64,000 nt of DNA from an uncultured Gemmatimonadales bacterium (GCA_963851265.1 CAWKNZ010000007.1:256001-320000), one strand, 5' to 3'; shown: positions 1 to 64,000, numbered from the stretch's first letter. The notes: generated from the sequence alone by a model not told the origin. Made by a program: numbers and translations.

Positions 1-1
1 G

Positions 2-1360
2 GCGCACGCCGCGCCGGCGCCCCAGGCGACCCCGGGATCCACCGCGGCGCTGACCGGCGCCGCGGTGCCGTCGGTCGCGCATCCCGCCTGGTCGCGCAAC
101 GCGAACATCTACGAGGTGAACGTCCGGCAGTACACGCCGGAGGGAACGCTCGCCGCCATCCGCCCGCACCTGGCGCGTCTGCAGCACCTCGGCGTCGACA
201 TCCTGTGGTTCATGCCCGTGCAACCGATCGGCAAGAAGAACCGCAAGGGGCGACTCGGCTCGTACTACTCCATCGCCGACTACCGCGCGATCAACCCCGA
301 GTTCGGGACGACCGCCGACTTTCGCGCACTCGTCGCGGACGCGCACCGGCTCGGGATGAAGGTGCTGCTCGACTGGGTGCCCAACCACACGGCGTTCGAT
401 CATCCGTGGATCACGCAGCACCCCGACTGGTACGTGCACCGCGCGGACGGCTCGATCATGAATGCCCGCGACAACGAGAACCACGAGACCGACTGGACCG
501 ACGTCGCGGAGTTGAATTACGACAACGCCGACCTCCGGCGCGCGATGCTCGCGGACATGCGGTACTGGCTCGACTCCGCGGGGGTGGACGGGTTTCGCTG
601 CGACGTGGCGGGCGGGGTGCCCGACGATTTCTGGGCGCACGCGCGCGCGACGTTGGGCGCGGCGCACCCGGGCCTATTCATGCTCGCCGAGGCCGAGTCG
701 CCGTCGATGCACGCGTCGTTCGACATGACGTACGGCTGGCAGCTCTACGACCTGCTCGTGGCGGTGTCGCAGGGGAAGCAGTCGCCGGCCGCGATTGACC
801 GGTACCTCGCCGCCCAGGACAGCACGTACCCGGCCGACGCGTACCGGATGTACTTCACCGTCAACCACGACAAGAACAGCTGGGACGGGACCGAGTTCGA
901 GCGGATGGGGCCGAACAACACGCCGAGCTACATCCTGAGCGCGACCCTGCGGAACTCGATGCCACTGCTGTACACGGGGCAGGAGGTCAGCAACCCGAAG
1001 CGGCTGCGTTTCTTCGAGCGGGACACGGTGGACTGGCGCGGGCCGTCGCGCGCGGCGTTCTACCGCGCGGTGTTCGCGCTGAAGCACGCGCAGCCGGCGC
1101 TGGCCAACGGGGCGGCCGGCGGGGTGCAGCAGAAGCTCGCGACGGACGACACGGCGCACGTGTACGCGTTCACGCGCACGCGGGGGGCGAATACGGTGCT
1201 CGTGGCGGTGAATTATGGAGACGCCGCCGTGCGGGTGCCGTACCGCGGGCTGGCGCGGGGCGGGGCGTATACGGACTGGTTCGCCGGGACGCGAGTGAGG
1301 TTAGGCGAGCGCGGGGTCCTCGCGGTGCCGGCGCACGGGTATCGGGTGTTGGTGCGGTAG
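2..1360 (+). CDS. GH13 alpha-amylase family glycosidase (5' end probably outside window)
   Basis: IYEVNVRQYT, DWVPNHT, GVDGFRCDVA (nucleophile), MLAEAE, NHD motifs; frame is open back to position 2. Confidence 0.9.
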   Translation, partial: AHAAPAPQATPGSTAALTGAAVPSVAHPAWSRNANIYEVNVRQYTPEGTLAAIRPHLARLQHLGVDILWFMPVQPIGKKNRKGRLGSYYSIADYRAINPEFGTTADFRALVADAHRLGMKVLLDWVPNHTAFDHPWITQHPDWYVHRADGSIMNARDNENHETDWTDVAELNYDNADLRRAMLADMRYWLDSAGVDGFRCDVAGGVPDDFWAHARATLGAAHPGLFMLAEAESPSMHASFDMTYGWQLYDLLVAVSQGKQSPAAIDRYLAAQDSTYPADAYRMYFTVNHDKNSWDGTEFERMGPNNTPSYILSATLRNSMPLLYTGQEVSNPKRLRFFERDTVDWRGPSRAAFYRAVFALKHAQPALANGAAGGVQQKLATDDTAHVYAFTRTRGANTVLVAVNYGDAAVRVPYRGLARGGAYTDWFAGTRVRLGERGVLAVPAHGYRVLVR

Positions 1361-1414
1361 CAAGGCTGGGCGGACGCTGTGGAGCGTCAAGCCTGACGCC
1401 AACGCCGGGACCGG

Positions 1415-1462
1415 TGGACCCCCGCTTCCGCGGGGGCGAACCCCCGCTTACGCGGGGGCGAC
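1415..1462. repeat. Two tandem REP-like palindromes between convergent genes
   Basis: TGGACCCCCGC-TTCC-GCGGGGGCGAA followed directly by CCCCCGC-TTAC-GCGGGGGCGAC. Confidence 0.75.
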
Positions 1463-1504
1463 AGCGCCAGAGATCGCCGCGCCCCCCGGTCGCGCCACGC
1501 CGCG

Positions 1505-2905
1505 TTACACCGCCCCCGCCGTATCCAGCTGCCCTCTCCCCGGCGCCAACTTCACGAACAGCGTCGCCACCGCCGCACAGATCAGCAGCGCCCCCGCGAG
1601 CCGGATCACGTTGTCCGGCGTGCCGCCGAGCAGCGAGTGATAGATCAGCGGCAGCGTGAAGATCTGCACCATCATCGGGATCACGATGAACATGTTGAAG
1701 ATCCCCATGTACACTCCCACCCGCTCCTGCGGGATGCTGCCGGCGAGCATGACGTACGGGTTGCCCATGATGCTGGCCCACGCGAGCCCGATGCCGATCA
1801 TCGGGACGAAGAGCAGGCCGCGGTCGGTGATGCCGGGGAGGGCCCACATCGCGAGGCCGGCGAGCGTGAGGCAGGTCGCGTGCGTGATCTTCGGCCCGAG
1901 GCGCCGCGTGAACGGGACCATCGCGAACGCGGCCGCGAAGGCGACGGCGTTGTAGAAGCCGCCGAGCTGGCCGTAGAAGAGGTTCGCGTCGCGGAAGGCG
2001 GGCGTGGTCGCGTCGTGCGTGTGGAACACCGTCGCCGCGATCGAGAGGACCACGTACTGCCAGTAGCAGAACATCGCGTACCACTGGAACAGCTTCATCA
2101 CCGCGAGCTGCCGCATCGTCGTCGGCATCTCGCGCACGGCGGCGCCGACCTCGGTGAACGCGGCGCCGAGCCCGCGCGGCATCGCCTCGATGCGCGCGCG
2201 CTCGTCGGCCGACAGCGGCAGCTCGGGCGTCGTGCGCACCGTCCAGAGGATCGACGCGAGCGAGAACACCGAGCCGATGAGGAACGCGCCGACCGTGACG
2301 TACGGGATGCCGCGCGCGTTGGTCGCGTCGCTGTTCATCCCGAGCCGCACGGCGAGGCCGGCGAGCAGCGACGGCGTCACGTAGGACAGCGTCTGGCCGA
2401 GCCCCGTGAAGGCGCTCTGCGTGAGGAAGCCGATCGAGTGCTGCGTGGGGTCGAGCCGGTCGGAGACGAAGGCGCGGTACGGCTCCATCGTCACGTTGTT
2501 GCCGGCGTCGAGGATCCAGAGCAGCCCCGCCGCCGCCCAGATGGCCGGGCTGAACGGCATGAGCAGCAGGGCGATGCTGCAGAGGACCGCGCCGACCAGG
2601 AAGTACGGCGTACGCCGCCCGCGCGAGCTGAGCGTGCGGTCGCTCATCGCGCCGATGATCGGCTGCACGAGCAGGCCGGTCATGGGCCCGGCGAGCCAGA
2701 GGAAGGGCAGGCTCGCCTCGTCCGCGCCGAGGTAGCGGTAGATGGGGCTCATGTTGGCCTGCTGCAGTCCGAAGCTGTACTGGATTCCGAAGAACCCGAA
2801 GTTCATGCTCAGGATCTGCGCGAACGAGAGCTGCGGGCGTCGCGCGGCGCGCACGCCGGGGGCGGCGCGGGCGGCGCTCGGGAGCGCGGCGGTGGTCGTC
2901 GCCAT
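1505..2905 (-). CDS. MFS sugar transporter (SLC45/MalT-like, sucrose/maltose type)
   Basis: MNFGFFGIQYSFGLQ, GLLVQPIIGAMSDRT, GRRTPYF, MEPYRAFVSD, GVYMGIFNMFIVIP; about 12 hydrophobic segments; ATG 2905 chosen as start. Confidence 0.9.
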   Translation of the reverse strand: MATTTAALPSAARAAPGVRAARRPQLSFAQILSMNFGFFGIQYSFGLQQANMSPIYRYLGADEASLPFLWLAGPMTGLLVQPIIGAMSDRTLSSRGRRTPYFLVGAVLCSIALLLMPFSPAIWAAAGLLWILDAGNNVTMEPYRAFVSDRLDPTQHSIGFLTQSAFTGLGQTLSYVTPSLLAGLAVRLGMNSDATNARGIPYVTVGAFLIGSVFSLASILWTVRTTPELPLSADERARIEAMPRGLGAAFTEVGAAVREMPTTMRQLAVMKLFQWYAMFCYWQYVVLSIAATVFHTHDATTPAFRDANLFYGQLGGFYNAVAFAAAFAMVPFTRRLGPKITHATCLTLAGLAMWALPGITDRGLLFVPMIGIGLAWASIMGNPYVMLAGSIPQERVGVYMGIFNMFIVIPMMVQIFTLPLIYHSLLGGTPDNVIRLAGALLICAAVATLFVKLAPGRGQLDTAGAV

Positions 2906-2944
2906 GGCGGGCGGTGAGGGCGGAGAGGGCGGGTCGGGGCGAGC

Positions 2945-2982
2945 GTTCGCGCGAACCCGCGCGTGAAGCCTGCGCGTATAAT
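2945..2982 (+). promoter_or_regulatory. Candidate -10 box and palindromic operator in divergent intergenic region
   Basis: Perfect palindrome GTTCGCGCGAAC at 2945-2956 and TATAAT at 2977-2982. Confidence 0.45.
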
Positions 2983-3048
2983 GGGGGGCGTGCACGCATT
3001 CTGCCCGCGGCGGGCGCGCCGTCGACACCAAGTCGCCACACATCTCTC

Positions 3049-4203
3049 GTGACCGCACCCGCCTCGTCTCTCGCCGCCGACCCCGCGGTCGCGCTACTCC
3101 GCGCGCTGAGCGGCCCCGCCGGCATTCACGCGTCGCTCTCCGACACGGCGAACTACCGCGCCGTGTTCGCGCGCGACGGTGTGATGGCGGGCATCGCGGG
3201 GCTGCTGCTCGGCGACGCGACGGTCACCGCGGGCCTCGTCCGCACGCTCGAACAGCTGCGCGACCTGCAAGGCGCCGAGGGGCAGATCGCGTCCAACTAC
3301 GAGGTGCGTGACGGCGCGCCGCCCCACGTGAGCTTCGGCACCGTCGTGCCGCGCGTCGACTCGGCGACGTGGTACCTCGTGGGCGTCGCGCTCGCGGCGC
3401 GCGAGGGCGCGGTCGACCCGGCGGCGTTCGCGGCGTCGGTGCGCGCGACGGTGCGGCTGCTCGACGCGCTCGAGTACAACGGGCGCGACCTCGTCTACGT
3501 GCCGGCCGGCGGGAACTGGGCCGACGAGTACCTCACCGAGGGCTACATCCTCTACGACCAGGTGCTGCGCGCGTGGGGGCTGCGGTTGTTAGGCACGACG
3601 TACGGCGAGCCGGCGTGGGGCGAGAAGGCCGAGCGAGTCGGCGCGCGAATCGCGGAGCGGTTCTGGCCCGACGCCGACGCCGGCCGACGGTACCCGCTCG
3701 CGTCGTACACGCCGATCGCCGTGCGCGACGTGTTCGACCTCGCGGCCGCCGCGCTGCTCGGCGTCGCGGGCGTGGCCGGGGCGGAGGCGGTGACGGCGCG
3801 CGCGCTCGACTACGCGGTGGACGCGTTCCTCGCCCGCGACGTGCTCCCGCCCGCGTTCAGCCCGGTGATCGAGGAGGGCGACGCGGACTGGCCGGCGCTC
3901 CGCCGGTACCACCTCTACGCGTTCCGCAACCGCCCGCACGAGTATCACAACGGCGGCGTGTGGCCGATCTGGCTCGGCTGGCTCGCGCTCGCGCTCGCGC
4001 GCACGGGGCGGCCCCGCGACCTCGCGCGCCTGCGCGCGCTCGTCGCCGACCGGGTCGCGGCACACCCCGCGTACGCGTTCGACGAGTACCTGCACGGCGT
4101 GACGTCCACGCCCGGAGGCACGACGCGGATGGCGTACAGCGCGACGGGGTTCGTCTTCCTGCAACTCGCCGATACGAGCGCCGCGGCGCGGGTGCTCGCG
4201 TGA
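3049..4203 (+). CDS. (alpha/alpha)6 glycoside hydrolase, GH100/amylo-alpha-1,6-glucosidase-like
   Basis: NYRAVFARDG, GQIASN, GGNWADE, YDQVL, PHEYHNGGVWP, FDEYLHG, AYSATG; GTG start at 3049. Confidence 0.75.
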   Translation: MTAPASSLAADPAVALLRALSGPAGIHASLSDTANYRAVFARDGVMAGIAGLLLGDATVTAGLVRTLEQLRDLQGAEGQIASNYEVRDGAPPHVSFGTVVPRVDSATWYLVGVALAAREGAVDPAAFAASVRATVRLLDALEYNGRDLVYVPAGGNWADEYLTEGYILYDQVLRAWGLRLLGTTYGEPAWGEKAERVGARIAERFWPDADAGRRYPLASYTPIAVRDVFDLAAAALLGVAGVAGAEAVTARALDYAVDAFLARDVLPPAFSPVIEEGDADWPALRRYHLYAFRNRPHEYHNGGVWPIWLGWLALALARTGRPRDLARLRALVADRVAAHPAYAFDEYLHGVTSTPGGTTRMAYSATGFVFLQLADTSAAARVLA

Positions 4204-4823
4204 GCGCGCCGACGCCGGACGCGGGTCGCGTGCTCGTGGGCATGCTCGCGGAGTACGGGGTGCGCGAGCGCGAGCGCACCGTGGTGGGCGTCGCGGGCGA
4301 GTCCGGCAGCGGCAAGTCGACGACGGCGTCGGCGCTCGCCCGCGAGCTGACCGCGGACGGGCTGCGCGCCGAGGTGCTGTTTCAGGACGACTACTTCGTC
4401 CGGCCGCCGCGCACCAACCACGAGCACCGCGTGGCCGACATCTCGAGCGTGGGGCCGCAGGAGGTGGACATGGCGCGGATCGAGCGCGACGTCGCGGAGT
4501 TTCGCGCCGGGCGCGACGGGGTCGTGGTGCCGGCGGTCGACTACCCCGCCAACGTCTTCCGCACGCGGGTCGTGGATTTCGGCACGGCGCGCGTGCTCGT
4601 CGTCGAGGGGACGTACGTGCTGATGCTCCCAGGGCTGGACGTGCGCGTGTTTCTCGACGCGACGTACGCCGATACCCGGGCGCGGCGCGTGGCGCGGGCG
4701 CGCGACGTGGACTCGCCGTTCGTGGAGCAGGTGCTGCGGATCGAGCACGAGCTCATCGCGCCGCAGGCGGCCGTGGCCGACGTGGTTATAGATCGGGAGT
4801 TTCGCGTGCGGCGCGGACTGTGA
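4200..4823 (+). CDS. P-loop kinase, uridine kinase/phosphoribulokinase family
   Basis: VVGVAGESGSGKST Walker A, QDDYF, VLVVEGTY; GTGA overlap with upstream stop. Confidence 0.85.
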   Translation: MSAPTPDAGRVLVGMLAEYGVRERERTVVGVAGESGSGKSTTASALARELTADGLRAEVLFQDDYFVRPPRTNHEHRVADISSVGPQEVDMARIERDVAEFRAGRDGVVVPAVDYPANVFRTRVVDFGTARVLVVEGTYVLMLPGLDVRVFLDATYADTRARRVARARDVDSPFVEQVLRIEHELIAPQAAVADVVIDREFRVRRGL

Positions 4824-4981
4824 GGTGACGGCCCGCGCGCGGCGCGCGATCTACCTTCCCGTCTGATCGGGATCGCCCGATCGCCACGCCACGAACGACC
4901 CGCACGACCGGCATTCCCCGTCGCCCCACGCGGCAGGTCGCGCCCCGCGCGCCGCGACGGCCACGTCACGTACCCCACGAC

Positions 4982-6700
4982 ATGCTTCGATCATCATTTC
5001 GCGGCGCCCTCGGCCTCGCCGCCGTCCTCGCGCTCGCGACGGCGGGCTGCCGTCCGGCCGCGCTCGCGACCGCGCCGACGCCGGCCCTCGCCGCGTACGA
5101 CCCCGCGCGCGACCTCGGCCCGCTGTTTCAGGACGTGGAGACGGCGGGGATCTTCCCCGACTCGAAGACGTTCGTCGACGCGCGCGCCCTCGCGACCCCG
5201 GGCGACATCGCGGCGCGCTACGCCGCCGAGCGGGGGCGGCCCGGGTTCGACCTGCGGGCGTTCGTCGCGCGCGAGTTCGCGCTGCCGCAGAGCGCCGGCG
5301 CCGTCGCGCCGGACAGCGCGGCGACGATGGAAGCGCACATCCGCGCGCTGTGGCCCGCGCTCACGCGCCCGGCCGACGTGCCCGACCCGCGCTCCTCGCT
5401 CATCGCGCTGCCCAACCCGTACGTGGTGCCCGGCGGACGCTTCCGCGAGGTGTACTACTGGGACTCGTATTTCACGATGCTCGGCCTCGTGGAGAGCGGG
5501 CGCACGGACCTGATGCGCGACATGCTCGACAACTTCGCGTACGAGGTCCGCACGTTAGGCCACATTCCGAACGGCAACCGCACCTACTACCTGGGCCGCA
5601 GCCAGCCGCCGTTCTTCGCGGCGATGGTCGGGCTGTATGCGCAGGCGACCGACACGGGGCAGGCGCTCCGCTACCTCGACGCGCTCGAAGCCGAGCACGC
5701 GTTCTGGATGGACGGGGCCGACCGCCTCGCGCCCGGGACGGCGCACCGACGCCTGGTGCGGCTGCGCGACGGACGCCTGCTCAACCGGTACTGGGACGAC
5801 GTGCCGGCGCCGCGGCCCGAGTCGTTTCGTGAGGATTTCCAGCTCGGGCAGACCGTGCCGGCGGAGCGACGCGAGGCGTTCTACCGCAACGCGCGCGCGG
5901 GTGCGGAGAGTGGCTGGGACTATTCGAGTCGCTGGATGCGCGACCCGCACGACCTGCGGACGCTCGAGGTGATCGACCTCGTCCCGGTGGACCTCAACAG
6001 CGTGCTCTACCATGCCGAGCGGACGATCGCCGCGCTGCGGCGGTTCCGGGGGCGGGCGGGGGACGCGGGGGTCGCGGCGCGGTACGCGGAGGTGGCGGAG
6101 ACGCGGCGGCGCGCGCTCGTGTCGGCCGCGTACGACCCGGCGACCGGGTTCTTCTACGACGTGCGCTGGCGCACGGGCGAGCGGGTGACGGACCGGCCGA
6201 CGCTCGCGGCGGCCGCGCCGCTCTACTTCGGCCTCGCGACCCCGGAGCAGGGGCGCGCGGTGGCCGACCGGCTCGGGCGGGACTTCCTGAGGTCGGGCGG
6301 GTTCGTGACGACCCTCGTCGCGTCGGGGCAGCAGTGGGACGCGCCTAACGGGTGGCCGCCGCTGCAGTGGCTGGCGATGGAGGGGGTGCGGCGGTACGGC
6401 CGCGCGGGGCTCGCCGACACGGCGCGCGGGCGGTGGCTCGCGCTCAACCGGCGGACGTACGCGGCGACGAAGAAGATGACGGAGAAGTACGACGTCGTCG
6501 ACGCGGCGCGGCGGGCCGGCGGGGGCGAATACCCGACCCAGGACGGGTTCGGGTGGACGAACGGGGTCGCGCTGGCGCTCGCCGCGCAGGAGCGGGCGGC
6601 GGGAGGTGCGCGGGCGGACGGTGCCCCGGCGGACGGCGGCGACGTGCGCACGCCCGCGCCCGGGCCGGCGCGGGCCAACCCGGCGCCGTCGCATCGGTAG
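4982..6700 (+). CDS. treA: alpha,alpha-trehalase (GH37), probable lipoprotein
   Basis: DSKTFVD, PGGRFREVYYWDSY, RSQPP, PRPES, AESGWDYSSRW, QQWDAPNGWPP, GGGEYPTQDGFGWTNG; lipobox-like LATAGC. Confidence 0.95.
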   Translation: MLRSSFRGALGLAAVLALATAGCRPAALATAPTPALAAYDPARDLGPLFQDVETAGIFPDSKTFVDARALATPGDIAARYAAERGRPGFDLRAFVAREFALPQSAGAVAPDSAATMEAHIRALWPALTRPADVPDPRSSLIALPNPYVVPGGRFREVYYWDSYFTMLGLVESGRTDLMRDMLDNFAYEVRTLGHIPNGNRTYYLGRSQPPFFAAMVGLYAQATDTGQALRYLDALEAEHAFWMDGADRLAPGTAHRRLVRLRDGRLLNRYWDDVPAPRPESFREDFQLGQTVPAERREAFYRNARAGAESGWDYSSRWMRDPHDLRTLEVIDLVPVDLNSVLYHAERTIAALRRFRGRAGDAGVAARYAEVAETRRRALVSAAYDPATGFFYDVRWRTGERVTDRPTLAAAAPLYFGLATPEQGRAVADRLGRDFLRSGGFVTTLVASGQQWDAPNGWPPLQWLAMEGVRRYGRAGLADTARGRWLALNRRTYAATKKMTEKYDVVDAARRAGGGEYPTQDGFGWTNGVALALAAQERAAGGARADGAPADGGDVRTPAPGPARANPAPSHR

Positions 6701-6836
6701 CCGTGGCCCTCGGCAGGTTGTCCGGCGCGGATTCTTCACAAGCCCTGGTACGTCGTACAGTTTCCGCGCACCGCGACACGCACGGCTCCGGCGCTCCGCG
6801 ATCGCACCTCCCCAATCCCGCCCCGAGGTACCCGGC

Positions 6837-8246
6837 ATGGCCCGACCACGGCTGAACCTCCGGCAGCTGTTCAACATGAGCGTCGGATTCCTCGGCATCC
6901 AGTTCGGGTGGGGGCTCCAGCTCGCGAACATGTCGGCCGTGTACGAGCGGCTCGGGGCGAAGACGGACCAGATTCCGGGGCTGTGGCTCGCCGCGCCGCT
7001 CACCGGACTGCTCGTGCAGCCGGTCATCGGCGCGCTGAGCGACCGCACGTGGGGTCCGCTCGGGCGGCGGCGTCCGTACTTCCTCGCCGGCGCGGTGCTC
7101 GCGTCGATCGGGCTGTTTCTGATGCCGACGTCCGGGAGCATCTGGATGGCGGCGGGGCTGCTCTGGGTACTCGACGCGTCGATCAACATCTCGATGGAGC
7201 CGTTCCGCGCGTTCGTGGCCGACAAGCTGGACGCGTCGCAGCGGACGGCGGGCTTCGTCATGCAGTCCTTCATGATCGGCATCGGCGCGAGCCTCGCCAA
7301 CGCGCTGCCCTACGTGTTAGGCCGGTTCGGGGTCGCCGGGAGCACGGCGAGCGGGATCCCGCTGTCCGTGAAGTACGCGTTCCAGGCCGGCGCCGTGGTC
7401 TACCTGCTCGCGGTGATCTGGACGGTGGTCACGACCGGCGAAGACCCGCCCGCGGACATGGCCGCCTTCGAGCGCGAGCGGCAGCAGCGGCGCGGCGTCG
7501 GGCCGCTCGTCGCGGAGATCGCGGAGGCCGTGCGCGAGATGCCGGCGACGATGAAGCAGCTCGCCCTCGTGCAGTTCATCACGTGGATGGGGCTGTTCTG
7601 CATGTGGCTCTACTTCGTGCCCGCGGTGGCGCGGCACGTCTTCGGCGCCACCGACCCCGCCTCGCAGCTGTACGAGGACGGCGCGAAGTGGGGCGGGCTG
7701 GTGTTCGCGTTCTACTCGATCACCTGCTTCGCGGTGGCATTCGCGTTGCCCAAGCTCGCCGCCGCGACCAGTCGCAAGGCGGTGCACGCCGGGGCGCTCG
7801 TGTGCGGCGCGCTCGGGCTGCTGAGCGTCGGCGTGATCCACTCGCCCAACCTGCTGATCCTCTCGATGGTGGGCGTGGGGGTGGCCTGGGCGTCGATCCT
7901 CTCGATGCCGTACGCGATTCTCGCGTCGGCGCTGCCGCCGGCCCGGCTCGGGGTGTACATGGGCGTGTTCAACTTCTTCATCGTGCTGCCCGAGATCGTG
8001 GCGGCGCTGTTCTTCGGGCGGCTGTCGCGCGCGCTGTTCGGCGACGGCAACCCGAGCGCGCCGTTGTACTTCGTGATCATCGGCGGTGGGTGCATGCTCG
8101 CCGCCGCCGCGTGCGTGGCGCTCGTGCAGGACGTGGGCGAGCGCGAGCCGGCCGGCGCGGCCGTGCTCGCCGCCGACGCGCACGAAGCGTTGCTGGTGCA
8201 GGGGTCGGTGCAGCCCGTGCCGAGCACGGGCGCGTCGCCCCGGTAG
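6837..8246 (+). CDS. MFS sugar transporter (second SLC45/MalT-like paralogue)
   Basis: MSVGFLGIQFGWGLQ, GLLVQPVIGALSDRTW, GRRRPYF, MEPFRAFVAD, GVYMGVFNFFIVLP; GAGG upstream of ATG 6837. Confidence 0.9.
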   Translation: MARPRLNLRQLFNMSVGFLGIQFGWGLQLANMSAVYERLGAKTDQIPGLWLAAPLTGLLVQPVIGALSDRTWGPLGRRRPYFLAGAVLASIGLFLMPTSGSIWMAAGLLWVLDASINISMEPFRAFVADKLDASQRTAGFVMQSFMIGIGASLANALPYVLGRFGVAGSTASGIPLSVKYAFQAGAVVYLLAVIWTVVTTGEDPPADMAAFERERQQRRGVGPLVAEIAEAVREMPATMKQLALVQFITWMGLFCMWLYFVPAVARHVFGATDPASQLYEDGAKWGGLVFAFYSITCFAVAFALPKLAAATSRKAVHAGALVCGALGLLSVGVIHSPNLLILSMVGVGVAWASILSMPYAILASALPPARLGVYMGVFNFFIVLPEIVAALFFGRLSRALFGDGNPSAPLYFVIIGGGCMLAAAACVALVQDVGEREPAGAAVLAADAHEALLVQGSVQPVPSTGASPR

Positions 8247-8333
8247 ACCCGTGGGCCCGGCCCGGGAGGGCCGGTCGGGTGCTGGTCCGGGACTTTCGTT
8301 AGGCTCGCCGCTCACTCTTCCGCTTCCGCCGCG

Positions 8334-9605
8334 ATGAAACGCACGCTCGCAGTCATTCTCGGGGGCGGCGCCGGGACGCGCCTCTTCCCGCTCACCCGCA
8401 ACCGCGCCAAGCCGGCCGTCCCGCTCGCGGGCAAGTACCGGCTGGTCGACGTGCCGATCTCGAACTGCATCAACTCGGGGCTCGAGCGCATCTTCGTCGT
8501 CACGCAGTACAACTCGGCCAGCCTCAACAAGCACGTCGCACGGGCATACCAGTTCGACCGGTACCGCGGCGGCTTCGTGACGATCCTCGCCGCCGAGCAG
8601 ACGGCGAAGTCGGAAAAGTGGTACCAGGGAACCGCCGACGCGGTGCGGCAGTCGATCCAGCACATGCGCAGCTACCCGCACGAGCGCGTGATCATCCTGA
8701 GCGGCGACCAGCTGTACTCGATGGACTACCGCGCGATGACCGAGCACCACGAGCAGACGGGCGCGGACATCACGATCGGCGTGACGCCGGTGGTCGCGGT
8801 CGACGCGCCCGGATTCGGCATCCTCAAGACCGACGACGCGCACCGGATCACCGAGTTCTACGAGAAGCCGAAGCTCGACCAGCTCGCCGACAAGAGCAGC
8901 CCGGTCACGGCGGAGCTCGAAGCGGAGGGGCGCATCTACCTCGCGTCGATGGGCATCTACGTGTTCGACGCGAAGCTGCTGGCGCGCGTGCTCGACGAGC
9001 ACGAGGAGGAGCACGACTTCGGCAAGGAGGTGATCCCGCGGGCGATCAAGAGCGGGCTCAACGTCGTCGCGTACCCGTTCACCGGGTACTGGAACGACAT
9101 CGGGACGGTGCGCTCCTTCTTCGACACGAACATCATGCTCGGCAAGGCGCAGCCCGAATTCAACCTGTACGACGCGCGGATGCCGCTGTACACGAACGCG
9201 CGCGTGCTCCCGCCGGCCAAGGTCACGCGCTCGCGCATCGAGGACACGCTGCTGAGCGAAGGCAGCGTCATCATCGACAGCGACATCGCCGACTCGGTGA
9301 TCGGGATCCGCTCGTACGTGGCGGCGCGGGCGCGCATCCGGCGGACGGTGATGATGGGCGCGGACTACTATCCGTGGGCCGACGCGGACGACCCGAGCCG
9401 CGTGCAGGGGCCGGCGCATCCCGGGATCGGTGAAGACTCCGAAATCGAGAACGCGATCATCGACAAGAACGTGTCGATCGGGCGCGGCTGCCGCCTGACG
9501 AATGCGGCCGGGGTGGAGGAGGGGGAAGGTCCGGGGTTCTACATCCGAGACGGGATCATCGTGTTCGTGAAGGGGGCGGAGATCGCGGACGGAACGGTGG
9601 TGTGA
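8334..9605 (+). CDS. glgC: Glucose-1-phosphate adenylyltransferase
   Basis: ILGGGAGTRLFPLT, RAKPAVP, QGTADAV, LSGDQLY, FYEKP, ASMGIY, HDFGKEVIP, YWNDIGT. Confidence 0.97.
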   Translation: MKRTLAVILGGGAGTRLFPLTRNRAKPAVPLAGKYRLVDVPISNCINSGLERIFVVTQYNSASLNKHVARAYQFDRYRGGFVTILAAEQTAKSEKWYQGTADAVRQSIQHMRSYPHERVIILSGDQLYSMDYRAMTEHHEQTGADITIGVTPVVAVDAPGFGILKTDDAHRITEFYEKPKLDQLADKSSPVTAELEAEGRIYLASMGIYVFDAKLLARVLDEHEEEHDFGKEVIPRAIKSGLNVVAYPFTGYWNDIGTVRSFFDTNIMLGKAQPEFNLYDARMPLYTNARVLPPAKVTRSRIEDTLLSEGSVIIDSDIADSVIGIRSYVAARARIRRTVMMGADYYPWADADDPSRVQGPAHPGIGEDSEIENAIIDKNVSIGRGCRLTNAAGVEEGEGPGFYIRDGIIVFVKGAEIADGTVV

Positions 9606-9606
9606 G

Positions 9607-10833
9607 ATGCGCATCGCGCTCCTCACCAACGAGTACCCGCCCAACGTCTACGGCGGTGCGGGCGTGCACGTCGACTATCTGTCGCGCGAGCTCGCCCGCG
9701 CCGAGGGCGGCGCGAACCAGGTCGACGTGCACTGCTTCGGCGACCAGCACGAGGACCGCGGCAACCTGCGCGTGCGCGGCGTCGCGCCGGTCACGCTGCC
9801 GGTGCAGGACCCGCGGCACGCGCGGCTGCTCGACGCATTCGGCCGCGACCTCGCGATGGCGGGGGCAGTAGTCGCGGCCGAGGTGGTGCACTGCCATACC
9901 TGGTATGCCGCGCTCGCCGGCCTCGTCGCGAAGCCGCTCGCGGGCGCGAAGCTCGTGCTCACGACGCACTCGCTCGAGCCGCACCGGCCGTGGAAGGTCG
10001 AGCAGTTGGGGAGCGCGTACCACGCGTCGGTCTGGGTGGAGCGCACCGCGTACCAGAACGCCGACGGCGTGATCGCCGTGTCGGAGGCGATGAAGGCCGA
10101 CGTGCAGGAACTGTACGGCGTCGCGCCGGAGCGGGTGCGCGTGATTCACAACGGCATCGACCCCGACGAGTACCGCCCGAGTCCGTCGGCCGAGACGCTG
10201 CGGCGCGTGGGCGTGAACCCGGACGTGCCGTTCGTCCTGTTCGTCGGGCGGATCACGCGGCAGAAGGGGATCCTCCACCTCGTGCGGGCGATCCGGCAGT
10301 TCCAGGTCGGGCCCGACGGGCTGCAGGTCGTGCTCTGCGCGGGCGCGCCCGACACCCCCGAGATCGCGGCCGAGATGACGGCGCTGGTGGCGGAGGTGCA
10401 GCGGGACGCCGCGGCCGAGATCGTCTGGATTCCGGCGATGCTGCCCAAGCCCGACGTGATCGCGCTCTACAGCGAGGCCGCGGTGTTCGTGTGCCCGTCG
10501 GTGTACGAGCCGTTCGGGATCATCAACCTCGAAGCCATGGCGTGCGAGACGCCGGTGGTCGCGTCGGCGGTCGGCGGGATCCCGGAGATCGTCGTGCCGG
10601 GTGAGACCGGCCTGCTCGTGCCGTTCGAGGCCGCGGGCGGGGAGTCGCCGGAGCCGCGCGACCCCGAGGCGTTCTCGGCCGCGCTCGCGGCCGCGGTCAA
10701 CGAGTTGATGGCCGATCCCGCCCGCCGGACCGCGATGGGGCGGGCGGCGCGCGAGCGCGTGCTCGCGCAGTTCAGCTGGCGGCGGATCGCCGAGATCACG
10801 CTCGCGTTCTACCGAGAGCTGGTGCAGCGTTAG
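9607..10833 (+). CDS. glgA: GT4 glycosyltransferase of the actinobacterial GlgA/GlgM type (maltose-1-phosphate synthase-like)
   Basis: LLTNEYPPNVYGGAGVHV, HCHTWY, THSLEPHRPWKVEQLG, FVGRITRQKG, CPSVYEPFGIINLEAMAC. Confidence 0.9.
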   Translation: MRIALLTNEYPPNVYGGAGVHVDYLSRELARAEGGANQVDVHCFGDQHEDRGNLRVRGVAPVTLPVQDPRHARLLDAFGRDLAMAGAVVAAEVVHCHTWYAALAGLVAKPLAGAKLVLTTHSLEPHRPWKVEQLGSAYHASVWVERTAYQNADGVIAVSEAMKADVQELYGVAPERVRVIHNGIDPDEYRPSPSAETLRRVGVNPDVPFVLFVGRITRQKGILHLVRAIRQFQVGPDGLQVVLCAGAPDTPEIAAEMTALVAEVQRDAAAEIVWIPAMLPKPDVIALYSEAAVFVCPSVYEPFGIINLEAMACETPVVASAVGGIPEIVVPGETGLLVPFEAAGGESPEPRDPEAFSAALAAAVNELMADPARRTAMGRAARERVLAQFSWRRIAEITLAFYRELVQR

Positions 10834-10841
10834 GCGATTCG

Positions 10842-10873
10842 GCCGTCGCCCCCGCGAAGGCGGGGGCGACGGC
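10842..10873. repeat. REP-like perfect hairpin between convergent genes, possibly a terminator
   Basis: GCCGTCGCCCCCGC-GAAG-GCGGGGGCGACGGC, 14-bp stem; same core as 1415-1462. Confidence 0.75.
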
Positions 10874-10905
10874 TCCGGGTCCTACCGCACCAGCTGCCGC
10901 GCCAC

Positions 10906-11187
10906 TTACCGCGTGGCGGCCGCCGGGTCGCGGTGCGGCGGGGCGCCCGCCCCCGCTGCGGCGGCGCGCAGCTCCGCGCGCGCGCCGCGGCGGGCGAGGA
11001 GCAGGAACAGCGCGCCCACGACGAGCATCACGAGGCCCCACCAGAGATTGATGTTGAGCCCGCCGGCCTTGGCGTACTGCTCCACGTTGCTCGCCGTGAC
11101 CACGCCGTAGCCGACCAGCAGCACGCCGAGGATCACGAACAGGCCGCCGATCGGGAGGCGGAGGTCCAGACTGCCTGCTGCACTCAT
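10906..11187 (-). CDS. Small two-TM membrane protein accompanying the symporter
   Basis: LDLRLPIGGLFVILGVLLVGYG and NINLWWGLVML; 12 nt downstream of the symporter stop. Confidence 0.8.
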   Translation of the reverse strand: MSAAGSLDLRLPIGGLFVILGVLLVGYGVVTASNVEQYAKAGGLNINLWWGLVMLVVGALFLLLARRGARAELRAAAAGAGAPPHRDPAAATR

Positions 11188-11199
11188 CAGAGGTGCTCC

Positions 11200-12951
11200 T
11201 TACCGGAAGACGAGGTTGAGCACGACCGTGAGCGCGAGGACCGCGCCGGCGAACGTGGCGGGACGCTGCGCCCACGTGAGCGCGCCGTCCTTCGGGCGTT
11301 CGGTGAGCGCGTAGACGAGACCGCCCAACTCCGACTCCGCCCGCGGGCGCGTGACCATGCTGACGACCGTCGTGACCACGATGCACGTCACGAACGCCGC
11401 GATCGCCGTCCAGAACGTCTGCGCGAGTTCGCTCGGGTAGGTGTGGAGCACGCCGAAGTAGCCGCCCTTGAGACCGGGGGTCGATCCGACCGGGAGCGTG
11501 AGGCCGTGGTGCACCGCCGCGCCGATCGTCCCCGAGAGCAGGCCCCAGAACGCGCCGTCGGGCGTCGTGCGCCGCCAGAACATGCCGAGTGCGAACGTCG
11601 CGAACAGCGGCGCGTTGACGAAGGCGAAGACGAGTTGCAGCAGGTCCATGATGTTGTTGAACGCGCTCGCCACGTAGGCGGCCGCGATCGAGAGCAGCAC
11701 GCCGACGACCGTGGCCGCGCGGCCCATCCACAGGTAGTGCTCGTCCGTCGCGTTCTTGCGGATGTGGCTCTGGTAGAGGTCGTACGTCCACACCGTGTTG
11801 AACGCGGTGACGTTACCGGCCATGCCCGACATGAACGACGCGAGCAGCGCGGTCAGCCCGAGCCCCAGCATTCCGGCCGGGAAGAGCTTGATGAGCAGCA
11901 TCGGCGTGGCGAGGTCGTAGTCGAGCACCACGTGACCCGCGGCGTCGATGAGCGGCGCGCCGGCGGCCGTCAGCTTGGCCGGGATCGTCCCCGCGCCCTG
12001 CCCGCCGCCGAGGGCGAGCGCGATCATGCCGGGGATGATCACGAGGAACGGGAAGAACATCTTCGGCACCGCCGCGATGAGCGGCGTGCGGCGCGCGGCG
12101 GTCATCGAGTCGGCGGCCATGGCGCGCTGGACGACGAGGAAGTCGGTGCACCAGTAGCCGAACGACAGTACGAACCCGAGCCCCGCGACGAGGCCGAACG
12201 CTTCGACGCCGATGGGGTTCGTCGACGCGTGGGTCATCCCCTGCCAGACGTGGGTGAACGCGCCGGGCGCGTACCCGCGCGCCGCGGCCTGCACGGTGAG
12301 CCGCGCCGTGAGTCCGTCCCAGCCGCCCACCGACCGGAGTCCGAGCCAGACGAGGGGGGCGAAGCCGAACGCGATCATGAAGAACTGCAGCACCTCGTTG
12401 TAGATCGCACTCGTGAGACCGCCGGCGAACACGTAGGCGAGCACGATGGCGGCCGACACCCACACGCTCGTGTCGAAGCTCCACCCGAGCAGCAGGTTGA
12501 AGAGCTTGCCCATCGCGTACATCGAGATTCCCGACGAGAGGATCGTCATGATGGCGAACGTGCCCGCGTTCAGCGTGCGCGTCTTCTCGTCGAAGCGCAA
12601 CTTGAGGTACTCGGGCACCGAACGGGCGCGCGAGCCGTAGTAGAACGGCATCATGAACAGCGCGACGAACACCATCGCCGGGATCGCGCCGATCCAGTAG
12701 AAGTGCGCCGTCGCGATGCCGTACTTGGCGCCGGACGCGCCCATCCCGATCACTTCCTGCGCGCCGAGGTTGGCGGAGAGGAAGGCGAGGCCGGTCACCC
12801 AGGGGGGAAGCGACCGGCCGGAGATGAGGAAGTCCGTGCTCGTCCTCGCCGAGCGACGCAGGGCGAAGCCGATGCCGAGCACGACGGCGAAGTACGCCGC
12901 CATGATGACGTAGTCGATGAACGTGAGGTTCGCGATCGGGGCGTGGTTCAC
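11200..12951 (-). CDS. Sodium:solute symporter (sugar/polyol type)
   Basis: GRSLPPWVTGLAFLSANLGAQE, MMPFYY, SVPEYLKLRF, YWCTDFLVVQRAM; GTG start with GGAG upstream. Confidence 0.93.
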   Translation of the reverse strand: MNHAPIANLTFIDYVIMAAYFAVVLGIGFALRRSARTSTDFLISGRSLPPWVTGLAFLSANLGAQEVIGMGASGAKYGIATAHFYWIGAIPAMVFVALFMMPFYYGSRARSVPEYLKLRFDEKTRTLNAGTFAIMTILSSGISMYAMGKLFNLLLGWSFDTSVWVSAAIVLAYVFAGGLTSAIYNEVLQFFMIAFGFAPLVWLGLRSVGGWDGLTARLTVQAAARGYAPGAFTHVWQGMTHASTNPIGVEAFGLVAGLGFVLSFGYWCTDFLVVQRAMAADSMTAARRTPLIAAVPKMFFPFLVIIPGMIALALGGGQGAGTIPAKLTAAGAPLIDAAGHVVLDYDLATPMLLIKLFPAGMLGLGLTALLASFMSGMAGNVTAFNTVWTYDLYQSHIRKNATDEHYLWMGRAATVVGVLLSIAAAYVASAFNNIMDLLQLVFAFVNAPLFATFALGMFWRRTTPDGAFWGLLSGTIGAAVHHGLTLPVGSTPGLKGGYFGVLHTYPSELAQTFWTAIAAFVTCIVVTTVVSMVTRPRAESELGGLVYALTERPKDGALTWAQRPATFAGAVLALTVVLNLVFR

Positions 12952-13117
12952 GAGGGCTCCGAAACGGTGCGGCGGCGGGGGCGGCCGCGGGGTGGAGGCG
13001 GGGCTGCTGCAGAGGTCGCGCCGGGGGCGCGGTGCCCGGCAACATAATGGTCGCGCACCGCGGAAGCGGTCGGTCCGTGACGCCTTGTGCGCCGGCGATC
13101 TTCGCCGGCGCACCCGC

Positions 13118-14278
13118 TCAGCGCTCGAACATCCCCTTACGCACGGCAGCGCCGCCGCGGACGTGCCACACGCCGCGCGCCATCACGTCGCGCACCGCGC
13201 CGTCAGGGTCGAGCACGACGAGGTCCGCGTCGCCCCCGACCGCGACGGCGCCCTTCCGGGGCAGGCGCAGCAGCGCCGCCACGTTGGACGTGAACGGCGC
13301 GAGCGCGCTGCCTAACGGAACGCCCCGGGCGAGCAGCGCGCGGAGCACGCCGGCGATCGCGCCAACGTCGCCGACGCCCATGCGCGTCATCTGTCCCTGC
13401 GCGTCGAACACGGGCAGGCTGCCGCCGCCGTCCGAGCTGACCGTGACGCGCTCGGGCGGCGCGCCGCTCGCCCAGTAGCGGACGAGGGCCTCGTCGGCCG
13501 AGTACTCGTCGCCGTGCGGGGCCGGGAAGGCCGTGAGGTCGACCGTGCAGCCCCGCCGCGCGAGCGCGACGGCCTCCTCGAACAGCGCGCGGCGCCGGTT
13601 GACGTGCGTCGGGTTGAACACGCGCGCGGGGATCTCGCTGCGGTCGAGCGCCTCGCGCACGAGCGCGAGCCCGCGCGGACCGTCACCGAGGTGCAGGTGC
13701 ACGACGCCGGCCTTCCGCGTCATCAGTCCCGCCACGTGCGCCTCGGCGGCGAGCTTCACCAGTTCGTCGTACGTCGGCTGGCTGGAGCGGTGATCGCTCA
13801 GCGCGACCTCGCCGACGCCGATGATCCGATCCACGTTCACCATGTCGCCCCGCACGCTCCCCGTGACAGTAGCGGGCGGCACGTGGTAGCCGCCGGTGTG
13901 GCACCACGCCGACAGCCCGTCGTCGACGAGCGCACGGGCGGTGGCGACGAGGCCGATCGGGCCGCGCGTGTAGTCGTCGGTCCCGAGCACGCCCACCGCG
14001 GTGGTCACGCCGCCGAGCGTGAAGAGCGAGAGCGGGATCGGGGGTACGCGGGTCTGCGGACCGGCCTCGCCGCCGCCGCCGGTCAGGTGCACGTGGGCGT
14101 CGATGAACCCGGGGACGAGCCGCGCGCCGTGCAGATCGACCTCCTCGGCGCCGAGCTCGGCGGGGAGCGTCGCGAGGTCCGCGCCCATCCAGACGACGCG
14201 CTCGGCGGCGACGAGCACGTGATGCCGGCCGAGCGAGGCGGGGGCGTAGACGTCCGCATTGCGGAGCAGCGTCAGCAT
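13118..14278 (-). CDS. iadA: Isoaspartyl dipeptidase (beta-aspartyl peptidase)
   Basis: PGFIDAHVHLTGGGGEAG, GVLGTD, GEVALSDHRSSQPT, HLHLGDG, PTHVNR, SSDGGGSLP. Confidence 0.95.
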   Translation of the reverse strand: MLTLLRNADVYAPASLGRHHVLVAAERVVWMGADLATLPAELGAEEVDLHGARLVPGFIDAHVHLTGGGGEAGPQTRVPPIPLSLFTLGGVTTAVGVLGTDDYTRGPIGLVATARALVDDGLSAWCHTGGYHVPPATVTGSVRGDMVNVDRIIGVGEVALSDHRSSQPTYDELVKLAAEAHVAGLMTRKAGVVHLHLGDGPRGLALVREALDRSEIPARVFNPTHVNRRRALFEEAVALARRGCTVDLTAFPAPHGDEYSADEALVRYWASGAPPERVTVSSDGGGSLPVFDAQGQMTRMGVGDVGAIAGVLRALLARGVPLGSALAPFTSNVAALLRLPRKGAVAVGGDADLVVLDPDGAVRDVMARGVWHVRGGAAVRKGMFER

Positions 14279-14339
14279 GTGGACATGGTAGCGGGGCCAC
14301 CCGTCCAGGGGTTCCCCGGCGCGCTAGCGTTCGACCCGT

Positions 14340-15263
14340 ATGCCCGCCCATCGCTTCTCCAAGGCCGCCGCCCGCGGCTGGCTCGTCCCAATTGGGGGCG
14401 GCCTCGCCGATCCGGCCATCTTCGAGCGGTTCGTCGAACTGTGCGGCGGGTCGGGCGCGCGTCTCGTCGTGGTCCCCGTCGCGTCGAGCCTGCCGCGGAC
14501 CGGGCACGAGTACGCAGACGCGCTCCGACGCCACGGCGCGAGCGCGGTCGCGGTGCTCGACGTGCGCACGCGGTCCGACAGCGAGAACCCCGACGCGCTC
14601 GCCGCGGTAGAGCGCGCCGACGGCGTCTTCTTCACCGGTGGCGACCAGGTGCGCCTTGCGGAGGTGCTCGGCGGGACGCCGATCGCCCGCGTGCTGCGGC
14701 GGCGGTGGGCGGAGAGCGAGTTGCCAGTGGCCGGCACGAGTGCGGGCGCGTCGTACCTGAGCGAACGGATGATCGCACGGGGCTGGTCGGGCCCGCGCCC
14801 GCGCGCTGGGATGGTCACGCTCATCACGGGACTGGGGCTCGCGACCGACCTCGTGATCGATCAGCACTTCCGCGAGCGGCGGCGCCTGGGACGGCTGCTG
14901 ACGGCCGTCGCGCTCGAGCCCGAATGCCTGGGCGTCGGCGTGGACGAGAACACGGCCGCGTTCATCGCGCCCGACGGCGAAGCGACCGTGGTCGGGGCGG
15001 GCGGCATCACCGTCATCGATGCCGCCGACGCGACACCGCTCGCGCCGACGGGCCCGCGCCTCCCCGCGGCAGTGCCGTTCGAGACGAACCGCCGCCGCCG
15101 GCCGGCGCGCCCCGTCCCGAGCCCGCGTGTGGACGTGCGCACGCTCCGCCAGCGCATCGTGCCGGCCGGCGAGCGCGTGCTGCTCGGGGCCGCGTGGCCC
15201 GCGCCCGTGCCGGACGACCGCGACGCGCATATCCGCGCGGTGCGCGCCGCGCGCGCCGTGTAG
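14340..15263 (+). CDS. cphB: Cyanophycinase
   Basis: LVPIGGG, FFTGGDQVRL, AGTSAGA (catalytic Ser), IDQHF, GVDENTA; adjacent to cphA. Confidence 0.9.
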   Translation: MPAHRFSKAAARGWLVPIGGGLADPAIFERFVELCGGSGARLVVVPVASSLPRTGHEYADALRRHGASAVAVLDVRTRSDSENPDALAAVERADGVFFTGGDQVRLAEVLGGTPIARVLRRRWAESELPVAGTSAGASYLSERMIARGWSGPRPRAGMVTLITGLGLATDLVIDQHFRERRRLGRLLTAVALEPECLGVGVDENTAAFIAPDGEATVVGAGGITVIDAADATPLAPTGPRLPAAVPFETNRRRRPARPVPSPRVDVRTLRQRIVPAGERVLLGAAWPAPVPDDRDAHIRAVRAARAV

Positions 15264-15294
15264 GATCACCACCCTCCGTCGCGCTCCTGCCGCC

Positions 15295-18192
15295 ATGCGC
15301 ATCCTCGAGCAGTCCGTCTACGTGGGCCCCAACCACTACGCCCACTTCCCCGTGATCCGCCTCGCGCTCGACCTCGGCGTGTTCGAGGCGTGGCCGTCGG
15401 CGCGACTCGGGCCCGCGTTCACCGACGCGCTGCTCGCGGCGATCCCCACGCTCGCCGAGCACGGCTGCTCGTACGGCGTGCCGGGCGGGTTCGTGCGGCG
15501 GCTGACGGAGGACGAGGGCACGTGGATGGGGCACGTGCTCGAGCACGTCGCGATCGAGTTGCAGAACATCGCGGGGGAGCGGGTGTCGTTCGGGAAGACG
15601 CGCTCGATCGCGGGGCAGGTGGGCGTGTACGACGTCGTGTACGAGTACGAGCAGCGCGACGTCGGCACCGAGGCCGGACAGCTCGCGCTCGACCTGCTGC
15701 ACGCGCTCGCGGTGCCGTTGCTGCCCGACGCCGAGCGCCCGCCCGAGGCCGCCGCGGCGGCGACGTTCGACTGGACGGAGCGGCGCGACGCGTTCATCCG
15801 CTACGCGCAGCGCCGCGCGCTGGGCCCGAGCACGGCGGCGATCGTCCACGCGGCCGAGCGGCGCGGGATTCCGTGGATCCGGCTCAACGCGCAATCGCTC
15901 GTGCAGCTGGGGTATGGGCGCAACCAGCAGCGCATCCAGGCGACGGTGACGGGGCGCACGCCGCACATCGCCGTCGAGATCGCGAGCGACAAGGAGGAGA
16001 CCAACACGCTGCTGGCGAACCTCGGGCTGCCGGTGCCGCGGCAGGCGCTGGTGTACGACGCGGACGAGGCGGCGGACGAGGCCGCGCGGATCGGATACCC
16101 GGTCGTGGTGAAGCCGTACAACGGCAACCACGGGCGGGGCGTGTCGGTTGGGCTGACGACGGCCGACGGCGTGCGCGGGGCATTCGCGCTCGCTGCCGAG
16201 CACTCGACTGCGGTGCTCGTCGAGACGTTCATCGCCGGGGACGACCACCGCATGCTCGTGGTCGACGGCGCGCTCGTCGCGGTGAGCAAGCGCGTGCCGG
16301 GGCACGTCGTCGGCGACGGCGCGCACACCGTGGCCGAACTCGTGGCGGCCGTGAACGCCGACCCGCGCCGCGGGATCGGGCACGAGAAGGTGCTGACGCA
16401 GCTGCGGCTCGACGAGCAGGCGTTAGGCCTGCTCGCCGCGCGCGGGTGGACCCCCGAGACGGTGCCGCCCGCGGGCGAGCCGGTGATGCTGCGGCGCACG
16501 GCCAACCTTTCGACGGGCGGGACCGCGGAGGACGTCACGGACGTGGTGCACCCCGACAACGCGGAGATGGCCGTGCGCGCCATTCAGGCCGTGGGGCTGG
16601 ACGTGGGGGGAGTCGACTTCCTCACGCCCGACATCACGTGCTCCTACAAGGACGCCGGCGGCGCGATCTGCGAGGTGAACGCGGCGCCGGGTTTCCGGAT
16701 GCACATGGCGCCGAGCGCGGGCAAGCCGCGCGACGTGGCGGCGCGCGTGATCGACATGCTGTTTCCGCCCGCGCGCCCCGCGACGATCCCGATCGCGGCC
16801 GTGACGGGGACCAACGGCAAGACCACGACGGCGCGCATGCTCGCGCACATCCACAAGCTCGCCGGGCGGCGCGTTGGGCTCACGACCACGGACGGCGTCT
16901 ACATCGACGGGCAGCGCACCGTCGAGGGCGACATGACCGGGCCGACGTCGGCGCGCATCGTGCTCGGCGACCCGTCGGTGGACGTCGCGGTGCTGGAGAC
17001 GGCGCGCGGCGGCCTGCTGCGCTCGGGGATGGCGATGCGACGCGTCGACGTCGGCGCCGTGCTCAACGTGCAGCCCGACCACCTGGGCCAGCGCGGCGTC
17101 GAGACACTCGAGCAGCTGGCGCTCGTGAAGCGCACCGTGGTCGAGATCGCGACCGACACCGCGGTGCTCAACGCCGACGACCCGCTCACGGTGCGCATGG
17201 CGGCGCACACCGACGCCACGCACGTGTGCTACGTGACGATGGACGCGGGGAACGTGCTCGTCGGCGAGCACATCCGCGCCGGCGGCCGCGCCGTCGCGCT
17301 CGAAACGGGCGTGAACGGGCAGATGATCACGATCTACGATCACGGCGCGCACATCCCGCTCCTGTGGACGCACCTGATTCCCGCGGCGCTCGACGGGCGC
17401 GCGACGTTCAACGTGCAGAACGCGATGTTCGCCGCGGCGATGGCGTTCGCGATGGGCGTGCGGCTCGAGGACATCCGCCACGGGCTGCGCACGTTCGACA
17501 GCACGTTCTTCCAGGCGCCGGGGCGGCTCAACGTGTACGACGGACACCCGTTTCGCGTGCTGTTCGACTACGCGCACAACGCCAACGCCGTGGCGGCGCT
17601 CGTCGACACGGCGCGACGGCTGGACGTGGCGGGACGGCGGATTTTCGTGTTCTCCGCGCCCGGGGATCGCCGGGACGAGGACATCCGTGCGACCGCGCGC
17701 GCGGCGGCGGCGGGACGCTTCGACGTGTACATCTGCCGGCGCGACGACAACCCGCGCGGGCGCGCCAGTGACGAGGTGCCGCGCATGCTGGCCGACGCCC
17801 TCGTCGACGCGGGCGTCCCGCGCGAGCGGGTCGCGATCATCGTCTCGGAAGTGGCCGCGATCGATGCGGCGCTCGGGATGGCGCGCAAGGGCGACCTCGT
17901 GATGATCTGTGCCGACGTGCTCGACCGCGGGTGGCAGCAGATCGTCGACTACGGCGCGCGCGACCGGGGCAACGGCGCGGCGGCCGGGACGGCCTCGGCG
18001 GAGGGCATGCCGCCCGCGCCCGCCGTGACGGCCCCGCGCGCCGCGCCGCACGACGTCGCGCCCGCGGACGAGGCGGCACCGCCCGTTCCGAACGCGCTGG
18101 CGGTCGGGCCGCCAAACGGCGACGGCGCGACCACGCGCTACCGGCGCGACGCGCGCGGCGTGATCGTCGCGCGTGACGAGTCCGACGACTAA
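15295..18192 (+). CDS. cphA: Cyanophycin synthetase CphA1
   Basis: GPNHY, EHGCS..GHVLEH, LGPST, ASDKE, VVKPYNGNHGRG, ANLSTGG, EVNAAPGFRMH, VTGTNGKTTT, ETARGG, PGRLN, DYAHN; ATG 15295. Confidence 0.96.
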   Translation: MRILEQSVYVGPNHYAHFPVIRLALDLGVFEAWPSARLGPAFTDALLAAIPTLAEHGCSYGVPGGFVRRLTEDEGTWMGHVLEHVAIELQNIAGERVSFGKTRSIAGQVGVYDVVYEYEQRDVGTEAGQLALDLLHALAVPLLPDAERPPEAAAAATFDWTERRDAFIRYAQRRALGPSTAAIVHAAERRGIPWIRLNAQSLVQLGYGRNQQRIQATVTGRTPHIAVEIASDKEETNTLLANLGLPVPRQALVYDADEAADEAARIGYPVVVKPYNGNHGRGVSVGLTTADGVRGAFALAAEHSTAVLVETFIAGDDHRMLVVDGALVAVSKRVPGHVVGDGAHTVAELVAAVNADPRRGIGHEKVLTQLRLDEQALGLLAARGWTPETVPPAGEPVMLRRTANLSTGGTAEDVTDVVHPDNAEMAVRAIQAVGLDVGGVDFLTPDITCSYKDAGGAICEVNAAPGFRMHMAPSAGKPRDVAARVIDMLFPPARPATIPIAAVTGTNGKTTTARMLAHIHKLAGRRVGLTTTDGVYIDGQRTVEGDMTGPTSARIVLGDPSVDVAVLETARGGLLRSGMAMRRVDVGAVLNVQPDHLGQRGVETLEQLALVKRTVVEIATDTAVLNADDPLTVRMAAHTDATHVCYVTMDAGNVLVGEHIRAGGRAVALETGVNGQMITIYDHGAHIPLLWTHLIPAALDGRATFNVQNAMFAAAMAFAMGVRLEDIRHGLRTFDSTFFQAPGRLNVYDGHPFRVLFDYAHNANAVAALVDTARRLDVAGRRIFVFSAPGDRRDEDIRATARAAAAGRFDVYICRRDDNPRGRASDEVPRMLADALVDAGVPRERVAIIVSEVAAIDAALGMARKGDLVMICADVLDRGWQQIVDYGARDRGNGAAAGTASAEGMPPAPAVTAPRAAPHDVAPADEAAPPVPNALAVGPPNGDGATTRYRRDARGVIVARDESDD

Positions 18193-20062
18193 CGATCGTG
18201 CGGACGCGACACGCCGAGGTGGCGTTCGGGCGCCCCTCGGTGAGCGCGTGACGCCGCCGCCCGTGCCACCCCAGGCGGAAGCTCGTCGCGTGCCCGGGCC
18301 GAGCGTGTACGCGTTCGAGCCCGGTGCGGTGATCGAGGCGACGTGGCCGGCGGGCACGCCCGTCGACGTACTCGAGCGTCACGGCGCGGCGTTCCAGCGC
18401 GAGGCGCACCGGCTGCGCGAGCGGCTGGGCTGGCCGGCATCGTCCGTGGTCGAGCGGGTGAGCGCGGGCGTCGCGGGTCCGCACCTCGCGTCGTTCCTGC
18501 CCGCGCCGCCCGACCAGCTCGACGCGGCGGTGGAAGCCGCCGAGCTCGCGTGGCAGGTCGCGTCGGGAACGCCGGCGCCAGCCGCGGCCGTCGAGGCGCT
18601 CGTCACGGCGGCCGCTCGCGCGCGCGACCCGCGACTGGTCGCCCTGCTCGACGCGGCCGACCGGCGTGGGCTCGTCGCGACCGTGGACGACGACGGCGTG
18701 AGCGTCGGGGCGGGGGCGCGCGGGCGCACGTGGCCGCGCGGCGGGCTCCCCGACCCCGAGCGGGTGGAGTGGGACGCGGTCGGCAACGTGCCGCTCGCGC
18801 TCGTGACGGGCTCCAATGGCAAGACGACGGTGACGCGCCTCGCGGCCGCGATGCTGCGCGCCGCCGGACACACCGTCGGCGCGTGCACGACCGACGGCGT
18901 GCGCGTCGACGCGCCCGACGCGGCAGCTGGCGCGGTGCACGCCGAGTTGGAAGCGGGTGACTGGGCCGGCCCCGGGGGCGCGCGCCGCGTGCTGCGAGAC
19001 GCGCGCGTGACCGCGGCGGTGCTCGAGACGGCGCGCGGCGGCCTGCTGCGGCGCGGCCTCGCGGTGCGCCTCGCGACCGCCGCCGTGGTGACCAACGTCG
19101 CCGCCGACCACCTCGGCGAGTACGGGATCGAGGACGTCGACGGGGTCGCGGAGGTGAAGCTGACGGTCGCGCGCGCGCTCCGCGACGCGCGCGCGACGCT
19201 CGTCGTCTCGGCCGACGATCCGGTGCTCGCGCGGCGCGCGGCTGCGCTCGCGCGCGGCGGACCGTTCGGCGTGTGCTGGACCGCCGCGGGTGCGGCGGGC
19301 GCGGCGCTCGCGGCCGAGCTCGCGGCCGCGCCCGGCACCCGCGCGCGCGCCTGCATCACGCGCGAACGCGACGGCGTCGAGGAGATCGCGTGGTACGACG
19401 GGGCGACGTGGGCGCCGCTCGCGCGCGTGGCGGACGTGCCGCTCGCCGCGGGCGGCGCGGCGCGGCACAACGTCGCCAACGCGCTGAGCGCCGCCGCGCT
19501 GGCCTTCGCGCTAGGCGTTCCCGCGGCCGCCGTGCGGCGCGGCCTCACGACGTTCGGGGCTGGCGCGCGCGACAACCCGGGCCGGCTCGAGCGCTTCGCG
19601 CTCGGAGGCGCGACTGTCGTGGTCGACTACGCGCACAACCCCGACGGGCTCGCCGCACTCCACGCGGCCACGCGCGCGCTCCCCGCCGCGCGCCGGCTGG
19701 TGCTCCTCGGTCAGGCGGGCGACCGCGACGACGCCGCGCTCGACGCGCTCGCGGCCGCCGCGTGGGGCGACGGCGCGGTCGCCCACGTGGTCCTCAAGGA
19801 GCTGCCGACGATGGCGCGCGGGCGGGCACCGGGCGAGGTGCGCGCCCGCTTGCGGTCGGCACTCGCCCGCGCCGGCGCCCCGGCGGCGGCGGTCGACGAC
19901 GCACGGTCCGAGGTCGACGGCGTGCGGACGGCGCTCGCGTGGGCGCGCCCGGGTGACGTGCTGCTCCTTCCGCTTCACGAGGAGCGCGAGCGTGTGGTAC
20001 GCTGGATCGCGCGACTCGCGGCGTCGGGTTGGCGCGCCGGGGATCCGGTTCCCGACGACTGA
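18173..20062 (+). CDS. CphA-related Mur-ligase protein lacking the ATP-grasp domain
   Basis: VTGSNGKTT, TTDGV, GDWAGPGGA, LETARGGLLRRG, TNVAADHLG, NPGRLE, DYAHN, GQAGDR; overlaps cphA end by 20 nt. Confidence 0.85.
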   Translation: MTSPTTNDRADATRRGGVRAPLGERVTPPPVPPQAEARRVPGPSVYAFEPGAVIEATWPAGTPVDVLERHGAAFQREAHRLRERLGWPASSVVERVSAGVAGPHLASFLPAPPDQLDAAVEAAELAWQVASGTPAPAAAVEALVTAAARARDPRLVALLDAADRRGLVATVDDDGVSVGAGARGRTWPRGGLPDPERVEWDAVGNVPLALVTGSNGKTTVTRLAAAMLRAAGHTVGACTTDGVRVDAPDAAAGAVHAELEAGDWAGPGGARRVLRDARVTAAVLETARGGLLRRGLAVRLATAAVVTNVAADHLGEYGIEDVDGVAEVKLTVARALRDARATLVVSADDPVLARRAAALARGGPFGVCWTAAGAAGAALAAELAAAPGTRARACITRERDGVEEIAWYDGATWAPLARVADVPLAAGGAARHNVANALSAAALAFALGVPAAAVRRGLTTFGAGARDNPGRLERFALGGATVVVDYAHNPDGLAALHAATRALPAARRLVLLGQAGDRDDAALDALAAAAWGDGAVAHVVLKELPTMARGRAPGEVRARLRSALARAGAPAAAVDDARSEVDGVRTALAWARPGDVLLLPLHEERERVVRWIARLAASGWRAGDPVPDD

Positions 20063-20121
20063 GGTCATCCAGCGCCCGGCCCACGCCGCGGTCGAACTCG
20101 CCGGCCGCCGTCGCCGGCTCG

Positions 20122-21075
20122 TCAGCGCGACGTGCGAAGCGCCGTCGCGGCAGCCGCGTCGGTCGTCTGGGTTGCCGACGTCGGGGCAGCGGCAGCCGGT
20201 GCGGCGGGCGCGGGCGCGTTCGGCACGGCGGTCGTCGCGTGCGCCGCTGCGGGCGCCTTCGGCCGGAGCACGACGTAGAGCCCGAGTCCGAGGGCGAGCA
20301 GGACGACGAGATTGATGGCGGCGACGACCGCGAACGGGATCGGGGGTTTCGGGTTCGCGGCGGCGAGCGCCGGCCGAGGCGCCGGCGAATCGTCGCGCCG
20401 CGTGGGGGGTGTCTGCCGGGACGTGCGCGGCGCGCGGCGGCGGGCAGCCGAGGCTGGGGCGGAGCGCGCGGCGCCCGCCGGCCTGGCGGCGAACACGCCC
20501 GTCGCGTCCGACGCCGCGCCGGACGGGGCCGGCAGGCCGGGCAGTGGGAAAGCCTCGGCGAACGGCAGGTGCGCCGGTGACGTCTCGAGATTCAACCGCC
20601 CGCCGGAGAGGTACAGACGCGTGAATCCTCCCGACGCTCCGTCGCCGCCGACGGTGAACTCCACGGCCTGCGGCGGGTCCGCGTCGGCGTCCAGGTCGAG
20701 CGTATCGGCCGTGGGCGATTCGGCGGTGATCGCCGTGGCGTCGCGCGGGGCGGTGCCGGACGCGGCGTTCGCGTCGTCGCCGGCGCGCTCGGCCACCCAC
20801 GCCGGAAACGAGTGCAGGCCGCCCAGGTACTCGGTGACGACGGCGTACCCGGTCGGCAGCGTCGCCGTCTCGAGTACGCGCGCCCTTTCGGCGTCGGCCA
20901 GGCGTGTCACGCTGCGGCTCAGCGCGTCGACGAAGGCGGGGCTCGCGTCCTCCACCACGTGGACCATCACCGAGCGCCCGGTCGTGACCTCCTGCGCGTC
21001 GTGCGTGCGGACGCCGTCGGCGCGCGCCACGACCGTGAGCAGGCGATAGCGGCGGTCAAAGTCGTGGCTGGACAT
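20122..21075 (-). CDS. Hypothetical membrane-anchored protein with degenerate kinase N-lobe
   Basis: RYRLLTVVA..THDAQEVTTGRSVMVH..YAVVTEY; Pro/Ala-rich linker; TM FAVVAAINLVVLLALGLGLYVVL. Confidence 0.65.
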   Translation of the reverse strand: MSSHDFDRRYRLLTVVARADGVRTHDAQEVTTGRSVMVHVVEDASPAFVDALSRSVTRLADAERARVLETATLPTGYAVVTEYLGGLHSFPAWVAERAGDDANAASGTAPRDATAITAESPTADTLDLDADADPPQAVEFTVGGDGASGGFTRLYLSGGRLNLETSPAHLPFAEAFPLPGLPAPSGAASDATGVFAARPAGAARSAPASAARRRAPRTSRQTPPTRRDDSPAPRPALAAANPKPPIPFAVVAAINLVVLLALGLGLYVVLRPKAPAAAHATTAVPNAPAPAAPAAAAPTSATQTTDAAAATALRTSR

Positions 21076-21389
21076 GGGCGGCGGGGCGAAAGCCGGAGCA
21101 GCGGGCGAACCGCGGGGTGTATTGTTCACCGGGGGCGGATCGCACGCAACGCGCCGCTCGACGCGCCCGGCTGCCCCCGCCCCGACATGGGAAACGCGAC
21201 GACGTCGTCCCGCCGTCCGCTGTCCGGGCGCGACGTCCCAACGCTGGCCCACGGTTCACACGCGAACCCGGCCGCGATCGAATCGACTGCGGGGTGCGCT
21301 CGGCTCTGACGCTGCACGCGTCTTGCCACTACGCACGGCGTCCACAACGCCCATCTCACCGCGCCCATCCGGCGCAGGAGCGCTCCCCC

Positions 21390-21779
21390 ATGCCCGTCCG
21401 TAGCCGCCTCGGCGGCGTGACTACCGTCCTCGCCCTCTCCGGCCTGGCACTCGCCGCCTGCGGGCGAGGCGACAACCAGGCGGCCGACCGCAACGGCGCC
21501 GACACGACGAGCGCCGACAAGGCCGCGCTCACCGCGGCACCGGTCGGCTCGATGAAGCCGCAGATGGACAGCGGACTCGCCGCGGGCAAGTCGCGCCTCG
21601 ACTCGCTGCACGCGGCCGGCGTGACGACGAAGAACGGCCTCGACAGTGTCGGGAGCAAGGTGCAGGCGACCACCGCCAACGAGCCGGCGCACGACACGTC
21701 GCGGATCAACAACCGCGCGACGCCCGGTGCGGGTCCGGCGGCTCCGGCGGGGACGGCCCCGGGCTCGGGTCGGCCGTAG
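21390..21779 (+). CDS. Small lipoprotein
   Basis: AGGAG upstream; signal peptide ending LALAAC. Confidence 0.75.
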   Translation: MPVRSRLGGVTTVLALSGLALAACGRGDNQAADRNGADTTSADKAALTAAPVGSMKPQMDSGLAAGKSRLDSLHAAGVTTKNGLDSVGSKVQATTANEPAHDTSRINNRATPGAGPAAPAGTAPGSGRP

Positions 21780-21965
21780 CGCGCGCCCCGACCCGGGTGG
21801 AGCCGCCGTGCGCGGCGGCCCGGCCGGGGGGAACGCGTCGCAGGACGCAGGTACGACCCACACAGCGAAGTAGAACGCAGCAGGCGACGGATCGGCCGAT
21901 CCGTCGCCTGTTTTCGCGCCGGTTAACTTCTCGGGCTCGCCACCCGCCGCCCATTTCCGCGTCCC

Positions 21966-23249
21966 ATGCCGTCCGCGCCACCCCCTCGTTTTCGTTTACC
22001 GTCCGCAGCCGCACTCGCCCTCGTCGTCGGACTCACCGCAGGCGTCGCCGTCGCGTGCGCGCGTGAGGCCACGCAGCAGGGTGCCGCGACCGGCACCGCC
22101 CCGGTCGCTACCGCGGGAACCGTCGCCGCAACCGAATCCGGCCCCGCTGCGCGAGGCGATTCGACGGCGCGCACCGGCGTCCCGCTAGGGCGCGACAGCG
22201 CGACCGGTGACGCGAATACGATGGCGACGGCGCCGAGTACCGCGGCCGGGCCGACGCTGCCGATGAAGGGGATCCCGACGCCCAGCCCGGTCGTCGGCGC
22301 GAACAGCGCGGCCGCGCTCGCGGTCGTCCCGGTCGGGCCCAACGGTCCGCAGCTCGCCCCCGGGCGCGGCAAGCAGGACGCCGAGTCGTTCGGCGCGACG
22401 ATCCGCACCGGCACCAAGCAGCTCGCCGTGTGGCCCAAGGCCCCGTCGACGTTGTCCGGCTCGCTCCTGCCCAACAAGCGGATCGTGGCCTTCTACGGCA
22501 ACCCGCACTCGAAGAAGATGGGCGTGCTCGGCGAGTACCCGAGCGATCAGATGCTCGCCATGCTCGACCACGAGGTCGCGCGCTGGAAGGCGGCGGACCC
22601 CAAGACGCCGGTGCAGCCCGCGCTGCATCTGGTCACCGTCGTCGCGCAGGGCGCGCCCGGCGCCGACGGCGGCTGGCGCCGACGCGAGGACTCGGCGCAG
22701 ATCGAGAAGGTGTACCAGTGGGCCAAGAGCCGGAACGGCATCCTGTTCCTCGACATCCAGGCCGGGCACAGCACGCTGCAGGCCGAACTGCCGCGCCTGC
22801 TGCCCTGGCTGGCCCGACCGGACGTGCACCTCGGGATCGACCCCGAGTTCTACATGCACTACGACAAGGAGGGCGTGCGGCCGAGCGCGAAGATCGGCAC
22901 GATGATGGCGTCGGACGTGAACTACGTCGTGCGCACGCTCGACAAGCTCGTCGCCGACAAGGGCATCCCGCCGAAGGTGCTCGTCGTGCACCGCTTCACG
23001 AAGCGCATGGTGCCCGACGCGGAGAACATCCGCCCGACCTCGCGCGTGCAGGTCGTGATGCACATGGACGGCTGGGGCCCGCCGTGGCTCAAGTTCGATT
23101 CGTACCGCGACTATGTGGTGTCGCACCCGGTGCAGTACACCGGCTTCAAGCTGTTCTTCCACAACGACACTAAGAAGGGTGACGCGCTGCTCACGCCGAA
23201 GGAGCTGATCCAGCTGCGCCCGACGCTGTCGTACATCCAGTACCAGTAG
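21966..23249 (+). CDS. Conserved lipoprotein of unknown function, possibly a glycosidase-like barrel
   Basis: Lipobox-like AVAC; low-complexity linker; globular domain IVAFYGNP..FLDIQ..HLGIDPEF..HMDGWG..GFKLFF; strong coding bias. Confidence 0.75.
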   Translation: MPSAPPPRFRLPSAAALALVVGLTAGVAVACAREATQQGAATGTAPVATAGTVAATESGPAARGDSTARTGVPLGRDSATGDANTMATAPSTAAGPTLPMKGIPTPSPVVGANSAAALAVVPVGPNGPQLAPGRGKQDAESFGATIRTGTKQLAVWPKAPSTLSGSLLPNKRIVAFYGNPHSKKMGVLGEYPSDQMLAMLDHEVARWKAADPKTPVQPALHLVTVVAQGAPGADGGWRRREDSAQIEKVYQWAKSRNGILFLDIQAGHSTLQAELPRLLPWLARPDVHLGIDPEFYMHYDKEGVRPSAKIGTMMASDVNYVVRTLDKLVADKGIPPKVLVVHRFTKRMVPDAENIRPTSRVQVVMHMDGWGPPWLKFDSYRDYVVSHPVQYTGFKLFFHNDTKKGDALLTPKELIQLRPTLSYIQYQ

Positions 23250-23340
23250 CGCGGCGCGTGGGCGCGGGCCGGCCGGGCGTGGTCGACGTCACGGCGGCCC
23301 GCGCCGGCGGGGGCGCCGGCGGGCGCGTTAGGTTGCCGGC

Positions 23341-24366
23341 ATGACCGACGCCTCCCAGCTTCCCCGGTTTCCCTATCCGCGCGTCCTCGTCACCGGCGGC
23401 GCGGGGTTCATCGGCTCGGCCCTCATCTGGGCGCTCAACCGGCGCGGCATCGAGCGCATCGTCGTCGCCGACCGACTCGGCACCGACGGCAAGTGGCGGA
23501 ACCTCGCCCCGCTCGCCTTCGAGGACTACCTCGAGGCCGACGACCTGCTCCCGCGCCTAGAACGCCACGCGCTCGGCCGCTTCGACTGCGTGCTGCACAT
23601 GGGGGCGTGCTCCGCGACCACGGAGCCGGACGCCTCGTACCTCGCCCGCAACAACTTCGAGTTCACCAAGCAGCTCGGCGAGTGGGCGTTGGGCCGCGGC
23701 GCGCGGTTCGTCTACGCGTCGAGCGCGGCCACCTACGGCGACGGCGCGCAGGGGATGGACGACGTCGACGACGCGCCCGACGAGCTGCAGCGGCTCCGGC
23801 CCCTCAACGCCTACGGCTACAGCAAGCAGCTCTTCGACCTGTGGGCCGCGCGCCGCGGCGTGCTGGGGCGCATCGTGGGGTGCAAGTTCTTCAACGTCTT
23901 CGGGCCCAACGAGGACCACAAGGGCGAGATGCGCTCGCTCGTCCACAAGGCGTACGGCCAGGTGCGCGAGACGGGAAGCGTGCGGCTTTTCCGGTCCCAC
24001 CGCCCCGACTACCGCGACGGCGAACAGCGGCGCGACTTCCTCTACGTCAAGGACTGCGTCGAGATGACGCTCCACCTCGCCGCGCACCGCGACGCGGGCG
24101 GCGTCTACAACCTCGGCTCGGGCGTCGCGAACACGTGGCTCGACCTCGCGGGCGCCCTCTTCGCCGCGATGGGACGCCCGCCCGCGATCGAATTCGTCGA
24201 CATGCCCGAATCGATCCGCGACAAGTACCAGTACCACACGCGGGCCGACATCGGAAAGCTGCGCGCGACCGGGTACGACGCGCCGGTCACCCCGCTCGCC
24301 GACGCGGTGCGCGACTACGTCGCCGGCTACCTCGCCCACGACCGCCGGCTCGGCGACGACGTGTAG
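23341..24366 (+). CDS. hldD: ADP-L-glycero-D-manno-heptose 6-epimerase
   Basis: VTGGAGFIGS, HMGACSATTE, YASSAATYG, PLNAYGYSK, FNVFGPNEDHKGEMRS, KYQYHTRAD. Confidence 0.95.
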   Translation: MTDASQLPRFPYPRVLVTGGAGFIGSALIWALNRRGIERIVVADRLGTDGKWRNLAPLAFEDYLEADDLLPRLERHALGRFDCVLHMGACSATTEPDASYLARNNFEFTKQLGEWALGRGARFVYASSAATYGDGAQGMDDVDDAPDELQRLRPLNAYGYSKQLFDLWAARRGVLGRIVGCKFFNVFGPNEDHKGEMRSLVHKAYGQVRETGSVRLFRSHRPDYRDGEQRRDFLYVKDCVEMTLHLAAHRDAGGVYNLGSGVANTWLDLAGALFAAMGRPPAIEFVDMPESIRDKYQYHTRADIGKLRATGYDAPVTPLADAVRDYVAGYLAHDRRLGDDV

Positions 24367-24387
24367 CCGCGCGGCCCGACGAACGGC

Positions 24388-25137
24388 CTAACGATCCGGC
24401 GTCGCGTCGAGAACCTCGGCGCGCTCGGCCGAGAGCGTCAGCTCCTCCGTCGCGCCAGCCGCGTGCGCCGCGTGCGCGCGCGACCGCGCGAGCTGCCCGC
24501 GCGCCGCGGCGAGCTTCGCGTCGAGCACGCGCACGCGGTCGTCGGCGCGCGCGACCTCGAACCCCGCGGCGAGCTTCCTCTGGTCGAGCGCCCGGAGTTC
24601 GGTGAGGTGGCGCGCGGCGTCGTTGCGGTCGGCCTCCAGCTGCACGACGTCGGCCGCCTGGGAGGCGACGAGCGCCTCGAGATCGTCACCGCCCGCGGCA
24701 CCGACGATGCGCTGGCCCACGACCGTCACGCCCGCGAGCTGCACCCGCAGCGCGGGGCCGACGCCCGCCGGCACCTCGACCACCACGACCGGCAGTCTCC
24801 GCCCCGCGACCCGCGCGCGCGACATCGACGCGGCGCCCGCGGCCGTTCCGGACTCGACGGCGCGCGTGATCCGCAGCTCCGCCGCGGCCGAACGCGGCGC
24901 AGCGGCGCGCGTGCCGGGCGCCGAACTCGTTAGGCGAAGGTCCATCGCCCACGCGCAAAACCCGGCGGCGGCGCGCGCCGAATCGCTCGCCTCCGTCTCG
25001 GTCACCGTGACGAACACCGCGCCCGCGGGCGCACCCGAGCCCGGCGCGCACGGCGCGGCGTCGCGCGCGGCCAGCGCCGGGACCGTGTCGCGCCGACCGA
25101 CGGCCGCGGCGAGAAGCAGGGAAGCCGCAATCCACAT
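24388..25137 (-). CDS. Exported hypothetical protein, possibly Hcp-like fold with coiled-coil insertion
   Basis: Signal-like N-terminus; ELRITRAV, GRRLPVVVVEV, LRVQLAGVTV, TEELTLSAERAEV; TAGCTT 7 nt before ATG. Confidence 0.55.
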   Translation of the reverse strand: MWIAASLLLAAAVGRRDTVPALAARDAAPCAPGSGAPAGAVFVTVTETEASDSARAAAGFCAWAMDLRLTSSAPGTRAAAPRSAAAELRITRAVESGTAAGAASMSRARVAGRRLPVVVVEVPAGVGPALRVQLAGVTVVGQRIVGAAGGDDLEALVASQAADVVQLEADRNDAARHLTELRALDQRKLAAGFEVARADDRVRVLDAKLAAARGQLARSRAHAAHAAGATEELTLSAERAEVLDATPDR

Positions 25138-25177
25138 GACGCGTAAGCTACGCCGCCCTCGTCCGGCCGGCCCGGCC

Positions 25178-26197
25178 CTACTCCGCGCCCCGTCGCCAGC
25201 CTTCGATCAGCTGCCGCGAGATCGACATTCGGGACGGGATCGACACGCTCGAGTCGGCGAGCGCGGCGTCGAGTTCCGCGCGCGTGAACCACCGGGCGTC
25301 GCGCAGCTCGGTGCCGTCCACGCGCACCGCGCGGTCGCGCGCCCGTGCCGTGAACCCGAGCATGAGCGACTGCGGAAACGGCCAGGGCTGCGACGACACG
25401 TAGCGGACGTCGTCCACGCGCACGCCGGCCTCCTCGTACATCTCGCGCCGAACCGTGTCCTCAAGCGACTCGCCGGGCTCGACGAATCCCGCGAGGGTCG
25501 AGTACATCGCCGCCGGCCAGCTCGGCTGGTTGGCGAGTAGGCACGCCTCGTCGGCCGCGCCGGCGCCCTCCGGACGGTGCGTGATGAGCACGATGACCGC
25601 CGGGTCGGTGCGCGGAAAGTGGCGCGCCGTGCAGTTGGGGCACGCGCGCACGTGCCCGGCCTCCTCGACCGCGGTGGCCGAGCCGCACACGCCGCAGAAG
25701 CGGTGCCGGCCGTGCCACCAGATCATCGCTCGCGCGTAGGCGAGGAGCGCTCCGTCGTCCGCGGGCACCGCGAGTGCGGCAGGCCGCAACTCGCTCCACG
25801 CCGCACCGTCGCCGGCGCGGGCGAGCACGGCGTCGCCGTCGCTCGTCGGCACGTCGACCGCGATGTACGTCCGCCCTTCGCGCACTCCGAGGAGCACGGT
25901 CGTCCACGCGCCCGCGTCGCCGATCGCGTCGGCGAGCGGTCCGAACTCGGCTTCGGCGAGGGTGCGTGCGCGCGACCCGCCACCCGACGCGTCGGTCCCC
26001 GTCGGCGCCGTGACGAGTACCCGCCCTTCGCAGACGGGGACGACGCGCGCCGCGGGATCGGCGAACGCGGCCGCCACCCAGGCGGCGTCCGTGCGGCGTT
26101 CGGCGACGCGGTCGAGCGGAACGCCGCTCAGCGGATTGGGCGCGCGTTCGGCGCCGGCGGTGGTCGCGGGCGACGTGGTGGACGCGAAGGTCGACAT
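25178..26197 (-). CDS. nudC: NAD(H) pyrophosphatase
   Basis: WHGRHRFCGVCG and CPNC zinc site, FPRTDPAVI, Nudix box GFVEPGESLEDTVRREMYEEAG, SQPWPFPQS. Confidence 0.95.
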   Translation of the reverse strand: MSTFASTTSPATTAGAERAPNPLSGVPLDRVAERRTDAAWVAAAFADPAARVVPVCEGRVLVTAPTGTDASGGGSRARTLAEAEFGPLADAIGDAGAWTTVLLGVREGRTYIAVDVPTSDGDAVLARAGDGAAWSELRPAALAVPADDGALLAYARAMIWWHGRHRFCGVCGSATAVEEAGHVRACPNCTARHFPRTDPAVIVLITHRPEGAGAADEACLLANQPSWPAAMYSTLAGFVEPGESLEDTVRREMYEEAGVRVDDVRYVSSQPWPFPQSLMLGFTARARDRAVRVDGTELRDARWFTRAELDAALADSSVSIPSRMSISRQLIEGWRRGAE

Positions 26198-26323
26198 GCG
26201 GCGAGCTGGGAGACAGGCGAGGGGGCGCGTGGTGCGCTGCTCAACGTAGCCGTCGCGGTCGCGCGATCGGCCGCGCGGTAGGGACCACGAGGCCAGGCCC
26301 GCGGATCGCGCTCCCGAACTGCG

Positions 26324-27304
26324 CTACGCCCGCGGCAACGTCACCCGCAGCGCCCCGTTCACGTCGCCAACCGCCGCACCCTGCGCCTCGAGCAGCCGCC
26401 GCGCGAGCAGCGCGTCCGTGCCGCCCGAGGCCGGTGCGAGCGATGCCCACACCGCGCGCGCATCGCTGGCCGTCGTCAGCGTCAGTTCCGCACCGCTCTC
26501 GAGGGCGGTCGCCGCATCGCCCAGCAGCAACGCGAGTCCCGCCGTCAGCCGCGTTCGGTCGCCGACGGCGCGCGGGATGGCCGGCTCGAGCACCGCCCGC
26601 ACGCGCGCGCCGCGCACCCGCGCCTGCGCCTCGACCGCCGGCAGGACGGCGCGCACGACCTCGTCCATGCTCACCCACTCCCGGCGCGTCTCGAAGGCGC
26701 CACGGTCGACGTCGGCCAGTGCGCGCAGCCGGCGCATGGCCTCGGTCGCGCGGTCCGCCGCGTCGCGCGCATCGGCGAGCAATTCTTCTTGGTTCGGCGT
26801 CAGCTCACCGAACTGCGCGTCGAGCAGGATGTGCAGCGGAAGCCGCACGTCGTCGAGGCGCCGCGCGGCGAGCTCGCTAACCGCGGCCAACAGCGTGGCC
26901 TGCTCGATGAGCCGCGCCGCCATCGTGTTGGCCGCCTGCGCGCGTTCGGCCTCGCTCGCCGAGAGCGCCGTCCCGAGCCGGTCGACCGTTGCCTCGATTC
27001 GGTCGAGCTCGTCGACCGTACGCCCGGTCGCGGGCTCGCTCCGGGCTCCCGAAGCCGCGCGGCCCGCGAGGCGCTCGATGCGGGTTGCCAGGTAGCGCGT
27101 GTTGCGCCACGTCACGGCCACCGAGAGCACCGAGAGCGCGCCGGCGCCCCACACGAGTGTGAACGGGGCCTGCCGGTCGATCTCGCCGTAGTACGACAGC
27201 GCCACGACCAGCACGACCGCGAGGAGCGACGGGAGCAGCGCGAGGAAGAGCCGCTGCCCGACACGCAGCGTCGGGCGGGCGGCAAGCGACGACCGCGACC
27301 GCAC
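26324..27304 (-). CDS. Membrane histidine-kinase-like protein with degenerate catalytic motifs
   Basis: Two TMs; VSELAARRLDDVRLPLHILL..GELTPNQEELL resembles HisKA without His; no N or G boxes; last gene of kdp run. Confidence 0.7.
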   Translation of the reverse strand: MRSRSSLAARPTLRVGQRLFLALLPSLLAVVLVVALSYYGEIDRQAPFTLVWGAGALSVLSVAVTWRNTRYLATRIERLAGRAASGARSEPATGRTVDELDRIEATVDRLGTALSASEAERAQAANTMAARLIEQATLLAAVSELAARRLDDVRLPLHILLDAQFGELTPNQEELLADARDAADRATEAMRRLRALADVDRGAFETRREWVSMDEVVRAVLPAVEAQARVRGARVRAVLEPAIPRAVGDRTRLTAGLALLLGDAATALESGAELTLTTASDARAVWASLAPASGGTDALLARRLLEAQGAAVGDVNGALRVTLPRA

Positions 27305-27306
27305 GC

Positions 27307-28512
27307 TCAGGCCGCGTCTCCGCCCGGCCCGGGCACGGCCGGGAGGCGCCCGTCGACGTCGTCCTCGGGCGCGACGACGAGCACGTCGAGGCGGGACCCG
27401 CCGTCGAGCAGCCGCTCGACCACCGACCCGCGGCGCAGGCGGTACCAGCGCGAGCGCCGCGTCGCGCCCACCACGGCGAGCGTGACGCCGCGCTCCGCCG
27501 CGAACCGCGCGAGCGCCGCGGCGACGTCCTCTCCCTCGAGCTTCACCACCTCCGCGCCTAACGTCTGGGCGCGCTGGATGTTCTCGACGAGCCGCCGCTG
27601 CACGGCGGTGTCGATGCGGTCGGCCGACTCGGCGGCCGTCTGCACGTACACGCAGTACCAGTCGGAGTTGAGGCGCCCCGCGATGCGGCTCGCCTTGCGG
27701 AGCAGCACGCGCGAGAGCGGCGGGTCGCTCGACAGGCAGACCATCAGGCGATCGACGGCGCGGGGGGCGGCGCGAGGCGCGTCGGGCGCGCCCAGCCGCG
27801 CGATCCCCGCCTCGCGCCCGCGGTCCACGGCGCCGGCGACCTCGCGCAGGGCGAGTTCTCGCAGCGTCGAGAGGTTCTCGTCGGTGAAGAAGTGGGCGAG
27901 CGCCGCGTCGATCTTCTCCGCGCGGTAGATCTTCCCGTCGCGCAGCCGCTGGCGCAGGTCGTCGGCCGCGAGGTCGAGGTTGACCACCTGGTCGGCCTGC
28001 GCGACCACCCAGTCGGGCACCGTCTCGCGGACCGTGACGCCGAGTTCGCGCTCGACCACGTCGTTCAGCGACTCGAGGTGCTGCACGTTGACCGCCGAGA
28101 TCACGTTGATCCCCTCGTCGAGAAGGAAGATCACGTCCTGCCAGCGCTTCGCGTTCCGGCTGCCGGGCACGTTGGTGTGCGCGAGCTCGTCGACGAGGGT
28201 GACCTGCGGGCGGCGCGCGAGCACGCCGTCCACGTCCATCTCGTCGAGCGTGACGCCGCGGTACGCGATGCGTGCCCGCGGCACCACTTCCAGGTCCCCG
28301 AGCTGCGCGTCGGTATCGGCGCGCCCGTGCGTCTCGACGAAGCCGACGACGACGTCGACGTTGCGCCGCCTGAGGTCGTGGGCCTCCTGCAGCATGCGGT
28401 ACGTCTTCCCGACGCCCGCCGCCATGCCGACGTAGAGCTTCAGCTTCCCGCGCTCGCGACGCGTGACGAGGTCGAGGAACGACGGCGCGGCGTTGGGCGC
28501 GGGGGCGGTCAT
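27307..28512 (-). CDS. kdpD: KdpD N-terminal domain plus USP domain (soluble half of split KdpD)
   Basis: RGKLKLYVGMAAGVGKTYRML, VETHGR, LVDELAHTNVPGSRNAKRWQD, NVQHLESLND, LRELALR; ATG 28512. Confidence 0.93.
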   Translation of the reverse strand: MTAPAPNAAPSFLDLVTRRERGKLKLYVGMAAGVGKTYRMLQEAHDLRRRNVDVVVGFVETHGRADTDAQLGDLEVVPRARIAYRGVTLDEMDVDGVLARRPQVTLVDELAHTNVPGSRNAKRWQDVIFLLDEGINVISAVNVQHLESLNDVVERELGVTVRETVPDWVVAQADQVVNLDLAADDLRQRLRDGKIYRAEKIDAALAHFFTDENLSTLRELALREVAGAVDRGREAGIARLGAPDAPRAAPRAVDRLMVCLSSDPPLSRVLLRKASRIAGRLNSDWYCVYVQTAAESADRIDTAVQRRLVENIQRAQTLGAEVVKLEGEDVAAALARFAAERGVTLAVVGATRRSRWYRLRRGSVVERLLDGGSRLDVLVVAPEDDVDGRLPAVPGPGGDAA

Positions 28513-28573
28513 GGTCGCGAGGGCGGGGTCGCGAGGGCGTCGCGGGGTGTCGCGCGCGGAGCGGGTGCGCGCG

Positions 28574-29830
28574 TCAGAACGTGAGCGCCATCGACGTGAC
28601 CACGAATCCGTCCGCCTTGCGCGGATCGCCGCTCTTGCCGTTCGGGAACACGGCGTCGCGGTTGCGGAAGCCGCGCAGCTCGGTGCGGAAGAGCACGCGC
28701 GGCACCGGCGACACGTCGACGCCCACCGACGCGCCGTCGCCGCGGAACGCCGGGTTCGCGACCGAGGCAACCGCACCCGCGCCGTCCGTCGTCGCCAGTG
28801 GCACGTTCCGCGATCCGGTCGAGAGGATCACCTGGTCGGGGTCGGCGTAGCGCTCCACGCGCCCGACGAGCGCGACGTTCGACGTGATCTGGCCGCGGAG
28901 CACGGCGAGGAGCCCGTACCAGCTCGACGAGCCCGACGCGCCGTTCGGGCGGCGCTGCGTGCCGACGTCGGCCTCGCCCAACACGGTGATCGGCCCGCGG
29001 GTGACCTTCGCACCCACGCCGTTGAACGTGCGCAGCAGGTTGCCCGCCTCGTCGGTGAACAGGTTGTAGTAGCTCAGCGTGCTGTTGGCGTCGGGCGCGT
29101 AGTCGAGCCGCACCCCCGCGCCCTTGCCCGAGTTGTTCTCCGAGATGTTCTGCCACCCGTTCACCACGTCCATGCGCACCGTCAGCTTCGACGTCGCGGT
29201 GTAGGTGAATTTGACGCCCGCCGAGTAGTACGGTGAGTAGTCGGCGACGAGCGACCGCGTGTACGTCGGGTTGTCGCGCGAGATCCAGCTCTCCATCCCC
29301 ATGTTGGAGAAGAAGATGCCGCCGTCCACCCAGAGATTCTTCCCCAGCTTGTAGCCGGCCGTCGCTTCCTGCAGGTACTGCTGCACCGTCGGCCCGCTCA
29401 CCACGCCGTTGCGCGCCTCGCCGATGTAGTTGTCCTGCACGCTCGTGCCGAACTGCACGGCGAGGCGGCCGCGGTACCTGGGCGCGTCGAGCTTGGCTTC
29501 GACGTATGCGAGGTTGACGTTGAACTCGTTGTGCCGCGCGGGCTGGGTGGTGAACAGGGCGCCGCCCGCGAACGAGCGGTCGGTGGTCGGCGGGCGGCCG
29601 AAATCGTACGCGTAGTACCCGTCGAAGAAGCCGCCGAAGGTGACCTTGGGCGCCGTGTCGGGCGCGGCCGCCGCGCGCGCGCTCGTGTCGGCGGCCGGCG
29701 GCGCGGCCGTAGTCGCCTGCGCCCACAGCGCGGCCGGCGCGAGCGCGGCACCGAGGCACGCGGTGGTCGAGACCACCGCGCGGGGCGCCGCGCGGAACAC
29801 CGCGCGCGCGCGGGCAGAGAGAACGGACAT
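28574..29830 (-). CDS. Outer-membrane beta-barrel porin (BBP2/OmpL-like)
   Basis: Signal peptide, FGGFFDGYYAYDF, NEFNVNLAY, GMESWISRDN, YSPYY, NGWQNI, C-terminal Phe; ATG 29830. Confidence 0.85.
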   Translation of the reverse strand: MSVLSARARAVFRAAPRAVVSTTACLGAALAPAALWAQATTAAPPAADTSARAAAAPDTAPKVTFGGFFDGYYAYDFGRPPTTDRSFAGGALFTTQPARHNEFNVNLAYVEAKLDAPRYRGRLAVQFGTSVQDNYIGEARNGVVSGPTVQQYLQEATAGYKLGKNLWVDGGIFFSNMGMESWISRDNPTYTRSLVADYSPYYSAGVKFTYTATSKLTVRMDVVNGWQNISENNSGKGAGVRLDYAPDANSTLSYYNLFTDEAGNLLRTFNGVGAKVTRGPITVLGEADVGTQRRPNGASGSSSWYGLLAVLRGQITSNVALVGRVERYADPDQVILSTGSRNVPLATTDGAGAVASVANPAFRGDGASVGVDVSPVPRVLFRTELRGFRNRDAVFPNGKSGDPRKADGFVVTSMALTF

Positions 29831-29835
29831 GGAAG

Positions 29836-30456
29836 TCAGCGAGAGGGAGCCGCCGCGGCCGGTGCGGCGGCGGTCGGGCGCGGGAACGCCGAGTCGACGG
29901 CGATGTTGAGCAGCAGCACGTTCACGCGCGGCTCGCCGAGGATACCGAACTGGCGTCCCTCGGTGTGCGCGTCGAGGAGGCGCTGCACGGCGTTGGGCGA
30001 TGCGCCGCGGGCGCGCGCGACGCGTGCCACCTGCAGCCGCGCGTTGGCCGGCGAGATGTGCGGGTCGAGCCCCGATCCGGAACTGGTCACCATGTCGGCG
30101 GGGATCCGCCCGCGCGTGGCGCCGTCTTCCTTGACGACCGCGTCGACGGCCTGCGCGACCAGCGTGTCGGCGAGCTTGCGGTCGGTCGGCCCCTTGTTGG
30201 TCCCGGACGACAGCGTGTCGTCGTACCCGTTGCCCGCCGCGGAGGGGCGCGGGTGGAAGTACTCGGCGCGCGCGAACGGCTGCCCGATGAGCGCGGAGCC
30301 GACCACTCGGCCGTTGACGCTGACGAGCGAGCCGTTGGCCTGCCGCGGGAAGAACACCTGCGCGAGCCCGGTCACGACGCCGGGGTAGACGACGCCCGTG
30401 AGCACGCAGAGCAGCAGCGTCAGCAGGATCGCGGGGCGGAACTGGTTCTTGAGCAT
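29836..30456 (-). CDS. kdpC: K+-transporting ATPase subunit C
   Basis: QANGSL, GSALIGQ, YFHPRPSA, PADMVTSSGSGLDPHIS, GEPRVNVLLLN. Confidence 0.97.
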   Translation of the reverse strand: MLKNQFRPAILLTLLLCVLTGVVYPGVVTGLAQVFFPRQANGSLVSVNGRVVGSALIGQPFARAEYFHPRPSAAGNGYDDTLSSGTNKGPTDRKLADTLVAQAVDAVVKEDGATRGRIPADMVTSSGSGLDPHISPANARLQVARVARARGASPNAVQRLLDAHTEGRQFGILGEPRVNVLLLNIAVDSAFPRPTAAAPAAAAPSR

Positions 30457-30465
30457 CGGAGTGTG

Positions 30466-32679
30466 TTAGACGAGGCGGAGCGCGACGAGCAGCACGTCGA
30501 TGAGCTTGATGCCGACGAACGGCACGATCAGCCCGCCAACGCCGTACACGAGCAGGTTGCGTCGCAGGATCGCCCCGGCCGACGCGGGGCGGTACGCCAC
30601 GCCGCGCAGCGCGAGCGGGATCAGCGCGACGATGATCAGGGCGTTGAAGATCACGCTGGCGAGGATCGCGCTCTCGGGCGAGTGCAGCCGCATGACGTTG
30701 AGCGACTCCAGCCCGCCGCGCGCGCCGTACACCGTGAGGAAGATCGCCGGGATGATCGCGAAGTACTTGGCCACGTCGTTCGCGATCGAGAACGTGGTCA
30801 GCGAGCCGCGGGTCATCAGCAGCTGCTTCCCGATCTCGACGATCTCGATGAGCTTGGTCGGGTTGGAGTCGAGGTCGACCATGTTCCCCGCCTCCTTGGC
30901 CGCCTGCGTCCCGCTGTTCATCGCCACCCCGACGTCGGCCTGCGCCAGCGCGGGCGCGTCGTTGGTGCCGTCGCCGGTCATCGCGACCAGCTTCCCGCCG
31001 CCCTGTTCGCGCCGGATGAGCGCCATCTTGTCCTCCGGCTTCGCCTCGGCGAGGAAGTCGTCCACGCCGGCCTCCTTCGCGATCGCGGCCGCCGTGAGCG
31101 GGTTGTCGCCCGTGATCATGACGGTGCGGATCCCCATCGCGCGCAGCCGGTCGAACCGCTCGCGCATGCCGCCCTTCACGATGTCCTTGAGGTAGATCAC
31201 GCCGAGGGCGCGCGCCGTGCCGTTCAGCCGCTCGGCGACGACGAGCGGCGTACCGCCCTCGCGCGCCACGCGTTCGACGGTGGCGCCCATCTCGGCGGGC
31301 GCACGTCCGCCGTGCTCCGCGAGCCAGCGTGCCACCGACTCGCCGGCGCCCTTGCGCACCTCGAAGCGCGCCGCGCCGTGGCCGACGTTGACGCCGCTCA
31401 TCCGCGTGCTCGCCGAGAAGGGCACGAACTCGGTCTCGCCCTGGCCGTCCGCGGCGCCGACCTCGCGCCCGCGCAGCCCGTACGCGTCCTTCGCGAGCAC
31501 CACGACGCTGCGCCCCTCGGGCGTCTCGTCGGCGAGTGAGGAGAGCTGTGCGCGGTCGGCGAGGTACGCCTCGTCGACGCCCGGCAGCGCGTAGAACGCC
31601 GCCGCCTGCCGGTTGCCTAACGTGATCGTCCCGGTCTTGTCGAGCAGGAGCGTGTTCACGTCCCCCGCCGCCTCGACCGCGCGCCCGCTCGTCGCGATGA
31701 CGTTCTGCTGGATCATGCGGTCCATCCCCGCGATGCCGATCGCCGACAGCAGCCCGCCGATCGTCGTCGGGATGAGGCAGACGAGCAGCGCGATGAGCAC
31801 CGGTACGCTCACCGGCGCGCCGGCGTACGCCGCGAACGGCTGCAGCGTCGCGACCGCGAGCACGAAGACGATCGTCAGCCCCGAGAGAAGGATGGTGAGC
31901 GCGATCTCGTTGGGCGTCTTCTGCCGGCTCGCGCCCTCGACGAGCGCGATCATCCGATCGATGAAGGTCTCGCCCGGGTTGGCCGCGATGCGCACGACGA
32001 GCCAGTCGGACAGCACCTTCGTCCCGCCGGTCACGGCGGAGCGGTCGCCGCCGCTCTCGCGCACCACGGGCGCGCTCTCGCCGGTGATGGCGCTCTCGTC
32101 CACCGACGCGACGCCGTCGACCACCTCGCCGTCGCTCGGGATCACGTCGCCGGGGACGAGGGCGACGAGGTCGCCCTTCCGGAGCGTCTCGGCGCCGACC
32201 ATCTCGGTGCGGGTCCGGTCGTACGGCGCGGCCCCCGCGCCGACGAGCTTGCGCGCCGTCGTCTGCGTGCGGCTCTTGCGCAGCGTGTCGGCCTGCGCCT
32301 TGCCGCGCCCCTCGGCCATCGCCTCGGCGAAGTTGGCGAAGAGGACCGTGAACCAGAGCCAGACCGTGAGCTGCAGGATGAAGCCGGTGCCCGGGCGGCC
32401 GACGGCCACGTCGCGCACGAGGGTGACCGTCGTGTACGCCGAGCCGACGAGCACGACGAACATGACGGGGTTCCGCACCATGTGGCGCGGGTCGAGCTTG
32501 GCGACCGCGTCGCGGAGCGCGCGCCGCACGATCGGGCCGTCGAACAGCGCGCGCGAGCGCGCCTCGGACTGCCGGCCCCGCGCGACCGGCGAGGCCGGAC
32601 GCGGAGCCTGCGGCGGCGCGGGCGACTGCGGCGCGGGCGACGGCGGCGCCGGCGCGGGGGGAAGCTGGGTGGTGGCCAT
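30466..32679 (-). CDS. kdpB: K+-transporting ATPase subunit B
   Basis: [50 protein letters not shown]. Confidence 0.98.
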
Positions 32680-32703
32680 GTGGGCGTGTGGACTCGGGGT
32701 CGG

Positions 32704-34428
32704 TCAGAACAGCGTGCCGCGGGCCATCAGGAAGTGCTCGACGATCGGGCCTAACGCGAGCGCGGGGAAGAACGTGAGGGCGCCGACGATGAGCACCACG
32801 CCGACGAGCAGCCCCGTGAACAGCGGGGTCGTCACGGGGAACGTGCCCGACGTTTCCGGCGCGATCTTGCGGTCCGCGAGGAACCCGGCCAGCGCGAGCA
32901 TCGGCACGATCAGGGCGAAGCGGCCGACGAGCGTCGCCGCGCCGAGCATCGTGTTGTAGTAGTACGTCGAGCCGGTGAGGCCGGCGAACGCGGAGCCGTT
33001 GTTCCCCACCGCCGACGAGAACGCGTACAGGATCTCCGAGAGCCCGTGCGGCCCGGCGTTGTTGAGTCCCGCCAGTCCGGGCTTCGCGACCACCGAGATG
33101 GCGGAGAACACGAGCATCGCCCCCCCCGAGATCAGGACGTAGAGCATCGCCATCTGGACCTCGCGCGCCTGGATCTTCTTGCCCAGGTATTCGGGCGTCC
33201 GCCCGACCATCAGCCCCGCGATGAACACCGTGAGCACGACGAAGATCAGCATGCCGTAGAGCCCGGCGCCGACGCCGCCGAACACCACCTCGCCGAGCTG
33301 GATGTTGAGCATCGGCACGAGCCCGCCGATCGGGGTGAAGCTGTCGTGCATGCTGTTGACGGCGCCGCACGAGGCGTCGGTGGTCATCGTGGCGTAGAGC
33401 GCGGAGTTGGCGACGCCGAAGCGCACCTCCTTCCCCTCCATGTTGCCGCCCGGGTTCGTCGCGCTCGTGACCACGTCGACCCCGCGCGCGGCGTGGATCG
33501 GGTTGCCGCGCGCCTCGGCCCAGTAGGCCGTCGTCACGCCCGCGAAGAAGAGCGCGAACATCGCCCCCCACACCGCCCAGCCGTGCCGCTGCCGCCCGAC
33601 CATGCGCCCGAGCAGCCACGTGAGCGCCGACGGGATCGCGAAGATGAGGAACATCGACCACCAGTTGGTCCACGGCGTCGGGTTCTCGAACGGGTGCGCC
33701 GCGTTGGCGTTGAAGAACCCGCCCCCGTTGGTCCCGAGCTGCTTGATCAGCTCCTGGCTCGCCACCGGCCCCATCGCGAGCGTCTGCCGCGCACCCTCGA
33801 GCGTGGTGAGCGAGACGTACGGGCGGAAGGTCTGGATCACGCCCTGCTGCACGAGGAGCAGCGACAGCACGATCGAGAGGGGCAGCAGCACGTAGAGCGT
33901 GCCGCGCACCAGGTCCGCCCAGAAGTTGCCGAGGCGCCCCCGGGCCTCCTCGCCCCGGCGCGCGATGCCGCGCACGAGGCCGACCGCGACTGCCATGCCG
34001 ACGGCCGCGGACGCGAAGTTGTGGAACGCGAGCTGGGTCATCTGCGAGAAGTACGACATCGTCGTCTCGCCCGAGTAGCTCTGCCAGTTGGTGTTGGTCG
34101 TGAAGCTCGCCGCCGTCTCGAACGCCTGCCGGTCGGGCACGGCGCCCAGGTGCTGCGGGTTGAGCGGCAGCAGGTGCTGCACGCGCAGCACGGCGTACGT
34201 GAGCAGCATCGACGCCACGCTGAACAGCAGCATGCCCGCGGCGTAGCGCGTCCAGTGCTGATCCTCCGCCGGATCGACGCCGCCCGCCGCGTAGAGCGCG
34301 CGCTCGACGGGCGCGAGCCACCGTACCCGGCCCTCGTACACCGCGACGAGGTACTGGCCTAACGGTTTCGCGACGAGGAACACCGCCGCGCACATGAGGA
34401 GGATCTGCAGCCAGCCGTTGATGGTCAT
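32704..34428 (-). CDS. kdpA: K+-transporting ATPase subunit A
   Basis: SFTTNTNWQSYSGE, LGTNGGGFF, SCGAVN, GGVGAG, GRTPEYLGKK, NNGSAFAG. Confidence 0.98.
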   Translation of the reverse strand: MTINGWLQILLMCAAVFLVAKPLGQYLVAVYEGRVRWLAPVERALYAAGGVDPAEDQHWTRYAAGMLLFSVASMLLTYAVLRVQHLLPLNPQHLGAVPDRQAFETAASFTTNTNWQSYSGETTMSYFSQMTQLAFHNFASAAVGMAVAVGLVRGIARRGEEARGRLGNFWADLVRGTLYVLLPLSIVLSLLLVQQGVIQTFRPYVSLTTLEGARQTLAMGPVASQELIKQLGTNGGGFFNANAAHPFENPTPWTNWWSMFLIFAIPSALTWLLGRMVGRQRHGWAVWGAMFALFFAGVTTAYWAEARGNPIHAARGVDVVTSATNPGGNMEGKEVRFGVANSALYATMTTDASCGAVNSMHDSFTPIGGLVPMLNIQLGEVVFGGVGAGLYGMLIFVVLTVFIAGLMVGRTPEYLGKKIQAREVQMAMLYVLISGGAMLVFSAISVVAKPGLAGLNNAGPHGLSEILYAFSSAVGNNGSAFAGLTGSTYYYNTMLGAATLVGRFALIVPMLALAGFLADRKIAPETSGTFPVTTPLFTGLLVGVVLIVGALTFFPALALGPIVEHFLMARGTLF

Positions 34429-34456
34429 CGGCCGGATCCCGCGTCGGCACGGCGCA

Positions 34457-34546
34457 TCAGAACCGCTCCGGCCGGAGGAGCGTGTACGTGAGGTACACGA
34501 GGAGCGCCGCGGCGAGCAGCCCGGCGACGGCGGTCTCAGCGCTCAT
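34457..34546 (-). CDS. kdpF: K+-transporting ATPase subunit F (29 aa)
   Basis: MSAETAVAGLLAAALLVYLTYTLLRPERF with typical YL..LL.PE.F end; GGAGG upstream. Confidence 0.93.
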   Translation of the reverse strand: MSAETAVAGLLAAALLVYLTYTLLRPERF

Positions 34547-34652
34547 CGCCCCCCTCCGCTGGCGCCGCGCCGAGGCGCGCGCACCCGCCGACGTACGCGA
34601 GCATGAGGGCGAAAAAGCCGATCGATCCGGCGACGTAGAGGAGGTCGAGCAT
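34536..34652 (-). CDS. Small one-TM peptide upstream of kdpF (38 aa)
   Basis: MLDLLYVAGSIGFFALMLAYVGGCARLG; stop overlaps the kdpF start region. Confidence 0.75.
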   Translation of the reverse strand: MLDLLYVAGSIGFFALMLAYVGGCARLGAAPAEGGDER

Positions 34653-34767
34653 CGGGCGAGGACTGGAGTGGGTCGGCGCACCGGACGCCGGCGCGGCCGG
34701 AGGCGGTGCAACGCTCCCAAGTGTGCGCGCCCGGGCGTGGCGGGCGCACAAACGTCCAGTCGACGGC

Positions 34768-34786
34768 CGTTAAGAAGCCATGAACA
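34768..34786. promoter_or_regulatory. Candidate KdpE-binding tandem repeat
   Basis: CGTTAAGAAGC/CATGAAC, imperfect 11-bp-period AT-rich repeat about 115 nt upstream of the kdp structural genes. Confidence 0.45.
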
Positions 34787-36512
34787 CCGGATCGGCGAAC
34801 GCGTCGTCCCCGAGCCGCGCGCCCGGCAGCCAGAGCGTGAACACGCTCCCGCCGCCCTCGCGGGCCGCGTACGACACGGTCCCGCCCTGCCGCTCCGCGA
34901 GCCCGCGCGCGATCGCGAGCCCGAGCCCCGCGCCGCCGGCGTCCACCCGAGCGCCCGGCGCGCGATAGAACGGCGCGAAAATCCGCTCGCGCTCGGTCGC
35001 CGCCACACCCGGGCCGCGGTCGCACACGTCGATGCACAGCCGCGGCGGCGCGCCCTGGTCGGCGGCGTCCTCTTCTAGCGCCTCGCGGACCAACACCTCC
35101 ACCGCCGTGCCCGCGGGCGCATACTTGTGCGCGTTCTCGACGAGGTTGACGAGCGCCCGCGCGGCCTGGTCGACGTCGAACCGCCCGAGCAGGAGCGGCG
35201 CGCCCGCCGGCAGCGACACCTCGACCGCCCGACCGCCGCTCGCGGGATCGCCGAGCGCGCCGGCGACGCGCTGCAGCACCACGTCGAGCAGGTCGTCGAC
35301 CGCGACCACCTCGGTCGCGACGGGCATCGCGCCGGCCTGCAGGCGCGACAGGTCGAGCAGCGCGCCCACCAGCCGCGCCAGCCGGTCGGCCTCGGCCTCG
35401 ATCGTCGCCGCCTCCTCGACGGCGTCGGGACCGTTGGGCGACGTGCGGAGGGCGTGCGCATGCGCCTTGATCGACGTGAGCGGCGTGCGCAGGTCGTGCG
35501 ACACCGCCGCGAGCACCGCGTCCTTCGCGCGCGCGGCTTCCTCGAGCGCGGCGGCGCGTTCGGCCGCGCCGGCGAGGCGTTCGCGGTCGGCCGCGAGCGC
35601 GGCGTACGCGGCGAGCGCGTCCAGATACCGCCACCGCTCCGCGGGCACACGCAGTCCGTCGCGCGCGGAAATGCGCAGCACGCCCACGAGTCGCGCTGCC
35701 ACCGGATCACGGCGCGCGTCCTCCGCCGCGAGCGGCGCCCCGTCGGCGGCTCCGTGGCGCTCCGCCGCCGTCAGCGGGACGGAAACCGCGCGCAGCTCCG
35801 ACGGGTCGAGCGGCGTCAGCGCGCGCAGCAGGCTCGCGTTAGGCGCGCGCGCCAGCCGCGTGGTGCCGTCCGTTCGTTCGGCGACGACGGTCCGCTCGCG
35901 CGCGGCGAGCCTCGCGTCGAGCGGCGGCGGGTGACCGTCCTCGGGCAGCGATCCCGTGTCCGCCAGCAGGCGAAGGATTGGGTCCACGCCCGTCAGCTCG
36001 TCCACGGCCCAGACGGCGCACGCGTCGAGGCCGACCGTGTCGCGGATCGCGGTGGCCACCGCGCCGGCCGCGTCGCGCGCGCGGGCTGCCGTGAGCGCGC
36101 GCGCGCCGAGCGCGGCCAGGCGGTCCACCTCCGCGGCACGCGCGCGTGCCGCGGCCGCCTCCTCGCGCGCGGCCGACAGGAGTCGCGCCGCGACCACGCT
36201 CGTGATCAGGAAGGCGACGAGCACGAACCAGTCGCGCGGGTCCGCGATGGCGAGCGTGCCGTACGGCGGGAGCAGGAAGTAGTCGAACGCGACGAACGCC
36301 GCGCCCGCGACGGCGAGGCCGAGCGCCCACCCGCCTCCCGCGCTCGCGCCGAGTACGACGAGCAGCAGGACGAGCGCATCGTGTGCCTTCTCGAGTCGGC
36401 CGCGAACGGCGACGAGGAGTCCGACCGCGACCGCGAGGTACACCGGCCAGAGTACGCGCGGGTCGGTGGCGACGCGCCACGCCGACCGGCGCCCCGGCGT
36501 CGTGCGCGTCAG
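34770..36512 (-). CDS. kdpD: KdpD-type membrane sensor histidine kinase (DUF4118-like TMs, GAF-like, HisKA, HATPase); start uncertain
   Basis: FDYFLLPPYGTL, AVSHDLRTPL, NLVENAHKY, DRGPGV, FAPFYR, GAGLGLAI. Confidence 0.88.
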   Translation of the reverse strand: MTRTTPGRRSAWRVATDPRVLWPVYLAVAVGLLVAVRGRLEKAHDALVLLLVVLGASAGGGWALGLAVAGAAFVAFDYFLLPPYGTLAIADPRDWFVLVAFLITSVVAARLLSAAREEAAAARARAAEVDRLAALGARALTAARARDAAGAVATAIRDTVGLDACAVWAVDELTGVDPILRLLADTGSLPEDGHPPPLDARLAARERTVVAERTDGTTRLARAPNASLLRALTPLDPSELRAVSVPLTAAERHGAADGAPLAAEDARRDPVAARLVGVLRISARDGLRVPAERWRYLDALAAYAALAADRERLAGAAERAAALEEAARAKDAVLAAVSHDLRTPLTSIKAHAHALRTSPNGPDAVEEAATIEAEADRLARLVGALLDLSRLQAGAMPVATEVVAVDDLLDVVLQRVAGALGDPASGGRAVEVSLPAGAPLLLGRFDVDQAARALVNLVENAHKYAPAGTAVEVLVREALEEDAADQGAPPRLCIDVCDRGPGVAATERERIFAPFYRAPGARVDAGGAGLGLAIARGLAERQGGTVSYAAREGGGSVFTLWLPGARLGDDAFADPVFMAS

Positions 36513-37252
36513 AGTGCGAACCGGTATCCGACCCCCGCCTCGGTCTTCAGGTGGCGCGGGCGCACGGGGTCGGCCTCGAGCTTGCGCCGCAGGTGGGCCA
36601 CGTGCACGCGGAGGTACGCCTGCGCGTCGCCGTACGCGCGTCCGGGCCAGACCGCGGCGAACAGTTGACGATGCGTGAGTGGCCGGTCGGCGTGCGCGAC
36701 GAGCGTCGTCAACAGTGACCACTCGATCGGCGTGAGGTGGACGGCCTCGCCCGTCCGCTCGACCACGCGGCGTCCGTAGTCGATCAGGAGGTCGCCGGCC
36801 ACGACGCGGGTCGTGTCGATCGCGACCCCGTCGGCGCCCGTCTGCTCGGCGCGCGCGCCGGCCCCGCGGGCCGATCGCCGGAGCAGCGCGCGGGCGCGCG
36901 CCTGGAGCTCGACGACCGAGAACGGCTTCGTGAGGTAGTCGTCCGCACCGCCGTCCAGCAGCTCGGCCTTTTCCGTGTCGGCGTGGCGTGCGGAGAGCAC
37001 GAGCACCGGCACCGTCGACCACGCGCGCAGCTCGCGGAGCACCGCGCGCCCGTCCATGTCGGGCAGGCCGAGGTCGAGGATGATCAGCGCCGGCCGCTCG
37101 GCCGCTGCGTGTGCGAGCGCCGCCTCGCCGGTGCCCGCCTCGCTCACGCGCGTTGCGATCGGCGGGTCCGATTCGACCAGCGCGTGACGAACGGCCCGCC
37201 GGATCGGAAGCTCGTCGTCCACGACGAGCACCGTGACCGGCGGGCCGTGCAT
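36509..37252 (-). CDS. kdpE: KdpE response regulator (OmpR family)
   Basis: LVVDDE, LDLGLPDMDG, GADDYLTKPF, HLTPIEW, YLRVHVAHLRRKLEADP, TEAGVGYRF. Confidence 0.93.
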   Translation of the reverse strand: MHGPPVTVLVVDDELPIRRAVRHALVESDPPIATRVSEAGTGEAALAHAAAERPALIILDLGLPDMDGRAVLRELRAWSTVPVLVLSARHADTEKAELLDGGADDYLTKPFSVVELQARARALLRRSARGAGARAEQTGADGVAIDTTRVVAGDLLIDYGRRVVERTGEAVHLTPIEWSLLTTLVAHADRPLTHRQLFAAVWPGRAYGDAQAYLRVHVAHLRRKLEADPVRPRHLKTEAGVGYRFAL

Positions 37253-37272
37253 CGGCGCCAGGCCGTCGCGGG

Positions 37273-37479
37273 TCAGCTGTTGCCGAGCGACGGGTTCTTG
37301 TTGCGGCCGCCGATCGCGTCCTCGTCGGGCTCTCCGTCACTCGCGCGCAACGGCGCCTCGGTCGAATCGGGCGACGTCATGCCCTTGCTCATCCCGCCGT
37401 GCTTCTCGGCGAGCTCCTTGAGGCGGTCGGCGTTGGGGCCGGTGAGGTCGTGGTGCTTGTCGTTGCTCTGGTCAGCCAT
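37273..37479 (-). CDS. Small hydrophilic hypothetical protein (68 aa)
   Basis: MADQSNDKHHDLTGPNADRLKELAEKHGG; GAGGA upstream; GC3-biased codons. Confidence 0.65.
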   Translation of the reverse strand: MADQSNDKHHDLTGPNADRLKELAEKHGGMSKGMTSPDSTEAPLRASDGEPDEDAIGGRNKNPSLGNS

Positions 37480-37670
37480 GGACGGGTGTCCTCGGTGTGC
37501 GTGATCTCGGTGCGCAAACGCGCGCGTGTCGCGCGCCTGTCGCGCGCTCCACGCCACGCGCGACGTGCACGCGGCGTGCCTTACGGCCGGCGGCGTTCCG
37601 CGCCCGCTCGCTGGGGAACCGATCGTGCGAGCGCGCGCCGCCCGATTCACCCGGGGTTGCGGGGTCCGCC

Positions 37671-38747
37671 CTACTCGCCGGCCGCGTGCTCCGCGCCGGC
37701 GTACTCGGCGGACGGGCTCGGGACCGACGCGACGTTGACGTCGATCGGGAGTCGCACGCCACCGTGGTTTTCGACCACGTCGAGCAACCCCTGCCACACG
37801 CCCGCGAACGCCTGGCCGACGTCGCGCGGGAACTTGTCCGGCGAGAACCCGCGCCCGCTCGCGACCCAGACGGGCGGTTCGACGTGCAGGCCGGCGGCGA
37901 CGTACGCGGCCGCGAGGTCGTCGTGCACGGCGGGCGCGTTGTGCGCGTGCACGTACACCCCAGGGCGGTAGCGCCCGTCGGCGAGCACGCGGCCGGCCCA
38001 CGCGCGGTAGTAGTCGCGCATCGCGGGCGGCATCTGCTCCATCCGCTCGATGTCGAGGAACACGATGGTGCCGCGCGCGAACCCCTCGCCGGCCGTCGCG
38101 CGGACCGCGTCGTCGCCGTCCGCCGCGCCGCGTGCCGCGGTGACGAGGTCGGCGTTGCAGGTCAGGCCGCGCCGTGCCGTCGCCTGCGCGCCGCGCGACC
38201 CGGGGTGCGGCGTACGCCCCCACGTCTGTTCGCCCACGTAGATCACGGCCATCCCGAAGCCGAGCCCGTCGATCGTCGCGCGCTGTCCGGTCCACGAGCG
38301 CTCGCGGTGGCAGGGCGAGGGGAGGTAGTACCCCATCCACTCGTACCGAACGCCCGACGTCTTCCAGGCGCGGAGCGCGGCCTGGCCGGGGAACGTGTGC
38401 GTGTCGAAGCCGAGGTGCCGACCGGCGACTCGCGGCAGGCCCGGCGCGCCGCCCACGCTCACCACGCTGCCGTCCGTGTGGTCGAGGTGGTCGGCCGCGT
38501 CCTGGTCGAACGCTCCGGCGATCGCGCCGCCGGGCGCCGTCTGTTCCACCGCGGTGAGCTGGCCCACGCCCCGCCGAACCACCCACGGTGCGGCGACGAG
38601 CGCGACCGCAACCGTGGACACGGTGGTCGCCCAGGACCGGCGCGCACGCCAAAGGAGCGTGCGGACTCGGCCGCGCTCGAGCGGCGCCCGTCGGTCCTGC
38701 GGCCGGTCGTCGGTTCTCGAGTCTGATGCGGGCGATACGGCTGACAT
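37671..38747 (-). CDS. DUF1906/Rv2525c-like putative peptidoglycan glycosidase; start uncertain
   Basis: GFDTHTFPG, WMGYYL, IYVGEQ, IVFLDIE, YRPGVY, WQG, IDVN; N-terminal anchor. Confidence 0.75.
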   Translation of the reverse strand: MSAVSPASDSRTDDRPQDRRAPLERGRVRTLLWRARRSWATTVSTVAVALVAAPWVVRRGVGQLTAVEQTAPGGAIAGAFDQDAADHLDHTDGSVVSVGGAPGLPRVAGRHLGFDTHTFPGQAALRAWKTSGVRYEWMGYYLPSPCHRERSWTGQRATIDGLGFGMAVIYVGEQTWGRTPHPGSRGAQATARRGLTCNADLVTAARGAADGDDAVRATAGEGFARGTIVFLDIERMEQMPPAMRDYYRAWAGRVLADGRYRPGVYVHAHNAPAVHDDLAAAYVAAGLHVEPPVWVASGRGFSPDKFPRDVGQAFAGVWQGLLDVVENHGGVRLPIDVNVASVPSPSAEYAGAEHAAGE

Positions 38748-39121
38748 CCGGGCGGGCAGTGCGTCGCGTCGTGAGTTCGGGCGCCGGCACGCGGCCGCCC
38801 ACAAACATCTGATTACAGCGCCGCGGTGCATGGCGCGCGCCGACGGCGCCAGCGGCGGTCGACCCGAGGGTGCGACGCGCGTCACACGTTCCTACACGCG
38901 AGACGGCCGACGAGTGCACGGAACTTGCCTTTGGGTGCCATGAATCGTGCGCGTCCCTGAGCGGGAGCGAGCCGTCGACGGTCCGGTTGTCGACCAGCAG
39001 TAGCCGGATCGCCGTTCGCGGCGATCGGCGTCGGGGCGCAACGAGTCGCGGGAGCACGTCGCTTCCGCCTGATCCGCGCGAGTATCGCGCAGACTCACCG
39101 AACATTTCGAGAGGCTTACAA

Positions 39122-39817
39122 ATGCGGAACGCGACGCGACTGGGTGTGGTGATCGCCCTCGGCACCAGCACGGTGCTCGGGGCATGCGGAAAGACGGGGA
39201 ACACCGCGTCGACCGACACGGCTGCGGCGGCGGCCACGAACGCGCCGTCATCGACGGCGAGCACGAACGGCACCGCGGCCGCGGGCGCCGGTGGGCCGAC
39301 GACCCCGGCCGACTCGGTGCACGGCGGCGGTAGCCCCGTCCCGGCGAGCACCGGCAAGATGACCGACCCCGAGATCGTCTCCCTCACGCAGGCCGCCAAC
39401 GAGGGCGAGATCATGACGTCCAAGGTCGCGCTCACGAAGGCGACCAACCCCGACGTCCGGAAGTTCGCGCAGCAGATGATCGCCCAGCACACGGCCCTCA
39501 TCTCGCAGGGCAACGCGCTCAGCAAGGCGCAGAACCTCGTCCCCGCCGCGGGTGCCAAGGACTCGATCGAAGGCGCGGGCAAGAAGATGACCGCCATGCT
39601 CGATGCCGCGCCCAAGGGTGTCGCGTTCGATACGGCCTACATCAACGGCCAGGCGATGGCGCACTCCAACACGCTCGCCATGATCCAGAAGGCCGAGGGT
39701 GAGGCGCAGAACGCCGGGCTCAAGGCCATGCTGACCAAGGCCGCGCCGATCGTGCAGCAACACCTCGACGAGGCGAAGGCGCTCCAGGCCAAGCTGGGCG
39801 GGGGAGCGGCGCAGTGA
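39122..39817 (+). CDS. DUF4142 ferritin-like lipoprotein
   Basis: Lipobox LGAC; ANEGEI..ATNPDVRKFAQQMIAQH, FDTAYINGQ..H, PIVQQHL. Confidence 0.85.
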   Translation: MRNATRLGVVIALGTSTVLGACGKTGNTASTDTAAAAATNAPSSTASTNGTAAAGAGGPTTPADSVHGGGSPVPASTGKMTDPEIVSLTQAANEGEIMTSKVALTKATNPDVRKFAQQMIAQHTALISQGNALSKAQNLVPAAGAKDSIEGAGKKMTAMLDAAPKGVAFDTAYINGQAMAHSNTLAMIQKAEGEAQNAGLKAMLTKAAPIVQQHLDEAKALQAKLGGGAAQ

Positions 39818-40197
39818 GCCGACTCGGCGCCCCTCGGGCGTTCGCGGTCGTAGGAATCGTCGCCGCCGCAGGCCTCACGGCCTGCGGCGGCGACGTGAAC
39901 ACGCAGAAAGGTGCGATGAAGACGCCCTACGCGAACAACGGCGACAGCGGGGCGGCGTCACCGGGCACCCAGCAGACGCTGAGTCCCAACCCCTCGATGG
40001 GCGACAGCACCGTCGGGATGTCGCGCGGGACGGGCGTCGCCAACGCGGCGGGTGACACCGCGGGGGCGTTCGGGAAGGCGGCGGGCTCGCACGGGCTCGT
40101 GCCGGGCCACCCGACCTCCGGTCCGGCGGGTTCGGGAATGCAGAACGCGGGCGGCGCGCCGCAGTCCTCGACGCCGGCACGCCCCAAGACCCCCTGA
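39814..40197 (+). CDS. Low-complexity lipoprotein
   Basis: Lipobox LTAC; GTGA overlap with upstream gene. Confidence 0.75.
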   Translation: MSRLGAPRAFAVVGIVAAAGLTACGGDVNTQKGAMKTPYANNGDSGAASPGTQQTLSPNPSMGDSTVGMSRGTGVANAAGDTAGAFGKAAGSHGLVPGHPTSGPAGSGMQNAGGAPQSSTPARPKTP

Positions 40198-40259
40198 CCG
40201 CTCCGTCGCCACACATCGGGACGGCTCGGCACATGCCGGCCCGACGTGTGGGAGCGGTC
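40196..40259. terminator. Long imperfect hairpin between convergent genes
   Basis: GACCGCTCC..CACACATCGGG pairs with CCCGACGTGTG..GGAGCGGTC; no U-tract. Confidence 0.5.
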
Positions 40260-40261
40260 GG

Positions 40262-42736
40262 TCACTGCATAGCGGCACGCCCCGCGCGCGCAGGCTTCAC
40301 GTACGTGTCGAGCCAACTGACCATCTCGGCCAGCGTGTGCCCGATGCTCTCGCGCGCCCGGTACCCGTGCGCCTCCGCGGGCAGCTGGACGTAGCGGACC
40401 TTCGCGCCGTTCCCCTTGAGCGCCGCGTAGTAACGCTCGCTCTGGATCGGAAACGTCCCCGTGTTGTCGTCGGCCATGCCGTGGATCAGCAGCAGCGGCG
40501 TGTGCACCGAGTCGGCGAAGGTGAACGGCGACATGGCCGTGTACAGACCCTGCGCGCGCCAGTAGTCGCGCTCCTCGCCCTGAAAGCCGAACGGGGTGAG
40601 CGTGCGGTTGTACGCCCCACTCCGCGCGATCCCGGCCCGGAAGAGGCTGGTGTGCGACAGCAGGTTGGCGGTCATGAACGCTCCGTACGAGTGCCCGCCC
40701 ACCGCCACACGGTCGCGGTCGCCGACGCCTAACGCGACCAGCTCGTCCACCGCGGCCCGCGCGCTCGACACGAGCTGCTCGACGTACGTGTCGTTCGGCT
40801 CGCGGCCGTCCCTGCCGACGATCGGCATCGTCGGGTTGTCCATCACGCCGTAGCCCTGCGTGAGCAGGAACAGCTCCGACGCGCCGGTCGGCCGCGTGAA
40901 CCGGTACGGCGAGCCGATCACCTGCGACGCGGCCGCGGCGGAGCCGTATTCCAGCGGATAGGCCCACAGGAAGAACGGCAACGGACCGTCACGCTTGGCG
41001 TCGTACCCGGCGGGCAGGTACACCGTCGCCGACAGGTCGACGCCGTCCGCGCGCTTGTACGTGACGAGCCGCGACGTCACGCCCGCAAACTGCGGTGCGG
41101 GGTCGCGGAAATTCGTCAGCTGCACGGGGGCCATCCGCCGCACCGCCTCGCGACGCCAGTAGTTGGGGACCTCGGTGACTCCCTCGCGCCGCGTGAGCAG
41201 CGTCGCGGCATCGGGATCGACGACGGCGACGGTTTCTTCGTAGTAGGGCGCGGCCGACCGGAACAGGCGCTCGGTCTTGCCCGTCGCGAGCTCGTACCGG
41301 TCGACGAACGGCCGGTCCCCCTCCGCCGACGCGCCCGTCCCGGTGAGGAACGCGTGGCGGCCGTCGCTCGACGTGAGCAGCACCGGACGCCCATTCGCGT
41401 TCGGCGCCGTCTCGAACCGGCCGGGGTCGGCGTACCGGTCCTCCGACGACCGGTCGAACACGAGCCGTGGCGCCTTGCTCGGGTCGCTCGGGTCGAACGC
41501 CCAGGTTCGCGTGCGACGGGTCCGCCGCCAGTTCTCGGTCACGAACGCGAGGTCGGTGCGCGCCCAGACGACGCCGGCCCCGCGGTAGCCGAGACGGGCG
41601 TGCTCGACCGGCGCGCCCGAGAACGGGGCCGAGAGCGAGCGGAGCACGTCGTGTGCGGCCACCTTGGTCTGCGGGTCGCCGCCGTCCAGCGCTTCGACCC
41701 AGGCGACCGTGGCCGGCGCGTCCGATCGCCACGCCACGTTGCGCGGCCCCACCGGCACCGCGTCGAACCGGCGCGACGCCTGCTCGTCGAGCGGGGCGTC
41801 GTCCACGACGCGCGCGACGCGCCCACTCAGCTCCCACACCTCGGTGCGGCTCGCGAACGCGCCGAACGGGACGAGGTACGAGTACGGCCGGTGCGCGGTC
41901 TCGACCAGCAGCCACCGGCCGTCGGGCGACGGCGCCACTCGCGTCCGCACCGCGGGCGTACCAACCGGCGTCCAGTGTCCGTCGAGCGTGGCGATCGCGA
42001 CCTGCGCCGTGGCGTAATGATCGAACTGCGCCTCGTCGTCCGGACTCTTGAGCAGGTCCTCGAACGTCGGGTTAGGCGCGGCCTTGCCGTCGGACTCCTG
42101 GACGATCGGGCCCGTCGGGACGGCCGACGCGGCCGGCGCCGGCCCGCGCGCCGCGGGCACGGTGAGGCACGCGACGCGCGCCGGCGACACCCAGGCGCAC
42201 GGCGCCGCGGTGGTCGCGGCGTTCAGCCGCGTGGCGCCCAACGCGCGCGCGACCACCGGCCCCGACGCGCCCGACACGGGCGCGTCGGCGACGAGCAGCG
42301 AGATGCCCGTCGGGCGCGTGAGCGTGAACGCGACGTGCCGCCGGTCGGGCGCCCACAGCGGCGCGCCGAGCCGCAACTCGCCCGCCACGCCCGGTACCAC
42401 CAGGGCGCGTGACGCCCCACCGTCGAGCGGTGTGAACGTGACGCCCGTGTAGGTCACGTCGCGCGACGGACCGTTGGTGCGCGGATTGATGCGCAGACCG
42501 GCGAGACGGAGTTCGGGCGCGCCGACCTCGCTGATCGGCGGAAGGCCGCGCCGCCGGAGCTGAACCAGCCACCGCCGGTCGGGACTGACGACCGCCGCCG
42601 GGAGGGGCTCCGCGTCGAGCATCTGCGCGATCGGCGCGGGGGGCTGCCGGTAGCCGGTCTGCCCGACCACTGGCGTTGCGGCCAGGGTCGCGAGTGCCGC
42701 CGCAACCGCGGGCGGTGTCGAGGGATGGAGGCGCAC
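40262..42736 (-). CDS. S9 family serine peptidase (glutamyl endopeptidase-like), exported
   Basis: GGHSYGAFM, ARSGAYNRTLTPFGFQ, IHGMADDN, EAHGY triad; signal peptide. Confidence 0.92.
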   Translation of the reverse strand: MRLHPSTPPAVAAALATLAATPVVGQTGYRQPPAPIAQMLDAEPLPAAVVSPDRRWLVQLRRRGLPPISEVGAPELRLAGLRINPRTNGPSRDVTYTGVTFTPLDGGASRALVVPGVAGELRLGAPLWAPDRRHVAFTLTRPTGISLLVADAPVSGASGPVVARALGATRLNAATTAAPCAWVSPARVACLTVPAARGPAPAASAVPTGPIVQESDGKAAPNPTFEDLLKSPDDEAQFDHYATAQVAIATLDGHWTPVGTPAVRTRVAPSPDGRWLLVETAHRPYSYLVPFGAFASRTEVWELSGRVARVVDDAPLDEQASRRFDAVPVGPRNVAWRSDAPATVAWVEALDGGDPQTKVAAHDVLRSLSAPFSGAPVEHARLGYRGAGVVWARTDLAFVTENWRRTRRTRTWAFDPSDPSKAPRLVFDRSSEDRYADPGRFETAPNANGRPVLLTSSDGRHAFLTGTGASAEGDRPFVDRYELATGKTERLFRSAAPYYEETVAVVDPDAATLLTRREGVTEVPNYWRREAVRRMAPVQLTNFRDPAPQFAGVTSRLVTYKRADGVDLSATVYLPAGYDAKRDGPLPFFLWAYPLEYGSAAAASQVIGSPYRFTRPTGASELFLLTQGYGVMDNPTMPIVGRDGREPNDTYVEQLVSSARAAVDELVALGVGDRDRVAVGGHSYGAFMTANLLSHTSLFRAGIARSGAYNRTLTPFGFQGEERDYWRAQGLYTAMSPFTFADSVHTPLLLIHGMADDNTGTFPIQSERYYAALKGNGAKVRYVQLPAEAHGYRARESIGHTLAEMVSWLDTYVKPARAGRAAMQ

Positions 42737-42747
42737 GAGAGGTTGGC

Positions 42748-42783
42748 CGGTTGAGTTGCGGGGAATCGAACGCAGGTGACCTC
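42748..42783 (-). pseudogene. Possible decayed tRNA 3' half (tRNA-Ala-like)
   Basis: Minus strand GAGGTC-ACCTGCG-TTCGATT-CCCCG-CAACTCA-ACCG has tRNA 3'-end spacing but a broken T-stem. Confidence 0.3.
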
Positions 42784-43570
42784 AATACGCCTGAAGTGCC
42801 TCGAGCGCTCCGGTGCAACACCCACCACCGCAGGCCCCCCACACCGACATGTAGCCTTGGACCTGCGCGAACGCGAGCGTCCCGAGAACGGCCGACTTGC
42901 CACCGTGGCTGCCTCGCTCCGTCGGTGCACTCACGAAGTCGAAGCGTACGGGCGGATACGGGCGCACCGCCGCCGAATCGCTCGGGCGCTCCTGCCGCGA
43001 CAGAAACGGAACCGCGGCGCTCGCCGGCGACGCCGGCTTCGACAGATCGTACAGGAACATCTGCCACCGTCGCGGCTCGTACGTGTCGCGGTCGGTGGTC
43101 GCACCGTCTGAGTGGTACGCCAACACGAGGCAGTACCGACCCGCCGCCAAGCCGTTGTGCCCGTGCTCGAAGTCGATCTGTGCAAGCGCCTGTGGAGCAG
43201 ACTCGAACTCCTTCAGCGGCACCTCGTCCAGATCGCGACGGCCCACCATGATGACTTTCGTGTCGGCGACCCGAAACGACCGGCCGTCCAACCGCAGGGG
43301 CTGAGAGAGAATCGTGCTCTGTTGCTCCCAATGTGGATGCGCCGAGGCCGGCCCTTTGAACTCAGCGCAACTCGCCGGCTCACCGCCCGGTGGACGCGAC
43401 GGGCGGCGAAAGGGTGCAGGCACGGGCATCCGCGGCGTCGGTTGCGCCGCCGCCCTCTCGTACGCGGTCGACGTCGCGGTGAGCAGGATCATGGCCGGGG
43501 TCGCACACAGCCGGGCGGTCGCACGCACACGCGACCTGGACCCACCGCTTCGCCAAGCACGGTCCGCCAC
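42782..43570 (-). CDS. Hypothetical, possibly exported protein with C-terminal WxxCxxGCC; start uncertain
   Basis: Balanced composition unlike the shadow ORFs; ends SVWGACGGGCCTG; follows the kinase on the same strand. Confidence 0.6.
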   Translation of the reverse strand: MADRAWRSGGSRSRVRATARLCATPAMILLTATSTAYERAAAQPTPRMPVPAPFRRPSRPPGGEPASCAEFKGPASAHPHWEQQSTILSQPLRLDGRSFRVADTKVIMVGRRDLDEVPLKEFESAPQALAQIDFEHGHNGLAAGRYCLVLAYHSDGATTDRDTYEPRRWQMFLYDLSKPASPASAAVPFLSRQERPSDSAAVRPYPPVRFDFVSAPTERGSHGGKSAVLGTLAFAQVQGYMSVWGACGGGCCTGALEALQAY

Positions 43571-43667
43571 ACGAGCCTCCGCCGTTCGAGGATGTCACTC
43601 ACGCCGGTGCCGGGTGCACGTGCGAGCGGCGACACGATGCAGTCGTCAGCCCCGGAGCGCCAGAGTG

Positions 43668-46600
43668 CTAGGATGGCGCCGCCGTGATCGGCACGACACC
43701 GTTTGCGCGCAACACGCTCGCGTCGGCATCCCGCCACAGCGCGGCGGCGCCGGCCGACGCGGCGCGACGCGCGTCGGTGTCGCCGACGTCATGACCCACG
43801 AGCCGCGCGCGCAACGCGAGCGCGCGCCCGACCGCCGCGGCGCGCGGCACGTCGTCCAGCATGTGCGTGTTCTGATTCGGCAACTGTCCAATCGCGCCAC
43901 CGAGTGTCGCGATCGCGGTGGCGGTGTCGCCAGCCCATGCCTGCAGCCAGGCCTCCTGAAACACCGCGTCGAGCGTCGCTACGATCCCGACCGACGCGCG
44001 CCGTCGCGCCACCGCGGCGAGTGCCGTGCGTGCCGCATCGGCATGGCCCCGAGCGGCCGCTCGTTGGGCCACGAGCAGGTACCATCCGGTGGTGTCGTCG
44101 GGGAGCGCCTCGTGCAGTTCCGGGAACGACAGCACGACGAGCCGCCGGAAGAACCCCGCCCGCACGTCGGCGCTCGTGAGCGCGCCCACCTGCGTGAGCA
44201 ACGCCGCGCCGCGATCGCGAGCGGCGACCACGCTGTCGTGTGGCGCGCCGAGGCTCGCGTACGCGACGCCGGCGGCGAGCGCCGCGCGACCCGCTCCGAC
44301 GGGAGCGGGCAATTCGTCGTCGGGCGTCACGCTTCTATCGCGCGCGGCGATCCGAAGGAGCGCGGCCGAATTGTTCGCACGCCCGATGAGCGCGTTCGCG
44401 ACTGCGAGCGCGGCCGCCGTCGCTGGGGTCGGCGTGGGAACGTCGGCCATCATCCGTTCGGCGGCCACGCGAGCGTCCACGAACCGCTGGAGCTTCACCA
44501 GCAGGCGCAACTCGGCCAGCCCGAGGCGCATGGCCGGCATGCTGTCGCGCGGCGCATGAAGCCGCGCCGCGCGGACGACGTCGAGCGCTCCGGGGCCGCC
44601 GTCGTTCGCCAGACGCCCGAGCGATTCGAGCGCCACCGCGCGCAACTCGGCCGCGTCTACGCTTCGCGGAAACGCGTCTGCCCATCGTTCGGCCACGTCG
44701 AGCAGCACGCGGCGGTTGCTGGCGAGGGCGGCGGCCGTGGTCGTCGGCATCGTCCACGGACGCGCAGCGGCATGGTCGGCGCGCGGGTAGGGGGTGAACG
44801 CGAGCGTGTCCGCGTTGACCGCGGGCAGCGCGGCCATCGACGTCGTATCGCCGCCGTTCACCGCGTACCCCGCTCGCCATTGCGTGCCGCTCGTCATGAG
44901 CAACCGCGGGAGGTAGGTCACCGCGCGCCCGCCGAACGCGAGGTGGACGCTCGGTACGCTGCTGAGCACGCGCCGGTACGCGTCGATCGCGCCGCGATAG
45001 CTCGACCGGAACCGCCACCCGCTCGGGCTCGCGGGGTCGCGCACGACGAGCGAGTCCTTGGCCTGGCAATCGCCGAGTCCATACCACGACGCGAAATCCA
45101 TCGAGTCACGGCGCACGAGTGCCAGATACCGCCTGCACGCGTCCGGATACCGCCCGTCGGCGAGCGCCGCGAGTGCGCGCGCCGCCTCGCCGTCGGCCGG
45201 CGCCATGCGCTGCGCCAGTGCCGTGGCGCGAGTCGCGGCGCGCTGCCACTCGACACGCGGCGCGTCGAGCATCCACGCGTACGCCTGCGCACGCCACCGG
45301 TGCGCGAGGGCGTACTCCGGGTCGAGCGCCGCCGCCTCCCCGAACGCCTGCGCCGCCCCGTCGAGGTCCCAGCGCGCGAGCAAATCGTGCCCGCGGTCGT
45401 ACGCGCGCCACGCACCGAGCGACGTCGTGCCTAACGCGCCCGGAACCGACAATCGGCTCCGCGCCGTCCCGAGCAGCAGCGAATCGGCGAGCTCGGCGAA
45501 CCCGCGACTCAACTCGTCCAGCGCGATGGCCGGCCGGATCGTATGCTCGCGCCGCGTGCTGTCCGGGCGCGCGACGTCGTAGAGCGCGGCCCGCACTGCG
45601 ACGCGCACCGGAGGCCGGCCTTCCGCGGCCGTCCGTTCACCCGACTCCGCGCGGGGCGCGCGAGCGATCGTTCCCCATGCGAGCCGGCCGGCTCCCAACT
45701 CTCGCGCGATCGCCACCGCCTCGGCGAGCGACCGCGGCGCTCCGATCCCGCGTCGCGTGAGCGCGTCGTTCACGCGCGTCGCGTTCACGACACGCAGGTC
45801 CGTCCACCGAGTCATTGCGTCGAGCAGCAGCTGCTCGGCGTCGCGACCGTCGAGCGCCGTGCTCGCGGGCGGCCGCGCGCCGCCTGCAGTCTCCTCCGCC
45901 GGCGCTGGCGAGGTTCGCTCGTCAGCGAATGGCAGCACGACGACGAGCGCGGGGTCAGCGGCACCGGTCGCGCTCGACAAACCCGGAATCAATCCCGCCC
46001 ACACGCCGGCGGCGGCGACCACGGCGAGCACCGCCGTGCCAGCCGCGACGAGCTGCAGGCGGACGCGGCGACCGCCGCGCGACGCGCGCTCGCCGGCAAG
46101 CAGGACGGCCGCGGCGCGCACGTCCGCCCCGAACGCATCGACCGTGTGATATCGCTCGGCCGGATCGAGCGCGAGCGCCCGCCGGAGGATCGCGTCCACC
46201 GCACGCGCGACCGACGCGGAGAGTCCGACCCGCGCGCCGATCTGCGGCGTGGGGATGGTGAGACGGCGCCGCAGCGCTTCGCCGGGCGTCGGCGCGTCGG
46301 CGTGCGGCGGCGTGCCGGCGAGCATCTCGTACAGCACGACGCCGAGCGACCACACGTCCACGCGTGAGTCGACACTCGGGTCCCCCGTCACCTGTTCTGG
46401 TGCCATGTACGCCGGGGTGCCGACCGCGTGCCCGGCGCGCGTCAGCTTCGTCGCGGCCCCGCGCTCCCCGGAGCTGTCCAACGTCATGCCACCCGCGTCC
46501 GGCTCGGTCCAGCGCGCGATTCCAAAATCGCAGACCAGCGTGTGCCACCGCGCCGGCCCCCCGCTGGTCGGGGTGCCCGGTCCCGTGTAACCGGAGAGCA

Positions 46601-47045
46601 GAACGTTTTCCGGTTTGATGTCGCGGTGCACGACGCCAGACGCGTGCGCATAGGCCAGCGCTTCCGCCAACTCGCCGGCAATCCGGAGTGCATCGACCGG
46701 TGGCAGCGCGCCCTCGCGCACTAGCCGCGCGCGCAGCGTGACGCCCTCGACGTAGGGCATGGCGAAATACAGCGCCCCGCCGGCCTCGCCCGAATCGTAC
46801 AGCGCCAGGATATGTGGGTGCTGCAGGCGCCCCACCATCTCGATCTCGCGCCTGAACCGGCGCGCGGCGTCCGCGGGGCGGGTGTGCGCGGCAAGAACTT
46901 TCAGCGCGACCCGGCGCCGGATCTTGCGGTCTCGTGCGAGGAATACCACCGCGGAGCCACCGCGGCCGATCTCGCGCTCGACGACGTACCGAGCCGCGAG
47001 ATCGGCCGCGAACTGCGCCTCGACGGCGTTTGACTCAGCCTGCAC
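43668..47045 (-). CDS. Hanks-type Ser/Thr kinase with TM and large helical-repeat C-terminal region
   Basis: IGRGG, VALK, HRDIKPEN, DFG, GTPAYMAPE, DVWSLG; TM; LVVVLPF then TPR-like helices; GTG 47045. Confidence 0.92.
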   Translation of the reverse strand: MQAESNAVEAQFAADLAARYVVEREIGRGGSAVVFLARDRKIRRRVALKVLAAHTRPADAARRFRREIEMVGRLQHPHILALYDSGEAGGALYFAMPYVEGVTLRARLVREGALPPVDALRIAGELAEALAYAHASGVVHRDIKPENVLLSGYTGPGTPTSGGPARWHTLVCDFGIARWTEPDAGGMTLDSSGERGAATKLTRAGHAVGTPAYMAPEQVTGDPSVDSRVDVWSLGVVLYEMLAGTPPHADAPTPGEALRRRLTIPTPQIGARVGLSASVARAVDAILRRALALDPAERYHTVDAFGADVRAAAVLLAGERASRGGRRVRLQLVAAGTAVLAVVAAAGVWAGLIPGLSSATGAADPALVVVLPFADERTSPAPAEETAGGARPPASTALDGRDAEQLLLDAMTRWTDLRVVNATRVNDALTRRGIGAPRSLAEAVAIARELGAGRLAWGTIARAPRAESGERTAAEGRPPVRVAVRAALYDVARPDSTRREHTIRPAIALDELSRGFAELADSLLLGTARSRLSVPGALGTTSLGAWRAYDRGHDLLARWDLDGAAQAFGEAAALDPEYALAHRWRAQAYAWMLDAPRVEWQRAATRATALAQRMAPADGEAARALAALADGRYPDACRRYLALVRRDSMDFASWYGLGDCQAKDSLVVRDPASPSGWRFRSSYRGAIDAYRRVLSSVPSVHLAFGGRAVTYLPRLLMTSGTQWRAGYAVNGGDTTSMAALPAVNADTLAFTPYPRADHAAARPWTMPTTTAAALASNRRVLLDVAERWADAFPRSVDAAELRAVALESLGRLANDGGPGALDVVRAARLHAPRDSMPAMRLGLAELRLLVKLQRFVDARVAAERMMADVPTPTPATAAALAVANALIGRANNSAALLRIAARDRSVTPDDELPAPVGAGRAALAAGVAYASLGAPHDSVVAARDRGAALLTQVGALTSADVRAGFFRRLVVLSFPELHEALPDDTTGWYLLVAQRAAARGHADAARTALAAVARRRASVGIVATLDAVFQEAWLQAWAGDTATAIATLGGAIGQLPNQNTHMLDDVPRAAAVGRALALRARLVGHDVGDTDARRAASAGAAALWRDADASVLRANGVVPITAAPS

Positions 47046-47070
47046 GAAAGTCCGGGTGCGAGTGGCGCCT

Positions 47071-47099
47071 ATTGTACTACCGCCGGCGCGCAGCGGCAA
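47071..47099 (-). promoter_or_regulatory. Sigma70-type promoter of the kinase gene
   Basis: TTGCCG-17 nt-TACAAT on the minus strand. Confidence 0.65.
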
Positions 47100-47101
47100 A
47101 G

Positions 47102-50100
47102 CTACGCGGTCGGAACCGCTCCGCCCCCCCGCTCCGCCGCGCGCACCCACGCCTCGAGCACCCCGTCGCGCACGTCCTCCGCGCGGCGCCGGACGAGCGG
47201 CACGAGCTGCGTCAGCGCCTGACGCGCCCCCGCCACGTCCCCCGACCGCAGCGCGGCGACGACGCCGCCGTCGAGTAACAGCTCCGCGTCTACCCACCGG
47301 TCGCCGCGCGCCGCGTCCTCGCGGAGCGCCCGCCCGGCCATGTTCGCCTCCGCCCAGTCGTACGCCGCGAGCCCGTGCACGAAGTGCAGTGCCGCGAGCG
47401 CCTCGGGCGGCGCGCCGGCCACCTGGACATACGCGAACGTGCGCGCGTAGAACGCCGAGTCCGCCACGCCGGCCGTCCCGCCGTGCAGGTCCGCCTCGCA
47501 CTCGAGCGCCTGCGCAATGAACCGGCGCCAGTCGGCGGGCGCGCGCCGCGTCGCGAGCACCGCCTCGTACGCCGCGCGGCGGTACACCGCGTCGCGCGTC
47601 CACCCCTCGTCCTCGCGCGACAGGCCGAGCATCGGTGCCTCGCCGCCACCGCCCGGCGAGCGCGCCATCGCCTCGCGCGCGTCCCACGCCATCCGCACCG
47701 CGGCGCCGCGGGCCAGCGCGAGGTGCCGCGGCATCGCGATCGGCGACACCGGCCGGGTCGTGAACCCGAACCGCCACCCGCGCATGCCGGCGACGGGGTC
47801 GAACCGGCCTAACGGCAGCCCGCGGTAGCCCGACGCGCTCCGCCGCTGGTACCGCGTCCGCTCGGCGCCGAGGTCGAGCACCGGGTGGTAGTCCGAGTTC
47901 ACCGGCGCGTAGCCCGCCAGCAGCGGCGCGAGCGCGGCGCGGTCGGCGAGGATCGCCGCGGCGAGCGTGGCCGAGTCGAGCGGGAGCGCGTGCCGGAGGT
48001 CGGAAACGAGCGCCGGCGCGTTCACCACGCGCCAGTCCGGCGCCGGCAGCGTGCGGCCGTTGGTCGCGACGACGAGAATGTCGGCCGGCGACACCAGGTA
48101 GACGGCGTACGCCGGAAAGTGCCGGTGCAGCGCGGCCAGTACCGACGTGACGAGCGGGTCGTCGATCTCGTAGAGGTGCAGCCACTGGCCGAACACTCCC
48201 CCCGGCGCGAGGTACCGCGTGACGCGCGCGTAGAACTCGTCGGTGAACAGCCCCGACACGCCGCTCACCCACGGGTTGCTCGGCTCGCTCAGAATGAGGT
48301 CGAACCGCCGCCCGGCGCCGGCGAAGTACGCCTTCGCGTCGTCCAGCACGAACGCCGAGCGGGGGTCGTCGAAGACGCGCCGGTTGGCCGGGTAGAACTG
48401 CCGCGAGCCGCGAATCATCATCGGCTCGATGTCGACCGTGCGGAGCGCGCGCAGGGCGGGGGAGCCTAATAGCAAGTGCGACGTCATCCCCGACCCCTCG
48501 CCGATCACCACGCCCGTACGCGCCGCCGGCGCGTAGGCGAGTGTGATGAGCGGCAGCAACACCTGCGTCACCTGATCGCCCTCGATCGGGCGCCGCGCGG
48601 TGTCGCCCGCGGGCGGACGTATCCAGTCGAGCGAGAGCGACGCGTCGGGCTTGCCGTTGGTCGCGAGCGAGAGCATCCGCGACTCGACGTGCCGGCGCAC
48701 GCTCACCGTCGCCGTACGCCCGTCGGCGTAGAACGGGATCGCGAAGTCCTTCGGATCGGACACCTGCGCGTAGCGGTACACCCCGCTCGTGAGCACCGCG
48801 GGGTCGAACGACGTCGACGCGGCCAGCAGGACGAGAATCACCGTTCCCGCGGCCGCGACGGGGAGGTAGGCGCGCGCCTGCGCCTCCACCCCCGCGAGTC
48901 GCGGGCGCCGCGGGCGCGCCTCGGCCCCACTCGTCCGGACGAGGGGCGTCGCGCGTTCCGGCGCGCCGTCGGCGCGCTCTCCGTCGTCCTCGGCGTCGGC
49001 CGCGCGCGCCAGAGCCGGGCCCTGGACGAGCAGCCACACCCCGAGCCCGACGTCGACGAGCGCACCGAACACGAGCAGCCACTTGAGTCCGAGCAGCGGC
49101 AGCAGCACGAGCCCGGCCGCGGCCGCCCCGACGATCGATCCGAGCGTGTTGACCGCGTACACCTGCCCGATCGCGCCCTCGCCGGCACCGCGCGCGAGCA
49201 GCACGCGCGTGATGAGCGGCAGCGTGATCCCCGCGCAGAAGGTCGCCGGGAGCATCACCGCGAGACACAGCCCGTAGCGCGCGACGCTGAACGCCGTGTA
49301 CCCCTCGGGCGTGAGGTCGAGCGCGGCGAGCAGCCACGCCATCGCCCGGAAGCTCCACAGGTACACGGGGAGCGTCGCGATCGCGAGCGAGCCCATGACC
49401 CACTGCGTGAGTCCGAGCGCCGCGACCGGGTCGCTGAACCGGTCGGCACGCGCACGCACCCACCACGCCCCGAGCGCGAGTCCGAGAATGAACGCCGACA
49501 GCATCAGTTCGAACGAGTGCGTCGCCGAGCCCACGACGAGCGACAGCATGCGGATCCATGCGATCTCGTAGACGAACGACGACGCGGCGGTCCCGAACGC
49601 GACCGCGAGAAGCGTGCGCAGAACCAGGCGCGACACGCCGCCGCGCGTCGGCAGGGTCGGTGGCGCAGGTGCGGCGCCCTCCTCCTCGTCCCCGCGGGCC
49701 ACGCCGAACGCACCGACCGCGACGATCGCGTTGCAGGCCGCCGCCGCCACGAGCGTGCCCGGCAGTCCGACGCGCGCCAGCAGGCTGTACCCGGCGACCA
49801 GCACGCCGCCGGCCGCGCCTAACGAGTTGGCGAAGTAGAGCAGCGCGAGCACGCGTCCCGGCGCGCCCGGGGCGCGTCGCAGCGCCCCCGCGCTCATGAG
49901 CGGGAACGTCGCCCCGAGCAATACGCTCTGGGGCAGGATGAGCACCGCGGCGAGCGTCCATTTCGCGACCGTGACGAGCGCGCCGCCCCCGGCCGCGCCG
50001 AGCGCGGGGAAGAGCCCGTCGTACGCGCCGTTGGTGACGGCGACGAACAGCGGATGGAAGACGAGGCCGATCGCGCCGACCGCGAGCTCGACGCCGGCGT

Positions 50101-50314
50101 ACCAGAGCAGCGGCTCGCGGAGCCGGGCCGACCGCCGCCCGACGAGGTGAGCGCCGAGCGACATGCCGCCCAGGAAGATGACGAGCACGAGCAGCTGCGC
50201 GTACGCGCTGTGCCCGACGAACAGGCCGAGGTACCGCGTCCAGATCGATTCGTACATCAGGCCGGCCGCGCCCGAGAGCACGAACAGCGCGACGAGTGCG
50301 GGAAGAACCGGCAT
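47102..50314 (-). CDS. Fused multi-TM / spermidine-synthase-like SAM-binding protein
   Basis: LSGAAGLMYE, GATFPL, YAVNTLG repeats; NGKPDAS, IGEGSGMT, VDIEP, DDAK, ILSEPSNPWVSG, QWLHLYE. Confidence 0.88.
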   Translation of the reverse strand: MPVLPALVALFVLSGAAGLMYESIWTRYLGLFVGHSAYAQLLVLVIFLGGMSLGAHLVGRRSARLREPLLWYAGVELAVGAIGLVFHPLFVAVTNGAYDGLFPALGAAGGGALVTVAKWTLAAVLILPQSVLLGATFPLMSAGALRRAPGAPGRVLALLYFANSLGAAGGVLVAGYSLLARVGLPGTLVAAAACNAIVAVGAFGVARGDEEEGAAPAPPTLPTRGGVSRLVLRTLLAVAFGTAASSFVYEIAWIRMLSLVVGSATHSFELMLSAFILGLALGAWWVRARADRFSDPVAALGLTQWVMGSLAIATLPVYLWSFRAMAWLLAALDLTPEGYTAFSVARYGLCLAVMLPATFCAGITLPLITRVLLARGAGEGAIGQVYAVNTLGSIVGAAAAGLVLLPLLGLKWLLVFGALVDVGLGVWLLVQGPALARAADAEDDGERADGAPERATPLVRTSGAEARPRRPRLAGVEAQARAYLPVAAAGTVILVLLAASTSFDPAVLTSGVYRYAQVSDPKDFAIPFYADGRTATVSVRRHVESRMLSLATNGKPDASLSLDWIRPPAGDTARRPIEGDQVTQVLLPLITLAYAPAARTGVVIGEGSGMTSHLLLGSPALRALRTVDIEPMMIRGSRQFYPANRRVFDDPRSAFVLDDAKAYFAGAGRRFDLILSEPSNPWVSGVSGLFTDEFYARVTRYLAPGGVFGQWLHLYEIDDPLVTSVLAALHRHFPAYAVYLVSPADILVVATNGRTLPAPDWRVVNAPALVSDLRHALPLDSATLAAAILADRAALAPLLAGYAPVNSDYHPVLDLGAERTRYQRRSASGYRGLPLGRFDPVAGMRGWRFGFTTRPVSPIAMPRHLALARGAAVRMAWDAREAMARSPGGGGEAPMLGLSREDEGWTRDAVYRRAAYEAVLATRRAPADWRRFIAQALECEADLHGGTAGVADSAFYARTFAYVQVAGAPPEALAALHFVHGLAAYDWAEANMAGRALREDAARGDRWVDAELLLDGGVVAALRSGDVAGARQALTQLVPLVRRRAEDVRDGVLEAWVRAAERGGGAVPTA

Positions 50315-50321
50315 GCCCCCC

Positions 50322-51776
50322 TCAGCGCGCGTGGAGTGTCACGCGCACGCCGCCCACCGGACGGAGCGTGACCGCGCCGTGCGGCCTGGGTTCCGCGCCG
50401 GGCACGAGACGCACGGCCCACCGGCTCGCCAGCGTCGCGAGGACCAGCGTGGCCTCCGTCCAGGCGAACTGCTCGCCGATGCAGATGCGCGAGCCGCCGC
50501 CGAACGGGAAATAGGCGAACCGGGGGCGCGCGGCGGCCTCCTCCGGGTCGAGCCAGCGCTCCGGGCGGAAGCGCGCCGCCTCCGGCCACCAGCGCGGGTC
50601 GTGGTGCGCGAGCCACGGCGACGTCAGCACGCCCCACCGCGGCTCCACCGCGTAACCGCCTAACGTGGTGCGCTCCACGCACATCCGCCCGATCGCGTAC
50701 GCGGGCGGAAAGAGGCGCATGCTCTCGGCGATCACCGCCCGCGCGTACGGCAGCGCCGCCAGGTCGTCCATCGACGGCGCCCGCCGGGCGGCACCGGTCC
50801 CGAGCACCGCGTCGAGCTCGCCCTGTAGCCGCGCGGCGGCGTCGCGGTTCTGCGCGAGGAGGTACCACGTCCAGCTCAGCGCCGATGCCGTCGTTTCGTG
50901 GCCCGCGAGGAATATCGTCATCGCCTCGTCGCGCAGCTCGTCGTCGCCGAGGGCGGTTCCGGCCGCGCCGCCCGCCGACACGTCGGCGCCGGGCGCGTCC
51001 TCGTCGTCGCGCGCGGCGAGCAGCATCGAGAGCAGGTCGCCCCGGTCCGCGGGTTCGCCGCGCGCCGCCGCCGCCCGACGCTCCGCGATCATTCCGAACA
51101 CCACGCGGTCGAGCCGCCGGCGGGCGGTTCGGAACCGTCGCGCGAGCGGGATCGGCAGGCGCATCGCCCACTTCCCGAACGGGAGGAACGCGAGCGGGGC
51201 CGCGTGAAGCGCGTCGCCGAGCGCGTCGGCCACCTCGGCCGCACTCCCGCCGACGTCGACGCCGAACAAGGTCTCGCCGGCGATGCCGAGCGTGAGGGCC
51301 ATCATCTCGGCCGCGACGTCGATCGGCGCCGTCCGGTCCGCGCGCGCGCGCCACCGCGCGTCCCACGCCTCGGCCGCCGCGACCATCGTTCGTGAGTAGC
51401 CGACGACGCGCTCGCGATGGAAGGCGGGCTGCGCCATGCGCCGGTGCCGCCGGTGGTGCTCGCCCTCGCTCGTGAGCAAACCCTCGCCCAGGAACAGCTT
51501 GAGCCCGCGATGCGCGTACCCGCGCGCGAAGCGCTTCTGCTGGGTGACGAGCACCTCGCGCGCGAGCTCCGGGTGCCCGACGACGACGAACGTCCTGCCG
51601 AGCGCGCGCACCCGCACGACATCGCCGTGCGCGGCGTGCAGCGCGCGCACCGTGCCGAGCGGGTCGCGCGCGAGCGCGACGCCCCACGCGCCCGGCCACG
51701 GCGCGCGGACCAATGGCGGGTAGGGTGCCACGGCCGGGGTCGGCACCGGGGCCTCGGGAAGGGCGATGGTCGTCAT
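50322..51776 (-). CDS. Cytochrome P450
   Basis: AGHETT, ESMR (ExxR), FRPERW, FGGGSRICIG haem motif; ATG 51776. Confidence 0.95.
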   Translation of the reverse strand: MTTIALPEAPVPTPAVAPYPPLVRAPWPGAWGVALARDPLGTVRALHAAHGDVVRVRALGRTFVVVGHPELAREVLVTQQKRFARGYAHRGLKLFLGEGLLTSEGEHHRRHRRMAQPAFHRERVVGYSRTMVAAAEAWDARWRARADRTAPIDVAAEMMALTLGIAGETLFGVDVGGSAAEVADALGDALHAAPLAFLPFGKWAMRLPIPLARRFRTARRRLDRVVFGMIAERRAAAARGEPADRGDLLSMLLAARDDEDAPGADVSAGGAAGTALGDDELRDEAMTIFLAGHETTASALSWTWYLLAQNRDAAARLQGELDAVLGTGAARRAPSMDDLAALPYARAVIAESMRLFPPAYAIGRMCVERTTLGGYAVEPRWGVLTSPWLAHHDPRWWPEAARFRPERWLDPEEAAARPRFAYFPFGGGSRICIGEQFAWTEATLVLATLASRWAVRLVPGAEPRPHGAVTLRPVGGVRVTLHAR

Positions 51777-51902
51777 ATCCCCGTACGATCGCCGCGCGCG
51801 CCTCGGCGCGGCTAGTGCGCGCCGAGGCGTGCCCGCGGTGGCCGAAACAGTCTGGCCCGCCTCGCGTAGGCAACACGCGTGACGTACGGTGACCGTGGCG
51901 GC

Positions 51903-51949
51903 ACGCAAGCAAGTGATTACTTGCGTAGCACCTTCGCCCGCTGTAACGT
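51903..51949 (+). promoter_or_regulatory. Candidate TetR operator overlapping the tetR promoter
   Basis: GCAAGT-GATT-ACTTGC inverted repeat at 51909-51924; TTGCGT-17 nt-TAACGT. Confidence 0.6.
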
Positions 51950-51958
51950 GGCCCCGCA

Positions 51959-52618
51959 ATGTCGATCCGTGAACAGATCCTCGACGCGGCCACGCGCGTC
52001 TACGCCGAGCACGGATTCCGCGGTGCGACCACGCGGCGCATCGCCGACGCGGCCGGCGTGAACGAGGTCACGCTCTTTCGCACGTTCGGCTCGAAAGCGT
52101 TGCTGATCGAGGCGGCGCTGCGTCATATCGGCGCCGTCGATGCGTCGGCGCCACACGCCCTGCCCGACGTCCCGCGCGACCCGGAGCGCGAACTCTTCGC
52201 CTGGGCCGCCGAGCAGCTCGACGACCTCCGCAGCAGACGGTTTCTCATCCGGCACGCGATGAACGATTTCGAGCGCCGCCCCGACGCCGCGTGCGCGGCG
52301 CAGGGGTGGAACGCGGCCGACGTCGAACTGCACCGCTACCTCGTGCGCCTCGGCGAGCACGGTTTCGTCGCCTGGGACGCGGCCGGCACCGACGAACGCG
52401 CGTCGCCGGTCGCACCCGACTCACGGCGCGAGGACGTGCTCGCCGCGGCGGCGATGTTCATGGCCGCGCTGTTCAGCGACGCGATGGGGCGCGACATGAT
52501 GCCGCACCTCTACCCGCAGCCCGCCGACCGGGCCCCCGCCCTCTACGTCCGCCTGTTCCTGCGCGCGCTCGACTGCGCCGGCTCACGCCCCGCCCCGTCC
52601 TCGACCGAGGCAGCCTAA
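51959..52618 (+). CDS. TetR/AcrR family regulator
   Basis: ILDAATRVYAEHGFRGATTRRIADAAGVNEVTLFRTFGSK. Confidence 0.95.
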   Translation: MSIREQILDAATRVYAEHGFRGATTRRIADAAGVNEVTLFRTFGSKALLIEAALRHIGAVDASAPHALPDVPRDPERELFAWAAEQLDDLRSRRFLIRHAMNDFERRPDAACAAQGWNAADVELHRYLVRLGEHGFVAWDAAGTDERASPVAPDSRREDVLAAAAMFMAALFSDAMGRDMMPHLYPQPADRAPALYVRLFLRALDCAGSRPAPSSTEAA

Positions 52619-52622
52619 CCGA

Positions 52623-54545
52623 ATGCCCAGCTTTTCGTGGCGCGCCCCGCGCGCCGCCGCCGCCTTCGCAGTCGCATTCCTGCTCGCGCCCGCGCCGGCG
52701 CGCGCGCAAACCGCCGGCGTCGCCGGCAGCAGTACGACGCGCACCGCCGCGCGCCCCCCGCGCCCACTGTCGCTGGACGCGGCGCTCGAGCTCGGCGTCC
52801 GGCAGAGCGAGAGCGTGCGGATCGCCGACGCGGCCGTGACCCGCGCCCGCGGCCAGGTCGTGCAGGCGCGCTCCGCCTACTTCCCGCAGCTCAGCGGTAC
52901 GGGCTCCTACCAGCGACAGATCCAGAGCCAGTTCCAGGCGCTCGCCAACCAGTCCGCGGCCTCGTCGCCCGCGTTCACGGCGACGACCCCGGTCGCGCTC
53001 TGTACGCCGACGCTCGCGGCCAACGCCACGCCCGACCAGCGCGCCGCGGCCCTCGCCGCAGCCCAGACGTGCCCGACGGCCGGCGGCGGCGGCATCAGCA
53101 GCCTCACCAAGGCCTTCGCCAACCCCAACACGATCGTCCTCGGCGTCAGCGGCTCGCAGACGCTCTACTCCGGCGGCCGGCTCGGCGCATCGCGGACGTC
53201 GGCGGCGGCCGGCCAGCGGTCGGCCAACATCGGGCTGACGAGCACGCGCGCCCAGGTGCGCCTCGACGTCGCCACGGCGTACTACGACGCGTCCCTCGCC
53301 GACGTGCTGGTCGGTATCGCCGAGAGCACACTCGTCCAGGCCGAACGCGCCTACCGGCAGACCGCGCTGGGCCGCGAGGTCGGCAACATCAGCGAGTTCG
53401 ACCTGCTGCGTGCGCGCGTGTCCCGCGACAATCAGCGGCCGGTGCTCGTGCAGGCGCGTGGCAACCGCGACATCGCCTACTTGCGCCTCCGCCAGCTGCT
53501 CAACGTGCCGCTCGACGAGCCGCTCCGCCTCACGACTCCGCTCCCGCTCCCGCCGGGCGGGCAGGCGGTGGGCGCGCCCAGCTCCCCGCTCGCCGGTGGC
53601 GCCACGGGCACCGCGCCGGCCGGCGCCCGCAGCGACCGCGTCGCGCGCACCGTCGTACGCGGCGACACCGTCGTCGTCACCCGCGTCGACTTCGACCCCG
53701 CCGAGGTACTCGGCGACGACCCGCAGGTGACCGCCTCGGTCGACAGCGCCGTGGCCCGCGCCGACACGGCGGGGCGCTCGCGCGCGACCGCGCGCCAGTC
53801 GCGCGAGAACCTCGTCGTGCAGCAGAGCCTGTTGCGCATCGCGCGCGCCGAGCGGCTGCCGTCACTCGCGCTGCAGGGGAACTACCAGCGCTACGGCTAC
53901 CCCGTGGGCAACGGCATCTCGTTCCCGACGGCGCTCAACCAGTACTACCCCAACTTCACGGTCGGCCTCGGCCTCTCGATTCCCGTCTTCACCGGCGGGC
54001 GCATCGGGGGCGACGTGCTCGTGGCGGAGGCCAACCTGCGTGAGGCCGAGGCCACGTCGCGGCAGGTCGAACAGCTCGCCTCGCTCGACGCACAGCTCGC
54101 GGTCACCCAGTTCGCACAGGCCGAAGCGCAGCTCCGCTCGACGGCGGGCACCTCCGAGCAGGCGGCGCGCGCGTACCAGATCGCCGAGGTGCGCTACCGC
54201 GAGGGCCTGTCGACGCAGATCGAACTCTCGGACTCGCGCGTGCAGTTGCAGCAGGCGCAGGCCAACGCCGCGCAGGCGGCGCGCGACCGCGAGGTCGCGC
54301 GGTTGCGCCTCAGCTTGCTACGCGACCTCCCGCTGTCGTCGACCGTGCAGGCCGGTGCGCAGAGTGGCGCCGGCAGTACCGTCGGCAACACGACACGGTC
54401 CGGCGTGAGTTCGGGCGTGGGTTCGAGCGCGAGCGGCACGACGACCACCACCGGCGCCGCGGGTACGACCACGACCACCACCACGACCGGCGCCGTCCCG
54501 GGCACGACGACCGGGCAGCCGCAGACCGGGACCGGCACGCCATGA
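52623..54545 (+). CDS. TolC-family outer-membrane factor
   Basis: Signal peptide, LSLDAAL, YFPQLS, ERLPSL, LSIPVFTGG, RYREGLSTQIEL; Thr/Gly-rich tail. Confidence 0.9.
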   Translation: MPSFSWRAPRAAAAFAVAFLLAPAPARAQTAGVAGSSTTRTAARPPRPLSLDAALELGVRQSESVRIADAAVTRARGQVVQARSAYFPQLSGTGSYQRQIQSQFQALANQSAASSPAFTATTPVALCTPTLAANATPDQRAAALAAAQTCPTAGGGGISSLTKAFANPNTIVLGVSGSQTLYSGGRLGASRTSAAAGQRSANIGLTSTRAQVRLDVATAYYDASLADVLVGIAESTLVQAERAYRQTALGREVGNISEFDLLRARVSRDNQRPVLVQARGNRDIAYLRLRQLLNVPLDEPLRLTTPLPLPPGGQAVGAPSSPLAGGATGTAPAGARSDRVARTVVRGDTVVVTRVDFDPAEVLGDDPQVTASVDSAVARADTAGRSRATARQSRENLVVQQSLLRIARAERLPSLALQGNYQRYGYPVGNGISFPTALNQYYPNFTVGLGLSIPVFTGGRIGGDVLVAEANLREAEATSRQVEQLASLDAQLAVTQFAQAEAQLRSTAGTSEQAARAYQIAEVRYREGLSTQIELSDSRVQLQQAQANAAQAARDREVARLRLSLLRDLPLSSTVQAGAQSGAGSTVGNTTRSGVSSGVGSSASGTTTTTGAAGTTTTTTTTGAVPGTTTGQPQTGTGTP

Positions 54546-55726
54546 CCAGCACCGCCCCGCACCCTCACTCCAGGCCGACCCGCATGCCCCGCACGACCAC
54601 GCGCGCCGTCGCGATCCTCGCCACCGGCATCGGCCTCACGGCGTTCGGCGCCTGCAAGCGCGGCGCGGCCCAGGCGGCGCAGGATTCGGCCGCGGCCGCC
54701 AACGCGCCGACCGTGGTCGGCCCCGAGAACGTCGCCGTGGTCGCGCAGGACCGCCTGTCGAGCGGGCCGACGCTGTCGGGCGCGCTCACCCCGGAGCGCG
54801 TCGCGACCCTCCGCGCGCAGGCCGGCGGCACGGTCACGGCCGTCTTCGCCGAGGCCGGGCAACGCGTCACGCAGGGCCAGCCGCTCGCGCGCGTCGAGAC
54901 CACGGGCCTCCCCGACCAGGTCGCGAGCGCACGCGCCCAGCTCACCGCCGCGCGCGCGAACGCGGCGGTCGCCTCGCGCAACGCGGAGCGCAACGACCGC
55001 CTGCTCGCCGCTGGCGCCATCGCGGCGCGCGACGCGGAGGCGTCGCGCGCGCAGGCCACCGCCGCGCAGGCTCAGGTCACTTCGGCGGAGGCGCAGCTCG
55101 CCACCGCACAGCGCCAGCTCGGCAACACGAGCGCCGCCGTGCCGTTCACGGGCATCGTCGGTACCCGCTCGGTCAACGTCGGCGACGTCGTCGCGCCCGG
55201 CGCGGCGCTCTACACCGTCGTCGACCCGTCGAGCATGCAGCTGACGGGGAGCGTCAACGCCGACCAGCTCTCGCAGGTGCGGCTCGGCCAGGCGGTCCGG
55301 TTCACGGTCACCGGGTATCCCGGGCGCGACTTCACGGGCCGCATTACGCGCGTCGCGCCCGTGGCCGACCCCACGACGCGGCAGGTGCAGATCATCGCCT
55401 CGATTCCCAACGCCAGCAACACGCTGGTCGGCGGCCTCTACGCCGAGGGGCGCGTCTCGAGCGAGACGCGCGACGCACTCGTCGTTCCGGCCGACGCGGT
55501 CGACCAGCGCGGTGTCGCGCCCACGGTCGTGCGCGTGCGCGGTGGGCGCGCCGAACGCGTGCCCGTCCAGCTCGGGCTGCGCGACGACGCCACCGAGCGC
55601 CAGGAGATTCGCGGCGCGGTCGCGGTCGGTGACACCCTGCTGCGCGGCGCGGCCCAGGCGATCACGCCGGGCAGTCTGGTCAAGGTCGCCGCGGCCGCGA
55701 ACGACCGCCCCGTCGCGCCCCGGTAG
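54542..55726 (+). CDS. Efflux membrane-fusion (periplasmic adaptor) lipoprotein
   Basis: Lipobox-like FGAC, GQRVTQGQPL, PFTGIV..GDVV, DPTTRQV, VVPADAV. Confidence 0.92.
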   Translation: MTSTAPHPHSRPTRMPRTTTRAVAILATGIGLTAFGACKRGAAQAAQDSAAAANAPTVVGPENVAVVAQDRLSSGPTLSGALTPERVATLRAQAGGTVTAVFAEAGQRVTQGQPLARVETTGLPDQVASARAQLTAARANAAVASRNAERNDRLLAAGAIAARDAEASRAQATAAQAQVTSAEAQLATAQRQLGNTSAAVPFTGIVGTRSVNVGDVVAPGAALYTVVDPSSMQLTGSVNADQLSQVRLGQAVRFTVTGYPGRDFTGRITRVAPVADPTTRQVQIIASIPNASNTLVGGLYAEGRVSSETRDALVVPADAVDQRGVAPTVVRVRGGRAERVPVQLGLRDDATERQEIRGAVAVGDTLLRGAAQAITPGSLVKVAAAANDRPVAPR

Positions 55727-55785
55727 CGCTCGTGGCCGTGCGCGAAAGCGGCGCGCGCGGCCGGCCACCGATTCAGTAGCGGATG

Positions 55786-55814
55786 TTGCGTACTCCCGAT
55801 CCGGAGCGTATGAT
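55786..55814 (+). promoter_or_regulatory. Sigma70-type promoter of the toxin-antitoxin operon
   Basis: TTGCGT-17 nt-TATGAT, 27 nt before ATG 55842. Confidence 0.7.
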
Positions 55815-55841
55815 TGCGGCATCACTCGCACCCGGAGCGCC

Positions 55842-56282
55842 ATGGCCGCCCCCCGCCTCGCCTATCCGATCACGCGGTACAGCCCCTCGCCGCTCGTCGA
55901 CCTCACGCAACGCGACGAGCGCGAGCGGCTGAGTCCGTCCGCGCTCCGCGGGTTCTTCAACATCATGGGGCGGTGGCAGGTGCGCGACGAGGACGCCCGC
56001 GCGCTCCTCGGCGGGGTGTCCAACGGCCCCTACTACGAGTGGAAGCGCCGCCCCGACCGCACCCTCGACCAGGACACGCTGCATCGCGTCTCGTACCTGG
56101 TAGGCATCTTCAAGGCGTTGCACATCCTGCACGGCGAGGCGCTGGCCGACGAATGGGTGCAGCTGCCCAACGCCAACGGCCTGTTCGGCGGGCAGACGCC
56201 GCTCGAATTCATGCGCCGCGGCGGCATCCCGGCCATGCAGACGGTCCGCCGGCTACTCGACGCGCGCCGCGCAGGGCTGTGA
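55842..56282 (+). CDS. Xre/MbcA/ParS-type antitoxin
   Basis: ARALLGG..YYEWK, RVSYLVGIFKALHIL, WVQLPN..FGGQTPL, VRRLLDARR. Confidence 0.9.
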   Translation: MAAPRLAYPITRYSPSPLVDLTQRDERERLSPSALRGFFNIMGRWQVRDEDARALLGGVSNGPYYEWKRRPDRTLDQDTLHRVSYLVGIFKALHILHGEALADEWVQLPNANGLFGGQTPLEFMRRGGIPAMQTVRRLLDARRAGL

Positions 56283-57016
56283 CCGATGCCGCGGACGCCG
56301 CACGCAACGACGCCGACGCGCTGCCGTTCTGCAGCCTCGTCCGCCGCGACGACACGCACCGCCTGATCGCGTCGCGGTACCGTCCGGGCGCGGAGAGCGT
56401 GCTCGCGCTGATCGCCGACGACGTCGCGCATCTGGACGATCTGTTCGACCTCGACCACGCGACCAACGACCGCCTGCTGGCCGAACACGACCTGCTGCCG
56501 GGGATCGGCGTGCACGAACTCGTCTTCGGCCTCCCCAACTACCGCGTCGTCAACGCCGCGTTCACGCACGCGCACCCCAGCGGCAGTCGCTGGAACGGTC
56601 CCGACCGGGGCGCGTGGTACGCCGCGTACGAGCTCGAGACCTCGCAGACCGAGGTCGCCTGGCACAAGGCCGTGGCGCTCGCCGAGATCGACCGCTTCGA
56701 GGACAGCGTCACGTACGACGATTACCTGAGCGACGTCCGCGGCTTCTTCCACGACGTCCGCCCCGACGCGGACCCGGATCGGCGCTTCGCCGCCTGCCTG
56801 GCGCCCGACAGCTACGTCGCATCGCAGCTGCTGGCCGAGTCGCTGCTCGCGCGCGGATCGCTCGGCGTCGTGTACCCGAGCGTGCGGCACGCCGGCGGCA
56901 CCTGCGTGGCGTGCTTCCGCCCCGCGCTCGTCGCCGACGTGCGCCGCGATCTGACGTACCGGTTCACGTGGAACGGCGAGCCGACCCCGGTTATTACCGT
57001 CGAGCGCGAGCGCTGA
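56279..57016 (+). CDS. RES-domain toxin
   Basis: THRLIASRY (R), GSRW, WYAA..TSQTE (E), Y..SQ, VVYPSVR (S); GTGA overlap with antitoxin. Confidence 0.9.
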   Translation: MTDAADAARNDADALPFCSLVRRDDTHRLIASRYRPGAESVLALIADDVAHLDDLFDLDHATNDRLLAEHDLLPGIGVHELVFGLPNYRVVNAAFTHAHPSGSRWNGPDRGAWYAAYELETSQTEVAWHKAVALAEIDRFEDSVTYDDYLSDVRGFFHDVRPDADPDRRFAACLAPDSYVASQLLAESLLARGSLGVVYPSVRHAGGTCVACFRPALVADVRRDLTYRFTWNGEPTPVITVERER

Positions 57017-57046
57017 CGCCCGGGCGCTCACGCCCGGGCGCTGACG
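57010..57046. repeat. 14-bp tandem repeat, about 2.6 copies
   Basis: GCGCTGACGCCCGG GCGCTCACGCCCGG GCGCTGACG. Confidence 0.7.
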
Positions 57047-57113
57047 TTCGCCGCGGTCGCGCCCGCGGGCCGTCGCTCTACATTGCGCGCGTCCCCTCTC
57101 ACCGAGGTCGCAC

Positions 57114-57722
57114 ATCCCGCTCTGGCTCCCGCCGTACGCCGGCACGCTCACGCCTCTCGAGCAGCTCTCGGCGTACCTGACCCTCGCGGTCACCCCGATC
57201 ATCACCGAGGAGTTCGCGCCGATCCTCGGCGGGATCGCGGTGTCGCAGGGGCAGCTCGGGCTCGTCCGCGTCATCGTCGCCGTCACCGTCGGCGGGTGGA
57301 TCGCGACCGGCCTGCTCTACGTGCTCGGGACGTGGCGCGGGCCCTGGGTGCGGCGCCGCTTCCCGCAGGCCGGGCGCGCGATCGACGCGCTCACGCGCGC
57401 GGTGTGCAAGCGCCCGTGGCGCGCGTCGTTCGCGGTGCGCATCGCGTTCGGCGCGCGGCTGCTGCTGCCGCTCGCGTGCGGCGTGGCGCACGTGCGCCCC
57501 GCGACGTACTTCGTCGGCTCGCTCGTCGGGTCGGCCGCGTGGTCGACCGTCTTCGTACTCATCGGTTACGAATTCGGCGAGACGGCCATCCACACGCTCG
57601 AGCGCGTGCGCTCGTACGACCGGTACGCGTACGCACTCGTCGCGGCCGCCGTCGTGATCGGCGCGGGCGTCCTGTGGCGCCGGCGCGCGCGGCGCGAGGG
57701 CGCAGACGCGCCTCCCGGGTGA
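57114..57722 (+). CDS. DedA/VTT family membrane protein; apparent ATC start
   Basis: PIITEE..ILGG, LYVLG, VRIAFGAR, AAWSTVFVLIGY; GAGGT 5 nt before ATC 57114; in-frame stop at 57042. Confidence 0.75.
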   Translation: MPLWLPPYAGTLTPLEQLSAYLTLAVTPIITEEFAPILGGIAVSQGQLGLVRVIVAVTVGGWIATGLLYVLGTWRGPWVRRRFPQAGRAIDALTRAVCKRPWRASFAVRIAFGARLLLPLACGVAHVRPATYFVGSLVGSAAWSTVFVLIGYEFGETAIHTLERVRSYDRYAYALVAAAVVIGAGVLWRRRARREGADAPPG

Positions 57723-59290
57723 GCGCCCGGACGCGCCGCGTCGCGGCGCTGTGCTGCGCGGCACTCACCGGCGCGTGCGAGACGGGTGCGACGCACGGCA
57801 CGTCGGGCGACGGGTCTGCGCGTGACGGCGCGTCCGCGGCCGGCGTCGCGACCGCGCACGCGCTCCCGGCGCCAGCCGCACCGACCACCGTGAGCGAGCA
57901 GACGTTGCGCTTCGACGCGTTCGGCACGGTGCACGTGCTGCACGCCGGCGCGGGCGCACTCGCCGGCAGCGCGCCCGCACGCACGGTCGTCTTCGCCGCC
58001 GGCGACGGTGGATGGGATACGGCCGCGGCGTCGGTCGCACGTCGCATCGCGGCGAGCGGCGACGTGCTCGTCATCGGTGTCGACGGCGCCGCGTACCGGC
58101 GGCGCGAGATGCGCGGGCGCGGCTGCGCATCGCCGGCCGGCGACTTCGAGGCGGTGAGTCAGTACACGCAGCACCGTCTCGGCCTCGCGCGCTACACGCC
58201 GCCGGTGCTCGTCGGCCAGGCGGCGGCGGGCGCGCTCGCGTACGCCACGCTCGCCGGAGCGCCCCGGGGCACGTTCCCCGGCGCGATCGCGCTCGGGCTC
58301 TGCCCCGGCGCCACCGCGCCGAAGGCGTTCTGCGCCGCGTCCCGCCGCCAGACGTTAGGCGCGCGCCGCGGCGCCGGTTACGCCCTGACGCCCGACACGA
58401 CGCTCCGTCTCCCGGTGACGATCCTCCGCCCCGCCGACGAGCCGGCCGCGTGTTCCGCGGCGGACGTGGAGCGGTTCGCGCGCGCGATGCCGGGCGCCGA
58501 GGTGGTGGCCGTGCCGGGCGGCGTCGATTTCGCCGGCGACGGCTGGCTGCCCGCGTTCACGCGCGCCCTCGCGCGCGCCGCACCGGCCGCGCCGCGAGCC
58601 GTGGTCACGCCCTCGGCCGCCCCCGCGGGCGCGAACGTCGCCGACCTGCCGCTCGTCCAGATCGCGCCCGCCGCCAACGCCGCGGGGCCGTCCGACCTGG
58701 TCGCGGTCGTGCTCTCGGGCGACGGCGGCTGGGCGAGCATCGACCGCGAGGTCGGCGAGACGCTCGCGTCCGACGGCGTTCCGGTGGTGGGGCTCAACAC
58801 GCTGCAGTACTTCTGGACGCCGCGGAACCCCGACGGCGCCGCCGCCGACCTCGCCCGCATCGTCGCGCACGCGACCACCTCGCCGCCCGGCGGCGGCACA
58901 CGGCGGCGCGTCGTCCTCGTCGGCTACTCGCGCGGCGCCGACGTGCTGCCGTTCATGGCGCGCCGCCTTCCGCCGGAGTTGCGCGCCCGCGTCGCGGAGG
59001 TCGCGCTGCTCGGCCTCGAGACGTCGATCGCCTTCGAGTTCCACGTCAGCGACTGGCTCGGCGGCTCGGCGCCTAACGAGCGCCCCACCATCCCCGAGGT
59101 CGCCGCGCTCCGCGCCGCGCTGCCCGTCGCCGTGCCCGTGGTCTGCCTGTACGGCACGGGCGAGGACGACAGCGCGTGCCCCGCGGCGGCGCGCCAGGCC
59201 GGCGCACGCGCGATCGCCATGCCCGGCGGACACCACCTCGGCGGCGACTATCCCGCACTCGCGCGGCAGATCCTCGCGGCGCTGCGCTGA
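57719..59290 (+). CDS. AcvB/VirJ family aminoacyl-phosphatidylglycerol hydrolase-like protein
   Basis: GDGGW twice, DLPLV, LSGDGGWASID, LQYFW, LVGYSRGA, FEFHVSDWL, PGGHH; lipobox-like TGAC. Confidence 0.88.
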   Translation: MSARTRRVAALCCAALTGACETGATHGTSGDGSARDGASAAGVATAHALPAPAAPTTVSEQTLRFDAFGTVHVLHAGAGALAGSAPARTVVFAAGDGGWDTAAASVARRIAASGDVLVIGVDGAAYRRREMRGRGCASPAGDFEAVSQYTQHRLGLARYTPPVLVGQAAAGALAYATLAGAPRGTFPGAIALGLCPGATAPKAFCAASRRQTLGARRGAGYALTPDTTLRLPVTILRPADEPAACSAADVERFARAMPGAEVVAVPGGVDFAGDGWLPAFTRALARAAPAAPRAVVTPSAAPAGANVADLPLVQIAPAANAAGPSDLVAVVLSGDGGWASIDREVGETLASDGVPVVGLNTLQYFWTPRNPDGAAADLARIVAHATTSPPGGGTRRRVVLVGYSRGADVLPFMARRLPPELRARVAEVALLGLETSIAFEFHVSDWLGGSAPNERPTIPEVAALRAALPVAVPVVCLYGTGEDDSACPAAARQAGARAIAMPGGHHLGGDYPALARQILAALR

Positions 59291-59384
59291 CCGCCCCGGC
59301 GCCGCCGCACGGGGATTCCTCGCGGCGCGTCGAGCGTCTAGGATATTTCGTCCCGCACATTCTGCCCGCCGAACGCGCCCGCCC

Positions 59385-60146
59385 ATGTCGTTCGCCCGCC
59401 CACACCCGCCGTGTGCACGCGCCCTCGCGGCCGCGTGCACCGCAATCGCCGCGCTCGCCCTGACGAGCGACGTCGCTGCCGCCCTGCCGAGCGCTCGCCG
59501 CGGCGCGAGTCGCACCACGCACCGCGCGCACTCCACGGCGCGCGCGCGGCTGCACGCGTCGTCGCACGCGTCGTCGCACGCGCATGCCAAGGCGCGTGCA
59601 CGCTGGCACACGCGCCGCCACGCGCTCGCGACCGTCGCGTCCGCGTCAGCGGCGTCGGAGGCCGGGTTCGGCGGTGCGTCGCTCCGCGGGTCGCACGAGG
59701 CGGTCGACCGGGCGTACGACGCGGCGGTGCGCGACGGAATTCCGTTCGTGCACTCGAAGGGCGAACTCGAGCAGCGTGCGAACGCCGGGGAGTACGTCGC
59801 GCTGCAACGGTCGACCGGGACGTACCAACTCAAGGGCGTCGGCTCGCCGTATGTCCGTGCGGCCACGCGCAATTTCGTGACGAGCTTCGCCGCGAACTAC
59901 GCACGCACGTGTGGCGAGCCGCTCACGGTGACGAGCGCCATGCGGCCGACCACGGTCCACCTGCGCAATTCGGTGCAGAAGTCGGTACACCCGACCGGCA
60001 TGGCGGTCGATCTTCGCGCGTCACGCACCGGTTGCCGTGATTGGATGCGGACGGCGCTCCTCGGCCTCGAACGCCAGGGCATGATCGACGCGACCGAGGA
60101 GCACCATCCGGCGCACTTTCACGTGGTGGTGCTCCGCAATCCGTGA
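59385..60146 (+). CDS. DUF5715-like exported protein with M15/LAS peptidase motifs
   Basis: VTSAMR, SVHPTGMAVD, EEHHPAHFHV; signal peptide. Confidence 0.75.
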   Translation: MSFARPHPPCARALAAACTAIAALALTSDVAAALPSARRGASRTTHRAHSTARARLHASSHASSHAHAKARARWHTRRHALATVASASAASEAGFGGASLRGSHEAVDRAYDAAVRDGIPFVHSKGELEQRANAGEYVALQRSTGTYQLKGVGSPYVRAATRNFVTSFAANYARTCGEPLTVTSAMRPTTVHLRNSVQKSVHPTGMAVDLRASRTGCRDWMRTALLGLERQGMIDATEEHHPAHFHVVVLRNP

Positions 60147-60194
60147 CCGCGGCCCGGGGGCCTCGCGCCCTCGGACCCGTGCCCGGGCACCCCG

Positions 60195-61571
60195 TCAGGC
60201 AGCGTGCGAAGGCGCGTGCACCTCGCGGTTCCCGACCGCCTGCATAGCCGCCGCGTGCGCTGCGGCCGCTCGCACGGCCGCGTGCCGGCGCCGCGGAACG
60301 TCGCCGTGCACGTGGCGTGCGTCGACGAGCGCGCGCACGTGGGCCCGCTGCAGATGATAGATCCAGCCCCCGTACGCGGCGCAGACCGCACGCGCCGCGA
60401 TCTCGACGAGCGCGGGCCCGGCCGCGGCCTCGTCGCCGTGGGCCAGCAGTGCCTGCGCGAGCGCCGCCACACCCGCTGCCGCCGCGACGCGCCAGACCGA
60501 ATGGCGGTAGCGCAGCTCGCGCCGCCCCCAGGCCTCGCCGAGCAGGTAGCCGAGCACCGCGAAACCGCACAGGCCCTCGAGTGAGCGCAGGATGTCGCCG
60601 TCGGTGAGCCCGGGGCCGCCCGCATCCTGGCCGAAGGCGAACAGGGCGAGGTAGAGCGCGAGGAACGGTGCCGCGCGGCCGATGGCCTCGCCCTCGAACC
60701 GGCGCTCGTCGCGCGAACTCCCGATCGCGCGCGTGCTGACCGCCGCCGCGGCGATCGCGGCGAGCGCGAGCCCGACGCCGAACGCCCGCGGCGCACTGCC
60801 GAGCGCCGGCAGCGCGCCGAAGCCGAACCAGAGGGCCGCTGCGCCCGCGGCCGCGGCGGCGCGGCGCGCCACGGCGGACCGCATGCGCGACGGGGCTCGA
60901 CGGCGCCGCTGCACGGTGCCGACGAGCGCCGCGCCGAACAGGCCGAGCGCGACGAGTCCGGCGGAACGCGGCGCGAACACGACATCGCCCGGCGGTCCGC
61001 CGCCGACGGTGAGCGCCGCGAGCGTCACGAGCGGGAGCGCGACGTACACGAGCCCGGTGACGGGCAACTCGAGCGCGAGCCCGCCCGCGAGCAACGCGTC
61101 GGCGCGCAGATGTCGCGCGAGCCGGCGGTGGAGCCACGCGCCGACGAGGGCGCCGAGCGCGTTGCTCGCGACGTCCGTCGGCGACGAATACCGCGCGGGC
61201 TCGAACAGCTGCGTCGTCTCGATGCACATGCTCAGCAGCAGTCCCGCACCACCCGCGCGCCAGAGCGTGCTGCGCGCGTCGGGCACCACGGCGGACCGGG
61301 TCAGCGCGTAGAGGAATCCGAGCGGCGCGAACAGCGCGATGTTGGCCACCGGGTCGAACACGCCGTTCCACCGGCTGTCCGACGCCCAGTAGGTGAGGTG
61401 AATGCCGTCGGGGACGCGGAAGTCGAAGGGCGCGAGCGTCACGACCAGCACGACCACCACGAGATAGCCGAGCACGGCGTGCCCGAGTTTGACGCCGGTG
61501 GAGGCGTACGGAGCGCCGTACGGACGTAGGGCGGGGCGGGGGCGACGATCGCGCCGGGTCGAGGTGCGCAT
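60195..61571 (-). CDS. VanZ-family multi-TM protein
   Basis: TLAPFDF, DPVANIALFAPLG, IETTQLF..RYSSPTDVASNALG. Confidence 0.85.
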   Translation of the reverse strand: MRTSTRRDRRPRPALRPYGAPYASTGVKLGHAVLGYLVVVVLVVTLAPFDFRVPDGIHLTYWASDSRWNGVFDPVANIALFAPLGFLYALTRSAVVPDARSTLWRAGGAGLLLSMCIETTQLFEPARYSSPTDVASNALGALVGAWLHRRLARHLRADALLAGGLALELPVTGLVYVALPLVTLAALTVGGGPPGDVVFAPRSAGLVALGLFGAALVGTVQRRRRAPSRMRSAVARRAAAAAGAAALWFGFGALPALGSAPRAFGVGLALAAIAAAAVSTRAIGSSRDERRFEGEAIGRAAPFLALYLALFAFGQDAGGPGLTDGDILRSLEGLCGFAVLGYLLGEAWGRRELRYRHSVWRVAAAAGVAALAQALLAHGDEAAAGPALVEIAARAVCAAYGGWIYHLQRAHVRALVDARHVHGDVPRRRHAAVRAAAAHAAAMQAVGNREVHAPSHAA

Positions 61572-61737
61572 GGGTACCGGCGAGTGTCGACCGCCGCGGG
61601 AGTCTCCCTGAGGCAGGTGCGCCCGAGGTGTGGCGGAACCCGCGGCGGCGCGGGCACGTAGGGTGCGCGTCCGTGCGCGGCGCACGCGTCACGTGCGCCG
61701 CATGGACGGTCATCGCGTCCTCAACCCGGTACTCCGC

Positions 61738-61959
61738 ATGTCGTCGCGGTTCTCTGCGAAGGGCTCGTCGGGCAACGTCATTGCCGCCGTGTGCTCGTTC
61801 CTCATCCCCGGCCTGGGCCAGCTCGTGCAAGGGCGGGGCGGGAAGGCCATCCTGCATTTCGTCCTGGGCGCGGTGCTCTGGGCGGCGTCTTTCGGCACGC
61901 TCGGGTGGGTCATGCACCTTTGGTCCGCGTACGAAGCCGCTCGCTGGGACGGGGTGTGA
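61738..61959 (+). CDS. Small membrane protein (TM2-like)
   Basis: AAVCSFLIPGLGQLVQGR..HLWSAYEAA. Confidence 0.8.
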   Translation: MSSRFSAKGSSGNVIAAVCSFLIPGLGQLVQGRGGKAILHFVLGAVLWAASFGTLGWVMHLWSAYEAARWDGV

Positions 61960-63101
61960 GCGCAGCGCCGACGGCCGACACCGCGGCCGCACCGCTCGCG
62001 GTCGCGATGCCGGCCGCGCGCGAGGCGGTTGAGACGTTTCTGGCCGACGTGCCGCGCACCGGTCGCCTGGTCGTCTTCTGTCACTTCGACGCCGACGGGC
62101 TCGCTGCCGGAGCCGTCGCGGGGCGCGCCCTCGCCCGACTCGGGTTCACCGGCGTCGAGGTCGTGCCGTCGCGGCGCGGCGAGAGCGCGTTCAGTGACGG
62201 CGCCCGCGCGCGGCTCGCGGCCCTCGCCCCGGACGCGCTCGTCGTGACCGACCTCGGCGTCAAGGGGACCGGAGTACTGCCGGGCGTTCCCACGCTCTAC
62301 GTGGACCACCACCAGCCCGACGGACTCCCGACCGGCGCCGCCGTCGTGGTGTCCGGGTATGGTTGGGACCCCGTGCCCAACTCGGCGTGGATGATGTGGG
62401 AGCTGCTGGCGCCCCGCGCCGCCGCCGCCGGCGCGCCGATCGACGACCTGCTCTGGGTGGCGGCCGTGGGCACGATCAGCGACCTGGGCGAGAAAGCGCC
62501 GTGGGAGCGACTGCCCGACGTCCGCAAGCGGTACACGGCGAAGTGGCTGAAGGAGGCGGTCGCGCTCGTCAACGCGGCGCGGCGCGCGACGGCGTTCGAC
62601 ATCGACACGCCGCTCGAACTCCTGATGACGGCGGACGGCCCGCGGGCGGTGAGCGAGGACGATGCGTCAGGCGCCGGCCGGCTGCGCGCGTACCGGGCGG
62701 AGGTCGGCGCCGCGCTGGCCGAGGCGCGGAAGCGTGCGCCGTTCTTCGCCGGCGGCGGCAGTCCGTGGGCGATGGTGCCCGCCGCGAGCGGGTGCCAGAT
62801 CCACCCGCTCATCGCGCAGCAGTGGCGCGGTCGGCTGCCGAAGCACGCGGTGATGGGCGCCAACGCGGCCTACCTGCCGGGGGTGGTCGCATTCTCGTGT
62901 CGCACGGCGCGCACCGACCTCAACCTGCCGACGACGTTGCGCGGCGCGATCGACCTCGGCGCGCTCAACGCCGATTTCGGCAACGGACACGATCAGGCGA
63001 GTGGCGGGCACCTGCCGCCGGAGCCGTTCGACCGTCTGCTCGCGGCGCTCGGTTTCGACGCGCGGGCGCGCGCCGCGCTCGGGCACGGGGGCCTGGGGTA
63101 G
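61956..63101 (+). CDS. DHH-family phosphoesterase (RecJ-like)
   Basis: HFDADG, VTDLG, VDHH, AVGTISD, FSCR, GNGHDQASG. Confidence 0.88.
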   Translation: MSAAPTADTAAAPLAVAMPAAREAVETFLADVPRTGRLVVFCHFDADGLAAGAVAGRALARLGFTGVEVVPSRRGESAFSDGARARLAALAPDALVVTDLGVKGTGVLPGVPTLYVDHHQPDGLPTGAAVVVSGYGWDPVPNSAWMMWELLAPRAAAAGAPIDDLLWVAAVGTISDLGEKAPWERLPDVRKRYTAKWLKEAVALVNAARRATAFDIDTPLELLMTADGPRAVSEDDASGAGRLRAYRAEVGAALAEARKRAPFFAGGGSPWAMVPAASGCQIHPLIAQQWRGRLPKHAVMGANAAYLPGVVAFSCRTARTDLNLPTTLRGAIDLGALNADFGNGHDQASGGHLPPEPFDRLLAALGFDARARAALGHGGLG

Positions 63102-63193
63102 AGCGGGGGTGAGTTGTGGCCGGGCTTCGTTTGGCCGCGGCCGGATCGTGTCCGGGTGGCCGGTCTTGCCCCTCGCGGGTACGTTCTCCACCT

Positions 63194-63234
63194 TTACCGA
63201 ACGCTGTTCGTCGTCGGTTACCGAACAACGTTCG
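63194..63234 (+). promoter_or_regulatory. Tandem palindromic operator upstream of the acyl-CoA dehydrogenase
   Basis: TTACCGAAC-GCT-GTTCG and TTACCGAAC-AAC-GTTCG, period 24 bp. Confidence 0.65.
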
Positions 63235-63277
63235 CCGCGCGCGATCGTCACGTCTCGCACCCGAGAACCCCGCCCCG

Positions 63278-64000
63278 ATGCCGACCTACAAGGCCCCACT
63301 CGACGACGTCCGCTTCCTGCTCAACGACGTGCTCGCCGTCGAGGAGCTGAGCAAGCTCCCCGGCTACGAGGAGGCGACCCCGGACCTGCTGCTCGCCGTG
63401 CTCGAGGAGGGAGGCACGCTGTGTGAGGACGTGCTCCAGCCGATCAACCAGAGCGGCGACGCCGAGGGGTGCCGGATCGAGGGCGGGCAGGTGTTCACGC
63501 CGACGGGGTTCAAGGAGGCGTACGCCGAGTTCGTGCAGGGCGGCTGGCCGGCGATGACCGGCGACCCCGCGTACGGCGGCCAGGGGCTGCCGCACCTGAC
63601 GCGCTTCATCTTCGACGAGTTTCTCTGCTCGGCCAACCTGTCGTTCTCGATGTACCCGGAGCTCGGGCACGGGGCGGCGATGACGCTCGAAAAGTGGGGG
63701 GATGCGGCGCTCAAGGACCGCTTCCTCGCCAAGATGACAGACGGCACGTGGGGCGGGACGATGTGCCTCACGGAGGCGCACGCGGGCACCGACCTGGGCA
63801 TGATCCGCACGAAGGCCGTCCCCGCCGGCGACGGCTCCTACGTGCTGACCGGGCAGAAGATCTTCATCTCGGCCGGCGACCACGACCTCGCCGAAAACAT
63901 CTGCCACCTCGTGCTGGCCAAGCTGCCCGACGCCCCGGCCGGCACGCGCGGCATCTCGATGTTCCTCGTGCCCAAGTTCGTGCCTAACGAGGACGGCACG
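63278..64000 (+). CDS. Acyl-CoA dehydrogenase (runs off the window; absent from the ORF track)
   Basis: MPTYKAPLDDVRFLL, GDAEGC, YGGQGLP, GTMCLTEAHAGTDLG, GQKIFISAGDHD, GTRGISMFLVPKF. Confidence 0.95.
   Translation, partial: MPTYKAPLDDVRFLLNDVLAVEELSKLPGYEEATPDLLLAVLEEGGTLCEDVLQPINQSGDAEGCRIEGGQVFTPTGFKEAYAEFVQGGWPAMTGDPAYGGQGLPHLTRFIFDEFLCSANLSFSMYPELGHGAAMTLEKWGDAALKDRFLAKMTDGTWGGTMCLTEAHAGTDLGMIRTKAVPAGDGSYVLTGQKIFISAGDHDLAENICHLVLAKLPDAPAGTRGISMFLVPKFVPNEDGT

What the first reader, a model, noticed from the sequence alone, without database searches (positions are those of the whole stretch)
1300..63988. Dispersed, frame-independent heptamer GTTAGGC/GCCTAAC: a candidate undescribed genome-wide DNA signal
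Seen: 26 exact copies found by eye. GTTAGGC at 1300, 3588, 5554, 7316, 8298, 10829, 16422, 24929, 35838, 42071, 58354; GCCTAAC at 6343, 13310, 24386, 27556, 31615, 32749, 34357, 40727, 45429, 47807, 49817, 50658, 52613, 59071, 63982. Twenty-one extend to CGTTAGGC. A base-composition estimate at about 75% GC gives roughly 5 copies, and TTA/TAA are otherwise scarce here, so a higher-order model should expect fewer. The motif is read as Leu(TTA)-Gly, Pro(CCT)-Asn, Arg-Leu(CTA)-Thr, Arg-stop(TAG) and Ala-stop(TAA), and it also occurs intergenically. It appears at conserved peptides (Kdp[11 protein letters not shown], trehalase WDAPNG) through rare synonymous codons. Most TTA codons I noticed lie in it (an exception is near 21996). 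Inference: selection acts on the DNA, not on the protein. The 11:15 orientation split argues against a strongly polar Chi/KOPS signal. Better analogies are DNA uptake sequences, cyanobacterial HIP1, a methylation or repair-biased site, or a nucleoid-protein site. It also matches the integron core consensus GTTRRRY.
Basis: partly seen in the sequence, partly recalled or inferred. Interest (0 to 1): 0.85.

Follow-up and report, generated by a model that had tools for sequence, protein, structure and literature searches.

The report
Genome-wide DNA word GTTAGGC, reader unknown
This soil bacterium and about a third of its family write the exact DNA word (C)GTTAGGC into genes, stop codons and spacers roughly twenty times more often than chance, which most resembles the "self tags" that Neisseria and Haemophilus use when taking up DNA, although what reads the word is still unknown.

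Summary
All 26 copies are at the stated places (2.07 expected), and 21 carry a preceding C. Genome-wide there are 1762 copies. It is the top-ranked 7-mer, and CGTTAGGC the top 8-mer.

A synonymous-codon shuffle expects 75 coding copies against 1303 seen. The word is strand-symmetric and shows no replication polarity. It fills each permitted frame roughly in proportion to dipeptide supply, and it is over-represented in spacers and at stop codons.

Copies avoid each other within about 500 bp. Density rises 3.8-fold with gene GC3. Copies turn over between species but are kept more often than control words.

Of 151 family genomes, 46 are enriched and 91 poor. Outside the family, 1 of 119 is enriched.

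The word equals the R box of the order's own integron attC sites, but integrase presence is unrelated to enrichment. Vsr, common DNA methylases, pilin clusters, PilQ and ComEC do not explain it either.

Best reading: a DNA-uptake-like transfer tag spread by molecular drive (about 0.45). This scan reported the same word at least nine times before.

The parts
1300..1306 (+). word copy, Leu-Gly frame (AGG TTA GGC), base before is G
3588..3594 (+). word copy, Leu-Gly frame, base before is T
5554..5560 (+). word copy CGTTAGGC, Leu-Gly frame inside trehalase gene (4982-6697)
6343..6349 (-). word copy on the antisense strand of trehalase; gene strand reads G CCT AAC (Pro-Asn)
7316..7322 (+). word copy, Leu-Gly frame in MFS transporter gene (6837-8243), base before is T
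8298..8304 (+). intergenic copy CGTTAGGC between ORFs ending 8243 and starting 8334
10829..10835 (+). copy supplying the TAG stop of the glycosyltransferase ORF 9607-10830
13310..13316 (-). word copy, Leu-Gly frame in amidohydrolase ORF (13121-14278, -)
16422..16428 (+). word copy, Leu-Gly frame in cyanophycin-synthetase-like ORF (15295-18189)
24386..24392 (-). copy supplying the TAG stop of ORF 24391-25137 (-)
24929..24935 (+). antisense copy in ORF 24391-25137 (-); gene strand reads xGC CTA ACx
27556..27562 (-). word copy, Leu-Gly frame in KdpD-domain ORF (27310-28512, -)
31615..31621 (-). word copy, ACG TTA GGC (Thr-Leu-Gly) in KdpB (30469-32679, -)
32749..32755 (-). word copy, Leu-Gly frame in KdpA (32707-34428, -)
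34357..34363 (-). word copy, Leu-Gly frame in KdpA
35838..35844 (+). antisense copy (Pro-Asn frame) in histidine-kinase ORF (34773-36443, -)
40727..40733 (-). word copy, Leu-Gly frame in peptidase S9 ORF (40265-42670, -)
42071..42077 (+). antisense copy (Pro-Asn frame) in the same ORF, base before is G
45429..45435 (-). word copy, Leu-Gly frame in ORF 43671-47045 (-)
47807..47813 (-). word copy, Leu-Gly frame in ORF 47105-50314 (-)
49817..49823 (-). word copy, Leu-Gly frame in ORF 47105-50314 (-)
50658..50664 (-). word copy, Leu-Gly frame in ORF 50325-51776 (-)
52613..52619 (-). copy whose + strand GCC TAA C supplies the TAA stop of ORF 51959-52615 (+), base before is G
58354..58360 (+). word copy, Leu-Gly frame in ORF 57719-59287 (+)
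59071..59077 (-). antisense copy (Pro-Asn frame) in ORF 57719-59287 (+)
63982..63988 (-). antisense copy (Pro-Asn frame) in an ORF that runs off the window end

Best explanation
(C/T)GTTAGGC is a double-stranded DNA tag that some protein reads during exchange of DNA fragments between related cells. The most likely route is biased uptake in natural transformation, as with the DUS of Neisseriaceae and the USS of Pasteurellaceae. Fragments that carry the word would be taken up and recombined more often, so word-bearing alleles spread (molecular drive, with or without selection). They spread until about one copy per recombining segment exists, wherever the protein code allows it through synonymous or near-synonymous spellings.

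Shown here: the word is a DNA-level, strand-symmetric, sharply defined signal that is actively maintained, with the spacing and distribution this model predicts.

For: Size of the excess: 1762 copies against 96-160 expected. In coding DNA, 1303 copies against 75.2 +/- 7.6 after synonymous shuffling that keeps the inflated TTA count.

DNA-level and symmetric:
- The base before the word is C in 78-80% of sense, antisense and intergenic copies alike.
- Intergenic copies between co-directional genes lie with them 79 times and against them 72 times.
- In enriched family genomes, forward and reverse totals are 42547 and 42449.
- In a 475-kb stretch of G004 on one presumed replichore, Leu-Gly use is 108/776 in + genes and 69/586 in - genes. 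Pro-Asn use is 20/136 and 11/79. Intergenic copies are 17 and 14.

Coding fit: use per available site is 7.8% for Leu-Gly, 16.9% after Ala/Pro/Thr/Ser, and 10.7% for Pro-Asn. Frame bias therefore largely follows dipeptide supply, as published for uptake sequences (PMC2817400 and PMC2346458, abstracts read).

Spacers and gene ends hold 460 of 1762 copies in 11% of the genome.

Short-range repulsion: among Leu-Gly copies, 0 pairs lie closer than 100 bp against 30.7 +/- 6.2 simulated. For closer than 200 bp the figures are 6 against 59.7, and for closer than 500 bp, 58 against 137.6. G012 also shows it: 19 against 54 below 100 bp, CV 0.81. This matches the published point that a second close DUS adds nothing and that DUS spacing tracks conversion-tract length (PMC2397512, section 7 read).

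Density rises from 0.14 to 0.53 copies per kb across gene GC3 octiles, as expected if copies build up with residence time or recombination.

Conservation with turnover: in 304.7 kb aligned between G000 and G004, 62 copies are shared, 43 are G000-only and 116 are G004-only. 58% of G000 copies are kept, against 15-40% for five control heptamers.

Uptake hardware is present: ComEC in 21 of 21 genomes, a PilQ-like secretin in 148 of 151, and PilA-like and minor-pilin ORFs.
Against: - No uptake experiment exists, and I found no paper that links this phylum with uptake sequences (0 papers).
- The uptake genes I tested are just as present in word-poor genomes, so they do not explain the pattern.
- Only 46 of 151 family genomes are enriched at 2-fold or more over the control. 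Samples of two word-poor genomes (G006 400 kb, G118 162 kb) and of the weakly enriched G027 (200 kb) show no alternative dispersed word. DUS and USS, by contrast, occur family-wide with dialects (DUS dialects: PMC3630211, abstract seen in a search listing; the family-wide spread of DUS and USS is recalled).
- No reader was found. The C9 accessory minor-pilin protein, the C3 cluster protein and the C7 orphan pilin show no link with enrichment.
- Exact identity with the integron R box is left unexplained by this model alone.
- The largest word-free stretches are housekeeping regions, not mobile islands.
- Gene calls are my own crude ORF predictions.
Confidence: 0.45

Rival explanations
1. The word is a binding site for an unknown resident DNA-binding protein, for example one that organises the nucleoid, loads repair factors or marks DNA as self against a nuclease. 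Selection would keep about one site per kilobase-scale segment, with no role for DNA uptake.
For: The word is exact, strand-symmetric and evenly spaced at short range. It is conserved above control words. It is found in genes, spacers and stop codons alike. Copy number varies continuously between genera, as would fit a factor that is gained, lost or differently expressed.
Against: - No candidate protein was found.
- Repulsion out to about 500 bp is far beyond steric exclusion.
- The 3.8-fold rise with gene GC3 and the heavy turnover between congeners fit a drive better than a fixed architectural need.
- Related genomes with 6-40 copies do well without it.
- A word-free zone around gidA-parAB in G000 is not reproduced in G012, G060 or G051.
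Confidence: 0.2
2. The word is read by the integron system. The genome-wide copies would be R boxes recognised by the integron integrase or a relative, for example as landing sites for gene cassettes (attG-like). Alternatively, the copies accumulated through some integrase-linked process.
For: - The word fits GTTRRRY/RYYYAAC (consensus from PMC12901181, passages read). It is the actual R'/R'' box of attC sites in G015, G013 and G017 and in G000 itself. There, two 97-nt hairpins, GCCTAACG...CGTTAGGC, fold with z = -3.8 and z = -6.4.
- The side preferences also match. The base before the word is C 79% and T 13% genome-wide, against C before R' and T before the reverse complement of R'' in G015.
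- The only one-off variant that carries the flank signature is GTTGGGC. G012 tolerates T at the last base. Both fall within the consensus.
- Integron cassettes can insert at genomic attG sites (stated in PMC12614218, passages read).
Against: - A full-length integrase (best E at most 1e-100) is present in 26 of 46 enriched and 48 of 91 poor genomes. Among high-quality genomes the figures are 21/35 and 42/70, with Spearman 0.002.
- The integrase is split in G000, a fragment in G001, frameshifted in G012 and not found in G008.
- About 99% of copies stand alone, without an L box or hairpin. Only 8 R''-R' pairs at 66-149 bp were seen among 1762 copies.
- No known integrase reaction multiplies its own site inside conserved genes.
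Confidence: 0.12
3. The word accumulates through a sequence-specific modification or mismatch-repair bias. This would resemble cyanobacterial HIP1 with its cognate methylases, or very-short-patch repair, which converts near-matches into the word.
For: - The distribution among relatives is patchy and graded, as I recall for HIP1.
- GCCTAAC has the form of MmeI-type asymmetric methylase sites (recalled, not tested).
- G000 encodes an Eco57I/MmeI-like 1141-aa protein next to an SNF2 helicase.
- One specific neighbour, GTTGGGC, is enriched 2.5-fold and carries the flank signature.
Against: - Vsr (PF03852) was found in 0 of 7 enriched genomes among 21 searched.
- G000 has no PF00145 and no PF01555 match. 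Its other PF02384 matches are frameshifted fragments.
- The Eco57I-like protein is core, present in 145 of 151 genomes whatever their word count.
- A repair bias does not predict repulsion between copies.
- The word is not palindromic.
Confidence: 0.08
4. The word is a polar recombination or translocation signal of the Chi or KOPS kind, read on one strand by AddAB or FtsK.
For: It is the most over-represented octamer in the genome. G000 has an AddAB-like pair of PD-(D/E)XK nuclease domains at C3:244.5-249 kb.
Against: - There is no strand polarity once gene orientation is controlled. Forward and reverse totals are equal.
- The excess is larger than the Chi excess in E. coli as I recall it.
- RecC was not found.
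- Word-poor relatives show no substitute word.
Confidence: 0.03

Closest known systems
DNA uptake sequences: DUS of Neisseriaceae and USS of Pasteurellaceae
   Same: - A short exact word occurs in thousands of copies, far above expectation. N. meningitidis carries about 1900 DUS in 2.2 Mb (PMC2397512, Table 1 read). Here there are 1762 in 4.6 Mb, and up to 6360 in G012.
- Both orientations are used.
- The word is written into genes in the frames that encode common peptides, and it is enriched outside genes.
- Close pairs are rare.
- Copies are conserved more than background.
   Different: - The word is shorter here (7-8 bp against 9-12 bp).
- 74% of copies lie within ORFs, against 34-42% for DUS (same table).
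- Terminator-like inverted pairs are rare.
- Only 46 of 151 family genomes are enriched, and no dialects were seen.
- One-off variants are nearly absent except GTTGGGC, whereas Neisseria has about 800 DUS-1 (Table 1).
- Uptake bias is untested and there is no receptor candidate.
- The word coincides with the integron R box.
Integron recombination core: R' (GTTRRRY) and R'' (RYYYAAC) boxes of attC and attI
   Same: The sequence is identical, flanking preference included. This genome and its order carry attC arrays built on this very word.
   Different: About 99% of copies are isolated, lie inside housekeeping genes and lack the paired L box and hairpin. Abundance is unrelated to the presence of an integrase gene.
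HIP1 (highly iterated palindrome) of cyanobacteria
   Same: It is a hyper-abundant octamer imposed on coding sequence, with strongly varying abundance among relatives and no settled function (recalled).
   Different: HIP1 is palindromic and has been linked to cognate methylases (recalled). This word is asymmetric, and G000 lacks the common methylase families tested.
Chi (crossover hotspot instigator) and KOPS
   Same: Both are over-represented octamers read by DNA-processing machines. An AddAB-like nuclease is present in G000.
   Different: Those signals are co-oriented with replication. This word is not.

Membership tests
DNA uptake sequence (DUS/USS) | Short exact word present hundreds to thousands of times, far above model expectation | tested here: met
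   1762 copies against 96-160 expected. It has the top z among 7-mers and 8-mers. In coding DNA, 1303 copies against 75.2 after synonymous shuffling.
DNA uptake sequence (DUS/USS) | Both orientations about equally common, with no replication polarity | tested here: met
   Forward and reverse totals are 42547 and 42449. Saturation is similar in + and - strand genes on one presumed replichore of G004. G000 agrees, with low power.
DNA uptake sequence (DUS/USS) | Competent cells take up word-bearing DNA in preference to other DNA | not testable with these tools
   This needs an uptake or transformation competition assay in a cultured word-rich strain.
DNA uptake sequence (DUS/USS) | Type IV pilus and DNA translocation genes present | tested here: met
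   ComEC in 21 of 21 genomes, a PilQ-like secretin in 148 of 151, and pilin-like ORFs in G000. These are equally present in word-poor genomes, so the result is permissive only.
DNA uptake sequence (DUS/USS) | A dedicated receptor that co-occurs with the word (ComP in Neisseria) | tested here: inconclusive
   Three pilin-cluster proteins were tested by presence, and none tracks enrichment. Differences in specificity within conserved pilins could not be tested.
DNA uptake sequence (DUS/USS) | Shared by the whole family, with dialects between genera | tested here: not met
   46 of 151 genomes are enriched and 91 are poor. No other dispersed word appears in samples of G006, G118 or G027.
DNA uptake sequence (DUS/USS) | Spacing consistent with one tag per recombining fragment (few close pairs) | tested here: met
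   Pairs closer than 200 bp: 6 seen against 59.7 +/- 8.5 simulated. G012 and G004 show the same trend.
Integron attC / attI site | R box fitting GTTRRRY / RYYYAAC | tested here: met
   The sequence fits directly. The consensus is taken from PMC12901181 (passages read).
Integron attC / attI site | Paired R''-L''...L'-R' imperfect hairpin, or an L box with direct repeats beside the R box | tested here: not met
   Only 8 R''-R' pairs at 66-149 bp were seen among 1762 copies. Five of these were folded and all pair their R boxes, two of them with z of -3.8 or lower. The remaining copies stand alone in genes.
Integron attC / attI site | Occurrence tied to an integron integrase | tested here: not met
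   A full-length IntI is present in 26/46 enriched and 48/91 poor genomes.
HIP1-type iterated word | Palindromic word with a cognate DNA methylase | tested here: not met
   The word is asymmetric. G000 has no PF00145 or PF01555 match, and Vsr is found in 0 of 7 enriched genomes.
Chi / KOPS | Co-orientation with replication | tested here: not met

The most novel reading that the evidence does not exclude
The tag was copied from the integron. Under this reading, a DNA-exchange step in these lineages, most likely uptake, reads the very 8-mer that forms the R box of attC sites. Cassette arrays, which carry two copies per roughly 0.55 kb, would then be the best-tagged DNA in the environment. The chromosome would have drifted toward the same word by molecular drive. 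This would couple natural transformation directly to cassette capture. It would also scatter about 1800 ready-made attG-type landing sites across the chromosome.
Probability: 0.12. Interest if true: 0.9.

Novelty: new variant of a known kind. Interest (0 to 1): 0.7.

Why it matters
To my knowledge (recalled), sequence tags for DNA uptake are established in only two proteobacterial families. A comparable genome-wide tag in Gemmatimonadota, an abundant and little-cultured soil phylum, would have several consequences:

- It would point to sequence-selective gene exchange in soil bacteria.
- It would give a simple marker for telling native from foreign DNA in these genomes and in metagenome bins.
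- The identity of the word with the integron R box raises a testable link between DNA uptake and cassette capture. This is timely because transformation was recently shown to feed cassettes to a chromosomal integron in Vibrio cholerae (PMC12614218, abstract read).

Tried and rejected
1. Replichore polarity: 50-kb bins show none. Local orientation follows gene strand (r = 0.61).
2. 'All + strand' runs in search listings for G004, G059 and others: this is only the order in which the listing prints rows. The fetched DNA has both strands.
3. Integrase as reader or as antagonist: a negative trend in the first 21 genomes vanished in 151 genomes.
4. Vsr-type repair: not found in enriched genomes.
5. 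ComEC and PilQ: present almost everywhere.
6. Accessory minor-pilin cluster C9: a +,+,+,-,- pattern in five genomes did not hold in 151. Poor genomes G005, G043 and G120 have strong full-length matches. Enriched G001, G004 and G008 have weak ones.
7. The C3 cluster protein and the C7 orphan pilin: no pattern.
8. Eco57I/MmeI-like methylase-domain protein: core, present in 145 of 151 genomes.
9. Dialect switch: the top words in G118 and G027 are tandem heptamer arrays, not dispersed words.
10. Within-genus contrast G118 against G060/G160: these share only 67-75% DNA identity, so the contrast says nothing about speed of gain.
11. Exclusion from the origin region: the 45-kb word-free stretch holds gidA, parAB and mnmE, but G012, G060 and G051 have normal density there.
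12. Depletion in mobile islands: the two largest gaps I annotated are housekeeping DNA. Only the GC3 gradient supports a nativeness effect.
13. Recent-transfer signature: flanks of shared copies are 84.4% identical against 81.35% background, a small difference.
14. Off-frame stop ('ambush') and translation-level readings: rejected, because they do not require the full 8-mer or the antisense and intergenic copies.
15. A literature search for the bare word returned mostly primer hits.

Full report
**Observation**

Dinucleotide-preserving shuffles give 2.07 +/- 1.57 copies. Twenty-one copies have C before the word.

The window is G000:C7:256001-320000, in a 4.6-Mb, 73% G+C genome of 12 contigs. 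Genome-wide there are 1762 copies, against 96-160 expected from Markov models of order 1-3. The expectation rises to 1047 and 1722 only at orders 4 and 5, because the inner 5- and 6-mers are themselves almost confined to the word. GTTAGGC is the highest-scoring 7-mer, and CGTTAGGC (1396 seen, 50 expected) the highest-scoring 8-mer.

The base before the word is C in 79% and T in 13% of copies. The base after it is rarely T (4%). Nothing further out is conserved.

**DNA or protein?**

I called genes myself from open frames scored by codon usage. This gave 3766 ORFs covering 89% of the genome. The calls are crude and are not an annotation.

| Class of copy | Copies |
|---|---|
| xxG TTA GGC (Leu-Gly) | 1003 |
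| xxG CCT AAC on the other strand (Pro-Asn) | 201 |
| xGC CTA ACx | 73 |
| GTT AGG C | 24 |
| Straddling an ORF end | 193 |
| Intergenic | 267 |
| Other (one copy in the TAG-stop frame inside a called ORF) | 1 |

The remaining two frames contain TAG or TAA, and the word is used at gene ends accordingly. 126 of 443 TAA stops and 84 of 751 TAG stops lie in the word. In 15 convergent gene pairs it supplies both stops at once.

The strong Leu-Gly excess mostly reflects supply. The word occupies 7.8% of all Leu-Gly sites, and 16.9% when Ala, Pro, Thr or Ser precedes. It occupies 10.7% of Pro-Asn sites. In G004 the two figures are 12-14% and 14-15%. The other two frames are used less (3.9% and 0.7%).

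A shuffle of synonymous codons within each ORF keeps the inflated TTA count. It still expects only 75.2 +/- 7.6 coding copies against 1303 observed, and 42 against 1041 for the 8-mer. TTA is followed by GGC in 1012 of 1306 cases. The genome has a tRNA-Leu(UAA).

The C before the word is equally frequent in sense, antisense and intergenic copies. In the Leu-Gly frame this C fixes the preceding amino acid. Intergenic copies show no preferred orientation relative to neighbouring genes. The constraint is therefore on double-stranded DNA.

**Polarity**

Orientation in 50-kb bins follows gene strand (r = 0.61) and shows no replichore pattern.

In strongly gene-biased regions of G000, Leu-Gly use is 7.5% in majority-strand genes and 5.5% in minority-strand genes. 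Pro-Asn use in majority-strand genes is 7.4%.

In G004, a 475-kb stretch lies 0.5-1.0 Mb to one side of parB on a 3-Mb contig. I assume, but did not prove, that this stretch belongs to one replichore. There the figures are 108/776 and 69/586 for Leu-Gly, 20/136 and 11/79 for Pro-Asn, and 17 and 14 intergenic copies. Summed over enriched family genomes, the two strands carry 42547 and 42449 copies. A Chi- or KOPS-like polar signal is rejected.

**Fine structure**

Only one one-off variant behaves like the word. GTTGGGC is 2.5-fold over the shuffle. In the TTG-GGC frame, its preceding codon ends in G in 94% of cases and is xCG in 52%, against about 55% and 22% for other Leu codons. It is also the second commonest alternative allele between species. 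GCTAGGC shows no such signature.

In G012 the last base is C in 70% and T in 17% of CGTTAGG copies.

**Spacing**

Copies avoid each other. I simulated Leu-Gly copies placed at random Leu-Gly sites, weighted by the GC3 class of the gene, and compared the counts of close pairs.

| Pair distance | Observed | Simulated |
|---|---|---|
| under 100 bp | 0 | 30.7 +/- 6.2 |
| under 200 bp | 6 | 59.7 +/- 8.5 |
| under 500 bp | 58 | 137.6 +/- 13 |
| under 1000 bp | 187 | 242 +/- 19 |

G012, which has one copy per 0.7 kb, shows the same at a shorter range: 19 against 54 below 100 bp, with CV 0.81. G004 shows 20 against 36 below 200 bp. The G001, G051 and G060 samples are too small to tell.

**Where the word is dense**

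Density rises steadily with gene GC3, from 0.14 to 0.53 copies per kb. Leu-Gly use rises from 3.1% to 13.8%.

The largest word-free stretch (45 kb, C1:182876-227962) holds gidA, parA, parB and mnmE. The second largest holds infC-rpmI-rplT-pheST. Neither is a mobile island. The parB region is also sparse in G001 and G004 but normal in G012, G060 and G051. I treat this as a local feature of the genus.

**Evolution**

In 304.7 kb aligned between G000 and its congener G004 (background identity 81.35%):

- 62 copies are shared, 43 are G000-only and 116 are G004-only.
- 58% of G000 copies are conserved, against 15-40% for five control heptamers.
- The other allele is most often the ordinary GCTCGGC (28 cases), then GTTGGGC (14 cases).
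- Flanks of shared copies are slightly more conserved (84.4 +/- 0.8%). The window alone gave 12 shared, 8 window-only and 24 G004-only.

**Distribution**

I scanned 151 genomes from 77 genera of the family and compared the 8-mer count with that of its reversed spelling.

- 46 genomes have a ratio of at least 2, and 14 of these exceed 10. G012 has up to 6360 copies.
- 91 genomes have a ratio below 0.5, and 14 lie between.
- At genus level, 25 genera are consistently enriched, 40 are poor and 12 are mixed.

Outside the family, 1 of 119 genomes from 11 other families reaches a ratio of 2.5 (G275). These tallies include unpublished genomes: G011, G045, G046 and G144 in the family scans, and G203 and G232 in the phylum scan. 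No conclusion depends on them individually.

Samples of poor genomes show no substitute dispersed word: G006 (400 kb) and G118 (162 kb). G027 (200 kb) has weak enrichment of the same word, 17 copies against 1.2 expected. The apparent alternative words in G118 and G027 are tandem heptamer arrays.

The family name Gemmatimonadaceae comes from earlier notes of this scan. I did not test it.

**The integron link**

Non-enriched genomes of sister families carry contigs with the word every 0.5-0.6 kb. In G015:C95 these are attC sites: GCCTAAC, about 80 nt of imperfect inverted repeat, then cGTTAGGC.

G000 has its own attC sites. Five were folded and all pair their R boxes; two 97-nt sites have z = -3.8 and z = -6.4. 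It also has a cassette array at C10:186-206 kb with 22 copies in 20 kb, and a split integrase at C6.

The word is thus the R box of the local integrons, including the C before R'. It fits the published consensus GTTRRRY/RYYYAAC (PMC12901181, passages read). Integrons are reported from Gemmatimonadota (PMC8618304, passage read).

Three results argue against the integrase as reader:

- Only 8 R''-R' pairs at attC-like distance exist among 1762 copies.
- A full-length integrase is found in 26 of 46 enriched and 48 of 91 poor genomes. Among high-quality genomes the figures are 21/35 and 42/70, with Spearman 0.002.
- The integrase is split in G000, a fragment in G001, frameshifted in G012 and not found in G008.

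The integrase therefore neither explains nor excludes the word. The identity is too exact to dismiss. I estimate a chance match at roughly 1e-4 per known motif. The identity remains unexplained.

**Search for a reader**

- Vsr: 0 of 7 enriched genomes, and 2 of 14 others.
- ComEC: 21 of 21.
- PilQ-like secretin: 148 of 151.
- G000 has two PilA-like genes, two minor-pilin clusters and one orphan pilin. The 375-aa protein of the C9 cluster looked promising in five genomes but failed in 151. The C3 protein and the orphan pilin show no pattern.
- G000 has no PF01555 or PF00145 methylase, and only frameshifted PF02384 fragments besides the Eco57I/MmeI-like protein below.
- An Eco57I/MmeI-like 1141-aa protein sits beside an SNF2 helicase, but it is present in 145 of 151 genomes.
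- RecC was not found. An AddAB-like pair of nuclease domains is present.

Presence or absence of these genes therefore does not track the word. Differences in specificity inside conserved proteins could not be tested.

**Reading**

The following features together match DNA uptake sequences best:

- size of the excess
- strand symmetry
- use of all permitted frames, the two main ones in proportion to supply
- excess in spacers
- sharpness of the word
- repulsion between copies
- increase with gene GC3
- conservation with turnover

A published analysis of DUS (PMC2397512, sections 7 and 9 read) reports that close DUS pairs add nothing. It also reports that DUS spacing matches conversion-tract length and that DUS arise through recombination. 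Abstracts of PMC2817400 and PMC2346458 report the frame and orientation bias of uptake sequences in genes.

Three points argue against membership: the patchy distribution without dialects, the lack of any discriminating competence gene, and the absence of any uptake experiment.

On prior description, no paper in the library holds both 'Gemmatimonad' and 'DNA uptake sequence'. None of the 9 papers holding 'Gemmatimonad', 'natural transformation' and 'competence' concerns such a word, judged by title and abstract start. One of these, PMC7305173, I read in passages.

I put the uptake-like transfer tag at 0.45. The rivals are a resident binding site at 0.2, an integron-linked reading at 0.12, a modification or repair bias at 0.08, and a polar signal at 0.03.

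A recent paper shows that natural transformation feeds cassettes to the chromosomal integron of Vibrio cholerae, and it mentions cassette insertion at genomic attG sites (PMC12614218, abstract and passages read). This makes a link between an uptake tag and the attC R box worth testing.

**Earlier work in this scan**

The same word was reported at least eight times on other pieces of this genome and once on another genome, each time as uptake-sequence-like with an unknown reader.

- the family-wide null test for the integrase
- the negative results for Vsr, methylases, pilin clusters, PilQ and ComEC
- the simulated spacing test
- the GC3 gradient
- the polarity test on G004
- the 305-kb turnover count
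- the phylum-wide scan

Noticed in passing
G000:C6:3005-6044 (locus L151): The integron integrase of this genome is split. HMM positions 2-265 map to C6:5244-6044 and positions 260-313 to C6:3005-3166, about 2 kb apart, which suggests an insertion. An attC-like site lies at C6:1592-1708.
   Followed up: partly
G000:C10:186001-206000 (locus L152): This is a cassette array with no integrase match on this contig. It has 22 copies of the word in 20 kb, including four folded attC sites and a run of solo R' boxes about 1 kb apart.
   Followed up: partly
G118 loci L097-L106; G027 loci L107-L116: Short tandem arrays of heptamers, (AAAGCAG)n in G118 and (GCGGGAA)n in G027, often occur as an inverted pair of arrays 100-200 bp apart. 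They are scattered over many contigs. Their nature is unknown.
   Followed up: no
G000:C7:582089-585511 (locus L179:6086-9511, -): An Eco57I/MmeI-like methylase-domain protein of 1141 aa sits beside an SNF2-type helicase. It is conserved in 145 of 151 family genomes at 46-78% identity. Most orthologous matches carry one in-frame TGA or TAG. This is unusual for a restriction-type enzyme.
   Followed up: partly
G000 genome-wide: In 15 convergent gene pairs a single copy of the word supplies both stop codons: TAG for one gene and TAA for the gene on the other strand.
   Followed up: no
G000:C1:182876-227962: This is the largest word-free stretch (45 kb). It contains gidA, parA, parB and mnmE, so it is probably near the replication origin. 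The region is also word-sparse in congeners G001 and G004, but not in G012, G060 or G051.
   Followed up: yes
window 20000-24000: Cumulative GC skew peaks here, and gene orientation changes from mostly + to mostly -. The orientation of the word changes with it.
   Followed up: partly
G008 loci L006, L087-L096: Besides 26 copies of CGTTAGGC, the variant CGTTTGGC occurs 53 times against 10.3 expected in 220 kb. It could be codon-driven or a weak second word.
   Followed up: no
G000:C7:771474-772495 and G000:C9:923-1858: Two N6_Mtase (PF02384) loci are broken into 4-5 pieces in different frames. Both lie at contig ends.
   Followed up: no
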